IMG/VR virus record: IMGVR_UViG_3300005533_000009
Location: 17,269-81,268 of that record
DNA from: a virus
Direction: 5' to 3' (one strand)
DNA: 64,000 nt
The position numbers were made by a program, and so were the translations under genes. Shown piece after piece: positions 1-64,000 of the stretch (the stretch's first letter is position 1; every line of letters begins with the position of its first letter). The notes beneath the pieces are model-generated. The model searched no databases. It saw only the letters and a list, made by a program, of their open reading frames with translations, and was not told the DNA's origin.

Positions 1-580
1 TAGAGAGTGGGCTAACTTGCTAGCTAAAAGTTGTAAGTTGCCATTTTCTACTCCTGAGTATCCTACAGGCTATCCAGTAAAATTAAAAGCTATTTACTTC
101 TCTCACGAAAAGTTTAATAGACAGATGGATGGTTTTGGACATACTCCAGCCGATGAGTATTCTCGTTCACTTAGAGAAGTTGGATTACCTCCAGTTACTA
201 GAGGCACGCAAGATCGTATCGGATCAGCCTCATTGATGTATAACTTACTAAAGAACGGTGAGTTAGTAATCCTTGATACTTGCAAAGATATTATAACTGC
301 AATTCCTACATTAATGCGTGATCCTGATTTGATGGATGACGTTTTGAAGACCAGTGCTAAAGGCGACGACTGTTATGACGGTTTTAGGCTAGGTCTTTAT
401 GGAATGCTAGCGTCTAAACGACAACCAAGAGAAGAATTATTGATGGCACACGCTGAAACTCTTGATCCTCTGGCTAAACATTTTTATTTAATGAAATTAG
501 CAGCGGAACAAGCAAACAGAAGTACAGTGTTCACTCAGACAAAAGAGCCAGTGTGGGTAAGCAAGTTAAATAATAGTTAG
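1..580 (+). CDS. Terminase large subunit, C-terminal nuclease region (partial, frame open to window start)
   Basis: GDDCYDGFRLGL resembles the terminase DH/DxxDAxRY motif; lies upstream of portal-like gene. Confidence 0.7.
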   Translation, partial: REWANLLAKSCKLPFSTPEYPTGYPVKLKAIYFSHEKFNRQMDGFGHTPADEYSRSLREVGLPPVTRGTQDRIGSASLMYNLLKNGELVILDTCKDIITAIPTLMRDPDLMDDVLKTSAKGDDCYDGFRLGLYGMLASKRQPREELLMAHAETLDPLAKHFYLMKLAAEQANRSTVFTQTKEPVWVSKLNNS

Positions 581-592
581 TAGTATGATTTT

Positions 593-665
593 ATCAAAAG
601 CCTAATTAACTTTTGATTGTTACACGGTGGGGAGTGCCGACACACTCCTCACTAACTTTTGTCGG
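593..665 (+). promoter_or_regulatory. Hairpin + SD-proximal pseudoknot element 1
   Basis: ATCAAAAG-cctaattaa-CTTTTGAT; GTGGGGAGTG-ccgaca-CACTCCTCAC; loop pairs with TGTCGG 660-665; ATG 674. Confidence 0.8.
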
Positions 666-673
666 AAAGAAAA

Positions 674-1183
674 ATGAATAAATTTTATTGTTATTTTTGG
701 CTACGTGAAGATGGTACCCCTTATTATGTGGGAAAGGGCACAAGACATCGAGCATACACAAAGTATTTTCATTGCTCTGATGTACCTAAAGACAAATCTA
801 GAATTATAATACAATATTATAATTCGGAAGAAGAGGCTTTAGAAGCAGAGGTATTCTTTATAGAATACTTTGGAAGATTAGATTTAAATACGGGTATATT
901 ACGAAATTTGACCAATGGAGGTGATAACCCTCCACGCTATAAAGGCAAGAATAAAAAAGCGCAATGTCATCCCGATAGAAAACATAAAGCCTTAGGATTA
1001 TGCCAACTCTGCTATAAAGACAAGTGGAGAAGAACAGCAGGAATACCTAAGAGAGAATTAAAAACACACTGCATTCATGGTCATCCTTTAGATGATCAAA
1101 ATACATACATATTAAATGGCGTAAGACGTTGTAAAAGATGTATGCATAGATACTATATCAACCGTAAGATGCGTGAGCAATAG
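674..1183 (+). CDS. GIY-YIG homing endonuclease-like protein with C-terminal HCxxGH...CxxC module
   Basis: FYCYFWLREDGTPYYVGKG and LRNLTNGG motifs; ATG 674 preferred over TTG 659. Confidence 0.8.
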   Translation: MNKFYCYFWLREDGTPYYVGKGTRHRAYTKYFHCSDVPKDKSRIIIQYYNSEEEALEAEVFFIEYFGRLDLNTGILRNLTNGGDNPPRYKGKNKKAQCHPDRKHKALGLCQLCYKDKWRRTAGIPKRELKTHCIHGHPLDDQNTYILNGVRRCKRCMHRYYINRKMREQ

Positions 1184-1196
1184 GACTCAGAAAAAG

Positions 1197-1664
1197 ATGG
1201 GTAGACCAAAAGGTTTGAGAAAAAACAAAGAAACAGGCGAATGGTATATGAAAAATACCACTAAGAAGAAAGCCAAAAATAAAAAGGTTGAAAAATCAAA
1301 CCTTTTGGACTCATTTTCAGAAAAGCTTATAGATAGACTAGAAACAGACCTCGTAATGCTGCGCCAAGATTATGAAAGACGCTTGCAAGATAAGGACGTA
1401 GTTATAGCCAATCTAAGAGAAGAAAAGCAACAGCTAATATCTAAAGTTGCTCTCTATGAATTAACCATTTTACCCCGCGCATCCGTACAGGGTGCCGAGG
1501 TGGTAGCGTATCAGAAGCCTACAAAGCCTACCTTTTCAGCTAAAGATTTTCTATCCAATCCTCCTATCATGACTAGATGGCAGCAATTGAATCAACAGCA
1601 TGAAGAGCAGATGAAAGCAGAAGATGAAGCGGAAAAGGCTGCTAAACAAGATTCTCAAGGATAA
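1197..1664 (+). CDS. Hypothetical coiled-coil protein
   Basis: ORF track 1173..1664; ATG 1197 is the likely start. Confidence 0.5.
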   Translation: MGRPKGLRKNKETGEWYMKNTTKKKAKNKKVEKSNLLDSFSEKLIDRLETDLVMLRQDYERRLQDKDVVIANLREEKQQLISKVALYELTILPRASVQGAEVVAYQKPTKPTFSAKDFLSNPPIMTRWQQLNQQHEEQMKAEDEAEKAAKQDSQG

Positions 1665-1667
1665 ATT

Positions 1668-2141
1668 ATGGCATTTCAAACAGCAGACAAGCAGAAAACA
1701 TTTGGTTCACGTTTTCGTCAGAAAAAGTATGATCAGCACCACCCAGCCGAAGAAGAAGGTTCAATGAAGAAAATGGCTCCTGACCATGAAAAGCAGGAGT
1801 CTCCAGAATTTGAAGCGGGTGAACAAGAAGGTCAAGTTGAAGGTTCCGATGAGATGAATCAAAATGAGGCACCTCAGTCAGTAGTAGGAGCCCATGGTAA
1901 AGCAACCAGCGTTCATGTAGCCCATGATCACGGTGCAAACCAACATCACGTAACCTCAACTCATGCCGATGGTCACGTACATAAGAGTTCACATGCATCA
2001 TCTAAGGATGCTCATCAAGCCGCAGGTATGCTAGGTGGAGCAGAAGAAAACCCTGCTGAGCAAAATCCAGAAGACGCTATGCTAGGCGGCGAACCAGAAG
2101 GCCCAGAGTCTGATGGTTTTAGAATGCCTAGATTGGCTTAA
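1668..2141 (+). CDS. Hypothetical acidic, His-rich protein
   Basis: ORF with AAGGA RBS; His cluster HVAHDHGANQHHVTSTH. Confidence 0.55.
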   Translation: MAFQTADKQKTFGSRFRQKKYDQHHPAEEEGSMKKMAPDHEKQESPEFEAGEQEGQVEGSDEMNQNEAPQSVVGAHGKATSVHVAHDHGANQHHVTSTHADGHVHKSSHASSKDAHQAAGMLGGAEENPAEQNPEDAMLGGEPEGPESDGFRMPRLA

Positions 2142-2308
2142 TGCCATTTGCATCGAAGGCGCAGCAAAGATATCTCCACGCTCATCCTGAAAAGGTAGGT
2201 GGAGAGTCTGCTCTTAAAGAATGGGATAGTGCCACCGATTTTTCCCATCTTCCAGAGAGAAAAGATAAAAAGTTTAGCTACGCCAAGAAAAAGAAAAAGG
2301 AAGAATAG
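2141..2308 (+). CDS. Small protein MPFASKAQQRYLHAH... (55 aa, absent from ORF track)
   Basis: TAATG overlap with upstream stop; own TAG stop abuts the next ATG at 2309. Confidence 0.7.
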   Translation: MPFASKAQQRYLHAHPEKVGGESALKEWDSATDFSHLPERKDKKFSYAKKKKKEE

Positions 2309-2515
2309 ATGGCTACTGGACTTGGACATAAGTGGGCACAAAAAGCAACAAAGAAGATGAAAGAAAAGGGAACGGAAGGTTCTCTTACTCGTGCTGCACA
2401 TTCAGCAGGGTACGATTCTCCTTTAGAGTATGCTCACCATATTAAGTCTCATAAAGACGAATATTCCGGTAAGATGCGTAAAAAGGCGAATTTCGCCGCG
2501 AACATTAACGCTTAA
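2309..2515 (+). CDS. Small basic hypothetical protein
   Basis: Coupled ORF ending RKKANFAANINA. Confidence 0.6.
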   Translation: MATGLGHKWAQKATKKMKEKGTEGSLTRAAHSAGYDSPLEYAHHIKSHKDEYSGKMRKKANFAANINA

Positions 2516-2520
2516 AGTTT

Positions 2521-2581
2521 GCTGTCAGCCTAATTAACTGATGGCGGGGAGTGCTTACACACTCCCCAAACTCTATGTAAG
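2521..2581 (+). promoter_or_regulatory. Hairpin + SD-proximal pseudoknot element 2
   Basis: GCTGTCAG-cctaattaa-CTGATGGC; GGGGAGTG-cttaca-CACTCCCC; loop pairs with TGTAAG 2576-2581, overlapping AAGGAG. Confidence 0.85.
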
Positions 2582-2591
2582 GAGAGTTGTA

Positions 2592-3044
2592 ATGGTTGTA
2601 GTAAAATGTAAGGGATGTGGTGTAAACATATACACATATCCCAGTGTAAACAGAGTTTATTGTAGTCGTGAATGTAAATCCCTAAATATTAATTGGGGAG
2701 GTGGTAGACCCATTGACCCAACGGCCAAAATTCACGATCCTAACTATCATACTTTTAGGCATTGGAAATTATCTTATAAATTATCTGAGGAAGATATTCT
2801 TAGAAAAATCCAAGAACAAAACGGCGTGTGTCCTATATGTAAACTTCCATTGGTTTTATTTTTGGATGGCAAAGTACAGATTTATATAGACCATGATCAT
2901 TCTTGTTGCCCTAAAAGTAAAACTTGTGGAAAATGTGTTAGAGGCATAATACACATAGGATGCAATATAGGTTTAGGAGCTTTTAAAGACAATGCTACTA
3001 TATGTAGAAACGCCGCAAAATACTTGGAAAATTTTAATAAATAA
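2592..3044 (+). CDS. Endonuclease VII-like (His-Me) homing endonuclease
   Basis: QNGVCPIC...IDHDH...VRGIIHIGCNIGLG; ATG 2592 follows AGGAG. Confidence 0.8.
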   Translation: MVVVKCKGCGVNIYTYPSVNRVYCSRECKSLNINWGGGRPIDPTAKIHDPNYHTFRHWKLSYKLSEEDILRKIQEQNGVCPICKLPLVLFLDGKVQIYIDHDHSCCPKSKTCGKCVRGIIHIGCNIGLGAFKDNATICRNAAKYLENFNK

Positions 3045-3058
3045 TTTAAGGAAGGTAC

Positions 3059-5704
3059 ATGCCCGAAGAATTTAACACAGATGTGCCTTCCAATGCCACA
3101 GATGTTGCTTCTCCTATACAACCAGAAAAACCAGAAGACAGTCCTATTGGAGTTTATGCTTCATTTGACTATAGCCCTGAACCTTTCGCAGAGTTGTCAG
3201 AAGAAGCTAAGAATGCGTTGGTGCAGCTAGATAACGTCGCTACAAAGACAGACGTGGCTGCACGCAGACTTGAAGTAGAACAGGCATGGGAAGCTATACA
3301 TTTTGATCGTGGATACCAACACCTGTTCCGAGGGAAACAGGGAGGGTGGATATTACCGGGAAATAACACCGGATATGGTGCCCAACAACAGCTAGCGAAT
3401 AATGGTATTTATGAAACTAACGTTTACGGACCAAAGGGTGACATTATTGTTGCAGCTTTGTCGCGTGAAGTACCTAAGATAGAATTTTTCCCTGATAACC
3501 CTAATTATGGCCCAGATATCATTGCTGCTGAAGAAGCAGACAATTTTAAAATGATATGGGCAAGAAACAATAATCTACATCAGTTATTGGTAGATGTTTC
3601 TAGAATTTTTTGGAATGAAGACCGTGTATTGCTGTGGACTCGATATGAGTTGAACGGTCAAAAGTACGGGTTTGAAGATGATGATGCAAACGCACCTACA
3701 GTGCCTCAGGATCATCTCACTCCTCCGTCTGCTACACCTACTGGACAAGAAGAACTTGACGAGATTTTAAATCAAACTGAATCATTAGTACAACCAGATA
3801 TCAGTGTAGAAGAGAAGTTAGGGCAAGATGCAGATCAAGCATTAAAGCCTACTCCGGTAATTAACAAAAAACCGCTAGGACGAGAAGTAACGACTGCATA
3901 CGGCAAGTTGGATCATAAAGTCCCTATTGCTGTAGATAATCTATGTGATATGCAGTTTGTTCAGATTTTTGAAGATATTGACTTTGTAATTGCAAGAGCA
4001 AGATACCCTTGGATTGCAGATAAGATTAAGCCATCAGGTAAAAATCAATCTGAATCTGAATTAGATAGAATTGCGCGTGAAAACACTAGACAGGCTGTTT
4101 TAGGAGCCTATGTTACTGGTGATTCATTTGCGAGACATGTCACTGTTACTCATACTTGGTTCAGACCTTCTATGTTTAATGATGACAGCATTGAAGACCA
4201 TGTAAGAGCAGAATTGTTGGAGAATTTCCCAAATGGTTGCTTACTTGTTAAAGTAGGTTCTGAATATGCCTTTTCTAGAAACGAAAGCATGGACGACCAT
4301 ATAGCCATCGCTCATCCTTTCGCTGGCAAAGGCCAAAACAGAAGAGCCATGGGAACTGCTCTTATCTCTGTACAAAAGAGAATTAATGATTGGGTAGATT
4401 TGATGGATGATTTCTTCAAGCGTACAGTGCCTAAGAAATGGTATAACGCAGAAGCTTTCGATATGGAAGCTATGAAGAAGTCGCCTAATACGCCGGGAAC
4501 CTCTGGGCCATTTATGGTTCAGCCGGGACTAACATCTCGTGATCAATACATGTTTGTGGAAGAAACTCCACAACCACAAAATGCTCTTGGTGATTTTATT
4601 AAGTGGTTTATTACCTCTGTTTCAGAAGAAATTTCTGGAGCACTTCCTTCTTTGTTTGGTGCTGCTACTGGTGAAGAAACTGTAGGAAATGCAGTTATTC
4701 AGCGTGATCAGGCTCTACAGAGAGTAGGGTGCCCTTGGAATGCGGTTCAGGATTTGTTTGCAGAAGCTGCTAGACAAGCGGTTAAATGCGCGGCTGAATG
4801 CCGTGACGGTAAGAGTTTTTCTCAGTTGGTAACAACTGGCCCCGATGGGCAAAACAAAAACATTACTGTTAACACTGCCAACCTATCAAAAGGTAAGGTT
4901 CTGTGTTATGCCGAATCTAACCCTGCATTCCCTGAATCATGGCAGCAGAGAGAGCGCAAGCTTCTTGAAATGATAGATACAGCTATGCAACAGCCTGCAC
5001 TAGCTCAATGGTTATTCTCAACAGAGAACCTACCAGTATTGGCTGACGGTATCAGAATGAAAGACTTCAAGATACCGGGAGCAATTTCTGTTACTAAGCA
5101 GAAGAATGAATTTGAAATCCTTTTGCGTAGTGGACCTACAGATAACCCTCAAAAGTTAATGGCCCAGCAACAGATGGAACAAGCTCAACAAGGCTATCAG
5201 CAAGCACAACAAGCTGCGGCTGTGAGTGGTCAACCACTACCTCAAGAAATGCAAGCTGCTCCACAAGTGATGCAGCAATTGCAACAGGCTATTGAAGCTC
5301 TACCTCCTCAGGTAAGCACAGTGCCTATTGCACAAGATGAAAGTGAAAATCATGCGGTTGAAGCCGATGTATGCTTTAGCTGGATGAATAGTAATGAAGG
5401 TCAGAAGTTTAAATTTGGTACACCAGAACAGAAGGAAGCTTACGAAAACGTACACCTTCACTGGCAAGAGCATTTGGCTATGGCAAAGAAGATTGCCGCA
5501 GCTAACGCTAAACCAGAAACTAAACCACCTTCTGAAAGCATAAGCGCCCCAGTAGACAAGATGCCAACTAACGTGGCAATTCAATTGTTGAAGAAAATGA
5601 ATGTAGATGCTACTCCAGAAGATTTTGCTGAGCATCAAAAACAACAATTAAATGATAAAATTGCTGCTAAAAGCATTCCTGATGCTATGAGAGATAACGG
5701 GTAA
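3059..5704 (+). CDS. Portal protein
   Basis: 881 aa between terminase and scaffold/capsid; Q-rich C-terminal region; call rests on synteny and general features. Confidence 0.7.
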   Translation: MPEEFNTDVPSNATDVASPIQPEKPEDSPIGVYASFDYSPEPFAELSEEAKNALVQLDNVATKTDVAARRLEVEQAWEAIHFDRGYQHLFRGKQGGWILPGNNTGYGAQQQLANNGIYETNVYGPKGDIIVAALSREVPKIEFFPDNPNYGPDIIAAEEADNFKMIWARNNNLHQLLVDVSRIFWNEDRVLLWTRYELNGQKYGFEDDDANAPTVPQDHLTPPSATPTGQEELDEILNQTESLVQPDISVEEKLGQDADQALKPTPVINKKPLGREVTTAYGKLDHKVPIAVDNLCDMQFVQIFEDIDFVIARARYPWIADKIKPSGKNQSESELDRIARENTRQAVLGAYVTGDSFARHVTVTHTWFRPSMFNDDSIEDHVRAELLENFPNGCLLVKVGSEYAFSRNESMDDHIAIAHPFAGKGQNRRAMGTALISVQKRINDWVDLMDDFFKRTVPKKWYNAEAFDMEAMKKSPNTPGTSGPFMVQPGLTSRDQYMFVEETPQPQNALGDFIKWFITSVSEEISGALPSLFGAATGEETVGNAVIQRDQALQRVGCPWNAVQDLFAEAARQAVKCAAECRDGKSFSQLVTTGPDGQNKNITVNTANLSKGKVLCYAESNPAFPESWQQRERKLLEMIDTAMQQPALAQWLFSTENLPVLADGIRMKDFKIPGAISVTKQKNEFEILLRSGPTDNPQKLMAQQQMEQAQQGYQQAQQAAAVSGQPLPQEMQAAPQVMQQLQQAIEALPPQVSTVPIAQDESENHAVEADVCFSWMNSNEGQKFKFGTPEQKEAYENVHLHWQEHLAMAKKIAAANAKPETKPPSESISAPVDKMPTNVAIQLLKKMNVDATPEDFAEHQKQQLNDKIAAKSIPDAMRDNG

Positions 5705-5709
5705 AATAT

Positions 5710-5778
5710 TTCAAAGGGTTGCTCCTTTGAACAGGGAAGAGGGTTGCCTAGAACAATCCTCTTTCCGACTTTTCTAGG
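5710..5778 (+). promoter_or_regulatory. Hairpin + SD-proximal pseudoknot element 3
   Basis: TTCAAAGGG-ttgc-TCCTTTGAA; GGGAAGAGGGTTG-cctagaa-CAATCCTCTTTCC; loop pairs with TTCTAGG 5772-5778. Confidence 0.85.
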
Positions 5779-5789
5779 AAGTTATATAA

Positions 5790-6311
5790 ATGGATAAAAG
5801 AATAAAAGCAAAGAGTTTAGTAGGAAAAATATTTGGTAAACTAACGGTTGTATCTAGAGCACCAAATACTCCTAAAAGTCCACAGTGGAATTGTGTATGT
5901 ACCTGTGGAAATAAAGTAGTTGTACCAACACAAAGATTGATAAAAGGTACGTCTAAGAGTTGTGGATGTTTGAGAGAAGTAGATAATGCAGCTTTTACAT
6001 TACTCTTTCGTACTTATAAGTTAAATGCAAGAAAGAAAGACTTAGAATTTAAATTAACAGAAGAGCAATTTAGAAATATTACAAGCTCTAATTGTTATTA
6101 TACAGGAAGAAAGCCCACAAAAACTCTAACAACAGTTAGTGGAGATATTTACAAATATAATGGTATAGATCGTCTAGATAACACACAGGGATATGTTTTA
6201 CATAATTGTGTCCCATGTTGTACAGAGATTAACTATGCCAAACGCACTCTTCCTTTCAAGCAATTTATTGCTTTATGTGCAGAAGTTACAAAACAGCACA
6301 AGCAATTATAA
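5790..6311 (+). CDS. HNH-type homing endonuclease
   Basis: GKIFGKLTV..WNCVCTCG..SKSCGC N-terminus; GIDRLDNTQGYVLHNCVPCC nuclease motif. Confidence 0.8.
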   Translation: MDKRIKAKSLVGKIFGKLTVVSRAPNTPKSPQWNCVCTCGNKVVVPTQRLIKGTSKSCGCLREVDNAAFTLLFRTYKLNARKKDLEFKLTEEQFRNITSSNCYYTGRKPTKTLTTVSGDIYKYNGIDRLDNTQGYVLHNCVPCCTEINYAKRTLPFKQFIALCAEVTKQHKQL

Positions 6312-6333
6312 AGACTCAAGGAGATTCCTTTAA

Positions 6334-7791
6334 ATGGCAGCAGATGTTTTAGATTTTGCTGGACTAGAAGATTCCGCTTCAAGCTCTACAACCGTAGACG
6401 CTAGCGTTGATACAACTTCTACTACGGATACAACTAACGATTCAGACAATGTAGATTCTAGTGTAGATAGTACAGATACTACTGCAACCGACTCAGATAA
6501 AACTACTACGGAAGGTTCTCCTAAGGGAGAAACTAAAGAAGCATCTTCTACAGAAACGGATGATGACTTACCGGGGAATGCTAAAACTCCCGCCGAAGTA
6601 CGTAAGGCATTGAAAGCTTTCCGTGACGCTAATCCAAAAGCAAACGCAGCTTTGGTAAAGCTTATCCATGGAAACTATGAGCGATGGGAAGCTGCTAAGC
6701 AGTACTTTCCAAGTGTTCAGGCCATGGAAGAAGCCAAAGCATTTATTGATTTGGTTGGTGGTCAAGAAGGTTATGATAAACTTCAGAATATTGTTAATAG
6801 TGTGACAGAAAGCGACCGTCTACTTTATGAAGGTGGTCAGAGTCATACTCAATTAATTAACAACATTTATGAAGACATGAAGAGTGAGGGTAAGACTGCT
6901 CAGTTTATTCAGCTAGCAAACCCTATTCTCGATAAGATTAAAGAAGTAGACCCAAAAGGTTATGTTCAAGCATTAACTCCTCACCAAGTATCATTTTTGG
7001 AGCAGGCAAACCTTCCCGGTGTATTGAAGGATTTGTCAGACGCTATTGCTAAAGGTGATGAAGGTTCAATTAAGACTGCAAAGGCTCTTGTTGAAGATAT
7101 TCAGGCGTGGTTTGGTGATCTAAAGAATTCTGTTCAAAAACAGAAAAGCACCCAGTCTGATCCTGAAAGATTGAAGCTTCTAGAAGAACGTGCTCAATTT
7201 GCAAAAGAAAAAGAAGAATTTACTAGTAAGCAAACCAAACAGTTTCAAGAAGCTGTTGGTAAGGAAGTAGATACTACCAGTGCGAAGGCTCTTGGATCAC
7301 ACCTAGGCAACCTTCGTAAGACTCCTTATTTCAAGGCGTTTAAGACTGAAAATCTTCGTCCTCTTGCTAACACTATTCTTTACAACTTGAGACAAGAGTT
7401 GGAAAAAGACAATGCTTACAGAACTCAGATGAAAGCATTGTGGGGAGAAAAGACTCCTAACAAGGAAAAGATTTTAAACTACCACCGTACAAAAGTTGAA
7501 AGTATCGCAGAACGTATTGTTCGTGAAACAGCTAACTCTATGTACCCAGATCATGCGAAGGGTGGTAGTGCAGCGGGACGTATTGCTGCAAAGAATGATA
7601 AGCAAGAAGCTCAAGCAGTTGTAGATAAGGCAGCGGCTTCTGCTGGACAACCACAATATGTGCCTGTAAAGCCTAAGAATCTCAACAGACAAATGGACCC
7701 TAAGGGATATCTGGAAATTGCTGGAAAAGGATATATCCCCAACGGTCGAGGCGGCTGGAAATTTATCACTTGGCGGAAGCCGATGGTGTAA
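6334..7791 (+). CDS. Putative capsid scaffold/assembly protein
   Basis: Acidic low-complexity N-terminus, helical body, between portal and capsid genes. Confidence 0.55.
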   Translation: MAADVLDFAGLEDSASSSTTVDASVDTTSTTDTTNDSDNVDSSVDSTDTTATDSDKTTTEGSPKGETKEASSTETDDDLPGNAKTPAEVRKALKAFRDANPKANAALVKLIHGNYERWEAAKQYFPSVQAMEEAKAFIDLVGGQEGYDKLQNIVNSVTESDRLLYEGGQSHTQLINNIYEDMKSEGKTAQFIQLANPILDKIKEVDPKGYVQALTPHQVSFLEQANLPGVLKDLSDAIAKGDEGSIKTAKALVEDIQAWFGDLKNSVQKQKSTQSDPERLKLLEERAQFAKEKEEFTSKQTKQFQEAVGKEVDTTSAKALGSHLGNLRKTPYFKAFKTENLRPLANTILYNLRQELEKDNAYRTQMKALWGEKTPNKEKILNYHRTKVESIAERIVRETANSMYPDHAKGGSAAGRIAAKNDKQEAQAVVDKAAASAGQPQYVPVKPKNLNRQMDPKGYLEIAGKGYIPNGRGGWKFITWRKPMV

Positions 7792-7796
7792 GATAT

Positions 7797-7871
7797 TTTC
7801 ACTCTTAGCGGGGTGAAATTAAGTAATAGGGGGTTAGCCTCGAACTAGCCCCCTATGAAACTCTTTCGAGG
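7797..7871 (+). promoter_or_regulatory. Hairpin + SD-proximal pseudoknot element 4
   Basis: TTTCACTC-ttagcg-GGGTGAAA; ATAGGGGGTTAG-cctcgaa-CTAGCCCCCTAT; loop pairs with TTCGAGG 7865-7871, overlapping GAGGAG. Confidence 0.85.
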
Positions 7872-7876
7872 AGAGT

Positions 7877-8383
7877 ATGCCTTACAAAGACTCAAATAAA
7901 AATAGAGAATGTAGATTAGCTTGGCAGAAAAGAAATAGGACAAAGGTAAACGCTTATAAAAGAAAGCGTAGAGCCGAAAATTCTGAAGTTAGAGCCAAGG
8001 AATCAAGTTATACAATAGAATACCAACGTAAAAAGTATAAAGAGAATTCAGAGTTTAGACTTAAAGAGTCTTTTAGACACCATAAAAAGCGTCAAGATGA
8101 AAAGGTAGAAGCTCTAGTTCAATATGGTAAAAATAAAAGCTTGCAGTGTTGCTGGGAAAACTGCAATGTAGACGATCCAGACATGCTGTCATTGGATCAC
8201 GTCAATAATGATGGAGCAATAGATAGAGAAATCAGAGGTACTGGAATTAATCTTTACAGAACACTAAAGAAAGAAGGTTATCCAGAAGGATTTCAAACTT
8301 TATGCTTCAATCACCAGATGAAGAAAGAAATGACGCGACTCAGAAACAAATACAAAGATAGCATTAAGGAGAGAATTTTATGA
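7877..8383 (+). CDS. HNH-like homing endonuclease
   Basis: Basic N-terminus; CCWENC...LSLDHVNNDG...FQTLCFNH; paralog of 37869..38315. Confidence 0.75.
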   Translation: MPYKDSNKNRECRLAWQKRNRTKVNAYKRKRRAENSEVRAKESSYTIEYQRKKYKENSEFRLKESFRHHKKRQDEKVEALVQYGKNKSLQCCWENCNVDDPDMLSLDHVNNDGAIDREIRGTGINLYRTLKKEGYPEGFQTLCFNHQMKKEMTRLRNKYKDSIKERIL

Positions 8384-8577
8384 GTGATCCAGTAACAAAT
8401 CGTGCAGGAAAGCCAGTTACCACTGGTGATCAAGTCACAGTAGTAGGAACCGTTGCTTCAGTACCAGGTAGCGGTCCCACTGGTTCTGTTGTAGTAACTC
8501 TTGCCACCACCGGAACTAACGTAACGGTTGAGGGACAAGATGTGTACAACACAACTAACAGCTTAGCTAACGGATAA
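8380..8577 (+). CDS. Small beta-rich protein, paralog of 46239 and 55409
   Basis: GKPVTTGDQVTVVGTV repeat unit. Confidence 0.6.
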   Translation: MSDPVTNRAGKPVTTGDQVTVVGTVASVPGSGPTGSVVVTLATTGTNVTVEGQDVYNTTNSLANG

Positions 8578-9254
8578 TGAAACCTTTTATTTCCATAATA
8601 AGTTGTTTAGATTATGCTAGAAATGGAATTAATCAAGCGGTACGAGACACTTTTCTTTCAAATATTTCTGATGTAGATTATAAATTTTTTTTAGGAGACG
8701 GTACTAAAGTACAGGAATCTGAAAAATTTAAATTTTCTTGGGAAAAGAGAGGCAGTAGGTACACAGATAAACCTACTGATGTAGAATATATATCTTACAC
8801 CCCCCAATTTGATGAGATTATTGTTCCAGTGCCGGATGATTATAAGCACATATCTTTTAAGACTAGAGAAAGTCATAGATGGGCCTTAAATCAAGGCTAT
8901 GATTTTCTCTTTCAATCTTATAGTGATGTGTTAATAGACGTAGAACGTTTATTACAGTCTGGATATGAATCTATGAAGTATTGTGGAGGAGAAAATGGTG
9001 GGGGATATTGGTTAAATAGAGATTCACTTGAAATAACTGCAAATTCAGAAGTTACATCGTGGAATGATGACGGTTGGGTAAGAGACATGTTGGGGAATCA
9101 TGGTATTGATTTAGTGGTTGATCCCAGATATGGAGCTTTTCCAACGTTACCTAAACCAAATAACAATGTGATCACATCGCATTTATGTATTAGTCCAGAA
9201 GTATATACGGCTGATAAGATGTTGACTAGCTATAAACAATCGAAGGAGATTTAA
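8577..9254 (+). CDS. Glycosyltransferase-like protein (GT31/Fringe-like)
   Basis: VRDTFL..YKFFLG..VPDDY..K..WAL..GYDFLF..GGGYWL..DDGWV pattern shared with 19432, 25378, 29631. Confidence 0.6.
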   Translation: MKPFISIISCLDYARNGINQAVRDTFLSNISDVDYKFFLGDGTKVQESEKFKFSWEKRGSRYTDKPTDVEYISYTPQFDEIIVPVPDDYKHISFKTRESHRWALNQGYDFLFQSYSDVLIDVERLLQSGYESMKYCGGENGGGYWLNRDSLEITANSEVTSWNDDGWVRDMLGNHGIDLVVDPRYGAFPTLPKPNNNVITSHLCISPEVYTADKMLTSYKQSKEI

Positions 9255-9255
9255 A

Positions 9256-9576
9256 TTGAAAACTATCACAAAAAGTTTTTCTCATTCATTTGGAGCAGGG
9301 CAGTCTGGTACAAGCGTATCTTTAGCAAGTTTTAATCTACCTACAGGAAATTATATTATTTCTGTGTTTTCTACAGGTGGAGGAAGTGATGCAAGCATCA
9401 GTCTTGATCAAGCGTCTACTTATTACCAATATTACCAAGGCAGTTTTCAACCATCAGTATTTGCTTTAGCAGAACCGGATAGTTCTGGAATTATAAGTTT
9501 TCATATCACAGCTTCTACTAACAATGCTAGCACTACTACCGGAGTTATTGTTATAGAACACGTCGATAATGTGTAA
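9256..9576 (+). CDS. Ser/Thr-rich beta protein, possible capsid decoration
   Basis: TTG start with AAGGAG; composition only. Confidence 0.4.
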   Translation: MKTITKSFSHSFGAGQSGTSVSLASFNLPTGNYIISVFSTGGGSDASISLDQASTYYQYYQGSFQPSVFALAEPDSSGIISFHITASTNNASTTTGVIVIEHVDNV

Positions 9577-9595
9577 AAAGTTTTATGGAGCTACT

Positions 9596-9701
9596 AAGTG
9601 TGGCTCCTTATGCTGTAAAATCTGGTTCAATAGTAGAACGCCCTACGGGGAGAATGAAGGGTGCAAGTCCTTTCAATTTTACAGTATAAAGAACCATACT
9701 T
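9596..9701 (+). ncRNA. tRNA-like structure lacking an anticodon loop, on a long closing stem
   Basis: D-arm-like GTTC-aatagta-GAAC; CCC-tacg-GGG; T-arm-like TGAAGGG-tgcaagt-CCTTTCA; stem 9596-9621/9676-9701. Confidence 0.6.
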
Positions 9702-9864
9702 TATAAGTTATAACCTATTCGAAGTACCTTGTGGTGGCGATAACACCTTAAATATGCTCAGGGAAAAGAGTAGAGGCAGTACATAGGTTCTCATTATGAC
9801 TCACATGGCATTGGTGAAGTGACAGAAACTTCATGGATGTACATTAATAATGGAAAAAAATTAA

Positions 9865-10229
9865 ATGGCTGCATTACTAGAAGCGGCTGTGGAAGCTGTC
9901 GAACTTGATGCGTTTGCAAAAGAGATTCCCGACCTAGTTTTCCATGGCACTACTGCTTACACTCTTTTCAAGAATGAAGCAACTAAGATTCCTGTAAGCA
10001 ACCAGTCTAACGCAGGCGGCGTTCAGCGTCCATCATTCCGTGTTCCTTTCCGTGTACAAAGCGGTGCGGCAATTTCGCAGGGAACTGGTAACGCTGATTC
10101 AATGCTGCGTGGTTCTGGTTCACAGTGGGCATCATTTGCGCTTGCCCCTGTATATTTGTTCAACGTGTGTGAAATCTCATGGTTGGCACAGGCATCAACT
10201 GACAGCAAGCAAAAGGGCTTGTTCGCTGT
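9865..10229 (+). CDS. Major capsid protein, exon 1
   Basis: Joins in frame with exon 2: ...GLFAV|KAQEMKNSLD; spliced product 447 aa. Confidence 0.8.
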
Positions 10230-11020
10230 TAATACTTTAGCAGCGGCTGCGTAGTAATACATGGCGTAGAAATAATCTTGCTATATCGGGGAAAACCTGT
10301 TATCCTAAAGATGGAAATAGACAATCCCGAGGGAAGATAGAATGACAAAGCAAAGTAAGTTTTCATACCTTGCAGGTTTCATGGATGGCGAAGGAACATT
10401 CGCTATCGTCAAAACCTTCTCGGTTCAAAGAAAACCGGATGGAAGTAAGAAGCGTTACGTGGTATATAAACTGAATATCTCAGTAAGTAATACCAACAAA
10501 GAAGTCATGGAATGGATAGCCTTGAATTTTGGAGGCAAGCCACTGCCGGGAAGCAATGAAGGTCGAAAGCCTCATTATAAAACTCGGTATGCATGGCACG
10601 TAACACACAGAGACAAACAAAAGAGTTTTATTCTTGGTTTGTTACCTTACCTAGTTGCGAAAAAGGAACAAGCAAAAATAGCACTACAATTCATTGAGAC
10701 TTATTCGAATGAGATTGGGGTGCCGCTTGATTCTGCGGTGGTAGAGAAAAGAGACCAGTTGAGAAAGCAAATGCAAAAACTCAACGGTACACTACCTTCC
10801 GATTCTAAACCCGTAGAGACTACACGCAGGACTCCAAAGTGTACAAAATGTAATCATCTAGTTTCAGAGCATACTTCCACAGGATGTAATGTAAAAGTAT
10901 GTGATGCTGCTGGAGATTTAGATTTTTGTCCTTGTGGATGATGATATAGTCCGAACTGCATAGTGATATGCAGAGTGTGGCAGAAATGTCATACCTAGCT
11001 TTTAGCTAGTAACATATTTG
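10230..11020 (+). mobile_element. Group I intron 1 in capsid gene (791 nt, carries LAGLIDADG ORF)
   Basis: P1 CGCTGT/GCAGCG ending in U-G; P3 TCTTGC/GCAGGA; P7 GACTA/TAGTC; three P9-region hairpins; terminal G 11020; P10 CTTTA/TAAAG. Confidence 0.9.
10342..10941 (+). CDS. Intron-encoded LAGLIDADG homing endonuclease
   Basis: YLAGFMDGEG motif; LPYLVAKKEQA. Confidence 0.9.
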   Translation: MTKQSKFSYLAGFMDGEGTFAIVKTFSVQRKPDGSKKRYVVYKLNISVSNTNKEVMEWIALNFGGKPLPGSNEGRKPHYKTRYAWHVTHRDKQKSFILGLLPYLVAKKEQAKIALQFIETYSNEIGVPLDSAVVEKRDQLRKQMQKLNGTLPSDSKPVETTRRTPKCTKCNHLVSEHTSTGCNVKVCDAAGDLDFCPCG

Positions 11021-11914
11021 TAAAGCACAAGAAATGAAGAATTCGCTAGACGCTGCTATGCAGGGTATTGAAGGTCTGATTAACTCAGACGGTTCTGGTG
11101 CAATTGACCAGATTCCTTCAACCGCAACTATCACTCTAAGTGGTGGTTCACCCGCAGCACAGACTGCTAGCATTGTTGGTATGAACGTGGCAGTTGCATT
11201 TTCAGATCAGCAAGTAGTTAAGTTCTACAGCACTGGTGGCGTACAGCGTACTGGTGGTGGTATCACTTCCGCAACGATTTCCTACGTTGACGGACCTAGC
11301 AACACTCTATATTTCAGCACTGCTCTGCCTTCAGACGTAGTGGTAACTGACTATGTAGTTGTTCAGGGTGCAACTTATGGAGCAGGTAACTCAATCCTTG
11401 GTATCAAGGCATGGGACGTTAACTCAAACACTGGTACTATTGCAGGTTTGAACCGTAACGCTTATCCCGGTCGTCTAAGCACTCCAACTATTAACCTAGC
11501 TGGTGCTGCATTGACTCCAAACATTGCCCAGAGAGCAGAAGTGCTCCTAGGTCGTGCATTGGGTCCAGACGCTGATAGCATCGAAAGTGGTATCTGGTAC
11601 GGTCCTCCTGAGCAGGCAATGGCTCAGAGCAATTTGTACTACAACGTACAAATCATCAATGCTCAAGAAGTAAAGGGCGACAAGACACTCGATATGTCTA
11701 AGAAGCACTTTGCTAATGAGTTTGGTGGCCGTAAGTATCACAAGAGTTGGACATTCTCACCAAACCGTATGGATTTGCTGGTAATGGACAACTGGTACAT
11801 GGGCGAACTTTCACCTCTTGAGCTTTATGACTTCGGGGGCGGGAATGTAGTTGCTCCAGTGCCTGATATCGGTAACAGTACCTCAAGCGGGTCATACCTT
11901 ACCTCACACATGTT
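11021..11914 (+). CDS. Major capsid protein, exon 2
   Basis: In frame with exons 1 and 3 after splicing. Confidence 0.8.
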
Positions 11915-12114
11915 GAACGTTACGTTAGGACATGTATAAATTTCTTCTGATTGACTCGAACCCTGAAATGGCAACGAGGCGGAACCCAATAGGGACCGTG
12001 AGAGACTAAGCGAAGAAACGTCTAAATGACGATGCAATAGTCCGATCACATGGGAATAAAACCATGTGAGTGCAACAGAAATGATTGCACCTCATACACT
12101 GAGTAACAACAATG
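11915..12114 (+). ncRNA. Group I intron 2 in capsid gene (200 nt, no ORF)
   Basis: P1 ACATGTT/GACATGT ending in U-G; P3 TTTCTTC/GAAGAAA; P7 GACTA/TAGTC; P8 CGTC/GACG; P9 hairpins; terminal G 12114. Confidence 0.9.
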
Positions 12115-12199
12115 CGCGTATAATTGCTGCTTCAATTTGGCAAACGCTGCTCCAAGAGCAGGTCTGTATATCCAGAATGCAGCAGTTCCGACCATCTGA
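12115..12199 (+). CDS. Major capsid protein, exon 3
   Basis: Splice gives ...LTSHM-F-AYNCCFNLANAAPRAGLYIQNAAVPTI-stop. Confidence 0.8.
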
Positions 12200-12234
12200 T
12201 TTTAAATAACTTAGATGTGTTTTTGATTGTGAAA

Positions 12235-12301
12235 CTTTGAGCCTCATGAACTCAAAGCGTGGAGGGGATAGCCTAATCTATCCCCTTCTCACTCTATTAG
12301 G
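12235..12301 (+). promoter_or_regulatory. Hairpin + SD-proximal pseudoknot element 5
   Basis: CTTTGAG-cctcatgaa-CTCAAAG; GGAGGGGATAG-cctaat-CTATCCCCTTC; loop pairs with ATTAGG 12296-12301. Confidence 0.85.
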
Positions 12302-12309
12302 AGAGAAAA

Positions 12310-12828
12310 TTGGTACAAAAAAGAAGAAGTACAAAACCTTATGAAGGCTACCCTTGGCATGAACAACATAAGGAAGAATTAAAAGAAAAAGCTCGTAAAT
12401 ATAGAGCGGAAAACCCAGAATACTTAAAGCGCAATGCTGAAAAAGCAAGACGTGATCGTTTAGAAAACCCAGAATTTTATCGTGCCAGAGAGTTTGCACG
12501 AGAAATGAAAAAATATGGTGTAACTGTAGAATGGTACAGAGATAAACTTATTGCTCAAAATGGACTTTGTGCTATTTGTCAGCATTTAAGTCATCATCAT
12601 GGTACTATTCAAAGATTACAGGTAGATCATAATCATCAGTGTTGTGATGTTAAAACCAAAAGTTGTGGAGAATGCGTGCGCGGTCTTTTATGCGCCGATT
12701 GTAATATTAATCTTAGCTATTTGGAAAAAATTTTGAAAGACATATACGGTCTGTATGAAGCCCGATGGGACTCATGGACCTCTAAGGCATTAAAATATTT
12801 GACTCAGTACGAACTTACTGCCAACTAA
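12310..12828 (+). CDS. Endonuclease VII-like homing endonuclease
   Basis: QNGLCAIC...LQVDHNH...VRGLLCADCN. Confidence 0.85.
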   Translation: MVQKRRSTKPYEGYPWHEQHKEELKEKARKYRAENPEYLKRNAEKARRDRLENPEFYRAREFAREMKKYGVTVEWYRDKLIAQNGLCAICQHLSHHHGTIQRLQVDHNHQCCDVKTKSCGECVRGLLCADCNINLSYLEKILKDIYGLYEARWDSWTSKALKYLTQYELTAN

Positions 12829-12903
12829 CCACGGTAAAAAGTGTGGCAGGAACCCTCTAATTCTGGCTATTTCACCGTGAATTTTAGCCAGTTAGAGGAA
12901 CAA

Positions 12904-13140
12904 ATGGAGACTCAGATGCAAAATAATCCAGCAGTAAATATCGGTAGTACATCCGATCCATGGGTATTTAATACCCCCCAGCCTTATACTTATTATTACA
13001 ATACTTATGCCCAAGCGAGAACAATTGGACAAGAAATTGTAGATGCGTATAAGGCCGGAATTTTAGACCGAGACGAAGCAAGAAAAGCTTTCAAAAGAAA
13101 TTATCCATACATATTAGTAGACGAGACTCAGGAGCAATAA
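12904..13140 (+). CDS. Hypothetical protein
   Basis: ATG 12904 after GAGGA, within ORF 12841..13140. Confidence 0.45.
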   Translation: METQMQNNPAVNIGSTSDPWVFNTPQPYTYYYNTYAQARTIGQEIVDAYKAGILDRDEARKAFKRNYPYILVDETQEQ

Positions 13141-13764
13141 ATGGGATTAGGTGGTGGAGATAAGCTGGCGAAGGGCGCTAGAAGTGCTCAATTCGCTGGC
13201 GGTCATGCTACTGTAGACGACGAGATTATTATTAATCCGTCTATGGTTTCTCAGGAAAATCAAGAGGAACCGTCATTAACAGTAATTGACAAAAGACATA
13301 ATTACCTTGATTCATTCAAGGAAGTTAAAGTAGCAGAAAACACAGTTGTAAAAGAATTTCCAGATAAAGAATACGAAATAGGTAGACCTATTCTGGATCG
13401 CCTACTTGTTATGAGAGTGTCTATTGATCCTGATGAAGAACTGCTAGAAGATGGAAGCGTAAGAAATAAAAAGACAGGAATTATCACTTCATCGGCTTAT
13501 AGACAACATACTAATACTGGTATTGTTTTGGCTACTGGAGGCTCAGTAGTTATGGGTGGAGTAAAGTTTCCTACTAGTGACTTTGTTAAACCCGGAGATA
13601 GAATTTTTTATGGAGACTACAACTCAGAGTTGTTTCCTATTGATGAAGAGCGAGTAAAACAACTTTGTAGAGCTATTAAAGTAAACTACGAAAAAGTTGA
13701 AAACGGCATTCGTCTAATCAGGGTACAAGATGTGCGTATGGTTGAGAGTCCAAAGGAAAACTGA
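13141..13764 (+). CDS. GroES-like co-chaperonin with N-terminal extension
   Basis: RPILDRLLV...GII...GIVLATG...VKPGDRIFYGDY...LIRVQDV follows the Cpn10 pattern. Confidence 0.7.
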   Translation: MGLGGGDKLAKGARSAQFAGGHATVDDEIIINPSMVSQENQEEPSLTVIDKRHNYLDSFKEVKVAENTVVKEFPDKEYEIGRPILDRLLVMRVSIDPDEELLEDGSVRNKKTGIITSSAYRQHTNTGIVLATGGSVVMGGVKFPTSDFVKPGDRIFYGDYNSELFPIDEERVKQLCRAIKVNYEKVENGIRLIRVQDVRMVESPKEN

Positions 13765-14063
13765 TGTCAGAAATCATTAGACCAGATGATGTCATACAGC
13801 AAGCTCTTTCCCCTGATTGGTGGTCACAACCTGTAAGCCGTAGAGCTTTCCAAGCGCAATTACAAGCTATAAGTCAACATTTAGCTGATTTATACACGGC
13901 TGCTGATACGGCTGCTATATTGATTAATTTCATTATGGAAGAAAGACTTGCTAAGACAGAAGAAGAAAAAGCCGCTCTGCGTACCGAAGTGGATGAATAT
14001 GTAAAGAAAAAGAAGGCTCAGATAGAAGCATTAAAGAAGGCTCAGAGCAATTCAAATGAGTAA
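13764..14063 (+). CDS. Hypothetical protein
   Basis: Coupled ORF with RBS. Confidence 0.5.
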   Translation: MSEIIRPDDVIQQALSPDWWSQPVSRRAFQAQLQAISQHLADLYTAADTAAILINFIMEERLAKTEEEKAALRTEVDEYVKKKKAQIEALKKAQSNSNE

Positions 14064-14826
14064 TCGTAAAGATACTTACCAACTTTATCAATGTCCCCAA
14101 GAATTTCAAGATAGGCTAAATGAAGTTGGTGGTTTTAACCGCTACGACATGCCCAATTTTATAGTACGTTGGGGTCAAGGCGGTGAAGACGAGTGCTTAT
14201 ATCGCGCAGGGGGACATTGGCACCCGGAGAATCAGCCCTCCTTTAAAGGTTATAGAGATTTACTTATTGGTCATGGTAGCCCTTGCTGGCTCCTGATGCA
14301 ATGGGAAGACGCTGTAGTTTATGGAACCCCCGAAAGCTACTATGTAGGAAACTACGATGACGAAACAGGATTACAAACCCTAGGTGAGTATCCTTATCAA
14401 GGTAAATACAAAGTGCTTTACCATTTACAGTGGAGAGATATGAAGAATGGTAATATGAAAACAGAGCCTATGCCTCTGAATTCTTACCTGATTCAAACTA
14501 TAGTTCCTATTATCATGATGGCAAAAGATATATCTGATGCTAAAAAAATGGAAGCTATAAAGCAGCAAAAAGAACAAGAAGATAAAGCTGACCTTCAAAT
14601 GATTGAAGACGTGATGAGAGACTCCTCTCTGTCGTTTAAAGGTCCAGTATCATATTCAAGACAAGGTTGCCGTACATCTATCATTGATAAAAAGGTAGAA
14701 GAAATGACTCATTACTGGAACAAAATGGTAACCAATGCAAAACAACTAGGTCGAGGACTCAGTGCTCATACAGTAGACAGTGAGATTGGCCGACAACAGT
14801 GGATGACTCAAGGAGATAAAACTTAA
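14056..14826 (+). CDS. Hypothetical protein
   Basis: 256-aa coupled ORF. Confidence 0.5.
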   Translation: MSNRKDTYQLYQCPQEFQDRLNEVGGFNRYDMPNFIVRWGQGGEDECLYRAGGHWHPENQPSFKGYRDLLIGHGSPCWLLMQWEDAVVYGTPESYYVGNYDDETGLQTLGEYPYQGKYKVLYHLQWRDMKNGNMKTEPMPLNSYLIQTIVPIIMMAKDISDAKKMEAIKQQKEQEDKADLQMIEDVMRDSSLSFKGPVSYSRQGCRTSIIDKKVEEMTHYWNKMVTNAKQLGRGLSAHTVDSEIGRQQWMTQGDKT

Positions 14827-15758
14827 TGGCTGATGTTAACGCCGGAATTACAACTCGCCCAGATTTGACTAGGGCGAAAAACGAAGCATTTAATCTTGGT
14901 TATGAGTTTAATGCGTTCGATTATTTGCTAGGAAGAGCGCCAGAATACTATGTATACCTATATAATGTCTCAGAAGAAGTATACAAGGTTTCTAGACCTC
15001 CTATTGCAAAAGAAATTATTTTAGTTGGAAGACCAAAGGGTAAGAAATTTCAAGTATGTGGTAGATTCCCACAGCCCATGGTTCTTCCTCGTACCAGCGT
15101 AGATCAGAGTGCTATGGGATTTGATACCTTAGATGCCCGTCGTTTTGCTATGGACGTTATCAACTCAGAAAACCTGACTCTAAACCAAGATGCAGTTATT
15201 GACGCAAGAAATTCTTTTAGTGTTGGTCATGATCTTGGTAAAAAGGGTGTATTCTGGAGTTTGAATGGTCCCGGCAACGTTGGTAAGCGTGGTCCTAATG
15301 GTGAAGAGCTATTAGCGGAACCCACCGAAAAAGAAATTAATCGTGCCTATGATCGTATGGAAGGTTATTATAAGTTCCTGATTGATCAAGCTGACACTGT
15401 ACAAGCATCTGCTCCTGCTAAGCTCGGGGAAATTCTATCCCCAGAGCATCACGCAGCATGTGAGTACTTTGGTGAAGAGCGTCAATGGCACGCTAAGAGA
15501 AGTCGTCCCGCAGATTGTCCTAATTGCGGTGCCCGTATTAAAGAGGGCATGGCTTACCATATTGATGCGTCCGGTGATCTATGTATCATTGATTGGGAAC
15601 GCACTGTGAAATCAGGTAAGCGCACTCGTGCTCAGGCATTTGAAGCAACGGGTGATCCAAAGTTCGCTCCTAAGGAAGCTACAGTAGCAGTTGCAGAGGT
15701 GCCTCAGACACCCGCAGCCCCTAAGGTTGTAAGACCTACTGGTATTCCGTCAGAGTAA
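14826..15758 (+). CDS. Hypothetical protein with CPNCG zinc-ribbon-like motif
   Basis: 310-aa ORF. Confidence 0.5.
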   Translation: MADVNAGITTRPDLTRAKNEAFNLGYEFNAFDYLLGRAPEYYVYLYNVSEEVYKVSRPPIAKEIILVGRPKGKKFQVCGRFPQPMVLPRTSVDQSAMGFDTLDARRFAMDVINSENLTLNQDAVIDARNSFSVGHDLGKKGVFWSLNGPGNVGKRGPNGEELLAEPTEKEINRAYDRMEGYYKFLIDQADTVQASAPAKLGEILSPEHHAACEYFGEERQWHAKRSRPADCPNCGARIKEGMAYHIDASGDLCIIDWERTVKSGKRTRAQAFEATGDPKFAPKEATVAVAEVPQTPAAPKVVRPTGIPSE

Positions 15759-15843
15759 ACAAGCTTGGCATTTGAAAATCATAGCCAAGTAAGCGTTCTG
15801 AGTCCGTTGAACGGTTCTGATCGTAAGATGCCATGTAACATTT

Positions 15844-15891
15844 GCGCCACTCTGCCGAGGTTGTAATTACTTCCGGTAGGGTGGCGCTTTT
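15844..15891 (+). terminator. Long GC-rich hairpin followed by T run
   Basis: GCGCCACTCTGCCG...CGGTAGGGTGGCGC-TTTT. Confidence 0.55.
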
Positions 15892-15909
15892 CTATTTTAT
15901 GGAGAGCGC

Positions 15910-16773
15910 ATGAGCAGCCCGACAATTAATATACCATCGAATACAGGGGATACTTCCCTTCTGACCATTATGAATCTCGTGCGTGCTTATGTAAACGACT
16001 CTCAAGCTGGAGCCACAAGCACACCGGGAGAAGGACAGGTATTTACTGATAATCCTGCTATTTCACCTTTTACACAACCATTTCTTAATGCATCCATCAG
16101 AGAGTTATACAGAGAGTTAAGAAACGTTGGACAGCCTACTTTACTTAAAGACAACGTGATCGTATCTGGTCTTACTCCACTTAACAGCTTGGAGAATGGA
16201 CTAGGTGGGCCTAACCCTGATGTGCAGACGTATTTAAGTTTTAACGGGTACTTTGACGGTTTGACTTTAAATTCAAACCTTAAATTACCTGCCGATATGA
16301 TTTACCCTGTAAGACTATGGGAAAGACAGACTGGTTCCAACGACATATTTGTACCCATGGAACAACCTCAGTTTGGTCTACCATCCTGCTATCAAGGTCC
16401 AAAGCTTTGTTACTGGGAATGGAGAAATGATAATATCTGGTTTGTAGGTGCTACACAAACTAATGACGTTAGAATGCGTTACTGGTGTACACTTGCTACC
16501 TTCTTTAGTCAAACCTTGGATTTTGCTTCTACTTACGTGCCTATCATTGATTGCACTGACGCAGTAGCTTTAAAGACCGCAGTAAAGTATGCGGTGATGT
16601 TGGGTAGTCCCGGTTTGAACGACCTTAAAGTGTTGGCTGCTGATGCTATGTTCCAATTGAAGAATGGAATCACTCGCAGACAACAAAGTATTGATTACGC
16701 TAGGCCTCCGTATGGAAGTTACAATGGTGGAGATTCTTATACGAACGGCACCTATAATTTATTCTGGCAATAG
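15910..16773 (+). CDS. Putative head-tail adaptor
   Basis: Position after head genes; FLNASIRELYREL helix followed by beta-rich region. Confidence 0.5.
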   Translation: MSSPTINIPSNTGDTSLLTIMNLVRAYVNDSQAGATSTPGEGQVFTDNPAISPFTQPFLNASIRELYRELRNVGQPTLLKDNVIVSGLTPLNSLENGLGGPNPDVQTYLSFNGYFDGLTLNSNLKLPADMIYPVRLWERQTGSNDIFVPMEQPQFGLPSCYQGPKLCYWEWRNDNIWFVGATQTNDVRMRYWCTLATFFSQTLDFASTYVPIIDCTDAVALKTAVKYAVMLGSPGLNDLKVLAADAMFQLKNGITRRQQSIDYARPPYGSYNGGDSYTNGTYNLFWQ

Positions 16774-16779
16774 GAGTTA

Positions 16780-17514
16780 GTGATGGCAAACGTACCAACC
16801 TTTTTTAGAGATGACGGTTTTGTAAAAGGAACATTAGGACCAGCCGTACCGGGAGCGCAAGTTTTCGTAGTACAGCAGCCTGCAAATGTGCCTTCTAGCT
16901 TAACCGCAGCTAATCCTACTCCTACCCCACTCCAAAATATTTTTAGTGATCCAAACGGGTTAGTGCCTATAACCCAGCCTATTATAACTGATGGTTTTGG
17001 GCACTATGATTTTTATGTAACTCCCGGCACTTATACAGTGTGTGTTTATCTTAATGGTCTATTGAGTCAATCTTACCCAGATCAAACAATCGGTTTGGGT
17101 GGAGGGTTAGTTGCTGGTAATGGAATTACTATCAACGGTACTACCATCGCATTAAGCCCACGAGTTGCCGCTATTAACTACACCATAGACGGTGGAGGAT
17201 CAACCCCCGGCACTGGTGTTAAGGGCCAGTTAAGTATACCTTTTGCCTGTACGATTACAGGCTGGGTGATCACATCTGATGTATCAGGATCAGCCGTTGT
17301 AGATGTGTTGCGTTCAACATACGCGGGTTTTCCTACCACTGCTTCTATAGCGGGTACCGATAAACCAACTCTGTCTTCAGCGCAAAAGAATGAGAACTTA
17401 ACTTTAACACAGTGGACTACAGCTATTAATGCTGGGGATCAACTACAGTTTAATTTGAACTCAGTTGCTACGGTAACAAGAATCAACGTTACCTTAAATA
17501 TAACGGTGCCATAA
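16780..17514 (+). CDS. Virion fibre/appendage protein
   Basis: N-terminal DPNGLVPITQPIITDGFGHYDFYV anchor-like domain; Thr/Gly-rich. Confidence 0.6.
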   Translation: MMANVPTFFRDDGFVKGTLGPAVPGAQVFVVQQPANVPSSLTAANPTPTPLQNIFSDPNGLVPITQPIITDGFGHYDFYVTPGTYTVCVYLNGLLSQSYPDQTIGLGGGLVAGNGITINGTTIALSPRVAAINYTIDGGGSTPGTGVKGQLSIPFACTITGWVITSDVSGSAVVDVLRSTYAGFPTTASIAGTDKPTLSSAQKNENLTLTQWTTAINAGDQLQFNLNSVATVTRINVTLNITVP

Positions 17515-18266
17515 TGAGCATTGCATTAGCACAATCGTTTCTTGGTGGGAATGGAAACACTACAAATACTACACCATTTACATTAAATACTAGTGCAACA
17601 TTTCCTAGTAATGTAGCAGCCGGAAGCCTTATATTAGTGCATGGAGCAGCGAACGTTACCGCATCTACTTTAGGTAACCGTGAAATTCCAACCATGCAAC
17701 CAGCGGTGCCGGGAGCGGCACAGTCGGATTGGGTACAGACTGCACAAACAGCCATAAATATAGCATCTCCAATTTCTGCGAGAGGAAATTATTTATATTA
17801 CTTACAAAACTGTCCCGCTATATCAGCAGGAAGTACAATATCTGTTCCATGGATTTTTGCTGGTTCTGGCGTAACTCACACCATAACTGCTGAATTTGCT
17901 GTGTACGTATTCACTGGTGTATTAACAGCCGGAAACAAATTTACTGTCCAAGAGACTAACCATAATAATACTGGTACAGCCAGCACACCAAGCACTGCTA
18001 ATCTTGTAATAGCTAACACTGATTTATGTGTATGTTCATTCGTTGGAGATTCGGGCAATCTTTCGGCTGGTACTGGTTATACTCCCGGCATTAATATGTC
18101 TGTGGCTACATTTGGATCGTTGCAGTATATTCTTAATCAAGCTTCAGGGTCTATTGCAACCGCATTTTCTGGTGGTACTGAAGCAAATTGGGCTGCATCT
18201 GCTGCTGCGTTTAAACCAGCACCTCCAGCAAAAGGATTTTCTTTCGGATCAATTTTAGGAGCTTAA
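17514..18266 (+). CDS. Ser/Thr/Ala-rich virion protein
   Basis: Composition and context. Confidence 0.5.
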   Translation: MSIALAQSFLGGNGNTTNTTPFTLNTSATFPSNVAAGSLILVHGAANVTASTLGNREIPTMQPAVPGAAQSDWVQTAQTAINIASPISARGNYLYYLQNCPAISAGSTISVPWIFAGSGVTHTITAEFAVYVFTGVLTAGNKFTVQETNHNNTGTASTPSTANLVIANTDLCVCSFVGDSGNLSAGTGYTPGINMSVATFGSLQYILNQASGSIATAFSGGTEANWAASAAAFKPAPPAKGFSFGSILGA

Positions 18267-18270
18267 TCTT

Positions 18271-19438
18271 ATGGCTGTACCAACTTACTTTAGAATGGAT
18301 GGATGGGTTAAGTCAGTAACTGGTGCAGCCGTATCTGGAGCCCAGATATATGTGGCAACCCAGCCAGCAAACACTGCGTTCCTTCCCCCATCTCCGTTAG
18401 CCACCTATTTACAGTGATCCTAACGGTTTAGTTCCTATAACACAACCTATTCTTACGGATGGCTTTGGACATTATGATTTTTACGTACTTCCCGGCACAT
18501 ACACAGTTGTAGTAGGGTTGAATGGACAGGTATCTCAAGTATACCCCGATCAAAGTATAGGACAAGCTGGAGGAGGCACTAGCGGTACGGTTACCAGCGT
18601 AGGTTTAGTTGATAGCTCAGGATTTTTGACTATCACTGGATCACCAGTAACTTCAGCAGGTAATATAAGCATTGCATTTGCTACTGAGCCTGCTAATAAA
18701 GTGTTCTCTGGACCTTCCAGTGGGCCTGCTGCATCTCCTACCTTCCGTTCATTAGTATTGGCAGACCTTCCTAGCATAGGATTTTCAAACCTTACAGGAA
18801 ATATTTCTGTTAACCAGATGAACAGTGGTACTAGCGCATCTTCTTCAACTTTTTGGAGAGGTGACGGTACATGGGTAGCAGCCGGAACAGCTTTTTCGAC
18901 ATCTGGACAGGGTTGGTTCTTCCCTGATTTGGGAATTATAGGAGCAAACACTTCTTCTTCTGGACAATACACCCCAGCAAACAACGACAACGAAGTATTG
19001 GCATATCAGTTTGTATTGTTAGCTTCTTACACAATTAGAAAAATATCGGCTATACCTAATAGTGCTGGTGGTAATGGAAATGCTAGCTGCGCTATATATT
19101 CATTTGATGGAAACACAAAGTTAATAGATGCTGGAGCAAATGCATTCCCCGGCACACCGGGAGGATCAGTAGTAACTGTAAGTATTACACCTGTTACACT
19201 TAGCCCCGGTGTTTATTGGTTAGGATGCAGTTCCACAAATCACTTGATGACATCTGCTATGGGATTTACTTTGTCATCTGGTTCTGCTGGTTATTTTTCT
19301 ATTGTCAACGGAAGCCAAGTACGTACAGGTAAGGCTGCTAATAGCATGTCTGGTGGAGCTATGCCATCTACTCTTGGAGCAATTTCATCTATTTCTGATC
19401 CAGCCTCAGGGTTTGCAAGATTCTTGTTTGAATGTTAA
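18271..19438 (+). pseudogene. Fibre protein paralogous to 16780, interrupted by a +1 frameshift near 18400-18414
   Basis: MAVPTYFRMDGWVKS... (stop at 18415) continues in the +1 frame as IYSDPNGLVPITQPILTDGFGHYDFYV into ORF 18518..19438. Confidence 0.75.
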
Positions 19439-20127
19439 TGACACACAAAATTTTAATAGCAATAGTTACTTGTAACGGTAGAGAAGATTGGGTAGAAGTA
19501 ATTAGAAATACATGGATGCCCTTGGTAAAAGGAGCCGATGTACGGTTCTTTAAAGGTACAGAAGATTTGCACACTACAGAAGATAACTTTAGTGTGCAAC
19601 TTAACTGTAGAGACGATTATCAAGGGCTTCCAAATAAAGTTCAAGAAATTGTCAAATGGGCATTAAATCATGAATATGATTATATGCTTAAGTGTGACGA
19701 TGACGTGGTTATAAACCCTTGTAAGATACTTCGCTCGGGGTTCGAACAATACGATTTTGTTGGACACGAATGTGCGCCTAATAATCAGACCCCATGGGGA
19801 TTCAATTATTGGCTGTCAAAAAAGGCTATGAAAATAGTGGCCGATGATATTCTCCCCAGCGATAATAACGATGAAGCTTGGGTATCCAGAGCGATGAATC
19901 GTAATGGTATACTACTAAAACACGATGACCGCTACATGCTGCATTACGGCAGAAACTTAGGAATAATGCCAGAGCGTAGATCGCTCAGAAAGCCTGTAGA
20001 AATGCCTAAGTATGAATCAGAAATATTTTCTTGGTGTATGCATAATCACAATGTAGACAGAAAGATACTGATTCAAGAGTTTATTAGGGTGTATGAACGA
20101 GAGGTTAAGACTCAGTGCCAAAGATAA
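19432..20127 (+). CDS. GT31/Fringe-like glycosyltransferase
   Basis: IRNTW...DDYQGLPNK...YDYMLKCDDDV. Confidence 0.75.
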   Translation: MLMTHKILIAIVTCNGREDWVEVIRNTWMPLVKGADVRFFKGTEDLHTTEDNFSVQLNCRDDYQGLPNKVQEIVKWALNHEYDYMLKCDDDVVINPCKILRSGFEQYDFVGHECAPNNQTPWGFNYWLSKKAMKIVADDILPSDNNDEAWVSRAMNRNGILLKHDDRYMLHYGRNLGIMPERRSLRKPVEMPKYESEIFSWCMHNHNVDRKILIQEFIRVYEREVKTQCQR

Positions 20128-20654
20128 AAACATTTTATACTTATATGTGGCTTAGAGAAGACGGAACTCCTTACTATGTAGGTAAAGGCAGTTATAAAAA
20201 GAGAGCCTTTGAAAGACACAAGGTTGGCAATAGAATACAATATGCTCCTCCAAAAGATCGTGTTCTTATTCAAGAATTTCCTACCGAACCTGATGCTTTT
20301 GAAGCAGAAAAGTTTTTGATTTTTTACTATGGTAGAAAAGATTTAGGGACAGGAATTCTTAGAAATCAAACAGATGGAGGAGAAGGAAATACAGGTACTT
20401 CTGAAGGACATAGAAAACAGGCAGAAGCTTTAAGGGGCAGAATATTTTCGGAAGAACATAGACGTAAGATAAGTGAATCCAAAAAAGGTAATAAAGCTCG
20501 TTTAGGTATAAGAAGGACGCATTGCAAAAGAGGTCATGAATTAGTTGAAAGTAATGTTTACTTGACTCCCAAAGGCAATAGAGAATGCAAAGTTTGTAAG
20601 TCTTTTATAGCTAAGGAATATTATAAAAGGAAAAAGACAAATGCAGCATCCTAA
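20115..20654 (+). CDS. GIY-YIG homing endonuclease
   Basis: FYTYMWLREDGTPYYVGKG; NUMOD3-like SEEHRRKISES; HCKRGH module. Confidence 0.85.
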   Translation: MPKIKTFYTYMWLREDGTPYYVGKGSYKKRAFERHKVGNRIQYAPPKDRVLIQEFPTEPDAFEAEKFLIFYYGRKDLGTGILRNQTDGGEGNTGTSEGHRKQAEALRGRIFSEEHRRKISESKKGNKARLGIRRTHCKRGHELVESNVYLTPKGNRECKVCKSFIAKEYYKRKKTNAAS

Positions 20655-21600
20655 ATGTTATACATCTAGTGCCATAGGTGATGCACCTGATTTAAATAAA
20701 AATTTTATGAAAAGAGAAGAATCTGTAAGTATATATTGGGATGACGCCATTTTAAATCCCGAATATAACGATGATTCTTATTTTAAAGTTGTGCATCAGT
20801 GTGAGCCGCCAGAAACCTTAAACATAATAGACAAGTTGATTGCTAATCACCGATTCTACGACCTTATAATGGCATGGGATGAACGAGTACTAAGAGAGTG
20901 CCCTAATGCTGTATTCCTTACTGAATCCGCATGTAGTTGGCTACCTCGCAAATGGGACACAGTTGATCCATTCGGTGTGATGAATTGGGACGGTATAAAG
21001 CATAAAAATCCCGTAGAAATGAACTATGTACCTTGTGACGTGACCAAGAAAGAGTTTGCGGTTTCATTTCTTACCAGTTCTAAAAACTTTTTTCCCGGCC
21101 ACAGACTTAGACAGGAAATCTATGAAGTATTGCCCGAATCTATTGGTGATCTTAGAGTATTTAAGCATCGCTCTCCTCCTATCATTCCTGATAAGAGGGC
21201 TGTTTTAGAACCATACATGTTCAGTATAGTACCGGAGAATTCAAGACACAATGGATATTACTCAGAAAAAATCATTGATTGCTTCATCGCCAAAACCGTC
21301 CCTATCTACTGGGGAGCCCCAGATATCGGAGTACATTTTGACGAAAATGGAATCATTACCTTCTCTACTACAGAAGGATTGCACAGGATACTATCCACGC
21401 TTACTAGAACATCATATGATTCATTACTATTGGCTATACAAAATAACTATGAACTTGCTTTAAAGGGCGTACACCAGTGGGACTTAATTGAGAACTACAT
21501 AACTGCTGGGATTGAAAAGAAACGAACACAAGGTTCTGCGAGGGTTGAGTCTGTGCCTGCCGAAAAGAGCTTGATATACAGACCATTAAGAAAACAATGA
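20641..21600 (+). CDS. GT10-like (alpha-1,3-fucosyltransferase family) glycosyltransferase
   Basis: YMFSIVPENSRHNGYYSEKIIDCFIAKTVPIYWG matches the GT10 motif. Confidence 0.75.
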   Translation: MQHPKCYTSSAIGDAPDLNKNFMKREESVSIYWDDAILNPEYNDDSYFKVVHQCEPPETLNIIDKLIANHRFYDLIMAWDERVLRECPNAVFLTESACSWLPRKWDTVDPFGVMNWDGIKHKNPVEMNYVPCDVTKKEFAVSFLTSSKNFFPGHRLRQEIYEVLPESIGDLRVFKHRSPPIIPDKRAVLEPYMFSIVPENSRHNGYYSEKIIDCFIAKTVPIYWGAPDIGVHFDENGIITFSTTEGLHRILSTLTRTSYDSLLLAIQNNYELALKGVHQWDLIENYITAGIEKKRTQGSARVESVPAEKSLIYRPLRKQ

Positions 21601-22343
21601 CTCCTAGAGACACTACTATTGTGGTACTCAGTAAATATCCTACAATACTAGAACAGTTTGTAAAATACAAAGACCTCTATGCTAAAGACACTCGCTGTGT
21701 GCTGGTAGTAGATGGTGGAAGCATATTAAAAGAACATATCCCCTATGATTGGCATGTAGTGTACGGCCCACAAAAGTTTAGCATGGCTGGAAACGCTACG
21801 ATGGGCTGGATGAATGTGCCCTACACCAATGACATATTGTATATGGGAGATGATGTACTGTTCCAGCAGCCTAACACAGTCGAAGAGCTAAGAAGGCTGG
21901 CATATTCTGATCCTAAGATAGGAATGCTTTCCCCAAGAATAATTGGAGGGGCAGACAATCCTTTACAAAAGCAAGAGTCTGATAAAGAACTAATTTACTC
22001 TAACCGATACCTCGCTTTAGTATGCACTTTCATAAAGCGTGAAGTGGTCGATAAGGTAGGGTATCTGGACGATAAGACATTTGTTGGATACGGCTGGGAA
22101 GATTGTGATTACTCTAGAAGAGTAGTTAATGCTGGTTACAAACTGGCCGTAGCGCCCCAACTGTATGTTCAACATGGAGTGTTTAGAGTTCAAAACCCAG
22201 AGACGGGTGAGGGAGTTACGGGTAGGGGAACTGAAACCTTTATGCGTAATGAGAATTGGGAATACGATAAGATTCAGGAACAAACCGACGTTAATAAATG
22301 GGCTTACGAACATAAGTGGAAAGATACTAAGCAGGAGTTTTAA
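21597..22343 (+). CDS. GT2-family glycosyltransferase
   Basis: DILYMGDDV; VGYLDDKTFVGYGWEDCDYSRR. Confidence 0.8.
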   Translation: MTPRDTTIVVLSKYPTILEQFVKYKDLYAKDTRCVLVVDGGSILKEHIPYDWHVVYGPQKFSMAGNATMGWMNVPYTNDILYMGDDVLFQQPNTVEELRRLAYSDPKIGMLSPRIIGGADNPLQKQESDKELIYSNRYLALVCTFIKREVVDKVGYLDDKTFVGYGWEDCDYSRRVVNAGYKLAVAPQLYVQHGVFRVQNPETGEGVTGRGTETFMRNENWEYDKIQEQTDVNKWAYEHKWKDTKQEF

Positions 22344-23002
22344 TGCGAGTGTTATCTGGTGTACTTATATTTGCAATACCTGATCTTACTAGAATTTGTT
22401 TAAGATCATTAATAAGTACACCAACGGATGTACTTGTGGTAGATAATTGCGCTCCTCAGGATGTAAAAGAGGAAGCTTACAGATACGGAGATAGAATCAA
22501 AGTCATAACTATGGCAGAGAATACGTACTGTAACGGTGGCTGGAATGAAATCATGCAGTACGGATTAGAGCATGACTATGATCTTATAGGTCTAGGCTCT
22601 TCAGATGTTGAACTTCATCCCGGTTGGTACAATCTGGTAATCAACAGGGCTACAGAGCATCCAGACGAAATTATTCTTCCGCGAGTAGGAGAACCTGTAA
22701 GTAACGCCGATATAAACAACGTTACTATAGCCTCTTCTACTCCGGGGTTTTTCACTTTCCTACCAAAACAGGCAGTAGCACAGGTTTACCCTATACCAAG
22801 AGGCTTAAGACATTGGTTTGGGGATGAATACATGTTTACCATACTAAGACAGATTGGATGGAAGACAGTTATTCTCAATGATTTTACAGCCTATCACCAA
22901 TGGTCTTCTAATACAGCCCAGAACCCAGAGGCTTATAGAGTGATAGAGCAGGATAAACTAGAATGGCAACGACTCAGAAATCAGCACTTATTACAAAGAT
23001 AG
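22343..23002 (+). CDS. GT2-family glycosyltransferase
   Basis: VLVVDN...ENTYCNGGWN...WFGDE. Confidence 0.75.
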   Translation: MRVLSGVLIFAIPDLTRICLRSLISTPTDVLVVDNCAPQDVKEEAYRYGDRIKVITMAENTYCNGGWNEIMQYGLEHDYDLIGLGSSDVELHPGWYNLVINRATEHPDEIILPRVGEPVSNADINNVTIASSTPGFFTFLPKQAVAQVYPIPRGLRHWFGDEYMFTILRQIGWKTVILNDFTAYHQWSSNTAQNPEAYRVIEQDKLEWQRLRNQHLLQR

Positions 23003-23514
23003 ATAAAAAACCGGAAATACGTCAATTTACCACAGCAGAAGCAGCTTGGTTAGCAGCGGTTATTGATGGAGAAGGAAGCTTTGGATTGTATAACTACGGG
23101 AAAGAAGGACGTAGAGTGATGATCCAAATGGGGAATACTAATAAAAGTTTTGTAGAAGAAATGCGAAGAGTTATAGGATGTGGTTCTTCTATACGTAGGG
23201 TATCTTTTGGTAAAAGTCATATTGGAAGAAAACCTATGTATCATTATGTGTTGAAAGGCTCAGCAAGATGTTATTGGGTTTTATTTCAAATTGTTAGTTT
23301 TTTGATAATAAAAAAAGAAAAAGCCAAATCTATATTGAACGAGTTAGAAACAAAGCCATTTGGCCGATGGGCGAATGCAACGCCAGAAGCAAGGAAAAAA
23401 CAATCTGACAGACTTAAATTGCAGTGGAAAAATCCAGCTATTAGAGCAAGACGTATGGCTGGCATAAAAAAGTCCATTGCCAGAAAAAAGAAGGCTAAAA
23501 ATGGCAGAGCGTAA
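22963..23514 (+). CDS. Free-standing LAGLIDADG endonuclease
   Basis: [11 protein letters not shown]; overlaps both neighbours; no intron core seen. Confidence 0.8.
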
Positions 23515-24481
23515 AGTCGCCCTCGTTTCTGGAATCTCGGGCCAAGACGGATCATATTTGGCCGAATTACTTTTAGATAAAGGATATTCTGTACATGGAA
23601 TTCTCAGACGATCTAGTAGCTTCAATACTGGCAGAATCGACCATATATTCGACAGATTACACCTCGTTTATGGTGATCTTACCGACTCTGGATCAATTGC
23701 AGAGATTGTTTCCTCAATTCGACCAACAGAAATATACAATCTTGGTGCCCAATCTCATGTGCGCGTCAGTTTTGATGCACCCAGATACACAGCCGATGTG
23801 GATGCGATTGGAACCCTTAATTTATTGCAGGCTGTAAAGGCACATTCGCCCGAATCTAGAGTGTATCAGGCAAGTTCTAGTGAACTGTTTGGTATGCCGC
23901 TGGAAGTACCCCAAAGAGAAACAACCCCCTTTTACCCTCGTAGTCCTTACGGAGTGGCGAAGTTATTTGGTTATTGGACCGCAGTAAATTACAGAGAAAG
24001 TTACGGTATATTTGCCAGCAATGGCATATTGTTCAACCATGAATCGCCACGAAGAGGGGAAACCTTCGTATCCCGCAAGATCACTAAAGCTGTTGCTCGA
24101 ATCCACCACGGATATGAGCACAGATTGCTACTTGGCAACCTCGACGCAAAGAGGGATTGGGGATACGCTAAAGAATACGTTGAATGTATGTGGAAGATGT
24201 TACAACATGAGAAACCAGACGATTTCGTGGTGGCTACTGGAGAAACCCACACGGTTAGAGACTTTGTTACTGAAGCTTTCGAGTATGTTGGTTTGGATTG
24301 GAGTTCCTTTGTTGGGATTGATCCTAAATATTATCGTCCTGCCGAAGTGGATATACTACAAGGTGATGCTAGCAAAGCAAGAAATGCATTTGGATGGGAA
24401 CCAAGAGTAAAGTTTAAAGAACTTGTCCGTCTGATGGTAGATCACGATATAAGGGAAGAATATGGCAGGACTCAGAGATAA
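23501..24481 (+). CDS. gmd: GDP-mannose 4,6-dehydratase
   Basis: [49 protein letters not shown]. Confidence 0.95.
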
Positions 24482-25409
24482 AAAAGTGCTTGTTACAGGT
24501 GGTTCAGGATTTCTAGGATCACATGTAGTGGAAGAGCTTTATAAAGCAGAATGCGGAGAAGTAATTCGTTCCAGTAGTCATTACTGTGATTTAGTAAAAC
24601 CTAAAGAAGTAGATTTGTACCTAGGATGGTTAAAGCCTGATGTAATCATACATCTTGCAGCTACTTGTGGTGGTATTGGAGCTAATCAAGCTGAACCCGG
24701 AAGATTCTTTTATGAGAATTTGATGATGGGCGTTAACTTGATGGAAACTTCACGCAAGCTGGGAATAAGTAAGTTTGTGCAGGTAGGAACGGTTTGCTCT
24801 TACCCTAAGTTTTGCCCTACACCTTTTAAAGAAGAGGACTTGTGGAATGGTTATCCCGAGGAAACGAATGCGCCCTACGGCATTGCGAAGAAAGCATTGC
24901 TTACCATGGCGCAAGCCTACCGTCAACAATACGGATTCAACGCCATCTACCTCATTCCGGTTAACCTATATGGGCCAAGAGATAATTTCGACCCACAAAC
25001 GTCTCACGTAATTCCGGCTATGATAAAGAAATGTGTTGATGCACGTAACGAAGGAAGAAACACAGTAGAAGTTTGGGGTACTGGTAAAGCTAGCCGAGAA
25101 TTTCTATATGTAAGAGATGCGGCGGTTGGTATAGTAAAAGCTACAGTGCAGTATGATAGACCAGAGCCTGTTAATCTTGGCACAGGAGAAATGACTCCTC
25201 TGAGCAATCTTTATCATATAATTGCTTCATTAGTAGGTTTTAACGGAACGTTTAATTATGTGGGTGGTCCTGATGGTCAACCGCAAAGACAATTAGACAC
25301 TTCAAAAGCTCTAAGAGAATTTGAGTTTGAAGCATTTACTCCTCTATGGAAGGGTTTGGACGAAACTATAAAGTGGTATGAAGATACTTATATCAATAAG
25401 CTCGTGTGA
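24462..25409 (+). CDS. fcl: GDP-L-fucose synthase (epimerase/reductase)
   Basis: [48 protein letters not shown]. Confidence 0.93.
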
Positions 25410-26010
25410 AATATTTGAAAAATCAGGACTAAATGATCCTTTGCGAGAAACTTGGTTACCTGATGCAGTTAAACTGGGCATGGATTATAAGTTCTTTCAT
25501 GGAGCAGGCTCTACAGAAAAAGAAGATGTAGTTGTTCTGCCAGTAGATGATTCTTTAGGTGGATTGACCGAGAAGGCCAAAGCAAAGGCGAAATGGATGG
25601 TGGATAATGGCTATGATTATGCTTTTTCATGTTTCCCCGATACTTACGCTTGTGCTATTCGCCTCTATAATAGCGATTACGCTAAGTATGACTACTACGG
25701 TCGCATACATCAGCACGTTGGCGGTCCTCCGTATTGCCAAGGCGGTCCCGGTTATTTTCTCAGTCGTAAAGCGTGCGAAAGAATTTATCAAAATCCGACT
25801 AGCTACTTAAATGATGACTGTTGGATTGGTGACGTTTTAAATGTACCAGATATAAAAAGAGGACACTCAGACGACTTCACATATGTCGGTCCCGGCCCTC
25901 TAGTTGGGAACACTTCTATTACAAATCATCTTTCTACTCAGCCGGGAGGATTTACTCCCGAGGGGATGAGGGCAGAGCACCAAAGATGGCTAGGATCGTA
26001 TGATTATTGA
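25378..26010 (+). CDS. GT31/Fringe-like glycosyltransferase
   Basis: LRETW..YKFF..GYDY..DTY..GGPGYFLS..DDCWIG. Confidence 0.65.
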   Translation: MKILISISSCEIFEKSGLNDPLRETWLPDAVKLGMDYKFFHGAGSTEKEDVVVLPVDDSLGGLTEKAKAKAKWMVDNGYDYAFSCFPDTYACAIRLYNSDYAKYDYYGRIHQHVGGPPYCQGGPGYFLSRKACERIYQNPTSYLNDDCWIGDVLNVPDIKRGHSDDFTYVGPGPLVGNTSITNHLSTQPGGFTPEGMRAEHQRWLGSYDY

Positions 26011-26545
26011 TGCTTTTTACACATATTTGTGGCTGAGAGAAGATGGTACTCCTTACTACGTAGGAAAAGGTAAGGGAAATAGGGCATACTGGCGCAGACC
26101 TTCAGAAAAACTACAGCCTCCCACCAAAGACCGTATCATTGTGCAGGAATGGCCTTCCGAAGAAGACGCATTTGCTGCCGAAAAGTTTTTGATTGAGTAC
26201 TATGGAAGAAAAGACCAGAAACTAGGGTTATTGGTAAATTTCACTGACGGTGGAGACGGAGCTTCCGGTGCAGTTCGCACAGAAGAATTTAAAAAGAAAT
26301 TAAGAGAAGCCAACGTAGGAAAACAGATACCTGAAGAAGCAAAAGAGAAAATGCGTCAGGCCAAGATTGGTATTAAACACACCGAAACTTGGAAAGAAAA
26401 CCACCGTAAGATGATGATGGGTAGAAAACACTCTTCAGAGACTAGAAAAAAGATGTCCCAATGGCAAATTGGCAAAAAGCTTAGCGAAGAAACTAAGCAG
26501 AAAATAAGAGAGGCTGCATTACGCAGATTTAATAATGGTAATTGA
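26000..26545 (+). CDS. GIY-YIG homing endonuclease with NUMOD3-like repeats
   Basis: FYTYLWLREDGTPYYVGKG; HSSETRKKMS and SEETKQKI repeats. Confidence 0.85.
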   Translation: MIIDAFYTYLWLREDGTPYYVGKGKGNRAYWRRPSEKLQPPTKDRIIVQEWPSEEDAFAAEKFLIEYYGRKDQKLGLLVNFTDGGDGASGAVRTEEFKKKLREANVGKQIPEEAKEKMRQAKIGIKHTETWKENHRKMMMGRKHSSETRKKMSQWQIGKKLSEETKQKIREAALRRFNNGN

Positions 26546-27440
26546 TGCCTTTCCTTTTTGTGACGAACTTGATATGTTAGAGCTTCGTTTGGGGCAGATG
26601 GATGAAGTTGTAGATCATTTTGTAATGATTGAAGTAGAACGAACCTATAAAGGTGATCCTAAGCCCCTTTATTACACTCAGAATAAAGAACGATTTGCTA
26701 AATGGAACCATAAGATTCATTGCATCACCCCTTATTTAGGAATGGCAGGGTCTTGGGAATTCGAGGTTATACAACGAAATGCACTCTTGGACACAATCAA
26801 AGCCCTTACCCCAGCCCTCGGGGACACCATTACGTTTTCAGATTGCGATGAGATACCCAACCCAGACGTGGTTAGAGTTCATACACCCATATTGGGTCTT
26901 AGAAACCTCAGACAGTATACATACTGGTATAACTATAACCGACTCTTCAACTATGGCGGCAGGGCTTGGTCAAGAGCTAGAATAGGCACTATAAAGGAAA
27001 TGTATGAACGAGGGCCAATGCACTTCAGGGGTGGTCCGCAAGATGACTTGGACCCAAACTTCCCTTCAATTGATAATGGAGGATGGCATGGTACGTACTT
27101 TGGTTCTTCCATTGAGCGAATCAGAAGAAAAGTACATTCGTTCTCTCATGACGACCTTGTACCCTTCATTGACTCAAGAACAGACAAACAGATAGCAGAG
27201 GATATTCACAATGGGATTTGTATTTATCATTTGCAGGGAGTTCCACAAGCTGAAGTGGTGGATACAAATGATCCTGTTCGTGTTCCTCCGTATTTTAGAC
27301 AGAATCTATCTCGTTTCGAGCTATTCACAGATAATTTTTTTGTTAATAAGTATCGTCATTTATTTGATAATCCAGAAACAGGAAAAATCACTTCAGTTAC
27401 AGAACCAGTAAAACCAAGACACTTTAGACCATTAGGATAA
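26535..27440 (+). CDS. GT17-like (beta-1,4-GlcNAc transferase family) glycosyltransferase
   Basis: IDAFPFCDELDMLELRL..VVDHFV.IE..TYKGDPKPL; SDCDEIP; GGWH. Confidence 0.8.
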   Translation: MVIDAFPFCDELDMLELRLGQMDEVVDHFVMIEVERTYKGDPKPLYYTQNKERFAKWNHKIHCITPYLGMAGSWEFEVIQRNALLDTIKALTPALGDTITFSDCDEIPNPDVVRVHTPILGLRNLRQYTYWYNYNRLFNYGGRAWSRARIGTIKEMYERGPMHFRGGPQDDLDPNFPSIDNGGWHGTYFGSSIERIRRKVHSFSHDDLVPFIDSRTDKQIAEDIHNGICIYHLQGVPQAEVVDTNDPVRVPPYFRQNLSRFELFTDNFFVNKYRHLFDNPETGKITSVTEPVKPRHFRPLG

Positions 27441-27448
27441 CGACTCAG

Positions 27449-28771
27449 ATGTATGATGCTCAGAGAATCAATTTAATAAACTCCTTATCGGAAGACCTTT
27501 CGCCTTACGTTCCGTTTACCAAAGAATTTATACCGGGACAAACCCAAGTATTGTACTCTGGGCCTTATTGGAATCAAAAAGAATTCCAGATGGCTATGCA
27601 AGCCCTGTTGATGGGTAAATGGATAACCTCTGGAGAATATGTAGCTCGATTCCAAAACGTATTTGCTCAGTATTTTGGAGTTAAATACGCTCACATGGTT
27701 AATTCAGGAAGTTCTGCTAACCTCGTAATGATTGCAGCCCTGAAGAAGCATTTCAACTGGCAAGATGGAGATGAGGTCATTGTTTCTCCGGTAGGGTTCC
27801 CTACAACGATTGCTCCTTTGATGCAGCATGGGCTGAAGCCTGTATTTGCTGATATCGAGTTAAACACTCTCAACTTCAACTTAGATCAAGTAGAAGCCAA
27901 GATAACACCCAAAACAAAAGCCATTATAGTCTCCCCTGTATTGGGTAATCCGCCCGATATGGATAGACTAAAGAGTATGGCAGAATACCATGGCATAAAG
28001 CTAATTGGAGATAATTGTGACAGTATCGGAACCAGATGGAATACACAGCATATTAACAAATACTATTTTTGCTGGTCATCATCTTTCTATCCCGCCCACC
28101 ACATATCAACTGGAGAAGGTGGAATGGTCTGCTGTGACGATAAAAGGTTCATTGATGAAGTCAGAAGTATTTCATGGTGGGGACGTGATTGCTACTGCGT
28201 GGGTGCCGCTAACCTGTTATCCTGTGGAACCTGCGGAAAACGATTTGATAAATGGCTAGAGAATGAAGACGCTGTTATCGACCATAAGTACGTATTTACC
28301 AACGTTGGTTATAATTTAAAGCCTCTGGATTTGCAGGGGGCCATCGGTCTAGCTCAGATGGAAAAAATGCCAGATATTGAGCGTAGACGTAGAGAGTATA
28401 AGACTAAGATTTCACAATTTTTTGCTGCTGATTTACCTGTTTCTACTTATGTTCGCATGGTAGAGACGTTACCACAAGCCGATCCTTGCTGGTTTGGTGT
28501 GCCTATATATTGCCACGAACAAGTAAGAAAAGAACGCTTTGTTGCTTTCCTAGAGGAAAACAAGATTCAGACCAGAAGTTATTTTGCTGGAAACATCTTA
28601 AAGCATCCGGCGTATAAACATCTAGACGACGCTGCTAAATATCCCAATGCGAATTTGGCGCTTACCAACGTGCTATTCATTGGGTGTGCTCCCCACTATA
28701 CTCCAGAAATCATCAAGTATATCGGAGAGAAAGTTAAGATGTGGGCAGAGTTGGAGGCTAAACGTGGATGA
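27449..28771 (+). CDS. RfbH/DdhC-like NDP-4-keto-6-deoxyhexose 3-dehydrase (DegT family)
   Basis: VNSGSSANL; SFYPAHHISTGEGG (His in place of catalytic Lys); WGRDCYC...CG Fe-S motif. Confidence 0.85.
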   Translation: MYDAQRINLINSLSEDLSPYVPFTKEFIPGQTQVLYSGPYWNQKEFQMAMQALLMGKWITSGEYVARFQNVFAQYFGVKYAHMVNSGSSANLVMIAALKKHFNWQDGDEVIVSPVGFPTTIAPLMQHGLKPVFADIELNTLNFNLDQVEAKITPKTKAIIVSPVLGNPPDMDRLKSMAEYHGIKLIGDNCDSIGTRWNTQHINKYYFCWSSSFYPAHHISTGEGGMVCCDDKRFIDEVRSISWWGRDCYCVGAANLLSCGTCGKRFDKWLENEDAVIDHKYVFTNVGYNLKPLDLQGAIGLAQMEKMPDIERRRREYKTKISQFFAADLPVSTYVRMVETLPQADPCWFGVPIYCHEQVRKERFVAFLEENKIQTRSYFAGNILKHPAYKHLDDAAKYPNANLALTNVLFIGCAPHYTPEIIKYIGEKVKMWAELEAKRG

Positions 28772-29628
28772 CAAATCTAACAGTACTTGGTGGAAGAGGG
28801 TTTGTAGGTAGTACATATGTAAAAAAGTACTATGATCAAGCCGTTGGAAACATAGTAAGTATAAACGAACGAAATGATTTGAACGTGTACAGCAAGGACG
28901 TGTTGTATTTCATTAGCACTGTTCATAACTACAACGTTTTTGATAATCCAACATTAGACATAGAAACAAACCTTATAATACTTGTAAAAGTGCTGGAGAA
29001 CTGGAGAAAGCACCCAGATTCAAAAGATGGTGTGTTTAACTTTATAAGTTCATGGTTTGTATATGGTAAGCAAGAACATCCCCATGGAGTGAAAGAGGAC
29101 GCAATTTGCGACCCCAAAGGTTTTTACTCTATAACCAAGCGTTGTGCTGAACAACTCCTAATATCTTACTGCTCTACTCACAATCTTAAGTACAGAATAT
29201 TGAGATTAGGTAATGTGATTGGTGAGGGAGACAAAAAAGTTTCGGCTAGAAAGAACGCTCTTCAATACATGGTTAATCATATATTAGAAGGTAAGCCTGT
29301 CGAAGTGTATGGAGACGGTCACTTTCATCGAGACTTTATACACGTAGAAGACTGCGTAACCGCGATAGATTTAGTGATAAATAAAGGGAATGTAAACAGT
29401 ATTTATAACATAGGAAATGGCAAGATGTGGGATTTTATTACCATACTTTCCTACGTTAAAATCATGTCAAATTCTGGCAGTAAGATAGAGCACGTAGAAC
29501 CAAAAGAATTTCATAAGGCTGTACAGATACCAAGCTTTTACATGGATGTGTCTAAGCTAAAAGCACTAGGTTTTGAACCAAAGTACAAGTATGCCAAACT
29601 GTACGCCACTTTACTCAGAGAGGATTAG
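28768..29628 (+). CDS. NAD-dependent sugar epimerase/reductase (extended SDR)
   Basis: GGRGFVG; YSITK (YxxxK); RDFIHVED. Confidence 0.85.
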   Translation: MTNLTVLGGRGFVGSTYVKKYYDQAVGNIVSINERNDLNVYSKDVLYFISTVHNYNVFDNPTLDIETNLIILVKVLENWRKHPDSKDGVFNFISSWFVYGKQEHPHGVKEDAICDPKGFYSITKRCAEQLLISYCSTHNLKYRILRLGNVIGEGDKKVSARKNALQYMVNHILEGKPVEVYGDGHFHRDFIHVEDCVTAIDLVINKGNVNSIYNIGNGKMWDFITILSYVKIMSNSGSKIEHVEPKEFHKAVQIPSFYMDVSKLKALGFEPKYKYAKLYATLLRED

Positions 29629-29630
29629 CG

Positions 29631-30368
29631 TTGCGTACTTTGATAGCAGTAGTGTCTGCTCGTCATCGCAGTGAATGGAGAAAAGCTATAAGAGAAACTT
29701 GGTTGCCATTAGTACCGATAACCAAGGCTGAAGTTAAGTTCTTTGTAGGCTCTGGGGATTCTCCCATAGAACCTGATGTTGTAGAACTTGATTGTGATGA
29801 TTCTTACCAAGGGCTTCCAGAGAAGATACGGGAGATAACCCGATGGGCGCTTAAGAATCAGTTTGACTATATGCTCAAATGTGATGATGACGTTATATTA
29901 AGGCCGGAAGGCATTCTTTACAGTGGTTACGAAAACCACCTTTACTCAGGCAAGACTAACAGATATCCCACCACAGAACAGCCCTTTCCTGTAACCGTGG
30001 GATTCAACTATTGGCTACACAAAGATGCCATGAAGTTAGTGTCTGAGCATGAATTACCTCCCGAGTTAGGGCCGGGAGTGAAAGACAACGATGATGAGAA
30101 GTGGGTAGCAGGAATAATGCACGACCATGGCATTAAGCTACATCACGACCATCGTTATGAGATTTATGGTGGGGAATTACCTGAAAAGGAACCCACTATA
30201 TTGTACCGTCCTTTACGTCCACCGAAAGTCAATTCTGAACAAAATCGGGAAGCGTTTAGCTGGACAATTTTTTTGGAAGCAAACAGCGGTAATGGAATAC
30301 CTTTAGATATAAAGATAAAAGAATTCTACAAGGTGTTTAATAAACTTTATAATAATCCCCAAGCTTAG
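29631..30368 (+). CDS. GT31/Fringe-like glycosyltransferase
   Basis: AIRETW...DSYQGLPEK...FDYMLKCDDDV; paralog of 19432. Confidence 0.75.
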   Translation: MRTLIAVVSARHRSEWRKAIRETWLPLVPITKAEVKFFVGSGDSPIEPDVVELDCDDSYQGLPEKIREITRWALKNQFDYMLKCDDDVILRPEGILYSGYENHLYSGKTNRYPTTEQPFPVTVGFNYWLHKDAMKLVSEHELPPELGPGVKDNDDEKWVAGIMHDHGIKLHHDHRYEIYGGELPEKEPTILYRPLRPPKVNSEQNREAFSWTIFLEANSGNGIPLDIKIKEFYKVFNKLYNNPQA

Positions 30369-30424
30369 CGGCTTGGTGTTAGGGAGAGGTAGTGCTGACA
30401 CATTATCTCTCCCGCCTTTGTCAG
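30359..30424 (+). promoter_or_regulatory. Hairpin + SD-proximal pseudoknot element 6
   Basis: CCAAGC-ttagcg-GCTTGG (upstream TAG stop lies in the loop); GGGAGAGGTAGTG-ctgaca-CATTATCTCTCCC; loop pairs with TGTCAG 30419-30424. Confidence 0.85.
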
Positions 30425-30433
30425 AAGGAACAT

Positions 30434-30910
30434 ATGAATCAAAATTACAATAAAACCCATTGTATTAGAAAGCATGAATTTACTGAAGAGAATACTTACG
30501 TATTTCCCAACGGTAAGCGTGCATGTAAAACTTGTAGGTTACTGTGGTATAAAAAGCACAGAGACGGTAACAAGGAAAAGCGTGCTATAAGCAAAAAGAA
30601 ATGGGATAATAACAATAAAACCCACACAAGAGAGTATCAACGAACAATAGAAAGAAAAAGAGTAGGTTGGACTAAAGAACTGTGGGATAGCACATTAAAA
30701 GAACAGAAAAGACGATGTGCTATTTGTAAACAATATCTAGAGTTGGAAGGTAAGGGTAAGAGAAGCGCAACAGCGGATCATATCCATGTCAATCCTCCGA
30801 TTCCTAGAGGTATTTTGTGTAGCCATTGTAATATGGGGTTGGGACTGTTTAAAGACAATCCCGCCATTTTAATAGAGGCAGCAAAATACGTCGAAAGACA
30901 CAAACCGTAA
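30434..30910 (+). CDS. Endonuclease VII-like homing endonuclease
   Basis: THCIRKHEFTEENTY module; CAIC...ADHIH...RGILCSHCNMGLG. Confidence 0.85.
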   Translation: MNQNYNKTHCIRKHEFTEENTYVFPNGKRACKTCRLLWYKKHRDGNKEKRAISKKKWDNNNKTHTREYQRTIERKRVGWTKELWDSTLKEQKRRCAICKQYLELEGKGKRSATADHIHVNPPIPRGILCSHCNMGLGLFKDNPAILIEAAKYVERHKP

Positions 30911-30959
30911 TTTAATTTACAGTATCCGGGGCAACATCTAGCCGGGGAAAGGAAAAACA

Positions 30960-31358
30960 ATGGCTTCAAATTTACCTTCAGTTACGTTTGCTGATTTATT
31001 TCCAACAGGCGTATCCATGGACTCTAAGACCATTACCATGTGGCAACAGCTACAAATTGGTGCTGGAGTTTATGCAGTAGGTGGAATTCCTGCTGGAGTA
31101 CAGAATTTGGCTGGACTTAAGACAATTGATTTCAGCACCTTCCTACAATCAACTGTAGTTAGCGAACTGACTGTACCTGCAACTGGAAGTACATATATTT
31201 ATCGTTATGTACCTTCCACTGATAAATTGCAGATTTTCCAGCAAACACTGTCAAATGGATCACAAACAGCATTTACGGAACTAACCGCATCTGCCGTGAT
31301 TCCATCCGGTGTTCTGAACGACACAATAGTCGGTGAGTTTATCTTCAACAGATTGTAA
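30960..31358 (+). CDS. Hypothetical virion protein
   Basis: ORF with AAGGA RBS among structural genes. Confidence 0.45.
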   Translation: MASNLPSVTFADLFPTGVSMDSKTITMWQQLQIGAGVYAVGGIPAGVQNLAGLKTIDFSTFLQSTVVSELTVPATGSTYIYRYVPSTDKLQIFQQTLSNGSQTAFTELTASAVIPSGVLNDTIVGEFIFNRL

Positions 31359-31375
31359 GTTATAGAAAACAAAGA

Positions 31376-31443
31376 ACTTAGGAGTAATTACCCTGAGTAG
31401 AGTTGGGCGGTACTCATAATGCCGCCCTTCTCGCCTTTATGAG
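31376..31443 (+). promoter_or_regulatory. Hairpin + SD-proximal pseudoknot element 7
   Basis: ACTTAGG-agtaattac-CCTGAGT; GGGCGGTA-ctcataa-TGCCGCCC; loop pairs with TTATGAG 31437-31443. Confidence 0.8.
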
Positions 31444-31452
31444 AGGAATTTT

Positions 31453-31938
31453 ATGGGAAGAACAAGACAAACACATTGCAAGAGAGGGCATGAATTTACG
31501 GAAGAGAATACTTATGTAGCTCCTCCTAATAAACAGCATCCCTATGGATTAAAGCAATGTAGAATATGTCGTACATTAAGAAATCAGAAACGAAGAGAAG
31601 ACCCTGTTGAGCGTGCTAAGATTAATGCTCGTAGCATTCAGTGGGCTTTAGATAATCCTGAAATAGTAAGAAAGCGCAGTAGAGAACATACGTGGAAAGA
31701 ATCAGGTTGGTTACCTGAGATGATTGAAGACAAGTTAAAAGAGCAAGATAATAAATGCGCTATCTGTCTTAAGAAGTTTACTGAAGAAGATGGTCCTCAT
31801 GCCGACCATGCTCATACTACACCTCCTAAACCAAGAGGTTTATTATGTGGAAAATGCAATAGAGGTATAGGCATGTTTAACGACAACCCTTTGCTTTTGC
31901 AATGGGCATCTCAATACATCTTGAAATACTCAAGCTAG
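31453..31938 (+). CDS. Endonuclease VII-like homing endonuclease
   Basis: THCKRGHEFTEENTY; QDNKCAIC...HADHAH...RGLLCGKCNRGIG. Confidence 0.85.
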   Translation: MGRTRQTHCKRGHEFTEENTYVAPPNKQHPYGLKQCRICRTLRNQKRREDPVERAKINARSIQWALDNPEIVRKRSREHTWKESGWLPEMIEDKLKEQDNKCAICLKKFTEEDGPHADHAHTTPPKPRGLLCGKCNRGIGMFNDNPLLLQWASQYILKYSS

Positions 31939-31989
31939 AAGGTTTCGTCACCGAAGTCGTGACCTTCTTTATAAATATAGGAGGTTACT

Positions 31990-34900
31990 TTGGGCCACAA
32001 CTTACAACAACTAGGTACTGCCGCTCTAGATATGATGGGCGGAATGATTACCTTAGCTAAACCAGAAGATTTGCCAGAAGGTGCATCTCCCCGTTGTCAA
32101 GACGTAGATTTTGACATCGGTTCAGTTCACACACGTCCCGGCTTGCTGTCTGTTTATACTTACGCTACAACTTTTAACATTACTTCTGTAGTAATCACCT
32201 ATGGTACGGCCACTGTTACTTATACAAATTCAGCCGGAACTCAACCTGTAGTAAACGAGCAGTTGCTCCTACAGGGATTTACAGGTGCATTGATTTTTTT
32301 GAACGGCCAAACAGTTGTAGTAGAATCAGTAACCGCAACGTCATTTACATTTGCAATTACTAGTCAAGATGTTTCTTTAACTGTAGTATCGGGTGCAACC
32401 GCTATCTCACTGACTGGTCAGTTTGCTGGTCCTAACGTACCAACTTTAGCAACAGATATTTCCGGTGGGTCTGCTCCTTGGGTATCTCCTAATAGCATTC
32501 TGGGAAATACAAGCTATGCATCATCAGCTACAGGCAGTACCGTAACGGCTCCCGGCGTTCCCGGTGCAGCCGCTAACGTAGATTCGGTTAGACCTTGGAC
32601 AAGCCCTTCTAACGTGTTTTCTACCTCTTTATTTGCCACAGTGTCATTATCCGCTGGGCAAACGTCTACAGCCATCCTAGCCAACGGAGTAGGGTATGCA
32701 ATACCTTCTAATGCCTCCGTAAAGGGCATTTCCTTGGCTTTTAAGGCATCAACGACAGGGGTAGCTGGTTCTGGCTCGATTAATATTCAATTAGCCCAGA
32801 ACGGCTCTCCTATAGGCACTGCGATCAACGTACCAATAAGCAACACTCCTAATACCTATACCCAAGGGTCTTCAGCTTATCAATGGGGTACAAATTTAAC
32901 CCCGGATATAGTTAATGGCACTGCTTTTGGTATTTTATTGGATGCTCAGCAGGGTACCGGATCAGGGGCGTTCTCAGTAAATAGCTTAACTGTTACTGTG
33001 TATTATACCACTGCATCATCATCTGATGCATTGCAGGCACAACAATTTGTATTCGTAATCCCTTCAACCTCTGGTATTTCAGGTTTTGGAGTAAGCTTTC
33101 AAGCATATTCAACGACAAATACCTCAGTTACTGTTCAGATGTTAAAGGGTGGATTGCCCGTAGGTACTGCAAAGACGCAAGTTTTAACTACAGTCCCTAC
33201 CATCTATTCTCTTGGTGCTTCCAACGATTTATGGGGTAATACATGGCTATTCTCAGACGTAAACTCTAATCAGTTTGGTATACAAATCACAGCTTCAGGC
33301 ACAGGTACAACGTTTATAAATGACGTTGACATGCTAGTTTATATTACTCCTGCTCTAGTGAATTTTAATTGGATTAAAACCTACGAGCAAGATGATGGTG
33401 ATATAAACACATTGGCCTTAGATGCTTCAGGAATTATTTGGATAGAAGATGTAATCAACAATGAAGGTGCGTTGTCAGTAGCTTTAACAGGCATTCTACC
33501 TAATTCATATGCAAAAAGCAGTACGATGTTTGATAGAGAGTATATTTGCTTTTCTAATGAATTTATAGGAAGTGATAGACCTAGAGTGTTTGATGGTACT
33601 AGTTTCTTACCACTATCAATGTATGCTCCCGGTGGTCAGTTAAGTGTTCAAGCTTCATCATCTGGAACTACTTCTAACCTTAACTTAACATCCTATGCTG
33701 TAACTGGTGGAGTAGCCACTTTCCAGTACACAGGTACTGAACCTGTAGCTGGTACGGTATATGTTCTAACCAACATTATACCTTCCGCAGCAGGAAGTAC
33801 TACAGACACATTAATTAATAATAAGCCTTTCATCATTTTGAGTAGTGGGTTATCTCCTACTCAATTTGAAATTTCTGTACCAAGTCATGCTAATTTAGGC
33901 TCAACTCCTTTGGTAAGCACTGCGACCGCAGTACTTGCTCAGAATTTTTCTATTAGCAGCATTATACAGTCCTACAGATTCGTATCCCCTCCACCACCGC
34001 CAACTAACGCTGGAAGTGGAAGCTACGGTACTCCGGGTACAGCAGAAGGGCCAAATCCTAAAGGTAAATGGCAGCAGTTGTTACAGAGCGCAGGACCGGG
34101 AAGTTCTCAGCCGGGAAGCGTTGTAACAGTGTATTATGCCAATGCATCCGTTGGTGGAGTTGGTATTCCCGGCGATGATAACCTAGTTGAACAATTTAAT
34201 CAAGGAATTCCTACATACGTCTATATCACTGGTACAGGCACCTATAATGGTACTTGGCAGGTAACTAGCGTAGGTATTGGCATTCCTCCCGGTGGTGCTG
34301 GCGAAAGATACTTCTTTACATTCAACTTCACTAGCTCTACACACTTTGTTACAAATTCAACGACTGGCATGACTTATCAAAGATCATTGGCAGTTGTGAA
34401 TACAACCACAGGTATTGCTGATCTACAAGCTGGATCACAAGTAACCATCACAGGGGAAACTCCTGCTGGATGGAATGCTACTTGGACAGTGGTACAGCCA
34501 TTGAATAGCGGTAGTTTGAACATTACTAACGCTGCTGTAAGTGGTGACGGAAGCACTATTACATTCCAGTATAACGTGGCAACTGGTGTAGCACCTAAGG
34601 CAAGCGAAATTGTAAAGGTAACTAACGTACTTGTAAACTCTGGAACAGAACTAAATGGCACTTATGTCATTCAGACATCCACGAATACAAGTCCCGGTAG
34701 TTTTACAGTTATTGCTCCTGCTGGTGCAACGGCTGGTGAGAGTGTAACACAAACAAACGCTCAAGCCGTTGTATACGGTACACAGTTTTTGATTGATCCC
34801 GGCTCAACAACAGTGGGAACTACTACCAATCCTATTTATGGCAGTGGAACTACTGGTACTCTTAACGTTATCGGTGCAACTCCTAGTGGGGGCACACAGA

Positions 34901-37065
34901 TATCAGCAGGTACTAGACAGGCTGTTTGCTTCTTTATAACTGATACCGGATATAACACCGCTCCTAATGTACCAGTAACTTTTGACGTAGCTTCGGGAAG
35001 TAACTCGATTGTAGTTAGCAATCTTCCTATAGGACCGCCTAACGTAATTGCCAGAGGTATCGCCATTACAGAGGCAGGGCAAAACGGTGTTCCGGGTGCT
35101 AATTTTTATGTAATTGAAAACGATGTAACTTCTACGATTGGTAATTCGGTGGTTACATTGGCAACATCCACAATTGTACGAGACAACACTACTCAAAGCG
35201 CAACCTTCTCATTCACTGATGCTGTTCTTCTTGAATCGAGAGAGATTGACATACAGGGTGACAACTTATTCAACTTGATTGAACTGGGAAGTTCAGCATG
35301 GTGTGTACCATATAAGAGCAGAATGTTCTACGGTATGCAATTGAATAAAGTACAGGGGTTCACAGCTATGGCATTTGATAGCTACGTAACTCCCGGTCAA
35401 CCTGCTGGTTGGAGTTCTCCCGGCATTGGTGGAACCCTAGTAACAAGTACTGTTACAGGTTTTGCTTATTCTATTAGTAACACTACAGGATCAACCATAG
35501 CTACGGCTGGATTAATTCAGCAGGGGGCTTATCAAGACTATTACGGAGTGCCGATTATAGAGCAGAATACTCTGTATTCAGTGCGAGTAGCGGCTAGAGC
35601 ACCATCAGGAAGTGCGATTGGGACTCTAGTTATAGACTTGTTTGATGGCTCAACGGTGTATGGTTCGTTCACTGTACCATTTTCACAAATGTCAACAATT
35701 ACGCAGGTATTCTCTGGTAGCTTGTTGACCAATCCATTTACTAGTGCGGTTAACCAAGGGGGTGCTCAAAGCACTTCTGGGTCTGTGCCAACAACCCTTG
35801 TTCTAAGAGTATATGCACAGAATCTGGGTAACGGAGCAAACGTAGAAATAGATAGAGTGGAAGTTTATCCGACCGAAACTCCATTTATTGAAGCTCAGGT
35901 TTATGGTTCTTATATTAACCTGCCCGAGTCTATAGACGCAAGTTCTAACGGAGGTATCATTGATACTTCGACCGAAAACAAGCAGCCTGTAACTGGGGCG
36001 TTTGTTATGCATGATCTGTTGTTCTTACTCAAGACTAAGAGCATGTATTCAGTGGAAGACAATGTAAACTCTGAACCCGGAGGTTGGGGATTAAAAGAAG
36101 TAAGTAATAGAGTGGGTTCTATTGGAATTCACGCTTATGATGTTGGTGAAGAGTGGGCGGTTATGGCTTGCCGAGAAGGTATCTTCGGATTCAATGGTGG
36201 ACAACCACAAAAGATGATGCAAGAAATCTGGCAAGTTTGGGAAGCTATTAATTGGGATGCTGGACATACTATCGTGTTAAGAAATGATATTATTAACAAG
36301 CGTATTCTATGTGCTATCCCTCTACCTACCGGAACCAACCCAACTACAGGTGTTAAAACTAAGTCAGTAGCTTGGTTACCTAATGCTACATATAATCCTA
36401 CACCAACCACACCAAACGTTATGCTGTGCTTAAACTATCAAGGTCTAGGCACATTCGAAGAGTTGGTAAGTGGAGCAGAAATGCACACTACCATGTTTGG
36501 TACGCTGGCTGCTGTAGATATGCGTAGAAAATGGACAATTTGGCAAATTCCATCACCTTATATGGACTTTGTAACAAGAAAGAATGGAATCGACGCACCG
36601 TTGTTTATTTGCAATGGTATTGATTCTTCTAAGGTTTATGAGCTAAGTACAGATCAACTCAGTGACGATGGAGTTGCAATCAATAGCTCATACACAACAT
36701 ACGGGTTCGTTAATGCTGAAAAAGCAGCTACAGTACCTATATTTGGATATCATACAAAGAGATACACTATTTTGCAGATTCTGGCTAGTGGAGCAGGAAC
36801 GGCTCAATTGCGTATTCTTCCAAATACGTTGGATGCTCGTTATCCATACACTGTACCTGTTGGTATCACACTAACTAGCCCAGAGCAAGATGATTTCTTT
36901 AGACCTATTAACGTAAAAGGAAACCGTGTATTCGTAGAGACATCTACTAATGCGGTCGGCGCTTGGTTTAGCCAAAGCAAAATAATGTTAACTGGTAAAG
37001 CAGATCATTGGTCAAGTCTCAACCCTACGGGTGGTGGGAACATTGGCATTACATCGTCTTCATAA
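31990..37065 (+). CDS. Large tail protein (nozzle/tail tubular B-like, with long Ser/Thr-rich insertions)
   Basis: 1691 aa; N-terminal PEDLPEGASPRCQDVDF..TRPG; precedes GNAT-like and ejection-like genes as in podoviral gene order. Confidence 0.55.
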   Translation: MGHNLQQLGTAALDMMGGMITLAKPEDLPEGASPRCQDVDFDIGSVHTRPGLLSVYTYATTFNITSVVITYGTATVTYTNSAGTQPVVNEQLLLQGFTGALIFLNGQTVVVESVTATSFTFAITSQDVSLTVVSGATAISLTGQFAGPNVPTLATDISGGSAPWVSPNSILGNTSYASSATGSTVTAPGVPGAAANVDSVRPWTSPSNVFSTSLFATVSLSAGQTSTAILANGVGYAIPSNASVKGISLAFKASTTGVAGSGSINIQLAQNGSPIGTAINVPISNTPNTYTQGSSAYQWGTNLTPDIVNGTAFGILLDAQQGTGSGAFSVNSLTVTVYYTTASSSDALQAQQFVFVIPSTSGISGFGVSFQAYSTTNTSVTVQMLKGGLPVGTAKTQVLTTVPTIYSLGASNDLWGNTWLFSDVNSNQFGIQITASGTGTTFINDVDMLVYITPALVNFNWIKTYEQDDGDINTLALDASGIIWIEDVINNEGALSVALTGILPNSYAKSSTMFDREYICFSNEFIGSDRPRVFDGTSFLPLSMYAPGGQLSVQASSSGTTSNLNLTSYAVTGGVATFQYTGTEPVAGTVYVLTNIIPSAAGSTTDTLINNKPFIILSSGLSPTQFEISVPSHANLGSTPLVSTATAVLAQNFSISSIIQSYRFVSPPPPPTNAGSGSYGTPGTAEGPNPKGKWQQLLQSAGPGSSQPGSVVTVYYANASVGGVGIPGDDNLVEQFNQGIPTYVYITGTGTYNGTWQVTSVGIGIPPGGAGERYFFTFNFTSSTHFVTNSTTGMTYQRSLAVVNTTTGIADLQAGSQVTITGETPAGWNATWTVVQPLNSGSLNITNAAVSGDGSTITFQYNVATGVAPKASEIVKVTNVLVNSGTELNGTYVIQTSTNTSPGSFTVIAPAGATAGESVTQTNAQAVVYGTQFLIDPGSTTVGTTTNPIYGSGTTGTLNVIGATPSGGTQISAGTRQAVCFFITDTGYNTAPNVPVTFDVASGSNSIVVSNLPIGPPNVIARGIAITEAGQNGVPGANFYVIENDVTSTIGNSVVTLATSTIVRDNTTQSATFSFTDAVLLESREIDIQGDNLFNLIELGSSAWCVPYKSRMFYGMQLNKVQGFTAMAFDSYVTPGQPAGWSSPGIGGTLVTSTVTGFAYSISNTTGSTIATAGLIQQGAYQDYYGVPIIEQNTLYSVRVAARAPSGSAIGTLVIDLFDGSTVYGSFTVPFSQMSTITQVFSGSLLTNPFTSAVNQGGAQSTSGSVPTTLVLRVYAQNLGNGANVEIDRVEVYPTETPFIEAQVYGSYINLPESIDASSNGGIIDTSTENKQPVTGAFVMHDLLFLLKTKSMYSVEDNVNSEPGGWGLKEVSNRVGSIGIHAYDVGEEWAVMACREGIFGFNGGQPQKMMQEIWQVWEAINWDAGHTIVLRNDIINKRILCAIPLPTGTNPTTGVKTKSVAWLPNATYNPTPTTPNVMLCLNYQGLGTFEELVSGAEMHTTMFGTLAAVDMRRKWTIWQIPSPYMDFVTRKNGIDAPLFICNGIDSSKVYELSTDQLSDDGVAINSSYTTYGFVNAEKAATVPIFGYHTKRYTILQILASGAGTAQLRILPNTLDARYPYTVPVGITLTSPEQDDFFRPINVKGNRVFVETSTNAVGAWFSQSKIMLTGKADHWSSLNPTGGGNIGITSSS

Positions 37066-37073
37066 ACCCCAAA

Positions 37074-37108
37074 GGAAGGGAGCCTAAAAAGCTCCCTTTC
37101 TATTTTAG
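37074..37108 (+). promoter_or_regulatory. Single hairpin with loop complementary to SD-proximal sequence
   Basis: GGAAGGGAGC-ctaaaaa-GCTCCCTTTC; loop can pair with TTTTAG 37103-37108 before GAGAG. Confidence 0.5.
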
Positions 37109-37116
37109 GAGAGTAT

Positions 37117-37755
37117 ATGGCTCAGCAGCACACAAATTTTGAAGCAGGTTCAGAACTTACATACCTATCTCAAAAAGACGCTTATTTAGGAAAGTTCTTG
37201 CGTAGATTAGTAGACGCTATGAATACATCGGCTCAAAATGCGGGAGTTTCGGCTGTTGGTAAGTTTCCTACCCCTCCTCCAGTAGATACAATAGATGTAC
37301 AAGGAACTTTCAGTTCCAACTCGAACACAATTACAACACCTTCAGAAATACTGCACTGGACGTTGACTCATAATCAGCAGATTCACAAGGGTATAAAATA
37401 TTTTACTGAAGTAGATACTGATCCAAGTTTCAGTAACCCTCATGTTATAGATCATGGGACTTCAAGATCAGGATTTTTAACACTGCCTACCATGGATAAT
37501 GATGGTGCAACACAGAATTATTACATGAGAAGTTATGCACAATATCCCGGCAGTGATCCTTCAGAAAAGACAATTTTAGGTGGTACTAACAATCCTACTG
37601 CCATCGTTATGACAGGTACAAGCAAAACTTCCCTGTTAACTTCTAAGGGCAGCGGTACTGCAAAAGCAGATGGTCAGCAAGGTGGTCAAGGTTTAGGTAA
37701 AGTTCTTACTCGTCCTGCAACGGGGCCGAAAAGATCGGTGGTACAGCATTCATGA
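37117..37755 (+). CDS. Hypothetical tail-associated protein
   Basis: Context only. Confidence 0.45.
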   Translation: MAQQHTNFEAGSELTYLSQKDAYLGKFLRRLVDAMNTSAQNAGVSAVGKFPTPPPVDTIDVQGTFSSNSNTITTPSEILHWTLTHNQQIHKGIKYFTEVDTDPSFSNPHVIDHGTSRSGFLTLPTMDNDGATQNYYMRSYAQYPGSDPSEKTILGGTNNPTAIVMTGTSKTSLLTSKGSGTAKADGQQGGQGLGKVLTRPATGPKRSVVQHS

Positions 37756-37787
37756 GTGCGTTAGTGCGAGACTATAACCACAAATAT

Positions 37788-37859
37788 TCTAAGGCTTAGC
37801 GGCTTTAGATTAGAGGGGGAGGAATGCCATCTACATTCCTCTTTCTCGCCTTTAGATGG
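37788..37859 (+). promoter_or_regulatory. Hairpin + SD-proximal pseudoknot element 8
   Basis: TCTAAGGC-ttagcg-GCTTTAGA; GAGGGGGAGGAATG-ccatcta-CATTCCTCTTTCTC; loop pairs with TAGATGG 37853-37859. Confidence 0.85.
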
Positions 37860-37868
37860 AAGGAAAAT

Positions 37869-38315
37869 ATGAATAAAACAGAGTACATGAAAAAATGGCG
37901 CAAAGAGAATCCAGATTATTTTAAAAATCTTATGAGACGATGGAGAAAAAAGCATCCCATCAAAAATCGTAGAATTTGGAAAAAATCTGCGAAAAAGCAT
38001 AGAAAAAAGCGCCTAATAGCTGCTAAAGAGCGTAGAAAATTAATAAAACATAAAGTATTAAAACATTACGGCAAACATGGAAAATTAATGTGTAAGTGGA
38101 GAGGGTGTTGTATTTCAGATATTGATATGCTTTCTATAGATCATATAAATGACGATGGAGCAAAACATAGAAAGTCTAAATACAAAAGAAGAGATTGGGG
38201 CGGTATAAATTTATATGAGACTCTCGTTAAGAAAGATTTTCCAGAAGGTTATCAAACTTTATGTATGAATCATCAGTTCAAAAAGCAAGCACTAAAAAAT
38301 CTCAAGGAACAATAA
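37869..38315 (+). CDS. HNH-like homing endonuclease
   Basis: CKWRGC...LSIDHINDDG...YQTLCMNH; paralog of 7877. Confidence 0.75.
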   Translation: MNKTEYMKKWRKENPDYFKNLMRRWRKKHPIKNRRIWKKSAKKHRKKRLIAAKERRKLIKHKVLKHYGKHGKLMCKWRGCCISDIDMLSIDHINDDGAKHRKSKYKRRDWGGINLYETLVKKDFPEGYQTLCMNHQFKKQALKNLKEQ

Positions 38316-38716
38316 TTAGAGATTACGTTCATGAAACTGATTTTGAAGCAGTAAAGAAAATCCATGATAGCACTGAGATAGACTATCAAATGCCCGACCT
38401 ATCCTCTAAACTTTGGTTGGTTACAAAAGTATTAGAAGTTGATGGAATAGTAAGAACTGCGTTAGGTACTTATATACAAGTAGAATTATACTTGTGGATG
38501 GACAAATCAGATTGGGCCAGCCCTGAAGAAAAGCACCTAGCAATTAAGTTGATTGAAGAAGAAACATTAAACGAAGCGTGGCTTAGAGGGGTAGATCAAG
38601 CCGTATTGTGGTTACCTCCCGGTATGGAACGCTTTGGAAAAAGATTAGAAACAGATTTTGGATTTACACCAGATAGGGATGGGTGGAAGTCGTACTCAAG
38701 ACCCACAAAAATATGA
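38261..38716 (+). CDS. GNAT-like protein (start uncertain)
   Basis: IRDYVHETDFEAVKKI N-terminus and FGF near C-terminus; located between nozzle-like and ejection-like genes. Confidence 0.45.
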   Translation: MYESSVQKASTKKSQGTIIRDYVHETDFEAVKKIHDSTEIDYQMPDLSSKLWLVTKVLEVDGIVRTALGTYIQVELYLWMDKSDWASPEEKHLAIKLIEEETLNEAWLRGVDQAVLWLPPGMERFGKRLETDFGFTPDRDGWKSYSRPTKI

Positions 38717-38727
38717 GAGGGAACGAA

Positions 38728-39372
38728 ATGAAAGTAATTACTAAAGCAGTATTTCAAATGACCGAGAACATTGGCGAATATGTTCCCTTATATGAGGAAA
38801 GCTATTCTTACAAGGGAGAAGTAGCTCTATGTGATCGTGCCGCCCAATCTGCGGCTAAGCAAGCTGCTCGAACAGCCAGCGGGGTTGCTGGACAGGATGA
38901 GTCTTTGGCTCAATCACAAGAAGCCCAGTTGGACCCCTTCTTTAGACGTGAGATGGGAGCAGAGCATTACTTTGATCCCAATCAAGTAAACGAAATGCTA
39001 ACTGCTTCACAAGCTGGTACCGGGGCTGCTCAAGGGGCTGAACAAGCTGCTTTGAATAGAAATGCGGCTTCTACCAACAATGCCACTGCTCTAACGAAGA
39101 ATTTAGATGAAATAGCCAGAGATAGAATGAAAGCTAATGCTGGCGCGGCTGAAGGTATTGCTGCACAAGATGTTCTTGGAGCAAAGCAGCTTAATCAGGC
39201 TGGAGCACAAGGCGAAGCTGGTCTGTTTCAAACTGATACCGATGCGGCTCTTAAGGCAATGGGTATCAATACTAACGACATTAATACCCAGCTTGAAGCT
39301 GGCAAGAGTGGTTGGTTGCAGAACACTTTGAATACTGTAAAAACTCTAAGTGGTATGGGAAGACCTAGTTAA
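38728..39372 (+). CDS. Putative internal virion/ejection protein
   Basis: Ala/Gln/Gly-rich helical protein; ATG 38728 after GAGG. Confidence 0.5.
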   Translation: MKVITKAVFQMTENIGEYVPLYEESYSYKGEVALCDRAAQSAAKQAARTASGVAGQDESLAQSQEAQLDPFFRREMGAEHYFDPNQVNEMLTASQAGTGAAQGAEQAALNRNAASTNNATALTKNLDEIARDRMKANAGAAEGIAAQDVLGAKQLNQAGAQGEAGLFQTDTDAALKAMGINTNDINTQLEAGKSGWLQNTLNTVKTLSGMGRPS

Positions 39373-39383
39373 TTGGAGGAAGA

Positions 39384-42188
39384 ATGCTTTTAAGAAATAA
39401 GATGAAGAGATTACCTGTGTATGATCAGGGTGGTCCTGTTGATCCACAGTATGATTCTCCTCCTGACCCTAATGCAATAGGACAGTATGCTGATCCATCG
39501 GCTGCGAATGCAGTAGCTTCTGCACCTCCAGATCAACAGCCTGAATTGTCTACATGGGGTAACATACAGAATGGTTTAGGTCAAGCTCAGAATATGATGG
39601 GTAGAGTGCTAGGTAAATCACAATCAGGAGAGATTCCTGAAGCTCAAACTCGCATGTATCCTGTAGAAGGTCTTAGTGCAAAAGTATTTGATGATGGTGG
39701 GGTAGTTCAAAAGGATAAAAATACAGACGAAAATTCTATGGGTAATGCTCAATGGTTAGCATACCGTATGAATCCGCTATATCCAGATAGACATCTTGAA
39801 CCCTTTTTACCACCTGATCCAGAAATGCATACTGCGCCTACTGCCGCGCACGCCCAAGATGTAGCGTCACAGTATGGAGATATGGGAACGGTAGCAAGTA
39901 CTGTAGGTCAGCGACCAAGAACCCAAAAAATGAACAGAGATACTGTCCCTATATACGATGACGGTGGGCCTATAAAGAACGATCCTAATGATGGACATCA
40001 TCAATTAGCCATAGTAGAAGACGGAGAAAGAGTATTAACTCCTGAACAAAATCAGCAATATGAGCAAGAACACGCTGCTGTATTTCCTACTATAGGGGCT
40101 GAGAAGCACTTAACACAAACTAATCCTCCAACTGAAGTACAAAATTCAGATGAGCCTCTTCCTGCCGATGTACCAAGAGGTGCTAGAATGAATATTAATC
40201 CTTATGCTGAAGGTACAGCCAAAGGAACAGTTGGTACAGCACCTGATGCTAAAGTAGAGCCTCCTCAAATGAGAACGATGAGTAATACATCCGTTCCACA
40301 AAATAAGATGGCTCCTGTAGAGGGCGCTATGGCTGGTGAAGGTCAACCCGGAGGGGCACCTCCCGGTGGAGAAGGTGGTGGTGGAGCGGGAGAATCAACT
40401 CTTAACCCACTACATACAGCTTCTTCAAGCAATCCACTTCCACATGAAAGAGAATGGCTGGAAGGTGAACGCTCACGCTTGAAGCAAAAGATGATGGACG
40501 CTGCTGAAGGTGTACATAACGGCGGTAAGTTTGATCACGTTGCTTACGGTGAAGCTAAAATGGCTTTGGCCGATTTGAACAGAATGCACCCATGGGGACA
40601 GCCTGAAAATCATCCCGGTATACTGGGAAAGATTGGTCATGGTTTAGGCGTAGCTGGTAACATCGCGGCTGATGCTTTGGTTCCCGGTGTTGCACCGTTT
40701 ATTCCCGGTTCTCGTGCCAACCTAGAACGTCAAGCTGCTCAAGGAGCAGAGGAAGTAGGTATGGGACAAGAAGCCGCTAAGGGTCAAGCTGAGATTCAAT
40801 TGAAGCAAGCTCAAGCGAGAGCTTATGGTTTGCCTAAGTTGGTTCCCGGTCCAGATAGCAGTAGATTGGACCCTGAAACAGGCACTAGACAGAAGCAGTA
40901 TAAGTATCCTGATGGTAGACTTGTTTGGGTTACTGAGGGTGAACTTCCTCCTCTAGAAGAAGAGGCATTTCCTCAGGGAGTTTCACAAGAAGCTCCTCCA
41001 GTAAGAACAAATGAACCTAATCCAGTGGTTAATGGTCAGGTTTCACAAACTCCTACTACTCAAGCACCACCTCAAGAACAGGTACTACCACAGCAAGGAT
41101 TACCACAGCAACCACAAAAACCTGCGGCTCCTCCTGTAGCACCTAAACCTGCTGCTCCTGTTAAAACACCTAGATATGTTTATGGCAGTGGTAAACCTGA
41201 AACTACTACTCCTTCTCCTGAAGACATAGCGATTACAAAATCTGCTATTCAGGATGCTCCGTTTTTACCTGCTCAAGTTAAGGATGATTTCTTAAAGGTA
41301 TTAGACAACAATCCTTCTCAAGCTACTCTAAACAGACTGCATGAACATATTAACAAATTAGAAAGTGAAAGCAGAGCCAAAAGCCAAGAGGATTTCCAGC
41401 ACGAGATGGAAAAAACTCGTATGGAAATAGCTAAGATGATGGCTGATGCACATTTGTTAGAGATGCAACAGAAAGCTGCTTTAACTCAACAAACTGCTCG
41501 TACTACCGCAGACCAAGCTCGTCTCCAAGACTATTCTCAGCAAGAATATGATACATACATGAGAAATTGGCAACGTAGCACGACTCCGGGGCAATATGCT
41601 AAAGATGTGGCCTTGATTACAGATCAAGTTAACGCTGAAAAATCTAATCCCGGCCATTTATTTTCATATATAGCACCACTACTTTCAACTACCCCTGCGG
41701 GGGCAGCTACAGTAGTGGGAGCGGAAGCTTTGGCTGGTGCTTTAGCTGGGCCTGTTAGCGGGGCTCTGGATACTCTTAAGAAGAGAGGTCTTTCAGACCA
41801 AGCGTATCGTGCAATGCAAGCTTATTACAACGCATTGCCGGGACGTATGGCATATGAAATGAGTTCAGCAGGTGTTAAAGCTGGAGCTATGCGTTCTCAG
41901 CTATTGATATCTAAGGTACTAAATACGGTTCCACCTCCAAATACACCTCCTGCACAATGGAGCAATGCATTTGGACAGTATTACAAACCTATGCATACTT
42001 TTATTGAACGTATGGTTAGTGGTATGCCTGTAGGAAAAGACTATACCCCTCAGACAAGAGAGGATGTATATGGCCCTCCTTCAGAAGGGCATTATAACCA
42101 CATTGCTAGAAATAAAACTACTAAAGAGCCTGCATATTCATACGACGGTAAAACATGGTATGATGCAAAAGGTAATAAATTACAGTAA
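39384..42188 (+). CDS. Putative internal virion/ejection protein
   Basis: 934 aa, Pro/Gln/Ala-rich, repeated [YF]D[DQ]GG motifs. Confidence 0.5.
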   Translation: MLLRNKMKRLPVYDQGGPVDPQYDSPPDPNAIGQYADPSAANAVASAPPDQQPELSTWGNIQNGLGQAQNMMGRVLGKSQSGEIPEAQTRMYPVEGLSAKVFDDGGVVQKDKNTDENSMGNAQWLAYRMNPLYPDRHLEPFLPPDPEMHTAPTAAHAQDVASQYGDMGTVASTVGQRPRTQKMNRDTVPIYDDGGPIKNDPNDGHHQLAIVEDGERVLTPEQNQQYEQEHAAVFPTIGAEKHLTQTNPPTEVQNSDEPLPADVPRGARMNINPYAEGTAKGTVGTAPDAKVEPPQMRTMSNTSVPQNKMAPVEGAMAGEGQPGGAPPGGEGGGGAGESTLNPLHTASSSNPLPHEREWLEGERSRLKQKMMDAAEGVHNGGKFDHVAYGEAKMALADLNRMHPWGQPENHPGILGKIGHGLGVAGNIAADALVPGVAPFIPGSRANLERQAAQGAEEVGMGQEAAKGQAEIQLKQAQARAYGLPKLVPGPDSSRLDPETGTRQKQYKYPDGRLVWVTEGELPPLEEEAFPQGVSQEAPPVRTNEPNPVVNGQVSQTPTTQAPPQEQVLPQQGLPQQPQKPAAPPVAPKPAAPVKTPRYVYGSGKPETTTPSPEDIAITKSAIQDAPFLPAQVKDDFLKVLDNNPSQATLNRLHEHINKLESESRAKSQEDFQHEMEKTRMEIAKMMADAHLLEMQQKAALTQQTARTTADQARLQDYSQQEYDTYMRNWQRSTTPGQYAKDVALITDQVNAEKSNPGHLFSYIAPLLSTTPAGAATVVGAEALAGALAGPVSGALDTLKKRGLSDQAYRAMQAYYNALPGRMAYEMSSAGVKAGAMRSQLLISKVLNTVPPPNTPPAQWSNAFGQYYKPMHTFIERMVSGMPVGKDYTPQTREDVYGPPSEGHYNHIARNKTTKEPAYSYDGKTWYDAKGNKLQ

Positions 42189-42200
42189 GGAGAACATAGG

Positions 42201-45200
42201 ATGGCTGATGATCAGCAAATAAGATTGCCTCAAGGATACGAAGATGCTGTTCCTTTTGATCAACAATCTCAGCAAGAAGCACAACGTTCTCAGGAACAAC
42301 ATCAAAAAGAGGTAGAAATGGGACAAACCCCATTGTCTTTACCTCAAGGATATGAAGATGCTGTTCCAGCAGAGGGTGCTAATGCATATACATCTCAAAG
42401 CCATCCTAATATCTCTGGGGAGGCAGGAGTTGCAGCAGATACATATGTACAACCTGCTATGCATGAAATGCGTGCGGCTGAAAAGCCTTCTACCATGCAA
42501 CGTTTTTGGCAAGCGGCGAAACACCCTATTGATTATTTAGGGGATGTTGAATCCGATGTACAAGAGGGTGGAGGACGCACTATAGTAGGACGTACTTTAG
42601 GAGCTATGCAAGGAAGAGGAGATAAAGGATACGATGTAGGACAAAGATTTGATCCTTCTATCGAAAGCTTTATGGCCGCTCCTATACAAGGACCACCAAA
42701 GTTAGCTCGTGGAGCTATGAGAATGTACAAAGCGGATACTCCTAAAGAGGCTGCTAGTGCATTTACAGAAACAGCTACTGGAGCATTACAAACGCTTCCA
42801 TTAGTAGCCCCAGAAGCTATCGCTGCTGAAACACTTATTCCTAGAGCAATAGCAGGAGAAGCAGCAGGAAGAGCTACATCTGGAGCTTTGAATAAATTAG
42901 GTGTGGCTCCCGAATATTCAGAAGCTGCTGGAACTGCTACTGGACTAGCTGCGGCTGGTGGGCCTGAACTGAAAGAGAGATTTACCGGAACAGGGCATGA
43001 CCCAGCCTTTGCACATTTACAGAAGGATTTAGATATCAAGCTTGCCGCTGCTAATGAAGCTGCTCAGAAAATGAAAGCTTATGAAGCTGGCGCAGAGCAA
43101 GGTGTTCCTATTCCTGACAAAGTAGTAAAAGATTTTCAAAAAGCACGTTATGAAGCGGAATTGGCACAAAGACACCATGACGCTTATCTACAACGTGCTC
43201 ACGAGCAACAGAGAGCCGCTAGACAGCAGTTTAGAGAGAATGTAGCATCTAAGACTCAAAGTGCTTTACATAAAGTGACAGGTACTGAACCAGCACCGAT
43301 TAATCAGCCTATTAATTTAGAGCCTGAGATTATTAATCCCGATGGTTCTGTGGCTACACCTCCTGCACAAGAGCCTCAAGCTCCATTGGCATTGCCTGCT
43401 GCTCCTGAAGCTACTGGTCCTGCGAATGTTAAAACTCCGGGGCAAGTACCACCAGAAGTAACTAGACCTGAACTGGTACAGAATAGACAGCAAGGTTTCG
43501 AAAACTTGCCACAGCCTAACACTATGCGTAGTGGACCTGTCCCATTGGCTAACGAACAAGGTGTAATGGGGCGTAGAATGGGACTTCCGGCAAAGCCTGA
43601 AGAGCCTATCGCTCCAGTACAAGCTGAACCACCTTCTCCTACAGATGTTAGAGCCTTAAGAACTAAAATGGTTCCGGCTAAGGAGATGGCTGGATTTTAT
43701 GCTCAACCTAAGGAAGCTGGTGCGGAAGTGCCTGCTATACCTAGACGTGAAGCAAGCACTGGATCACAAGTTGATCGTATTGCTGATCTAACTCGTCAAG
43801 GTCTGGGCGGTCAAGAACTGAAGCCTAACGTTCCTCTAAAAGAACAGACAGAACAAAAGCTATCGTCTCGCCCTGATAAGGCTGCTCTTCAAAAAGCTGG
43901 TGCTAGCGAAGAAGCGATGAACAAAATCCTAGCCATTAAGAATCCTGAACTATCTTACCTAGCTATGCAGTTGGGTGAAGATATGGGTACTAACGTGGTA
44001 GGACGTTCTAAGGGTGGAGTAGCGGCTGGTACACACGTTCCTAGAGAACAGATACTAGAAAAGCTATTGCAGAAGCACTCTCCTGATGATCTTGCTCATA
44101 TGATTGATGAGGGCAAACACTTACCTCCTGTAGGTGGTGGTTCTCAGGCCGCTACTGAGGAGTCAGATCAGTATGCTGGTACGGCTCTATCTAAGGAAGC
44201 TGTAGGAAAAGAGAACGACTGGTACAAGATGGCTAAGGAAGAACTTGGTCCTGATGCTGGAGTTTCTCAAGTATTACAGCGTGCTCAAGAAATTAAAGAA
44301 CAAGCTGCTAAACTTCCTCCCGTAAGTGGTGGATCACAAGCGGCTGATGTAGAAGAAAAGATAGACCCAGCCACTGAAAGACGTGCTGCTAAGAAACAGT
44401 TAGCTGAGCACAATGAAGAAGGTGGCTCAACCTTTGATCGTTTTGGCAAAAGCCTAAAGGGAACGGATGGTTATGCCGTAGGTGTATACCCAGAAAGAAC
44501 TCAGAAGATCGAAGGTAGAAACCTATCAGAAAAAGACATACGTGATTTCAAGAGTAAGAACTCTGATGTTCTTTCTCAACCAGATCACGCCGTTGGAACT
44601 TGGACCGACGAAGATGGTACTCATTGGCTTGATATAACTAAAGTTATACCAGAACGTGAAGATGCTATTAAAGCCGGAAAAGAAGCTAATCAAAACTCTA
44701 TTTATAATTTACAAAGTGGAGAATTAATTAAAACTGGTGGTACAGGAAGTGCTTTCCATCCTTTAGCACAAGAACATCTTCCAACGGTAAGTGGTAGTTC
44801 TCCAGAAACAGAAGAATTGGTAGGACCAATTACAAAAAAGTTGATTGAAAGATATGGGACTACTAAAGAACCTTTGGGTTCTGCTCAATTTATTACTGCT
44901 GATGGTAAACGAGTGCCTGTACAAGATCATGACAGAGCAGTAGCATCAGTTTTAAATAAAAAGAAAATTGATCCTAATGATAGGGTAGACTATATCAACA
45001 ACGAACAGGCTGTTAGAGTACGTTTTCGTTCAGGGCCACAAGGTAAAGAAGTAGTATTTTCTGTTCCTAAAAATGTAAGTCCAGAACAAATAAATCAGAT
45101 GGAAAACACTGTAGCGGCACTAGGTAAATTTGGTAATATGCATATGGAGCAAGCTGATGCCAAAGGTAATTATGTTACTAAGGTAAATGCTACTCCAGAG

Positions 45201-45278
45201 ATGGTTGAAAAATCTATAAAGGAAGTGAACAAACCCTCTCAACCTTGGTCCCCTATGGTACGAGCTTTTCATCAGTAA
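42201..45278 (+). CDS. Putative internal virion/ejection protein
   Basis: 1025 aa; repeats LPQGYEDAVP x2 and LPPVxGGSQA x2. Confidence 0.5.
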   Translation: MADDQQIRLPQGYEDAVPFDQQSQQEAQRSQEQHQKEVEMGQTPLSLPQGYEDAVPAEGANAYTSQSHPNISGEAGVAADTYVQPAMHEMRAAEKPSTMQRFWQAAKHPIDYLGDVESDVQEGGGRTIVGRTLGAMQGRGDKGYDVGQRFDPSIESFMAAPIQGPPKLARGAMRMYKADTPKEAASAFTETATGALQTLPLVAPEAIAAETLIPRAIAGEAAGRATSGALNKLGVAPEYSEAAGTATGLAAAGGPELKERFTGTGHDPAFAHLQKDLDIKLAAANEAAQKMKAYEAGAEQGVPIPDKVVKDFQKARYEAELAQRHHDAYLQRAHEQQRAARQQFRENVASKTQSALHKVTGTEPAPINQPINLEPEIINPDGSVATPPAQEPQAPLALPAAPEATGPANVKTPGQVPPEVTRPELVQNRQQGFENLPQPNTMRSGPVPLANEQGVMGRRMGLPAKPEEPIAPVQAEPPSPTDVRALRTKMVPAKEMAGFYAQPKEAGAEVPAIPRREASTGSQVDRIADLTRQGLGGQELKPNVPLKEQTEQKLSSRPDKAALQKAGASEEAMNKILAIKNPELSYLAMQLGEDMGTNVVGRSKGGVAAGTHVPREQILEKLLQKHSPDDLAHMIDEGKHLPPVGGGSQAATEESDQYAGTALSKEAVGKENDWYKMAKEELGPDAGVSQVLQRAQEIKEQAAKLPPVSGGSQAADVEEKIDPATERRAAKKQLAEHNEEGGSTFDRFGKSLKGTDGYAVGVYPERTQKIEGRNLSEKDIRDFKSKNSDVLSQPDHAVGTWTDEDGTHWLDITKVIPEREDAIKAGKEANQNSIYNLQSGELIKTGGTGSAFHPLAQEHLPTVSGSSPETEELVGPITKKLIERYGTTKEPLGSAQFITADGKRVPVQDHDRAVASVLNKKKIDPNDRVDYINNEQAVRVRFRSGPQGKEVVFSVPKNVSPEQINQMENTVAALGKFGNMHMEQADAKGNYVTKVNATPEMVEKSIKEVNKPSQPWSPMVRAFHQ

Positions 45279-45288
45279 TAAAAAATTT

Positions 45289-45315
45289 GTGGGGGAGCCT
45301 AAAAACTCCCCTACA
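45289..45315 (+). promoter_or_regulatory. Intergenic hairpin with CCTAAAAA loop
   Basis: GTGGGGGAG-cctaaaaa-CTCCCCTAC immediately before TAAGGA. Confidence 0.45.
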
Positions 45316-45327
45316 TAAGGAATTTCT

Positions 45328-46239
45328 ATGGTAAATAAAAAGATACCAGAATTAGCACAAGAAAGTCATGTGATGAAAGATGCACATGAGGTCGAAAAAG
45401 TAAAAGAAGACTGGAAACTCGTTACCATAGATGGCACTCATATGTCTGGGTTTGTTAACAATGGTGAGAACCAGATGCCTAGACAGTGCCATAACTGTAT
45501 TTGGTACAAAGATGATAAGTGTCACCATCCAGTTGTAATGGTAGACGAAGAAGTGCCGGGAGATTATGGTAAACCTAAATCAGTGGCCGATGATTCATGC
45601 TGCGGGTTTTTCCGTTCTCCAAAAAGAGATTTATTGTATATCCTACGCCATGGGGAAGACGAATATGACGACCTTATTGGCGGTTGGGAAGATGCCGATA
45701 TAGACGAAGCGGGTATAAAGGATGCTAAGGAAGCTGCTGCATTCCTGAAGAATAAAGGAATACGCCATATCTACTGCTCAGATATGAAGCGTTGCATGGA
45801 GACTTCCAAAATAGTTGCTAAAGAGCTTAATTTAGACCCCTATTGCATTGTGACCGATGTGCGCCTGCGTACTTGGAACAAAGGCATCTATAATGGACAA
45901 GAGAAGACTGAGCAGAACAAAGAAGATTTACAGTACTACAGAGAGAATCCACATAAGATCATCCCAAACGGTGAAAGCCACTATCAATTCGAAGATAGAA
46001 GTGATGAAGCCATGGCTTATTATATACACAAAGCCAGAAGCTGCGGGATTATCTTGATTGTTACACACAACTCATTAGTAAAGCAAGCACAGAGATTTGT
46101 GAAAGAATCTAGAACAGGCAAAGAGGTAAACAGTGCTAATGGTCCTATGGATTCTGTTATGCCGGGAGGAATTTTGAAGTTACATTCTGACTGGGATAAG
46201 CTTGCGTTTGATATAGTTCTAAAAGAGGGTAAGAAATAA
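45328..46239 (+). CDS. Histidine phosphatase (phosphoglycerate mutase superfamily) with N-terminal Cys-rich domain
   Basis: LYILRHGE, IYCSDMKRC, PNGES, IVTHN. Confidence 0.85.
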   Translation: MVNKKIPELAQESHVMKDAHEVEKVKEDWKLVTIDGTHMSGFVNNGENQMPRQCHNCIWYKDDKCHHPVVMVDEEVPGDYGKPKSVADDSCCGFFRSPKRDLLYILRHGEDEYDDLIGGWEDADIDEAGIKDAKEAAAFLKNKGIRHIYCSDMKRCMETSKIVAKELNLDPYCIVTDVRLRTWNKGIYNGQEKTEQNKEDLQYYRENPHKIIPNGESHYQFEDRSDEAMAYYIHKARSCGIILIVTHNSLVKQAQRFVKESRTGKEVNSANGPMDSVMPGGILKLHSDWDKLAFDIVLKEGKK

Positions 46240-46595
46240 TGGCTACAGGAATTAGCTTTGATGGAAAGGTTGTTGCAGTCAATGATCAGGTATCTGTGAT
46301 GGGTAAAGTTGCTTCTCACTCAGGTACAGGTTCTACTGCTTCTTTAACCGTAACTACTCTATTTGGTGATTCTATCACCGTACCTGCTAACAATGCTTAC
46401 GCTCCTCAAACTGATGGAGCTTTAATCAGCATTGATGGCAAAGGGTTTTCTGACACAGATAAGGTCACCGTTCCGGGGGTAGTAACAGCCGTAGGTTCCG
46501 GTACAGGCCAAAATGCCCAGTTAACCGTAAAATTACAAGGTGGCACATCTGTCACTGTAACTGCTGGTGCTTGCAGAAGCACTAGCCAATCATAA
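46239..46595 (+). CDS. Two-repeat beta-rich protein, paralog of 8380 and 55409
   Basis: Tandem DGK..D.V.V.G.V..GTG units. Confidence 0.6.
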   Translation: MATGISFDGKVVAVNDQVSVMGKVASHSGTGSTASLTVTTLFGDSITVPANNAYAPQTDGALISIDGKGFSDTDKVTVPGVVTAVGSGTGQNAQLTVKLQGGTSVTVTAGACRSTSQS

Positions 46596-46606
46596 TCGCA
46601 ATTATC

Positions 46607-47080
46607 GTGAAGAAGCACAAAAACGTAAAAGAATACCTTAAGCAGTATTATATTGATCATCCAGAAAAATTCAATAACAAAAAAACCAAGGAAAGAATTG
46701 CTCTCTGGAAAAAGAATAATAAAGCTAGGGTAAAAGAAATACAAAGAAAGTGGAGAAAGAAGAACCCACATTTAAAAAGAGCCTATGATATAGTTCACAG
46801 TTCTAAAAGAAGAGCTATGAAAAGAAACACAGGTTCTTTTACCCATACAGAATGGATTAATCTTTGTAAACAGTATGGTAACAAATGTTTGTGCTGTAAT
46901 AAAAAGAAACCATTGACAGCAGACCATGTTATACCGCTTATATTAGGTGGTAAAAACACTATAGAAAATATACAGCCCTTGTGTGGACCTTGTAATTCAA
47001 AGAAACACACAAAAACCGTAGATTTTAGAAATATCCGCAAAGTCGTGAAAGTCCCACTAGAATGTGGGGGAGGGAATTAA
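46607..47080 (+). CDS. HNH endonuclease
   Basis: CLCC...LTADHVIPLILGGKNTIENIQPLCGPCNSKK. Confidence 0.9.
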   Translation: MKKHKNVKEYLKQYYIDHPEKFNNKKTKERIALWKKNNKARVKEIQRKWRKKNPHLKRAYDIVHSSKRRAMKRNTGSFTHTEWINLCKQYGNKCLCCNKKKPLTADHVIPLILGGKNTIENIQPLCGPCNSKKHTKTVDFRNIRKVVKVPLECGGGN

Positions 47081-47083
47081 TTA

Positions 47084-47818
47084 ATGCCTTATTATGTAAC
47101 ATCACCGTTTAAGCCACCAGTACAACTGTTAGTGGCAGGAACCCCATCTTATTTGCTGGGTTCATGGAATGATCGCACGCCCCCTACGCTTGGTTATGTG
47201 TTAACCAATGCAGGCGCAACCACAACCGCAACACTAGTTTTTAGAATCGTAGAAGGCAATGCTCCAGCAGTAGGAGATTTGATTACTGTAAGAGGTTGTG
47301 CTAACAGCAACAATTTTAACGTTACGAACGTGGCTATCGCAACGGTTTCTACTACAGATGAAGGCATTTGTACAGTTACTTATACCATTTCTTCTACCAC
47401 ACAAGCTACTACAAGAGACGGTGGACAGGTTATAATTCCACGTCCTGAAGTGGGAGAAGCAACAGTCGCAGGAGCTTCAGCGCCCGTTGCTGCTATCTTT
47501 AATAGTGGAAACGTAGACCAAGGAAAAGTAATCAGTGCTACTGTAAGTTTCCCAACTGTAGGTGGAGACTCCGCTGCTACTGTTAAGATTCAGGGTGCTG
47601 ATCTTGATTTGGATTCTGAATATCAAGACATTGATACTGTGGCTACATTAGCCGCTGGTAGCCTTGGAACTACAGGACACTGGGTATCTGGTCAAAATAC
47701 TACTGCCGCAGCTTCTACTCCCGGTGGTGTAAACCAGACCAACTACAGATTCTATAGATTCAATATATCTGGTGTATCAGGTACTGCATCTAAGATCGTA
47801 GCTAAAATCGAATTGTAA
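47084..47818 (+). CDS. Thr-rich virion protein
   Basis: Composition and context. Confidence 0.45.
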   Translation: MPYYVTSPFKPPVQLLVAGTPSYLLGSWNDRTPPTLGYVLTNAGATTTATLVFRIVEGNAPAVGDLITVRGCANSNNFNVTNVAIATVSTTDEGICTVTYTISSTTQATTRDGGQVIIPRPEVGEATVAGASAPVAAIFNSGNVDQGKVISATVSFPTVGGDSAATVKIQGADLDLDSEYQDIDTVATLAAGSLGTTGHWVSGQNTTAAASTPGGVNQTNYRFYRFNISGVSGTASKIVAKIEL

Positions 47819-47824
47819 TAACAT

Positions 47825-47851
47825 GGGGAGCTTCGGCTCCCCTTTATTTTT
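47825..47851 (+). terminator. Rho-independent terminator
   Basis: GGGGAGC-ttcg-GCTCCCC-TTTATTTT. Confidence 0.8.
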
Positions 47852-47866
47852 GGACTCAAGGAATAT

Positions 47867-48385
47867 ATGGCAGATTACTCAAAGATTCAGGAACAGATTG
47901 AAGCGGTAAAGCAAGCTCAAGTTAAAGCCGAATTAGAAATGATTGCGGCATCCAATGCCCGTCTAGAAGCCGCTCGTTTAGAAAATGAGCGTAGACGCAA
48001 GGAAGCTCAAGACGCTTATGAAGCTAGGGTAGAAGAAAGACGTAAACTAAAACAGCAAGCTGAAGAAAAAGCCTTAGAGATGGAACGTGCTGAACAAGCT
48101 CGTCTACGTGCGGAAGAGAATAAACAGAATCTAGCTCTAGAACAAAAGCAAAGAGAAGAAGAAGAAGCTAGAGTACTACAAGAGAAATTAAACGAGCTTC
48201 AGCACAATCATGAAAGAGCACTAAAGGCACTACAAGATAGCCTTATGATGCAGTTGACTCATGAACAAGAACAAGATGTAACCAGTGATACAAACAAGGT
48301 TTTAGATGGGACTGCCCCTAAGGTAGTAATTACAGATGGCAGCAAGAACCCTCTTTTCCGTTTTGTACAAGATGATAATAAATAG
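47867..48385 (+). CDS. Coiled-coil protein
   Basis: E/Q/R/A-rich helical sequence. Confidence 0.5.
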   Translation: MADYSKIQEQIEAVKQAQVKAELEMIAASNARLEAARLENERRRKEAQDAYEARVEERRKLKQQAEEKALEMERAEQARLRAEENKQNLALEQKQREEEEARVLQEKLNELQHNHERALKALQDSLMMQLTHEQEQDVTSDTNKVLDGTAPKVVITDGSKNPLFRFVQDDNK

Positions 48386-48393
48386 GAGATAGC

Positions 48394-50952
48394 ATGGCAC
48401 AAGGATATGATGGACTACCCAATTATTACGGCCAATCAAGTGATCCAATAACGCCGAATCTTGGTCTGTCCTTGAAGGGCATGGACCCCATAGTAGCTGA
48501 AAACTTTGTGCTAGTTGATGCAGCCGTTGGTGGTGGTGGGTCAACCGTAAAAATTAACAGTGTAACTGTTAATAACCCTAATTTTAATAATACTACGCCT
48601 GCTGCACCTGTATCTGGAACTAACGTTGTATGGCAAGTAGATGGCTCTGGTAATGTGTCTGCAAATGTACAGGGTTTATTCTTTGTAGATGGCATTAGTA
48701 CTGCATGGGGGTCACAGAATCTTCAGTCTGGTTCTGGTATAAGCCTTGTTGATGCGGGTTCAGGGAATATTACTATTAACGCCTCAGGAACTCCCGGTGG
48801 TGGTAATACTGATATTCAATTTAATCAAGCCGGAGTTTTTGGTGGTGATCCTAATTTTACTTGGGATTATACAAACAAATTGCTAACAATTAATTCCCAG
48901 AGTTTAGCCGCTTTTATAAACGCTAAGAGCGGAAATACACCTCCCGGTACTAACTTCTTTGGCATGTCATTGAATGCCGGAAGTAACAATTCTACGGGCT
49001 CTTTGATTTTAGGTGTATCTAGAACTTTAATTGTTAATGCAGTGGCTGATTCTGGTGCGGGTGGTTCCAGTTCGTTTTCAGAGCTTACCGCAGCTAATGT
49101 TAATATAACTGTTGGAACTCAAGGGACGGTTACTACTGCACAAGGTATATTAATATTACCTAACATACAAGGGACAGTTACCACTCTTTATGGTATAAAA
49201 ATAGGTGATTGTTCCAATGGTTCTTATGGAACTAGTCGTTCTATTTTGACGGGTGCGGGTATTGTTGAGTTTACTGACAAGTTTTTATTGTCTGGTACCC
49301 AAATTGATGCTACCGATTTTACTAAACAGTTAGCTTATAATTTAGCAAATATTTCTACAGGTACAACCCGTACACTAAATATTCCCAATGCTGATAGCTC
49401 AACCGCAGTGAATACCACTGCTACGGCTGGACAAGCTTTAGCAAGTTTTGATATAACAACTGGTCAATTTACAAAGATAGCAGTAGGCACTGGTTCAGTT
49501 ACTTCCGTTGCTCTTACTATGCCTGCCATATTTTCGGTTGGTGGTTCACCTATAACTACTTCTGGAACTTTAGCAGTTACTTTAGCAACTGAAACGGCTA
49601 ACACAGTGTTCGCTGGTCCTACTTCTGGTGGTGCGGCTGCTCCAACATTTAGAGCCTTAGTAGCCTCTGACATCCCGAATTCAACGATCACACCGATCTG
49701 GAATAATTTACAGAATGCGACAGGTGCATTAACACTAGCAAACGCTGGAAACGCTACAACATTTAACCAGACTTCCGCAGTTAACTGGACGTGGGCTAAC
49801 ACCACAGCGGCGACAAGCAGCGTCAACCAGTCCTCACCAATTCTGAACCTCAATGGAACATACTGGACAGGTGCTGCTTCAGCAACCGATTCGTGGACTA
49901 TTCAAGATTCAGTGGCGAACGGTACCAACGGTACTAGCACATTGTTATTTAGTCACTCTGGTTCTACTGGCAATGCGACTTTAGCCGTACCTGCTGGTGG
50001 TGGAGTAAACAGCGGTGGGATTACGTTTGGTGCAGCAGGCAACGGTGGTGGCATAACTGGTAACGGTTCGAACGTTGCTATGTATTGTGCGGCTTCTGGT
50101 GGTTCTTTCCGTATGAGTTTTGCCGGAACTGAACAGGCAAGATTGACAGGGAACAACCCCGGCATCAACCTCAACACTATTCAGAATAGCGCCCCTGTAA
50201 TTTTGGCTACAGGTCAATATTTAACCAACACGTCTGGGGCTGCAATTCAGTTTAGTTCTACTGGTATGAATAACTCCGGGGTTGCCGGGGGTGCAGGGAC
50301 CATGGTAGGTATGTCGGGCACTTTTACATGGGCACCGACTAGCGGCACAACCAAATTTATTGGGTTCAACCTCAACCCTACCATTAACCAGACTGGTACC
50401 AATACTGGAGACTATACTGCACTTCAGGTAAACGTAGTTGAAACTGCGCTTACTGGCACCAACAAACTTTTGCTTGATCTTCAAGCTGGTGCTTCGGGCG
50501 GAACTAGTGAGTTTGCAATCAACAATACAGGTGTAGTGACTAAGTACGCGGCTACAACAACTGTTGGTCAAGGTATCGCCTCACAAATAGCTAATGTAGA
50601 CTTAACTGCTCAAAGCGCAGCTATTACTGCTACTAACTTAACTGCTTCTGCTCCTCGTACAGGCATGTATCGCATTGTGTGGTCAGCAACAATTACCACT
50701 GCTGGTACTACTTCTACTTTGGGAGGAGCTAATGGCTTTCAAGTTCTATATACTTCACCTACTGATTCTGTAGTTAAAACCACGGTACCGGGGAACAGCG
50801 TAACATCTGCGGCTAATACCACAGGCACTGCTGTTGGTGGAGAAATTATAGTTTATGCCAAAACAGGTACTGCTATTCAGTATCAATATGGATACACTTC
50901 TAGCGGAACTGCTATGGTTTATGAATTGCATATTAGATTGGAGGCTCTATAA
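48394..50952 (+). CDS. Tail fibre-like protein
   Basis: 852 aa, G/T/S-rich; IQFNQAGVFGGD motif; shares the SVTSV..SP.T..G..ANxVFxGPxSG.AAxPTFRxLV module with 18518. Confidence 0.65.
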   Translation: MAQGYDGLPNYYGQSSDPITPNLGLSLKGMDPIVAENFVLVDAAVGGGGSTVKINSVTVNNPNFNNTTPAAPVSGTNVVWQVDGSGNVSANVQGLFFVDGISTAWGSQNLQSGSGISLVDAGSGNITINASGTPGGGNTDIQFNQAGVFGGDPNFTWDYTNKLLTINSQSLAAFINAKSGNTPPGTNFFGMSLNAGSNNSTGSLILGVSRTLIVNAVADSGAGGSSSFSELTAANVNITVGTQGTVTTAQGILILPNIQGTVTTLYGIKIGDCSNGSYGTSRSILTGAGIVEFTDKFLLSGTQIDATDFTKQLAYNLANISTGTTRTLNIPNADSSTAVNTTATAGQALASFDITTGQFTKIAVGTGSVTSVALTMPAIFSVGGSPITTSGTLAVTLATETANTVFAGPTSGGAAAPTFRALVASDIPNSTITPIWNNLQNATGALTLANAGNATTFNQTSAVNWTWANTTAATSSVNQSSPILNLNGTYWTGAASATDSWTIQDSVANGTNGTSTLLFSHSGSTGNATLAVPAGGGVNSGGITFGAAGNGGGITGNGSNVAMYCAASGGSFRMSFAGTEQARLTGNNPGINLNTIQNSAPVILATGQYLTNTSGAAIQFSSTGMNNSGVAGGAGTMVGMSGTFTWAPTSGTTKFIGFNLNPTINQTGTNTGDYTALQVNVVETALTGTNKLLLDLQAGASGGTSEFAINNTGVVTKYAATTTVGQGIASQIANVDLTAQSAAITATNLTASAPRTGMYRIVWSATITTAGTTSTLGGANGFQVLYTSPTDSVVKTTVPGNSVTSAANTTGTAVGGEIIVYAKTGTAIQYQYGYTSSGTAMVYELHIRLEAL

Positions 50953-51575
50953 TGCCTTGTAATGGTGATTCAACCGTATTCCCTTCATCTACTACTCCAA
51001 CATTTACTGGCCCTGCTAGTGCTCAACGTTTTAAGGCAACACAAGGAACAACATTATCTACAGGGGATTTTGCCCTTAGTGCAGGTTGGGGCACTTCCCC
51101 TGTATTAACTGTTGTTCGAGGCACAGATCAAGCCGCATCAATTACTATTCAAGCTAAAGCTACGGTAGGAGCTAATCCTACCGTGACTTTAACTTTTAAA
51201 GATGGTACATGGACTAACCCTCCAATAGTAGTGTGTGGAAGAACGGAATTAACTGCTGCAACTGCGGCCCCTGCTGCGGCTGTGTCAAACGAATGGGTGC
51301 CAACAACTATATCGGCTACACAAATAGTATTTACTTTCAACGGGACTCCCGTTGCAACCTCAACTTATGGACCTACTGTAACTTTGACAGTGAACTTAAC
51401 CACTGGTGCATGGACTGCTACAAATAGTTTGACTAATACTGTACAATCTGGAACCATCGGGGCGGGTGCATTAGCAAGCTTTAATTCACAAATAAAATCT
51501 GATAGAAACCTTGTAGAAACCTTTGCGGCTGGTTCTGGAAATCTCCTCCCCGGTACTCAGGTCGCTTGGACATAA
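50952..51575 (+). CDS. Thr-rich fibre-associated protein
   Basis: Composition and context. Confidence 0.45.
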   Translation: MPCNGDSTVFPSSTTPTFTGPASAQRFKATQGTTLSTGDFALSAGWGTSPVLTVVRGTDQAASITIQAKATVGANPTVTLTFKDGTWTNPPIVVCGRTELTAATAAPAAAVSNEWVPTTISATQIVFTFNGTPVATSTYGPTVTLTVNLTTGAWTATNSLTNTVQSGTIGAGALASFNSQIKSDRNLVETFAAGSGNLLPGTQVAWT

Positions 51576-51595
51576 AATTTTAGGAGAAGAAAAAC

Positions 51596-51886
51596 ATGTT
51601 ATTACCACCACCTTTTGTCTCCCCGAGTGACGTATGGAATAAGCTAGTGATTACGGGGAGTGTGGCGGCAATTACTTGGCTGATTATGTGGCCTTTTAGA
51701 GCATTAAGAAAAAAGTGGAATGATGCTTCCACAAGGCTTGAGATTATAGAGCGTGAACTGGTTCAGCAAAGAACTAATCACTTAACACACATTGAGACAA
51801 ACACCAAAAACACGGTAGATGTGCTTAATAAACTACATGACACTCAAACCGAAATGAATGGGTATTTAAAGGGCATCTCAAAATAG
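51596..51886 (+). CDS. Single-TM membrane protein (holin/antiholin-like)
   Basis: One hydrophobic segment then coiled coil. Confidence 0.45.
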   Translation: MLLPPPFVSPSDVWNKLVITGSVAAITWLIMWPFRALRKKWNDASTRLEIIERELVQQRTNHLTHIETNTKNTVDVLNKLHDTQTEMNGYLKGISK

Positions 51887-51894
51887 GAAGTAAA

Positions 51895-52203
51895 ATGAAT
51901 TACTTTGATGGATTTGTTCAATTTCTAAAAGCAGCCTTCTCTGACAATGGAACACCTTCGTCAAGTAGAGTGATATCAGGGTGGCTGTGTATTTCCTCTA
52001 TGGCGTTAATTTGGTTTATAGTTCGTCATATGGTGTATATGACTGCTGATAAATTAGCTATAGTTGTAGGGGCGCTCCCATACATAATCGCTGCTTTGGC
52101 AGGGTTCACTGTAGCACCATATGGTATAAACACACTTTCTAATGTGTTTGATCGCACAAAGAAAATAGATCAACAGAATACTACAAATATTAACGTGGGG
52201 TAA
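51895..52203 (+). CDS. Two-TM membrane protein (holin-like)
   Basis: SDNGTPSSSR followed by two hydrophobic helices. Confidence 0.5.
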   Translation: MNYFDGFVQFLKAAFSDNGTPSSSRVISGWLCISSMALIWFIVRHMVYMTADKLAIVVGALPYIIAALAGFTVAPYGINTLSNVFDRTKKIDQQNTTNINVG

Positions 52204-52532
52204 TGACTATGGTTTTGTGGCTAATTTATATAGCTTTGACAGCACTAGCAATTTTCGCTGAATATTTGGATATCAAGCAATCGGAAATTGATTTTAAGGC
52301 GGGAGCAGTGGAGAGTGATGCTGAACCACCAAATGTCAGACCTTCGGCACTTGATTTAATTCGCAAGGATTTACCTTGGTACATCATCTCCGCAGCATCA
52401 GTAGCAGGAGCTATATTATTAAAGAATCACTATATAGTCTTCGGTGGGTATACTTGTGGAGCCATAGTTGCAGCAAAGCATTACAAGGGCTATAAGGTCG
52501 GTGTAAACTGGCTAAAAGCCAACAAAAAATAA
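52203..52532 (+). CDS. Membrane protein
   Basis: Several hydrophobic segments. Confidence 0.45.
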   Translation: MTMVLWLIYIALTALAIFAEYLDIKQSEIDFKAGAVESDAEPPNVRPSALDLIRKDLPWYIISAASVAGAILLKNHYIVFGGYTCGAIVAAKHYKGYKVGVNWLKANKK

Positions 52533-52569
52533 TACTTGACTTTTCAGTTTATAGGTGTAAACTATAAAT

Positions 52570-52598
52570 ACACCCCATTTCGGGGTGTTTTCTTTTTG
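52570..52598 (+). terminator. Terminator-like hairpin
   Basis: ACACCCC-atttc-GGGGTGT-TTTCTTTTT. Confidence 0.65.
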
Positions 52599-52609
52599 AA
52601 AGGTAATTA

Positions 52610-53950
52610 ATGTCCGTAAAGATAACTTTGTCTGGACATGAGCTTTCGCTGTTGGATAAAGCAAGAGCTTATGTAAAGACTGCGTTAGAGGCTGGTCGTG
52701 GTTTCCCTACAAGAGATGAACTGAGAAATCATTTAAGTTGCGGTGCTCAAAACGCTCGAAATTTACAATTGTATTTGATGGACTTTTTTGAAGCCCCAGA
52801 AGAAAGACCAAAAACTAAAGAACAAGAGACACAATCGTTCAAAGGTGATTTCTGGGACATAACCATCCCTGCCACTGATATCCACACTGAACAGCAGTTG
52901 ATTGATTACATGCAGATTGACCTTGAAAAATGGGAAATCATTGAATGTACTTTCAACAAGTGGAGCATGGGCACTGAGGGTGGTGGTCAACAAGCCTTAT
53001 TTCAAGTAAAGGCACGCTGCAAACTGAAGCGTCCTGTGTTGGCTGTAAAAGATGAAATTGAAGCATTAAAACAACAGGCAAAGCAAACTGTTCAAATCGA
53101 CGTACCAAAGATTATTTATCCTGCACACAATTCCGGCTTGATGCTGGAACTGTCCCTGTACGATCTACACTTTGGAAAACAGTCTTGGCCTGCCGAAACA
53201 CTGGATAGACCATATGATGTAAAGATCGCAGAAGCCATGACCGATAGGGCTGTGGATGTGATCCTTGGTAGAGCCAATGGTTTCAGATATGAACGTATTC
53301 TTTTCGTAGTTGGTAATGACGTTCTGCATAGCAATGATTTGGAAAATAGAACCGCTAATGGTACAGTGGTAGATAGTGATGGAAGATTCCAAAAAGCCTA
53401 CATTACTGCCCGTCGTGCCATGGTGCGAATCATCGAAAAGCTGAAAACGTTAGCCCCTGTAGAGGTGCTGATCGTTCCCGGCAACCACGACCGTTTTTCA
53501 AGTTTTACACTTGGCGATTCGTTAGAATGCTATTTTCACAATGACCCAAACGTAAACATAGATAATGCTCCCTCTTTGAGAAAATATTTTCAATGGGGTG
53601 AAGTAGGACTTATGTTCACTCATGGCGATGAAGGAAAAAGAGCGGATTATCCTCTCCTGTTTGCCACAGAAAATTCTCGATTATTTGGAAACACTAAATA
53701 TAGGGAGATTCATACTGGACATCATCACACCACTAAAACGGAAGAATACCACGGTGTACGAGTTCGCACCATAAGCTCTTTAAGTACACCCGACGCTTGG
53801 CACGCACAAAAAGGTTTTAAAGGAGCATTAAGAACAGCAGAAGCGTTTGTATGGTCAAAAGACGAGGGGCTTATAGCGCAACTCACCTACAACGATGATG
53901 CACACTCTCCGATAGTAACCAAAAGGGAAGTAATAGAAGATGCCAGCTAA
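52610..53950 (+). CDS. Calcineurin-like metallophosphoesterase
   Basis: DLHFG, GNDVLH, PGNHD, FTHGD, TGHHH motifs. Confidence 0.85.
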   Translation: MSVKITLSGHELSLLDKARAYVKTALEAGRGFPTRDELRNHLSCGAQNARNLQLYLMDFFEAPEERPKTKEQETQSFKGDFWDITIPATDIHTEQQLIDYMQIDLEKWEIIECTFNKWSMGTEGGGQQALFQVKARCKLKRPVLAVKDEIEALKQQAKQTVQIDVPKIIYPAHNSGLMLELSLYDLHFGKQSWPAETLDRPYDVKIAEAMTDRAVDVILGRANGFRYERILFVVGNDVLHSNDLENRTANGTVVDSDGRFQKAYITARRAMVRIIEKLKTLAPVEVLIVPGNHDRFSSFTLGDSLECYFHNDPNVNIDNAPSLRKYFQWGEVGLMFTHGDEGKRADYPLLFATENSRLFGNTKYREIHTGHHHTTKTEEYHGVRVRTISSLSTPDAWHAQKGFKGALRTAEAFVWSKDEGLIAQLTYNDDAHSPIVTKREVIEDAS

Positions 53951-54407
53951 AGGACAGTATAAAGAATACTGTAAAAGAGGTCATAAAAGGACTCCCGAAA
54001 ATTTATACAGCGATAGAAGTTGTAGACAATGTAGTAGGGAGTCCTCAAAAAATAAAATAAAAGCTATTCTTCGTTGGGAGAAAACGAATCCTGAAGAACA
54101 TGCTAAGAAAATGCGGGAATGGACTAAAACAGAGTCAGGTAGACGCAGCGTTCGTAATACAAAACTAAAGAAAAATTATGGTATAACGCTGGAACAATAC
54201 GAAGCTATGCTAAAGGCGCAAGACAATAAATGTGCAATATGTGGTTTATTTTTAATAAAACCTCACATAGACCATAATCATACTGCGCCTAAGCAAGTAC
54301 GAGGTATTCTCTGTGATTTGTGCAATCCCGGTTTAGGATATTTCCAAGATAATCCTGAACTTTTAATAAAAGCTGCAAAATACTTAAAAAAGTGGAGCAG
54401 TAAATGA
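53940..54407 (+). CDS. Endonuclease VII-like homing endonuclease
   Basis: YCKRGH module; YGITLEQY..QDNKCAIC..HIDHNH..VRGILCDLCN. Confidence 0.85.
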   Translation: MPAKGQYKEYCKRGHKRTPENLYSDRSCRQCSRESSKNKIKAILRWEKTNPEEHAKKMREWTKTESGRRSVRNTKLKKNYGITLEQYEAMLKAQDNKCAICGLFLIKPHIDHNHTAPKQVRGILCDLCNPGLGYFQDNPELLIKAAKYLKKWSSK

Positions 54408-54631
54408 CTCAGATAAATTACGAAATTCGCCGCTATGCCGATGGCTCATTTGGCCTCGGAGAAAACATTATCCCCGGTGTCACGTTGTTCCGCGCCGGAA
54501 ACTATGGTTTAGATAAAGAAGGACTAGATCAAGCCATTAAACGTACAAAGCAGGGAGGTAGCAATGGGGAATCAGGCCACAAACCTAATTCAAAGCATCA
54601 CAAATCCCACAAAAAACACTCCCGAAGTTAA
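54404..54631 (+). CDS. Hypothetical protein
   Basis: Coupled short ORF with GGAG RBS. Confidence 0.4.
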   Translation: MTQINYEIRRYADGSFGLGENIIPGVTLFRAGNYGLDKEGLDQAIKRTKQGGSNGESGHKPNSKHHKSHKKHSRS

Positions 54632-55292
54632 AGCTTATGTTATAGGCTTTGGTCATAGAGCACGCTCAGGTAAAGACACGGCTGCTGCCTTTATTGTGCA
54701 GGAGCGTGGTGAAGAGTACGGTGTAAAATCATACTCATTTGCGCGTGCTCTGAAAGAGGAAGTAACGGCTGCTGCATTAAATGCTGGCGGCATGAGAAAC
54801 CTCTGGAACCCTTCGATGTGGTTTTATCAGGAGAACGGCAATCTTATTCAACTGCCCGACTGGGTAGTATTTGAAGAAGATGCTCCTGTGGATGATCTTT
54901 GTCCACTGGGTAAACAACGTACTCTACTACAGTGGTGGGGTACTGAATTTCGTAGAAGTGTAAACACTAACTACTGGGTTGATCGCCTAGCTGAAACTAT
55001 TGCTAAAGAAAACCCTAGAGTAGCTCTCATCACCGACATGCGATTTCCAAACGAAATGGACTTCGTAAAGCAGTGTGGTGGAGATATGGTAAGAGTTGAC
55101 CGCCCTAGTCTTCCCCCTTTAAACGGTGCGGCTGGTGCCCATCCCTCAGAACTAGCGTTAGCTAATGTGCCTGATTGGGAATGGACAGCAATTCTTAAAA
55201 ACGACGGGACTCTAGAAGAGTTCAAAGTCAAAACTTTAAAGTTATTTGATACCCTGTTCAGCTTGCAAGGAGCAGGAGCTATCTTTACATAA
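54564..55292 (+). CDS. Deoxynucleoside monophosphate kinase
   Basis: GHRARSGKDT P-loop; FARALK; RTLLQWWGTE; ITDMRFPNE; HPSE. Confidence 0.85.
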   Translation: MGNQATNLIQSITNPTKNTPEVKAYVIGFGHRARSGKDTAAAFIVQERGEEYGVKSYSFARALKEEVTAAALNAGGMRNLWNPSMWFYQENGNLIQLPDWVVFEEDAPVDDLCPLGKQRTLLQWWGTEFRRSVNTNYWVDRLAETIAKENPRVALITDMRFPNEMDFVKQCGGDMVRVDRPSLPPLNGAAGAHPSELALANVPDWEWTAILKNDGTLEEFKVKTLKLFDTLFSLQGAGAIFT

Positions 55293-55346
55293 AAGTTTGT
55301 GGCGTTCTTGGGGGTAGTTCCTAAATTATTATTCGACCGCCACCTT

Positions 55347-55384
55347 ACCCTCGTACAGTCCAAGAAAACTACGAGGGTTTTTTA
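55347..55384 (+). terminator. Terminator-like hairpin
   Basis: ACCCTCGTA...TACGAGGGT-TTTTT. Confidence 0.6.
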
Positions 55385-55408
55385 TTTTCAATTTTAGGAG
55401 CATTTCTT

Positions 55409-55777
55409 ATGGCAAATCCAACCGCAACATCTCACACAGGTAAACCTGTAACTTTAGGGGATGAATGCACTATTCTCGGGACCATTACCAGTTCTTCTGG
55501 TAATAACCTAACTGTAAAAACTAATTCTTCAGGAACATCTATAACCGTTCCTTTTAAAGGATCGGCAAACGCCTCTCATAATGTGAATGGCCCTAGTCTA
55601 TCAGGCGCTGGAAAAACATTTTCTGGATTCACTAATGGTGAGCAAGTAGTTGTAAAAGGAAGAACGTCATCTGTGGGTACGGGAGGATTTACCGCTTCTA
55701 TTAACGTTCTACTTGCTGATGGTACAACCACGGTAACAGTAAAATCCGGGGATGTACACACTGTACAAAATGCTTAA
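55409..55777 (+). CDS. Two-repeat beta-rich protein, paralog of 8380 and 46239
   Basis: GKPVTLGDECTILGTI...; ends TVTVKSGDVH. Confidence 0.6.
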   Translation: MANPTATSHTGKPVTLGDECTILGTITSSSGNNLTVKTNSSGTSITVPFKGSANASHNVNGPSLSGAGKTFSGFTNGEQVVVKGRTSSVGTGGFTASINVLLADGTTTVTVKSGDVHTVQNA

Positions 55778-55847
55778 TATTTTGTGGAGCAGGGGATAAG
55801 CAGTATAGCTTTTCCACATTAATAATGCCCTGTTTTAAAAGATTTGT

Positions 55848-56540
55848 ATGAGAAATTTTGTATTTGCTCTGCTGTTACTGTTCTCCCCTGCTTCTGACTC
55901 ATCTCGCCATGTGCGAGAAGAATATGTCAATGCTTATAACGCCACTTTTGATATCACCCAAGTAAATAAGAAAGAATCCTCTGATTGTACAAGTACGGCC
56001 ATTGGCCCTCAAGCTTTATTAACCGCTACCCATTGTGAACTTCCCAGCAATGACCTCGTAGTTGTCGATAGGCCAGCGGTTATCGTAGACCGTATACGAG
56101 ACAACAATGATCACACTATTTATCTTGTAGATTTTCCCGATGGTAAAGATGGATTCCCCGTTGTTGCCAAAATAGATCAAAATAAAATCTTAAGAACTGA
56201 AGAAGCTTTTATCTTTGGTAGTCCCGGCTCATTTTCCTATGTATTTAGAAAAGGAGTTTTCTCTGGGATTACACATGTTCCTATGGAAGGTGTTATGATG
56301 CTCTTTGATATGCAGACGTACAATGGGGATTCAGGATCAGGAATATTTAGAGATGATGATGGTACGTTAGTGGGAGTAGTGAGTGCTGCCATTGGTGAAG
56401 CCGAAGATAACGCTCGTATTCAATTCATGGTCGCATATCCGATGCATTTTATGCCGGAAGATTTAAAGAGGGCTCAGGAATATAGACATGTCTACACCAC
56501 CAGTAACACCCCAGCAGGAAATGAACCTGCTGGTAAGTGA
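55848..56540 (+). CDS. Trypsin-like serine protease with signal peptide
   Basis: LTATHC, D, NGDSGSG triad motifs; hydrophobic N-terminus. Confidence 0.8.
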   Translation: MRNFVFALLLLFSPASDSSRHVREEYVNAYNATFDITQVNKKESSDCTSTAIGPQALLTATHCELPSNDLVVVDRPAVIVDRIRDNNDHTIYLVDFPDGKDGFPVVAKIDQNKILRTEEAFIFGSPGSFSYVFRKGVFSGITHVPMEGVMMLFDMQTYNGDSGSGIFRDDDGTLVGVVSAAIGEAEDNARIQFMVAYPMHFMPEDLKRAQEYRHVYTTSNTPAGNEPAGK

Positions 56541-57237
56541 CATTCACGAAAGTTTTTCCCAATTAGCACACAAGCAGGTTACACTATCCTACGGTCTTAT
56601 AATCACATTGGTTTTATTTATGGGATTAACCGGGGTAGGAGGCTACCTCGCTGTAAAGCATTTCGACCAGCAAGAAGCTCGGGCTGAAGCCAGAGAAGCG
56701 CAGTATCGTAGTGACCTATCAAAGACTGAAGCTCAATGGACACAAGACAGGCAGGCTCTACAGGCATCTAATGACCGTATAGCTCAACTGGAAGCCCAGA
56801 TAGCCCATAGAGCCTCTACACCCCCTCCAAAGGCCATTACAGACGGTTTAAAACCCGACGCTACAGCGGAACAGGCTGCTTTGGCCCTTAAAACGGCTTA
56901 TAGCGCGTTTCCCGATTTTGGGGAGCCTGTGGCTACCCCTGAGGGTAAAGTCCTCACCACGGTCACGGAAACGCAAATACTGACCAGTTCTAAGCTATTA
57001 TTAGATCGTACTCAGGCCGACCTAAAAGACCGTACTGAGGAGGTTGACCTGCTAAAAACCAATAACTCCTTATTAAACAACAACTTCCAGCAATGTCAAG
57101 GGTTGTTAACTGAAGCTAATAAGAACATTGCGGACTATAAGGCTCTGGCTAAGAAGTCTAAGTTCAGAAAATTCCTTGATGGAGCAGAGAAAGTTGGGTT
57201 AGTATTACTTGGGGGAATTGTAGGCCATGCAATCTAA
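56488..57237 (+). CDS. Membrane-anchored coiled-coil protein (spanin-like)
   Basis: N-proximal TM helix, long coiled coil, hydrophobic C-terminus. Confidence 0.45.
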   Translation: MSTPPVTPQQEMNLLVSDIHESFSQLAHKQVTLSYGLIITLVLFMGLTGVGGYLAVKHFDQQEARAEAREAQYRSDLSKTEAQWTQDRQALQASNDRIAQLEAQIAHRASTPPPKAITDGLKPDATAEQAALALKTAYSAFPDFGEPVATPEGKVLTTVTETQILTSSKLLLDRTQADLKDRTEEVDLLKTNNSLLNNNFQQCQGLLTEANKNIADYKALAKKSKFRKFLDGAEKVGLVLLGGIVGHAI

Positions 57238-57412
57238 TCCGATGGATGTAATTAATCACCGGGAGAGAGCCATTTTCCATGGAGCTTTAGCTACTGTTTC
57301 ATGGTTAGAATTTGGTACTTCAGAAAGTAAGACACGAAAGTTTTTAAGCGCGGTATGTGGTCTATGGCATATGTGGGCCGTATGGCAACATGTGACAGAG
57401 AAAAAAGAATAA
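57227..57412 (+). CDS. Small hypothetical protein
   Basis: Coupled ORF. Confidence 0.4.
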   Translation: MQSNPMDVINHRERAIFHGALATVSWLEFGTSESKTRKFLSAVCGLWHMWAVWQHVTEKKE

Positions 57413-57415
57413 ACA

Positions 57416-57469
57416 AAGAAAAGCCCCAGCCTCTACTTATCAGGTAGAAAGCTGGGGCATTTTTTTTTT
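57416..57469. terminator. Bidirectional terminator at the convergence of + and - gene blocks
   Basis: AAAA-GCCCCAGC...GCTGGGGC-ATTTTTTTTTT. Confidence 0.8.
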
Positions 57470-57471
57470 GA

Positions 57472-57966
57472 TTATAGAGTGTTATTACGAGTAATAGACA
57501 ACTCACCCGAATCAATTACATATGAACATACGTTTCGGGACACTCGCCCACTAACACGATGGCAAGCAATATGCTGACTCCAAGTAAACGACGCAGTAAA
57601 CTCGATGCCACCTTCATCCGTACCTGAAAAGGTAACAGTTTGGCTATTATCTGCATTGGTCACAGGAGCACTAGTATTGAAGCACTGGTTATCGGGACCA
57701 AGGGAAGTGTTCTGTACAAAGATAAAACCCAATCCAGTAGGAGTGGATGTAGAAACACCACAGGCTACCTTGTAATAAGGGTTGTTGGAAAGCTCCAACC
57801 ACGGAATAGCTGCTTGATCGGTGAGAGGAATGTTAAACACTCGATACGGAGTGGCAACAACACCACCCCCACCGGGAAGCACGTTATAGGTTGTAATCTG
57901 TTGAGCATACGAGGGCAGACAACAAGCCACCGCAAGGACTGCAAGAGTAATAAGCTTTTTAATCAT
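57472..57966 (-). CDS. Secreted/exported hypothetical protein
   Basis: Signal peptide MIKKLITLAVLAVACCLPSYA. Confidence 0.55.
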   Translation of the reverse strand: MIKKLITLAVLAVACCLPSYAQQITTYNVLPGGGGVVATPYRVFNIPLTDQAAIPWLELSNNPYYKVACGVSTSTPTGLGFIFVQNTSLGPDNQCFNTSAPVTNADNSQTVTFSGTDEGGIEFTASFTWSQHIACHRVSGRVSRNVCSYVIDSGELSITRNNTL

Positions 57967-57992
57967 TTAGGTTTTCTTTCTCCCTAGGGGAT

Positions 57993-58385
57993 TTAATTAA
58001 CTACTTTACGTCCATGGGTTAGTGTAATGGTTCTGTCTTCCTTTGGTGAGTATTCCTGCCAAGTTTTAGCCCACGGTCCTCGAATCGAAATGGCCCATGC
58101 ATCAGTAATTGGTATGATCTTATGCATCAAACCACGAGGAGTGTATTTTATATTTCCAGCATCCCATCGCTTGCACAATTCACACCATACTCCACCATGT
58201 ACATGTTCAGTTACGGAACCCTTTAACCACAGGGTTACCGCATTAAAGGCATGACTATGGAAAGCTTCTCTAGTTCCACCGAAATGTAGAAGCACGATAG
58301 AGAACAGAGATTTAATCTCAATCAGGAAATATCCTGTGACTGGTGATTCAGGTCCACCGTCTTTAGCTTTGGATAAAAACTTCAT
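57993..58385 (-). CDS. Cupin-like protein
   Basis: FHSH...E...HKI pattern. Confidence 0.55.
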   Translation of the reverse strand: MKFLSKAKDGGPESPVTGYFLIEIKSLFSIVLLHFGGTREAFHSHAFNAVTLWLKGSVTEHVHGGVWCELCKRWDAGNIKYTPRGLMHKIIPITDAWAISIRGPWAKTWQEYSPKEDRTITLTHGRKVVN

Positions 58386-58861
58386 TAACCCACCTTTGAC
58401 AATAAGATCATCTCAGTTAGTTTAATCGCATCATTTACATTCGTCACTCTGAAGTGTGTCGTGTTGTCTACCATGGGATGTGAATGCACATTACCTTCTT
58501 CCATAATAAGAATAGCAGGTACACGAGCCGCGTCTGCCCATCCCAGTTCAATCATAGTTCCGATAGACACTTTCTTAGCACCAAGAAGATTAAAGATTAC
58601 AAGGTCTGAGCCCATGCAATCATATCGGTCACGAGTAGTAATACCTTTGCCACTTGACAGAGGAAACTCATCATATGATCCTTCCAAATTTCCTTTATCA
58701 GCTAGATAATCTTTACCTCGTAACGGGGAATATGCTTTAATCGCTGGGTGTATTGCCTGCCTAAAATCCTCTCTCCAATTTTGCCCCTCATCAAACGTCA
58801 ACCCACTAATGGGTCCAGCCAAATATACTTTAAACTCTTTCAAGCTTTTCCACCTTTTCAA
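58385..58861 (-). CDS. Nucleoside 2-deoxyribosyltransferase-like protein
   Basis: VYLAGPI...D...SDLV...SIGTMIELGWA. Confidence 0.8.
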   Translation of the reverse strand: MKRWKSLKEFKVYLAGPISGLTFDEGQNWREDFRQAIHPAIKAYSPLRGKDYLADKGNLEGSYDEFPLSSGKGITTRDRYDCMGSDLVIFNLLGAKKVSIGTMIELGWADAARVPAILIMEEGNVHSHPMVDNTTHFRVTNVNDAIKLTEMILLSKVG

Positions 58862-59216
58862 TCTGTGATGTAGTAAATACCGCAGGAATTTCTCTTTCTA
58901 GGGTAGGTGAATATCTCATATGTCCCTCAAGGCTAAATTCCATGAACATACCGTTACCAATATACCCTAGCTTTAGCATAGAACCACCAAAAGTAGAACC
59001 ATGTATATGTGCTTCTACAGGAGCAGGAGCACCAACCCTAGGGTTTGTACTTTGTAAAAAGAACTTGTCGGATTCATCCTTATGGATTTGATAGCGGGAA
59101 TTACGTGTTTGTACTAGTATGGTTTCTCCCGGCAAGATGTTTTCCAAATAGATGCCGCCTAGCACTTCTGATCGAGCAATATTGTCGTTGATTGAATCAC
59201 TTAGATTTGGATGCAT
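58830..59216 (-). CDS. Hypothetical protein
   Basis: 128-aa ORF in operon. Confidence 0.5.
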   Translation of the reverse strand: MHPNLSDSINDNIARSEVLGGIYLENILPGETILVQTRNSRYQIHKDESDKFFLQSTNPRVGAPAPVEAHIHGSTFGGSMLKLGYIGNGMFMEFSLEGHMRYSPTLEREIPAVFTTSQIEKVEKLERV

Positions 59217-59405
59217 ACTTGTCCTTTATCAAAGGGAACACTACATTATCAAAAATACGTCCAGTCTTTTGATGCTTATCATTAGTTTGGGTACCATATG
59301 CAGCATCCAAATCTTCAATGATTTTTATCGCTGCTTTTTTAAAAGCAACTCTATCTTCTTCAAATTGAGCATACTGTTTTGCATTTAGTTTACTTGGATT
59401 ATTAT

Positions 59406-59651
59406 CTACAATCTTTCGCTTAACCATACTCCTACCTGCCCTCCTAAAATTCCACCTAACATATATCCTATCATAGCTGTTGTAGAATGTGGGTTCTCTG
59501 CTATATGTTTGACAATCAGAAATCCTACAGCGCATATAAGAGCATCACTGATACCAACCCACAAGTATTTCTTAGAAGCCACTGCCGCCATATTGATCGT
59601 AATGATGAGGTATTGTGCAAACTGTATGGCGAAAAATATTAAGAAGATCAT
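59406..59651 (-). CDS. Small multi-TM membrane protein
   Basis: Three hydrophobic segments; GYMLGGILG. Confidence 0.55.
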   Translation of the reverse strand: MIFLIFFAIQFAQYLIITINMAAVASKKYLWVGISDALICAVGFLIVKHIAENPHSTTAMIGYMLGGILGGQVGVWLSERL

Positions 59652-59658
59652 TTACCAC

Positions 59659-59853
59659 CTACCACCCATCATGTCCTCCTTGCACTTCAATTAAGGCTAT
59701 CAAGGTTATGATCAATACGGCAGCTATTCCAAACGACATCAGTTCAAACCATAGTATGTGAATTTCGTGATAGCACGCAATCCCATTTAATATTACCAAA
59801 CCAATACTTACAATCCAAAGCCATAATTTAGCGAGTGTTTTGCTCATCGTCAT
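59659..59853 (-). CDS. Small membrane protein
   Basis: Two hydrophobic segments. Confidence 0.45.
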   Translation of the reverse strand: MTMSKTLAKLWLWIVSIGLVILNGIACYHEIHILWFELMSFGIAAVLIITLIALIEVQGGHDGW

Positions 59854-60088
59854 CCTTGTTTAGCTTGTTTATCTCTTTACCGTAGGTAGAAATATTGAAA
59901 TCCTTTGCCATATGGTGCTCTAGGTGCCTAATGCATATCTCTAGCTCTTCTGCCATCTTCTCTTCCAGCACTGTATGGTAGATATCAGGACGGGTTAACA
60001 GTGCTAGACCATCTGACCAAAGTTCATGCAACTCTGCCAGATGGTCTACCCGTCTACCTACATGATCCATATCCATCATTTCTTTCAT
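59828..60088 (-). CDS. Hypothetical protein
   Basis: Coupled ORF. Confidence 0.45.
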   Translation of the reverse strand: MKEMMDMDHVGRRVDHLAELHELWSDGLALLTRPDIYHTVLEEKMAEELEICIRHLEHHMAKDFNISTYGKEINKLNKDDDEQNTR

Positions 60089-60480
60089 GCAGACTCTTCT
60101 GCCACTACTTGAAGCTGCGAATCAGGGGAATTGTAATATGCTTCTCGTGCTGGTTTTGGGACAATAATGCAGCCATCACTGGCTGACAATGGCTTACCAT
60201 CTAGTCTATCTCCATGCATGAAGAAACCTGAACGTCCAAACATTTCATTGTTTGAGTCAGGAATCAATGGGATTGCAAAAGCACCTAAATGACTTCCTTC
60301 TACTGCTGTACCATGAGTATATAAGCCCACAGGGAGAGGGCCGATACTCTGTTTGCTCTGAAGATCAGGATTATTTACTCCATCTAGCCTGAGGCCATGG
60401 TCCCCACCAGCATATCCCTTCGCAATCTTTTTGCCATCCGGGTCATAAAAATTACCTGTTCTCTGTACATACTTCCACAT
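60085..60480 (-). CDS. Tlde1/DUF2778-like L,D-transpeptidase-fold protein
   Basis: GYAG..NNP...GPLPVGLY...GRSGFFMHGD...ASDGCII (His-x-Cys catalytic pattern). Confidence 0.75.
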   Translation of the reverse strand: MWKYVQRTGNFYDPDGKKIAKGYAGGDHGLRLDGVNNPDLQSKQSIGPLPVGLYTHGTAVEGSHLGAFAIPLIPDSNNEMFGRSGFFMHGDRLDGKPLSASDGCIIVPKPAREAYYNSPDSQLQVVAEESA

Positions 60481-60601
60481 TTATTCAAACTCCACTTCGT
60501 ATCCGGCTTTTTTAAATTCTTCTGCTCGTTTATCGGCAGATTTTTTATCAAGATTGTCGGATATAACGGTTCTATTGCCATCCGGGTATTCATTTAGAAT
60601 T

Positions 60602-60961
60602 TTATATGACAGCTTGATTATTACTTTGTGTTTCATGCGCTTGTACCGTTACCTTACAAGGTTTTTTGCAGTTGTCACATCTCCAATGTCCCAGCCCGTT
60701 AACTTGGGTAAAATCGGTCTGCTCGTTGTCATCATTACGCTTTGCTTTTAGTGCTGAGCCTACTCTTGGCTTTTTTGTTGACGTGCCGCAACATTTGCTG
60801 ATGTATGCCTTGACGGGAGGCAAGCTCGGCTTCGAAAAGCTTTTTCCTTTTTTCTTTCTGTTCTTTCGTTTCTTGCCCGAGTGCCCACCAGACGAGCCAT
60901 GCCCAGTACTGTTCTTGCCCTGCTGCGGTTGTGAGGTCGTAGGTTTCAATTGAGTATTCAT
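60602..60961 (-). CDS. Basic protein with Cys motifs
   Basis: Lys-rich; SKCC...WRCDNCKKPC. Confidence 0.45.
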   Translation of the reverse strand: MNTQLKPTTSQPQQGKNSTGHGSSGGHSGKKRKNRKKKGKSFSKPSLPPVKAYISKCCGTSTKKPRVGSALKAKRNDDNEQTDFTQVNGLGHWRCDNCKKPCKVTVQAHETQSNNQAVI

Positions 60962-60972
60962 TCATTTTACCT

Positions 60973-61527
60973 TCATCTCTTCTTTTTAGTTAGTTGTTTG
61001 AACCGCTTTATGTATTCTTTTTCAGCCTGTGCTGTAGACCAGCAATATAGCTTAATGTCAGTGATAGGAAAGTCATCAGCCCATCCACCAACGTTTCTCA
61101 TAAGCTTTCTAGCTTCCAGCCCCAGCATAATGTTATCTACCGCTTTTATAGCTGATTTGTCTACAGGTATAACATTGAATTTAGAATAAATTGCGTTTGT
61201 AATTTTGTTCTCTAGTTCAATATATGGCTCTTTGATTAAAGTAAAATGTTTTGCTGGCCGATTAAGATCAGATAAGTATGCCTCTGAAGCGTCATGTAGC
61301 AACCCCTCTAAGGCATACTCCTTTGAGCATAGATGACTTACATGTATACAATGCTCTGCAATTGAATAGAAGGTTTTAACGTGACCTGTAAAACGGCATT
61401 GCATCGCCAATGAATGAGCTATATCCTTAATGTCGATTTCTTCCGGCTTGGGGTTAAGGATATGAAACTTGTGGCCTCTAAATGTTTCTACCCAAGGGTC
61501 TTTGCCACCGTTATAGTCTACGTTCAT
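60973..61527 (-). CDS. HD-domain phosphohydrolase (YfdR/YfbR-like)
   Basis: DIAHSLA..CRFTGH..YSIAEH..LLHDASEAYLSD. Confidence 0.85.
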   Translation of the reverse strand: MNVDYNGGKDPWVETFRGHKFHILNPKPEEIDIKDIAHSLAMQCRFTGHVKTFYSIAEHCIHVSHLCSKEYALEGLLHDASEAYLSDLNRPAKHFTLIKEPYIELENKITNAIYSKFNVIPVDKSAIKAVDNIMLGLEARKLMRNVGGWADDFPITDIKLYCWSTAQAEKEYIKRFKQLTKKKR

Positions 61528-62390
61528 TACCTTCCTATAATACTATCTATTAGCTTTCTTCCTTCTTTAATTGGTAATTCTGCACCTGCGGCATGTTTAT
61601 GTCCTCCACCACCAAGAGTTTTGGCGATGGTTGAGACATCTACATCACTGCCCTGTTTTGATCTAAAGCTAAACTGAATAATTCCATCATTACGTTCAAA
61701 CCATGACATGCCGACATCATATTGGTCTGATAGAACGTTGCCCACCTCTGAGCAGTTAGGATAAGGAGCATTAACAATACCTACAGTAAACATTCGGTTC
61801 ATTTCCGGCATTCCTAACGAACCTTTTGAGTGATTAGCTACAATTTTCTCTACGTAATGTTTAACGTGAGAAAGAGCACCTTCACCTCTACGAGCGGCCT
61901 CTTCCCAATCCAACGCATTAAGCTGATCCCATGCATAAAAGATTTGAGGCAGAGTCATAAGGTACGCATTGACTTCTCGTGACTTAGGAAGAGCATGTCT
62001 CCAAAGATCACGATCCTCAACATAATTAACGAACCATGTTCTAGGAAGAACCCCATACAATTCATCATACGTGATAGTAGCCCCACTGCGGTTCATATCA
62101 AACACAATGGTTGAATGTGGATACTGCTCCTGCAATCCTTCTAGTTCTTTCTGTGCAGTTTGATGATGATCGTAAATAGTAACTGTGGGAATCTTATCCA
62201 GAATCTCAATCATCTGGGGACGCTTAAATGAGAAATCTACCATCAACAGGACTTCATGCCCTACCATGGCTTCCCAAGGAACAGGTTCCCCGTAGGCCAT
62301 GCCATGTAGCACAGCCTCAGGGAACTGTTTCTTTACCAAGTAAGCAGCACACCATCCATCAGGACACCCTTTATGGAAAATAACTAGCAT
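61527..62390 (-). CDS. DHH/DHHA1 phosphoesterase
   Basis: CPDG, YDHH, EDRDLW, GGGGHKHAAG. Confidence 0.85.
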   Translation of the reverse strand: MLVIFHKGCPDGWCAAYLVKKQFPEAVLHGMAYGEPVPWEAMVGHEVLLMVDFSFKRPQMIEILDKIPTVTIYDHHQTAQKELEGLQEQYPHSTIVFDMNRSGATITYDELYGVLPRTWFVNYVEDRDLWRHALPKSREVNAYLMTLPQIFYAWDQLNALDWEEAARRGEGALSHVKHYVEKIVANHSKGSLGMPEMNRMFTVGIVNAPYPNCSEVGNVLSDQYDVGMSWFERNDGIIQFSFRSKQGSDVDVSTIAKTLGGGGHKHAAGAELPIKEGRKLIDSIIGR

Positions 62391-62902
62391 TGTTTTAAAG
62401 ACCTCATTTTTATGTACATTGAACGTTGACTGTACATATGTTTTAAAGAAGGTTTAGTACTGTGTTTATTCATAGCGTTTTGAAATTTCAACAATAGTTT
62501 ACCTTGTTTCTTCTTAAGTTTTAAATAGGGCAGTAATTGGACTATCAACAATGCAGCCTGCTTAGACCACACAGCCCATGTCCATGCATTTTTGTGGTTC
62601 TTTTTATGAACAGGCTTAAAACATACACTTCCTAATTTTACTGTCTTGTGAATCCATCTTATAGTAGATTCGGAAGTCATATGTACGTTTATCGTTCCTC
62701 TGTATGCATATGGGTGCTTTTTATAGTCTTTTTGTTTTTGCCTATTAATACTTATACAACCCTCTCCGTCAACAATACCCGCTAAGTAAGCTAAATCCAC
62801 AGGGTTTAATTTGGATAGATGACCTTCCTGTGCTTTCTTTTGTATATTCCTTAGCTTTTTTCTAGCAGCACGTTCTTCAATTTCCTTCTTACTTCTTGAC
62901 AT
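62384..62902 (-). CDS. Free-standing LAGLIDADG endonuclease
   Basis: AYLAGIVDGEGCI; LLPYLKLKKKQ. Confidence 0.85.
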   Translation of the reverse strand: MSRSKKEIEERAARKKLRNIQKKAQEGHLSKLNPVDLAYLAGIVDGEGCISINRQKQKDYKKHPYAYRGTINVHMTSESTIRWIHKTVKLGSVCFKPVHKKNHKNAWTWAVWSKQAALLIVQLLPYLKLKKKQGKLLLKFQNAMNKHSTKPSLKHMYSQRSMYIKMRSLKQC

Positions 62903-62905
62903 AAA

Positions 62906-64000
62906 TCATACGGTAGTTTTTGGCAAGGAATCACCAGCTTTAATAAACGCTGCAATCTTGCCTTTCACTTTCTCTAAAGTTTTTGGACTATTAAGTAGTA
63001 CTTCTTTTAGTTCTTCTTTCCCATGGGCAAGCTTTTCTCCGTCCAGAGAATACCAGCCGTTAGCAGTAACATCCAGAATACCCATATTGGCAGCGAATTC
63101 AATGGTATTACCTTCTTTGTCAAATCCGTCTTCATAGATAAGATCAAGCTCTGTTTCTCTGAATGGTACTCCAACTTTATTTTTTACTGCCTTCACTCTA
63201 ATGCGATGACCGATGATGTTCTTATCTGTCTCTTTACCTGAGAGAGTAATAGCATCACGTCTACGCACATCCAGACGTACAGAAGAATAGAACTTTAATG
63301 CTCTACCACCGGGGGTAGTTTCAGGGTTACCATACATCACACCAATTTTCTCACGAATCTGGTTGATAAAAATGATGGTCACCTGATTGGTGAATGCTAT
63401 GCTAGACAGCTTACGCATAGCTTGCGACATCATACGTGCCTGAAGACCTACGTGCGTATCTCCCATCTCACCTTCAAGCTCAGCTTTAGGTGTAAGGGCC
63501 GCAGCAGAATCCACCACAATTAAGCTTACTGCGCCGGATTTGATAAGGGCTTCTACGATTGATAATGCCTGCTCTCCATAATCCGGCTGATTAACTACCA
63601 ATTTGTCTACATCAACCCCAAGCTTCGTAGCATACTTTGGATCAAAGGTGTGCTCAGCATCAACAAAAGCTGCGATTCCACCTTGTCTTTGCTCTTCAGC
63701 AACAACATGTAGAGTAAATGTAGTCTTACCAGCAGATTCAGGACCAAAAATTTCAACTATTCTTCCCCTTGGTATACCTCCGCATTGCATTACTTCATAG
63801 TCAAAGGTGGGGAGCCCGACGTTAATGCTGGGTATAGCTACTATTTTCTTATCGTCTAAACGCTGTAGTGTATTTTCTGTCTTAAACTGCTTGTCTAGTT
63901 TGGCTGACAAGGCGAAAAGCGTCTCGAATTTCTCAAGATCAGTCTGAGGCTTTTTAACTACCTCTACTTGCTTTTCTTCTTTCTCTTTCTTTTTTCCGAA
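62906..64000 (-). CDS. recA: RecA recombinase (frame open to window end; true start lies outside the window)
   Basis: GGIPRGRIVEIFGPESAGKTT; QARMMSQAMRKL; PETTPGGRALKFYSSVRLDVRR. Confidence 0.95.
   Translation of the reverse strand, partial: FGKKKEKEEKQVEVVKKPQTDLEKFETLFALSAKLDKQFKTENTLQRLDDKKIVAIPSINVGLPTFDYEVMQCGGIPRGRIVEIFGPESAGKTTFTLHVVAEEQRQGGIAAFVDAEHTFDPKYATKLGVDVDKLVVNQPDYGEQALSIVEALIKSGAVSLIVVDSAAALTPKAELEGEMGDTHVGLQARMMSQAMRKLSSIAFTNQVTIIFINQIREKIGVMYGNPETTPGGRALKFYSSVRLDVRRRDAITLSGKETDKNIIGHRIRVKAVKNKVGVPFRETELDLIYEDGFDKEGNTIEFAANMGILDVTANGWYSLDGEKLAHGKEELKEVLLNSPKTLEKVKGKIAAFIKAGDSLPKTTV

Follow-up and report, generated by a model that had tools for sequence, protein, structure and literature searches.

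A covarying kissing-hairpin or pseudoknot leader RNA, probably a translational throttle, precedes mobile homing endonuclease genes in an uncultured soil phage and other phage genomes

Homing endonuclease genes (HEGs) account for about a sixth of the genes of the uncultured soil phage considered here (18 HEG-like among ~106), many of them located between virion genes. To our knowledge little is known about how toxic HEG passengers are contained outside the T4 model. Hairpins that sequester the ribosome-binding site repress I-TevI, mobE and others (PMC2988022, PMC3014915), and a first-pass annotation of the window, by which we mean the whole 64,000-nucleotide stretch of DNA analysed, had described a hairpin plus pseudoknot in front of eight of its endonuclease genes. 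Megablast with 12 kb of the phage returned no match among GenBank phages and a PHROG search gave no family for most of its large ORFs. Phage sequence is present in 12 DNA sequencing runs from soil and mine metagenomes and in none of the RNA sequencing runs among those listed; four of the DNA runs, compared over positions 500-8500, differed by few SNPs only, and no cassette-free contig was found in them for that region.

Both strands of the window were scanned with a generic descriptor: at least 7 bp of stem, with G-U counted as paired, a 6-7 nt loop and, 0-15 nt further on, that loop's exact complement. Apart from two unrelated matches, at 63882(+) and 46848(-), the scan returned exactly the eight described sites, and reading of each of these confirmed the same architecture throughout (Table 1). 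No further leaders were found in the 17 kb of genome beyond the window. Each site consists of a first hairpin (H1), a second hairpin (H2) of 8-14 bp with a purine-rich and a pyrimidine-rich strand and a 6-7 nt loop, a linker of 5-9 nt and an exact reverse complement of the whole loop, here called the partner, after which come a purine-rich Shine-Dalgarno (SD) sequence and, 5-11 nt further on, the start codon. All eight copies stand before HEGs (hypergeometric P = 1.5e-7, given the 18 HEG-like genes above), and these belong, as first described, to different families, namely GIY-YIG-like, Endonuclease_7/HNH and two further HNH-like types. The element had been said to be missing where an endonuclease gene abuts or overlaps the gene upstream, and this was so at all six genes named (20115, 22963, 26000, 46607, 53940 and 62384(-)); nor was a leader found before the intron-borne endonuclease gene at 10342. 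At the junction where the window has a reduced variant the relative G001 carries a leader and GIY-YIG cassette.

Table 1. Leaders, reduced variant and downstream endonuclease genes in the window
Feature	Coordinates	Strand	H1	H2 and loop	Partner and H3	Start codon	Remarks
Leader 1	593..676	+	593-617 (loop CCTAATTAA)	626-653, loop CCGACA 637-642	H3 5' strand 656-659; partner TGTCGG 660-665; H3 3' strand/SD 666-669	ATG 674	
Leader 2	2521..2594	+	2521-2545	2546-2567, loop CTTACA 2554-2559	partner TGTAAG 2576-2581 within ACTCT/AGAGT H3	ATG 2592	
Leader 3	5710..5792	+	5710-5731 (UUGC loop)	5734-5766, loop CCTAGAA 5747-5753	partner TTCTAGG 5772-5778; H3 3' strand 5779-5783	ATG 5790	
Leader 4	7797..7879	+	7797-7818 (UAGC loop)	7826-7856, loop CCTCGAA 7838-7844	partner TTCGAGG 7865-7871; H3 ACTCT/AGAGT	ATG 7877	
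Leader 5	12235..12312	+	12235-12257	12261-12288, loop CCTAAT 12272-12277	partner ATTAGG 12296-12301; H3 CTCT/AGAG	TTG 12310	
Leader 6	30359..30436	+	30359-30376 (UAGC loop)	30382-30413, loop CTGACA 30395-30400	partner TGTCAG 30419-30424; H3 CCTT/AAGG	ATG 30434	TAG of H1 loop is the stop of the upstream ORF
Leader 7	31376..31455	+	31376-31398	31405-31427, loop CTCATAA 31413-31419, GAG/CUC lower extension	partner TTATGAG 31437-31443; H3 CCT/AGG	ATG 31453	
Leader 8	37788..37871	+	37788-37809 (UAGC loop)	37813-37847, loop CCATCTA 37827-37833	partner TAGATGG 37853-37859; H3 CCTT/AAGG	ATG 37869	TAG of H1 loop is the stop of a 15-codon remnant ORF starting at 37752
Reduced variant	37073..37119	+	none	10-bp hairpin, loop begins CCTAAAA; variant 37073-37116	TTTTAGG 37103-37109, overlapping the SD	ATG 37117	precedes a conserved 212-aa non-nuclease gene
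GIY-YIG-like homing endonuclease gene	674..1183	+					leader 1; paralogs 20115 and 26000 leaderless
Endonuclease_7/HNH gene	2592..3044	+					leader 2
HNH-type endonuclease gene	5790..6311	+					leader 3; PHROG 374/1035/3118; third HNH-like type
HNH-like gene	7877..8383	+					leader 4; DH..N..NH motif, no Pfam match; stop overlaps ATG of next gene
Endonuclease_7/HNH gene	12310..12828	+					leader 5
Endonuclease_7/HNH gene	30434..30910	+					leader 6
Endonuclease_7/HNH gene	31453..31938	+					leader 7
HNH-like gene, paralog of 7877	37869..38315	+					leader 8

A syntenic relative, three further phages of ~100 kb and numerous IMG/VR contigs add copies that bring the family to 69 non-redundant members, and their fold would be a kissing-hairpin or three-helix pseudoknot in which the SD is split between the partner and the stem of a third hairpin (H3). 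H2 has a constant 8-bp G-rich core (mean about -12.5 kcal/mol) that is often extended; the partner comprises 6-7 nt and reaches just into the SD, as far as its first G or GG, and the next 3-5 nt of the SD pair with the 3-5 nt immediately 5' of the partner, giving a hairpin of 3-5 bp in which the partner forms the loop and the remainder of the SD the 3' strand. Partner and H3 3' strand together hold the SD (GGAGG, GGAGAG or GAAGG), 5-13 nt upstream of the start codon, while the start codon and an A-rich spacer are unpaired in every copy. In all 69 filtered copies the two hairpin loops are complementary over their whole length, the H2 loop reading as the reverse complement of that of H3. The pairing proposed in the first-pass annotation stands; H3 and the extension of H2 had been overlooked there, and the fold would be more than a plain hairpin with an H-type knot. 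By itself H3 amounts to about -0.4 kcal/mol; predicted folds contain all three hairpins, with z-scores of -3.3 to -3.9. H1, which is part of the same module, was found in 63 of the 69 copies right behind the upstream stop codon and preceded by an AU-rich stretch, and it often provides the stop codon for the incoming reading frame, with stops in its loop and in the spacer that follows. Long H1 loops usually contain a 6-nt palindrome.

Because extensions of H2 consume the linker, loop and partner lie a nearly constant distance apart (17-19 nt in 57 of the 69 copies, with H2 ranging from 6 to 16 bp), and stem length and linker length show a correlation of -0.86. The stem is weak at layers 9-10 (UU/UU or tandem G-U), layer 11 is paired in 87% of copies and the lower stem is missing or partial in about half of them. 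By hand estimate a full-length H2 would be incompatible with the loop/partner helix in the long-stem copies, in which the lower part of H2 would have to open. We also looked at H2 as a mimic of the SD/anti-SD pair, its consensus being GGGAGGTG/CACCTCCC, yet about a third of the copies have no SD-like core and such mimicry is therefore no defining feature of H2.

With regard to covariation, MAFFT alignments A1, A4 and A5 were rejected as loops and partners were out of register, and in their place we used a clean seed of 10 sequences (A6) and an alignment of 29 copies made with a model (A7). In A7, 94% of cells are paired compared with 70% in shuffles, double changes occur in 18 of 19 pairs and slid controls are paired in 38-54% of cells; the 93% pairing obtained for the knot is too low a figure, as the 6-nt loops are slightly out of register in this alignment. 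All three helices covary, with none of 500 shuffles attaining any of five measures. The earlier observation that all loops differ yet pair exactly now extends to 49 different loops over the 69 copies, each with an exact partner. Loops are not strictly unique 'addresses' within a genome, as contig L188 uses one of them twice. In stem layers 7-8, which the filter leaves free, there are 11 G-U against 2 A-C appositions, and the copies are all co-oriented with the downstream gene. This covariation and orientation, together with the excess of G-U over A-C, indicate that the element acts as sense-strand RNA at the ribosome-binding site, as had been supposed. A signal in the DNA itself, such as a nuclease target, a recombination site or a cruciform, could draw on the position of the leader at the left boundary of its cassette and on the palindrome in most long H1 loops, and is nevertheless hardly credible, as the sequences covary and are not conserved, G-U is tolerated on one strand only, orientation and spacing are bound to the SD and start codon, and the same element serves unrelated nucleases. 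That the element might instead be an RNA that partners the nucleases, or a signal for their mobility, found no support for this last reason, the same leader standing before unrelated enzymes. A reversed-sequence control of the relaxed descriptor was discarded as uninformative because reversal preserves inverted repeats, and blind tests based on a model and on a pattern were used in its place.

The first of these, a covariance model (R1) made of H2 and H3 only and hence blind to the loop/partner pairing, gave 17 matches in three further phage genomes, 15 of which have a perfect 6-7 nt loop/partner pair, and 14 of these 15 precede HEGs. One copy precedes a 331-aa ORF without a nuclease signature. 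IMG/VR contains 27 non-redundant occurrences of the exact H2 consensus, with a perfect 7-nt partner 8-12 nt past the stem in 16 cases, at least 15 of them before HEG homologs; among cellular genomes (596 Gb) the same pattern gave 99 matches, only 2 with a partner. Overall the leader accompanies at least six unrelated nuclease families, with GIY-YIG, HNH, EndoVII-like and MUG113-type enzymes represented, in at least five large phage genomes (8, 8, 4, 8 and 5 copies in G000, G001, G003, G006 and G007) and many contigs. At orthologous junctions filled in one and empty in the other of G000 and G001, leader and HEG are present or absent together and the leader lies within the inserted segment, at the left boundary of the cassette. 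Being inside the insertion and serving unrelated nuclease families, it is the portable module that the first reading had taken it for.

We consider it probable that the leader is the 5' part of the mRNA of a mobile HEG cassette and throttles translation of the nuclease by burying its ribosome-binding site; here we infer both the repression and its strength. The stable H2 would display its loop, all of which would form Watson-Crick pairs with the partner at the SD, and this pairing together with H3 would bury 10-12 contiguous nucleotides, ribosome-binding site included, in the kissing-hairpin or pseudoknot stack. Binding of the 30S subunit would then be strongly reduced, so that a toxic nuclease gene lying among virion genes would be translated at a trickle, and this expression setting would move with the cassette whatever its landing site. 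Burial of the SD most likely keeps nuclease production low. Against such a throttle speak the low stability of H3 alone, the clash estimated for long-stem copies, the copy before the 331-aa ORF and the reduced variant before a non-nuclease gene. Since the start codon and A-rich spacer are unpaired, initiation may still occur to some extent, and even a standby mechanism is conceivable. The same unpaired start region, the complementarity of the pyrimidine-rich H2 3' strand to the SD and the activating structures known in T4 genes 25 and 38 (PMC3014915) could also be taken to mean that the fold aids translation, holding the start region open or serving as a standby platform and thereby averting a worse trap, namely the H2 3' strand on the SD. 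We regard this as highly improbable: the SD is a paired segment in every copy, H2 forms ahead of SD synthesis and its 3' strand is therefore already locked when the SD is made, and HEGs elsewhere are repressed, not boosted.

The hairpins might alternatively serve mainly in mRNA metabolism or insulation, as a processing site, a hairpin protecting the 3' end of the virion-gene mRNA upstream or a weak terminator, with the loop/partner pairing secondary. The position of H1 behind the upstream stop and an AU-rich stretch would fit, the phage's true terminator at 47825 is built on a similar G-rich stem, two H2 copies score terminator-like and RNase E processing beside T4 HEGs is on record (PMC2988022). 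On the other side, a T-run is absent from six of the eight H2 copies, only those two were flagged as terminators, and the 49 covarying loop/partner pairs at the SD are left unexplained; we think this account improbable on the whole; a role of this kind for H1 may exist alongside translational throttling.

A further question is whether the throttle is fixed. As a two-state switch, the leader would be ON with H2 extended, the closed lower stem keeping loop and SD apart, and OFF with the lower stem opened, leaving H3 and the loop/partner helix free to stack with the 8-bp core; candidate triggers are the transcript 5' end, processing of the H1-H2 spacer, a ribosome terminating at the stops in H1 or spacer, and a factor acting in trans. 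The constant loop-to-partner distance and the stem/linker correlation speak for such a device, as do the weak layers 9-10 followed by renewed pairing at layer 11, the covariation of an H3 that is unstable alone, the stop codons in H1 loop and spacer (at sites 6 and 8 the H1 loop holds the stop of the upstream ORF) and one lineage (G003/L046) in which a sigma-70-type promoter ending 5-12 nt before H2 replaces H1. We nonetheless hold a switch to be unlikely, given that the steric argument is a hand estimate, that about half of the copies lack all or part of the lower stem and that a ribosome halting in H1 would stop short of H2. No conserved promoter element was found within the leader either, sigma-70-like scans giving scores at or below shuffle level with a model that may not fit the phage's own promoters. 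Control by a ligand is unlikely: the loops share no conserved sequence, and a ligand pocket is therefore implausible. A more elaborate, and in our view quite unlikely, version is a bistable device whose H2 hinge (the UU/UU or tandem G-U past the 8-bp core) would choose between an open ribosome-binding site and its burial in a taut 18-bp coaxial stack of H2 core, loop-loop helix and H3, with a terminating ribosome, RNA processing or transcript start in H1 or the spacer setting the state and the H1-loop palindromes pairing leaders in trans. If true, it would represent a translational switch of a new class, sensing context without a ligand and carried on mobile nuclease genes, and should the leader be switchable in any way, the known repertoire would gain a kissing-loop switch that needs no ligand.

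The leader is a widespread RNA family absent from Rfam, and a new structural form of the hairpin principle known from T-even phages. In line with the initial impression that the motif was undescribed, cmscan against Rfam 15 returned no family at gathering score or E <= 5. It offers a compact and easily testable case of ribosome-site masking through loop-loop interaction, a marker for mobile nuclease cassettes and their boundaries in metagenome annotation, and a design from nature for translational insulation that is portable and leaks little.

Kissing complexes such as ColE1 RNA I/RNA II and HIV TAR-TAR* involve 6-7 nt loops that are complementary over their full length, a size allowing all bases to be paired, and the leader likewise has two 6-7 nt loops with full-length complementarity. 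Those complexes are intermolecular or engineered, whereas the hairpins of the leader lie 0-8 nt apart on one mRNA, one of them with a stem of 3-5 bp, and target the SD. The guanidine-II riboswitch (mini-ykkC; PMC9300104) resembles it in having two adjacent GC-rich 5' hairpins with kissing loops as an SD-controlling platform, but is an ON switch with two loop pairs and conserved ACGR tetraloops as ligand pocket, in contrast to leader loops of 6-7 nt that come in 49 variants and are paired over 6-7 nt. The int-alpA RNA (RF02996, threshold 35.8 bits) is similarly a structured RNA of putative function tied to mobile or phage genes, and gave no match at E <= 10 in G000, G001, G003, G006 and G007. 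The PeSL cassettes of T4-like phages (PMC2839356, PMC4122927) are, like the leader, short conserved modules at indel boundaries and may mediate module shuffling; they combine an early promoter with a terminator-like stem-loop and have no ribosome-binding-site knot and no specific link to nucleases. Of these PeSL-type features the leader has the position at indel boundaries, with a promoter only in the G003/L046 lineage and, in the window, only a weak match at 30325-30353. The hairpins of T-even HEGs (I-TevI, I-TevII, I-TevIII, segB and Aeh1 mobE; PMC2988022, PMC3014915) share the presumed purpose of the leader, which is to hold down translation of a selfish nuclease, and are also cis RNA directly 5' of the HEG ORF that pairs with the SD. 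These are single lineage-specific hairpins with the ribosome-binding site inside the stem and relief by a late promoter within the hairpin; in the leader, where an internal promoter was not found, one part of the SD instead pairs with the loop of a distinct hairpin of great stability and the other lies in a stem of 3-5 bp, and a single conserved family serves nucleases of at least six families in many phages.

Scanning both strands of the window with a generic descriptor (7 or more stem pairs, G-U included, closing a 6-7 nt loop whose entire sequence has a perfect reverse complement 0-15 nt away) returned the eight sites of the first-pass annotation and only two unrelated matches, and on reading these sites the proposed architecture of hairpin, stem and loop/partner match was found to agree base for base. 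No further copies were found in the 17 kb that precede the window, which spans bases 17269-81268 of an 81-kb IMG/VR virus record. While all the parts described for this RNA leader of homing endonuclease genes (HEGs) are present, namely a first hairpin (H1), a second (H2) and a partner complementary to the H2 loop, its extent had been drawn too small and a third hairpin was missed. The 3-5 nt immediately flanking the partner on either side pair with each other (CTTT/AAAG, ACTCT/AGAGT, CCTT/AAGG, etc.), which gives a third hairpin, H3, with the partner as its loop. A purine-rich Shine-Dalgarno (SD) sequence and then the start codon follow 3' of each partner, and the 3' strand of H3 is the remainder of the SD.

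In order to assess covariation we seeded a covariance model (R1) with ten cleanly aligned copies, annotating only H2 and H3, and this model recovers all eight window sites (8/8). Pairs were counted in the R1 alignment of 29 matches, with the loop/partner helix (the knot) added as a pseudoknot, against 500 shuffles and slid controls. Paired cells reached 94% versus 70% in shuffles and 38-54% in slid controls, both sides change in 18 of 19 pairs (8/8 in H2, 6/7 in the knot, 4/4 in H3; the first knot pair is an invariant C-G), and none of the 500 shuffles reached any of five covariation measures. All three helices covary on this alignment. The first-pass reading of G-U pairs as a sign of function at the RNA level also holds, as G-U far exceeds A-C in the stem layers free of the filter (11 versus 2 in layers 7-8, 20 versus 2 in layer 11), indicating a sense-strand RNA.

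IMG/VR loci fetched around homologs of the EndoVII-like and HNH-like proteins carry the same architecture 5' of the matched genes. Because many copies had been selected by a descriptor demanding the knot, two knot-blind tests were run. In the first, R1 gave 17 matches in three other phage genomes of ~100 kb, and in 15 of them loop and partner match perfectly over 6-7 nt; 14 of these 15 precede GIY-YIG, MUG113, HNH or EndoVII-type genes and the remaining one a 331-aa ORF of unknown family. In the second, the exact H2 consensus, its loop left unconstrained, occurred 27 times (non-redundant) in IMG/VR, with a perfect 7-nt partner 8-12 nt past the stem in 16 (chance ~3e-4 each). Clear HEG homologs lie behind 15 of the 16, and the sixteenth (locus L212) has no BLAST match and an HEG-like N-terminus only. 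Applied to cellular genomes (596 Gb), the same consensus pattern gave 99 matches, two of them with a partner; one of these two is an entire leader, carried by a 1.3-kb contig from the bin of an acidobacterial MAG. The collection totals 69 non-redundant copies with 49 different loops.

Predicted minimum-energy folds contain H1, H2 and H3 (z-scores -3.3 to -3.9). The H2 core is an invariant 8 bp, followed by a weak point at layers 9-10 (UU/UU, CU, tandem G-U) and by layer 11, paired again in 87% of copies. H1, present in 63/69 copies, lies directly after the upstream stop and often provides a stop codon of its own in the loop or 3' strand. Its loops are of two kinds, UAGC or UUGC tetraloops with a wobble closing pair and loops of 7-9 nt, the latter usually with a 6-nt palindrome. 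Palindromes (TAATTA, TCATGA, TGATCA, TTATAA) occur in 16 of ~27 long loops family-wide; these loops are self-complementary in the manner of dimerisation loops, whereas the tetraloop class is not. In one lineage (G003/L046) a sigma-70-type promoter ending 5-12 nt before H2 stands in place of H1, and the H2-H3 core, as placed by the promoter match, is the extreme 5' end of the nuclease mRNA, which suggests that the core can work without H1.

At its 3' end the partner takes in the first G or GG of the SD; together with the H3 3' strand it would place 10-12 contiguous bases including a GGAGG-like sequence in pairs, the H2 loop and the 5' strand of H3 each accounting for half of them. Computed energies average about -12.5 kcal/mol for the H2 core, -7 kcal/mol for loop/partner taken as a free duplex and a marginal -0.4 kcal/mol for H3 alone; that H3 complementarity is nevertheless selected makes sense only if H3 stacks on the loop/partner helix, which would stabilise it as in kissing complexes. 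In known kissing complexes 6-7 nt is the loop size that allows all loop bases to pair. With its ribosome-binding site buried in such a fold, translation of the nuclease would be throttled, and from this pairing of the SD we infer repression; the leader is most likely a translational throttle travelling with homing-endonuclease cassettes. The distance from loop end to partner is 17-19 nt in 57/69 copies while the contiguous H2 stem varies from 6 to 16 bp, a longer stem consuming linker (correlation -0.86; 16-bp stem and 4-nt linker in the extreme copy). By hand estimate, long-stem copies cannot form full-length H2 and the loop/partner helix at the same time, and stacking the H2 core, the knot and H3 coaxially (~18 bp) would need a nearly taut connector of 6-7 nt with lower H2 open. 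This constant distance beside a variable stem points either to one fixed fold under strain or to a pair of alternative states.

The ORFs behind the window leaders form four groups. The whole phage genome (~106 genes) carries an unusually high load of ~18 HEG-like genes (GIY-YIG, three HNH types, LAGLIDADG), and with 18 such genes the probability of all eight leaders preceding HEGs by chance is 1.5e-7; most of its large ORFs have no PHROG family. As previously noted, window HEGs that abut or overlap an upstream gene are without a leader, which is also absent before the three LAGLIDADG genes and the three minus-strand HEGs of this genome. Behind many leaders, nucleases of different catalytic families open with the same Met-Pro-Tyr-Lys or Met-Pro-Lys-Gly codons, which suggests that leader and N-terminal module may move jointly by recombination.

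A syntenic phage, G001 (103.6 kb; its 881-aa protein 65% identical to the one in the window), has eight leaders, no two loops alike, preceding a GIY-YIG gene, several genes of HNH or EndoVII type, an HNH-AP2 gene that contains an in-frame stop and, in one case, an 11-codon remnant only. Its cassette junctions differ in part from those of the window phage, and empty sites lack the short AT-rich stretch, H1, H2, H3 and nuclease gene, from the upstream stop codon to a few bases past the nuclease stop. Cassette 8 (leader 8 and its gene) interrupts a downstream GNAT-like gene in its first codons, leaving a 15-codon remnant ORF (MSALVRDY...) that is terminated by the TAG in the H1 loop; the interrupted reading is picked up as ...IIRDYVHE... 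within the nuclease gene's 3' end. The leader is therefore part of a mobile unit, in line with the portable module first proposed. At one intergenic junction common to both phages the nucleases are of different families and the leaders are the most similar pair in the 8x8 comparison, which hints that nuclease ORFs may be swapped behind a retained leader.

Coordinates of leader-associated genes, cassette sites and other elements (rc, reverse complement; L-numbers, IMG/VR loci)
Feature	Window	Elsewhere
Leader gene, GIY-YIG-like	674	
Leader genes, Endonuclease_7/HNH	2592, 12310, 30434, 31453	
Leader genes, HNH-like paralog pair, no Pfam match	7877, 37869	
Leader gene, third HNH type	5790	
Shared N-terminal codons, examples	7877	L091, L104, L190, L192
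Long H1 loops, examples	601-609, 2529-2537, 12242-12250, 31383-31391	
Site filled in G001, empty in window	15758/15759	G001 45337-46015
Site filled in window, empty in G001	7792-8379	G001 38818-38838
GNAT-like gene interrupted by cassette 8	37752-37796, 38261-38716	
Common junction, different nucleases	5706-5792	G001rc 36786-36869
G-rich hairpins, CCTAAAAA-type loops, directly before non-nuclease genes	37073-37116, 45288-45315	
Leader without partner		L184 (G006:55482-56400)
Intrinsic terminator	47825-47850	
Conserved intergenic stretch	15759-15909	G001rc 46015-46170
Apparently split capsid-like gene	9865-12199 (ORFs 9865-10254, 11034-11939)	
LAGLIDADG ORF	10342-10941	
Group I intron match	10718-10973	

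Several other elements were observed. The first of the two G-rich hairpins before non-nuclease genes has a 7-nt loop/SD complement (TTTTAGG) and the second has none. At L184 a leader has H1 and H2 and lacks a partner; the next several hundred bases contain no ORF and seem highly structured. Other IMG/VR phages (L189, L191, L193, L201, L209, L210) carry another conserved leader, which combines this H2 stem with an invariant CCTGTTA loop, GGAAAGGAG immediately 3' and then the start codon, with no loop partner. A textbook intrinsic terminator (GGGGAGC-TTCG-GCTCCCC plus T-run) has a G-rich stem of the same kind as H2. A 150-nt intergenic stretch conserved in both phages (CAAGCTTGG...GCGTTCTGAGTC...) may be a structured RNA and has no Rfam match at gathering scores. 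A capsid-like gene is apparently split, in an identical layout in G001 (the two ORFs share 95% and 82% identity with G001 ORFs), with a LAGLIDADG ORF and a sub-threshold Rfam group I intron match (37.3 bits, E 1.3e-6) between its parts.

The first-pass annotation did not recognise the leader as a described motif, and no Rfam 15 family matches it at gathering scores or E <= 5; nor does the int-alpA model (RF02996) match in five genomes with 33 leaders. The leader constitutes a genuine and widespread RNA family that is missing from Rfam. The original observation is confirmed and extended and its interpretation partly supported. Neither Rfam 15 nor the literature searched contained a conserved three-helix loop-to-SD design common to nuclease families and phages; in the searched literature, work on T-even hairpins was the only relevant match for RNA structure at homing endonuclease genes. 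In T-even phages simple hairpins sequester the ribosome-binding sites of I-TevI, I-TevII, I-TevIII, segB and mobE (PMC2988022, PMC3014915). Masking the ribosome-binding site of a selfish nuclease is a known principle, and the reading of the leader as a probable throttle matches it.
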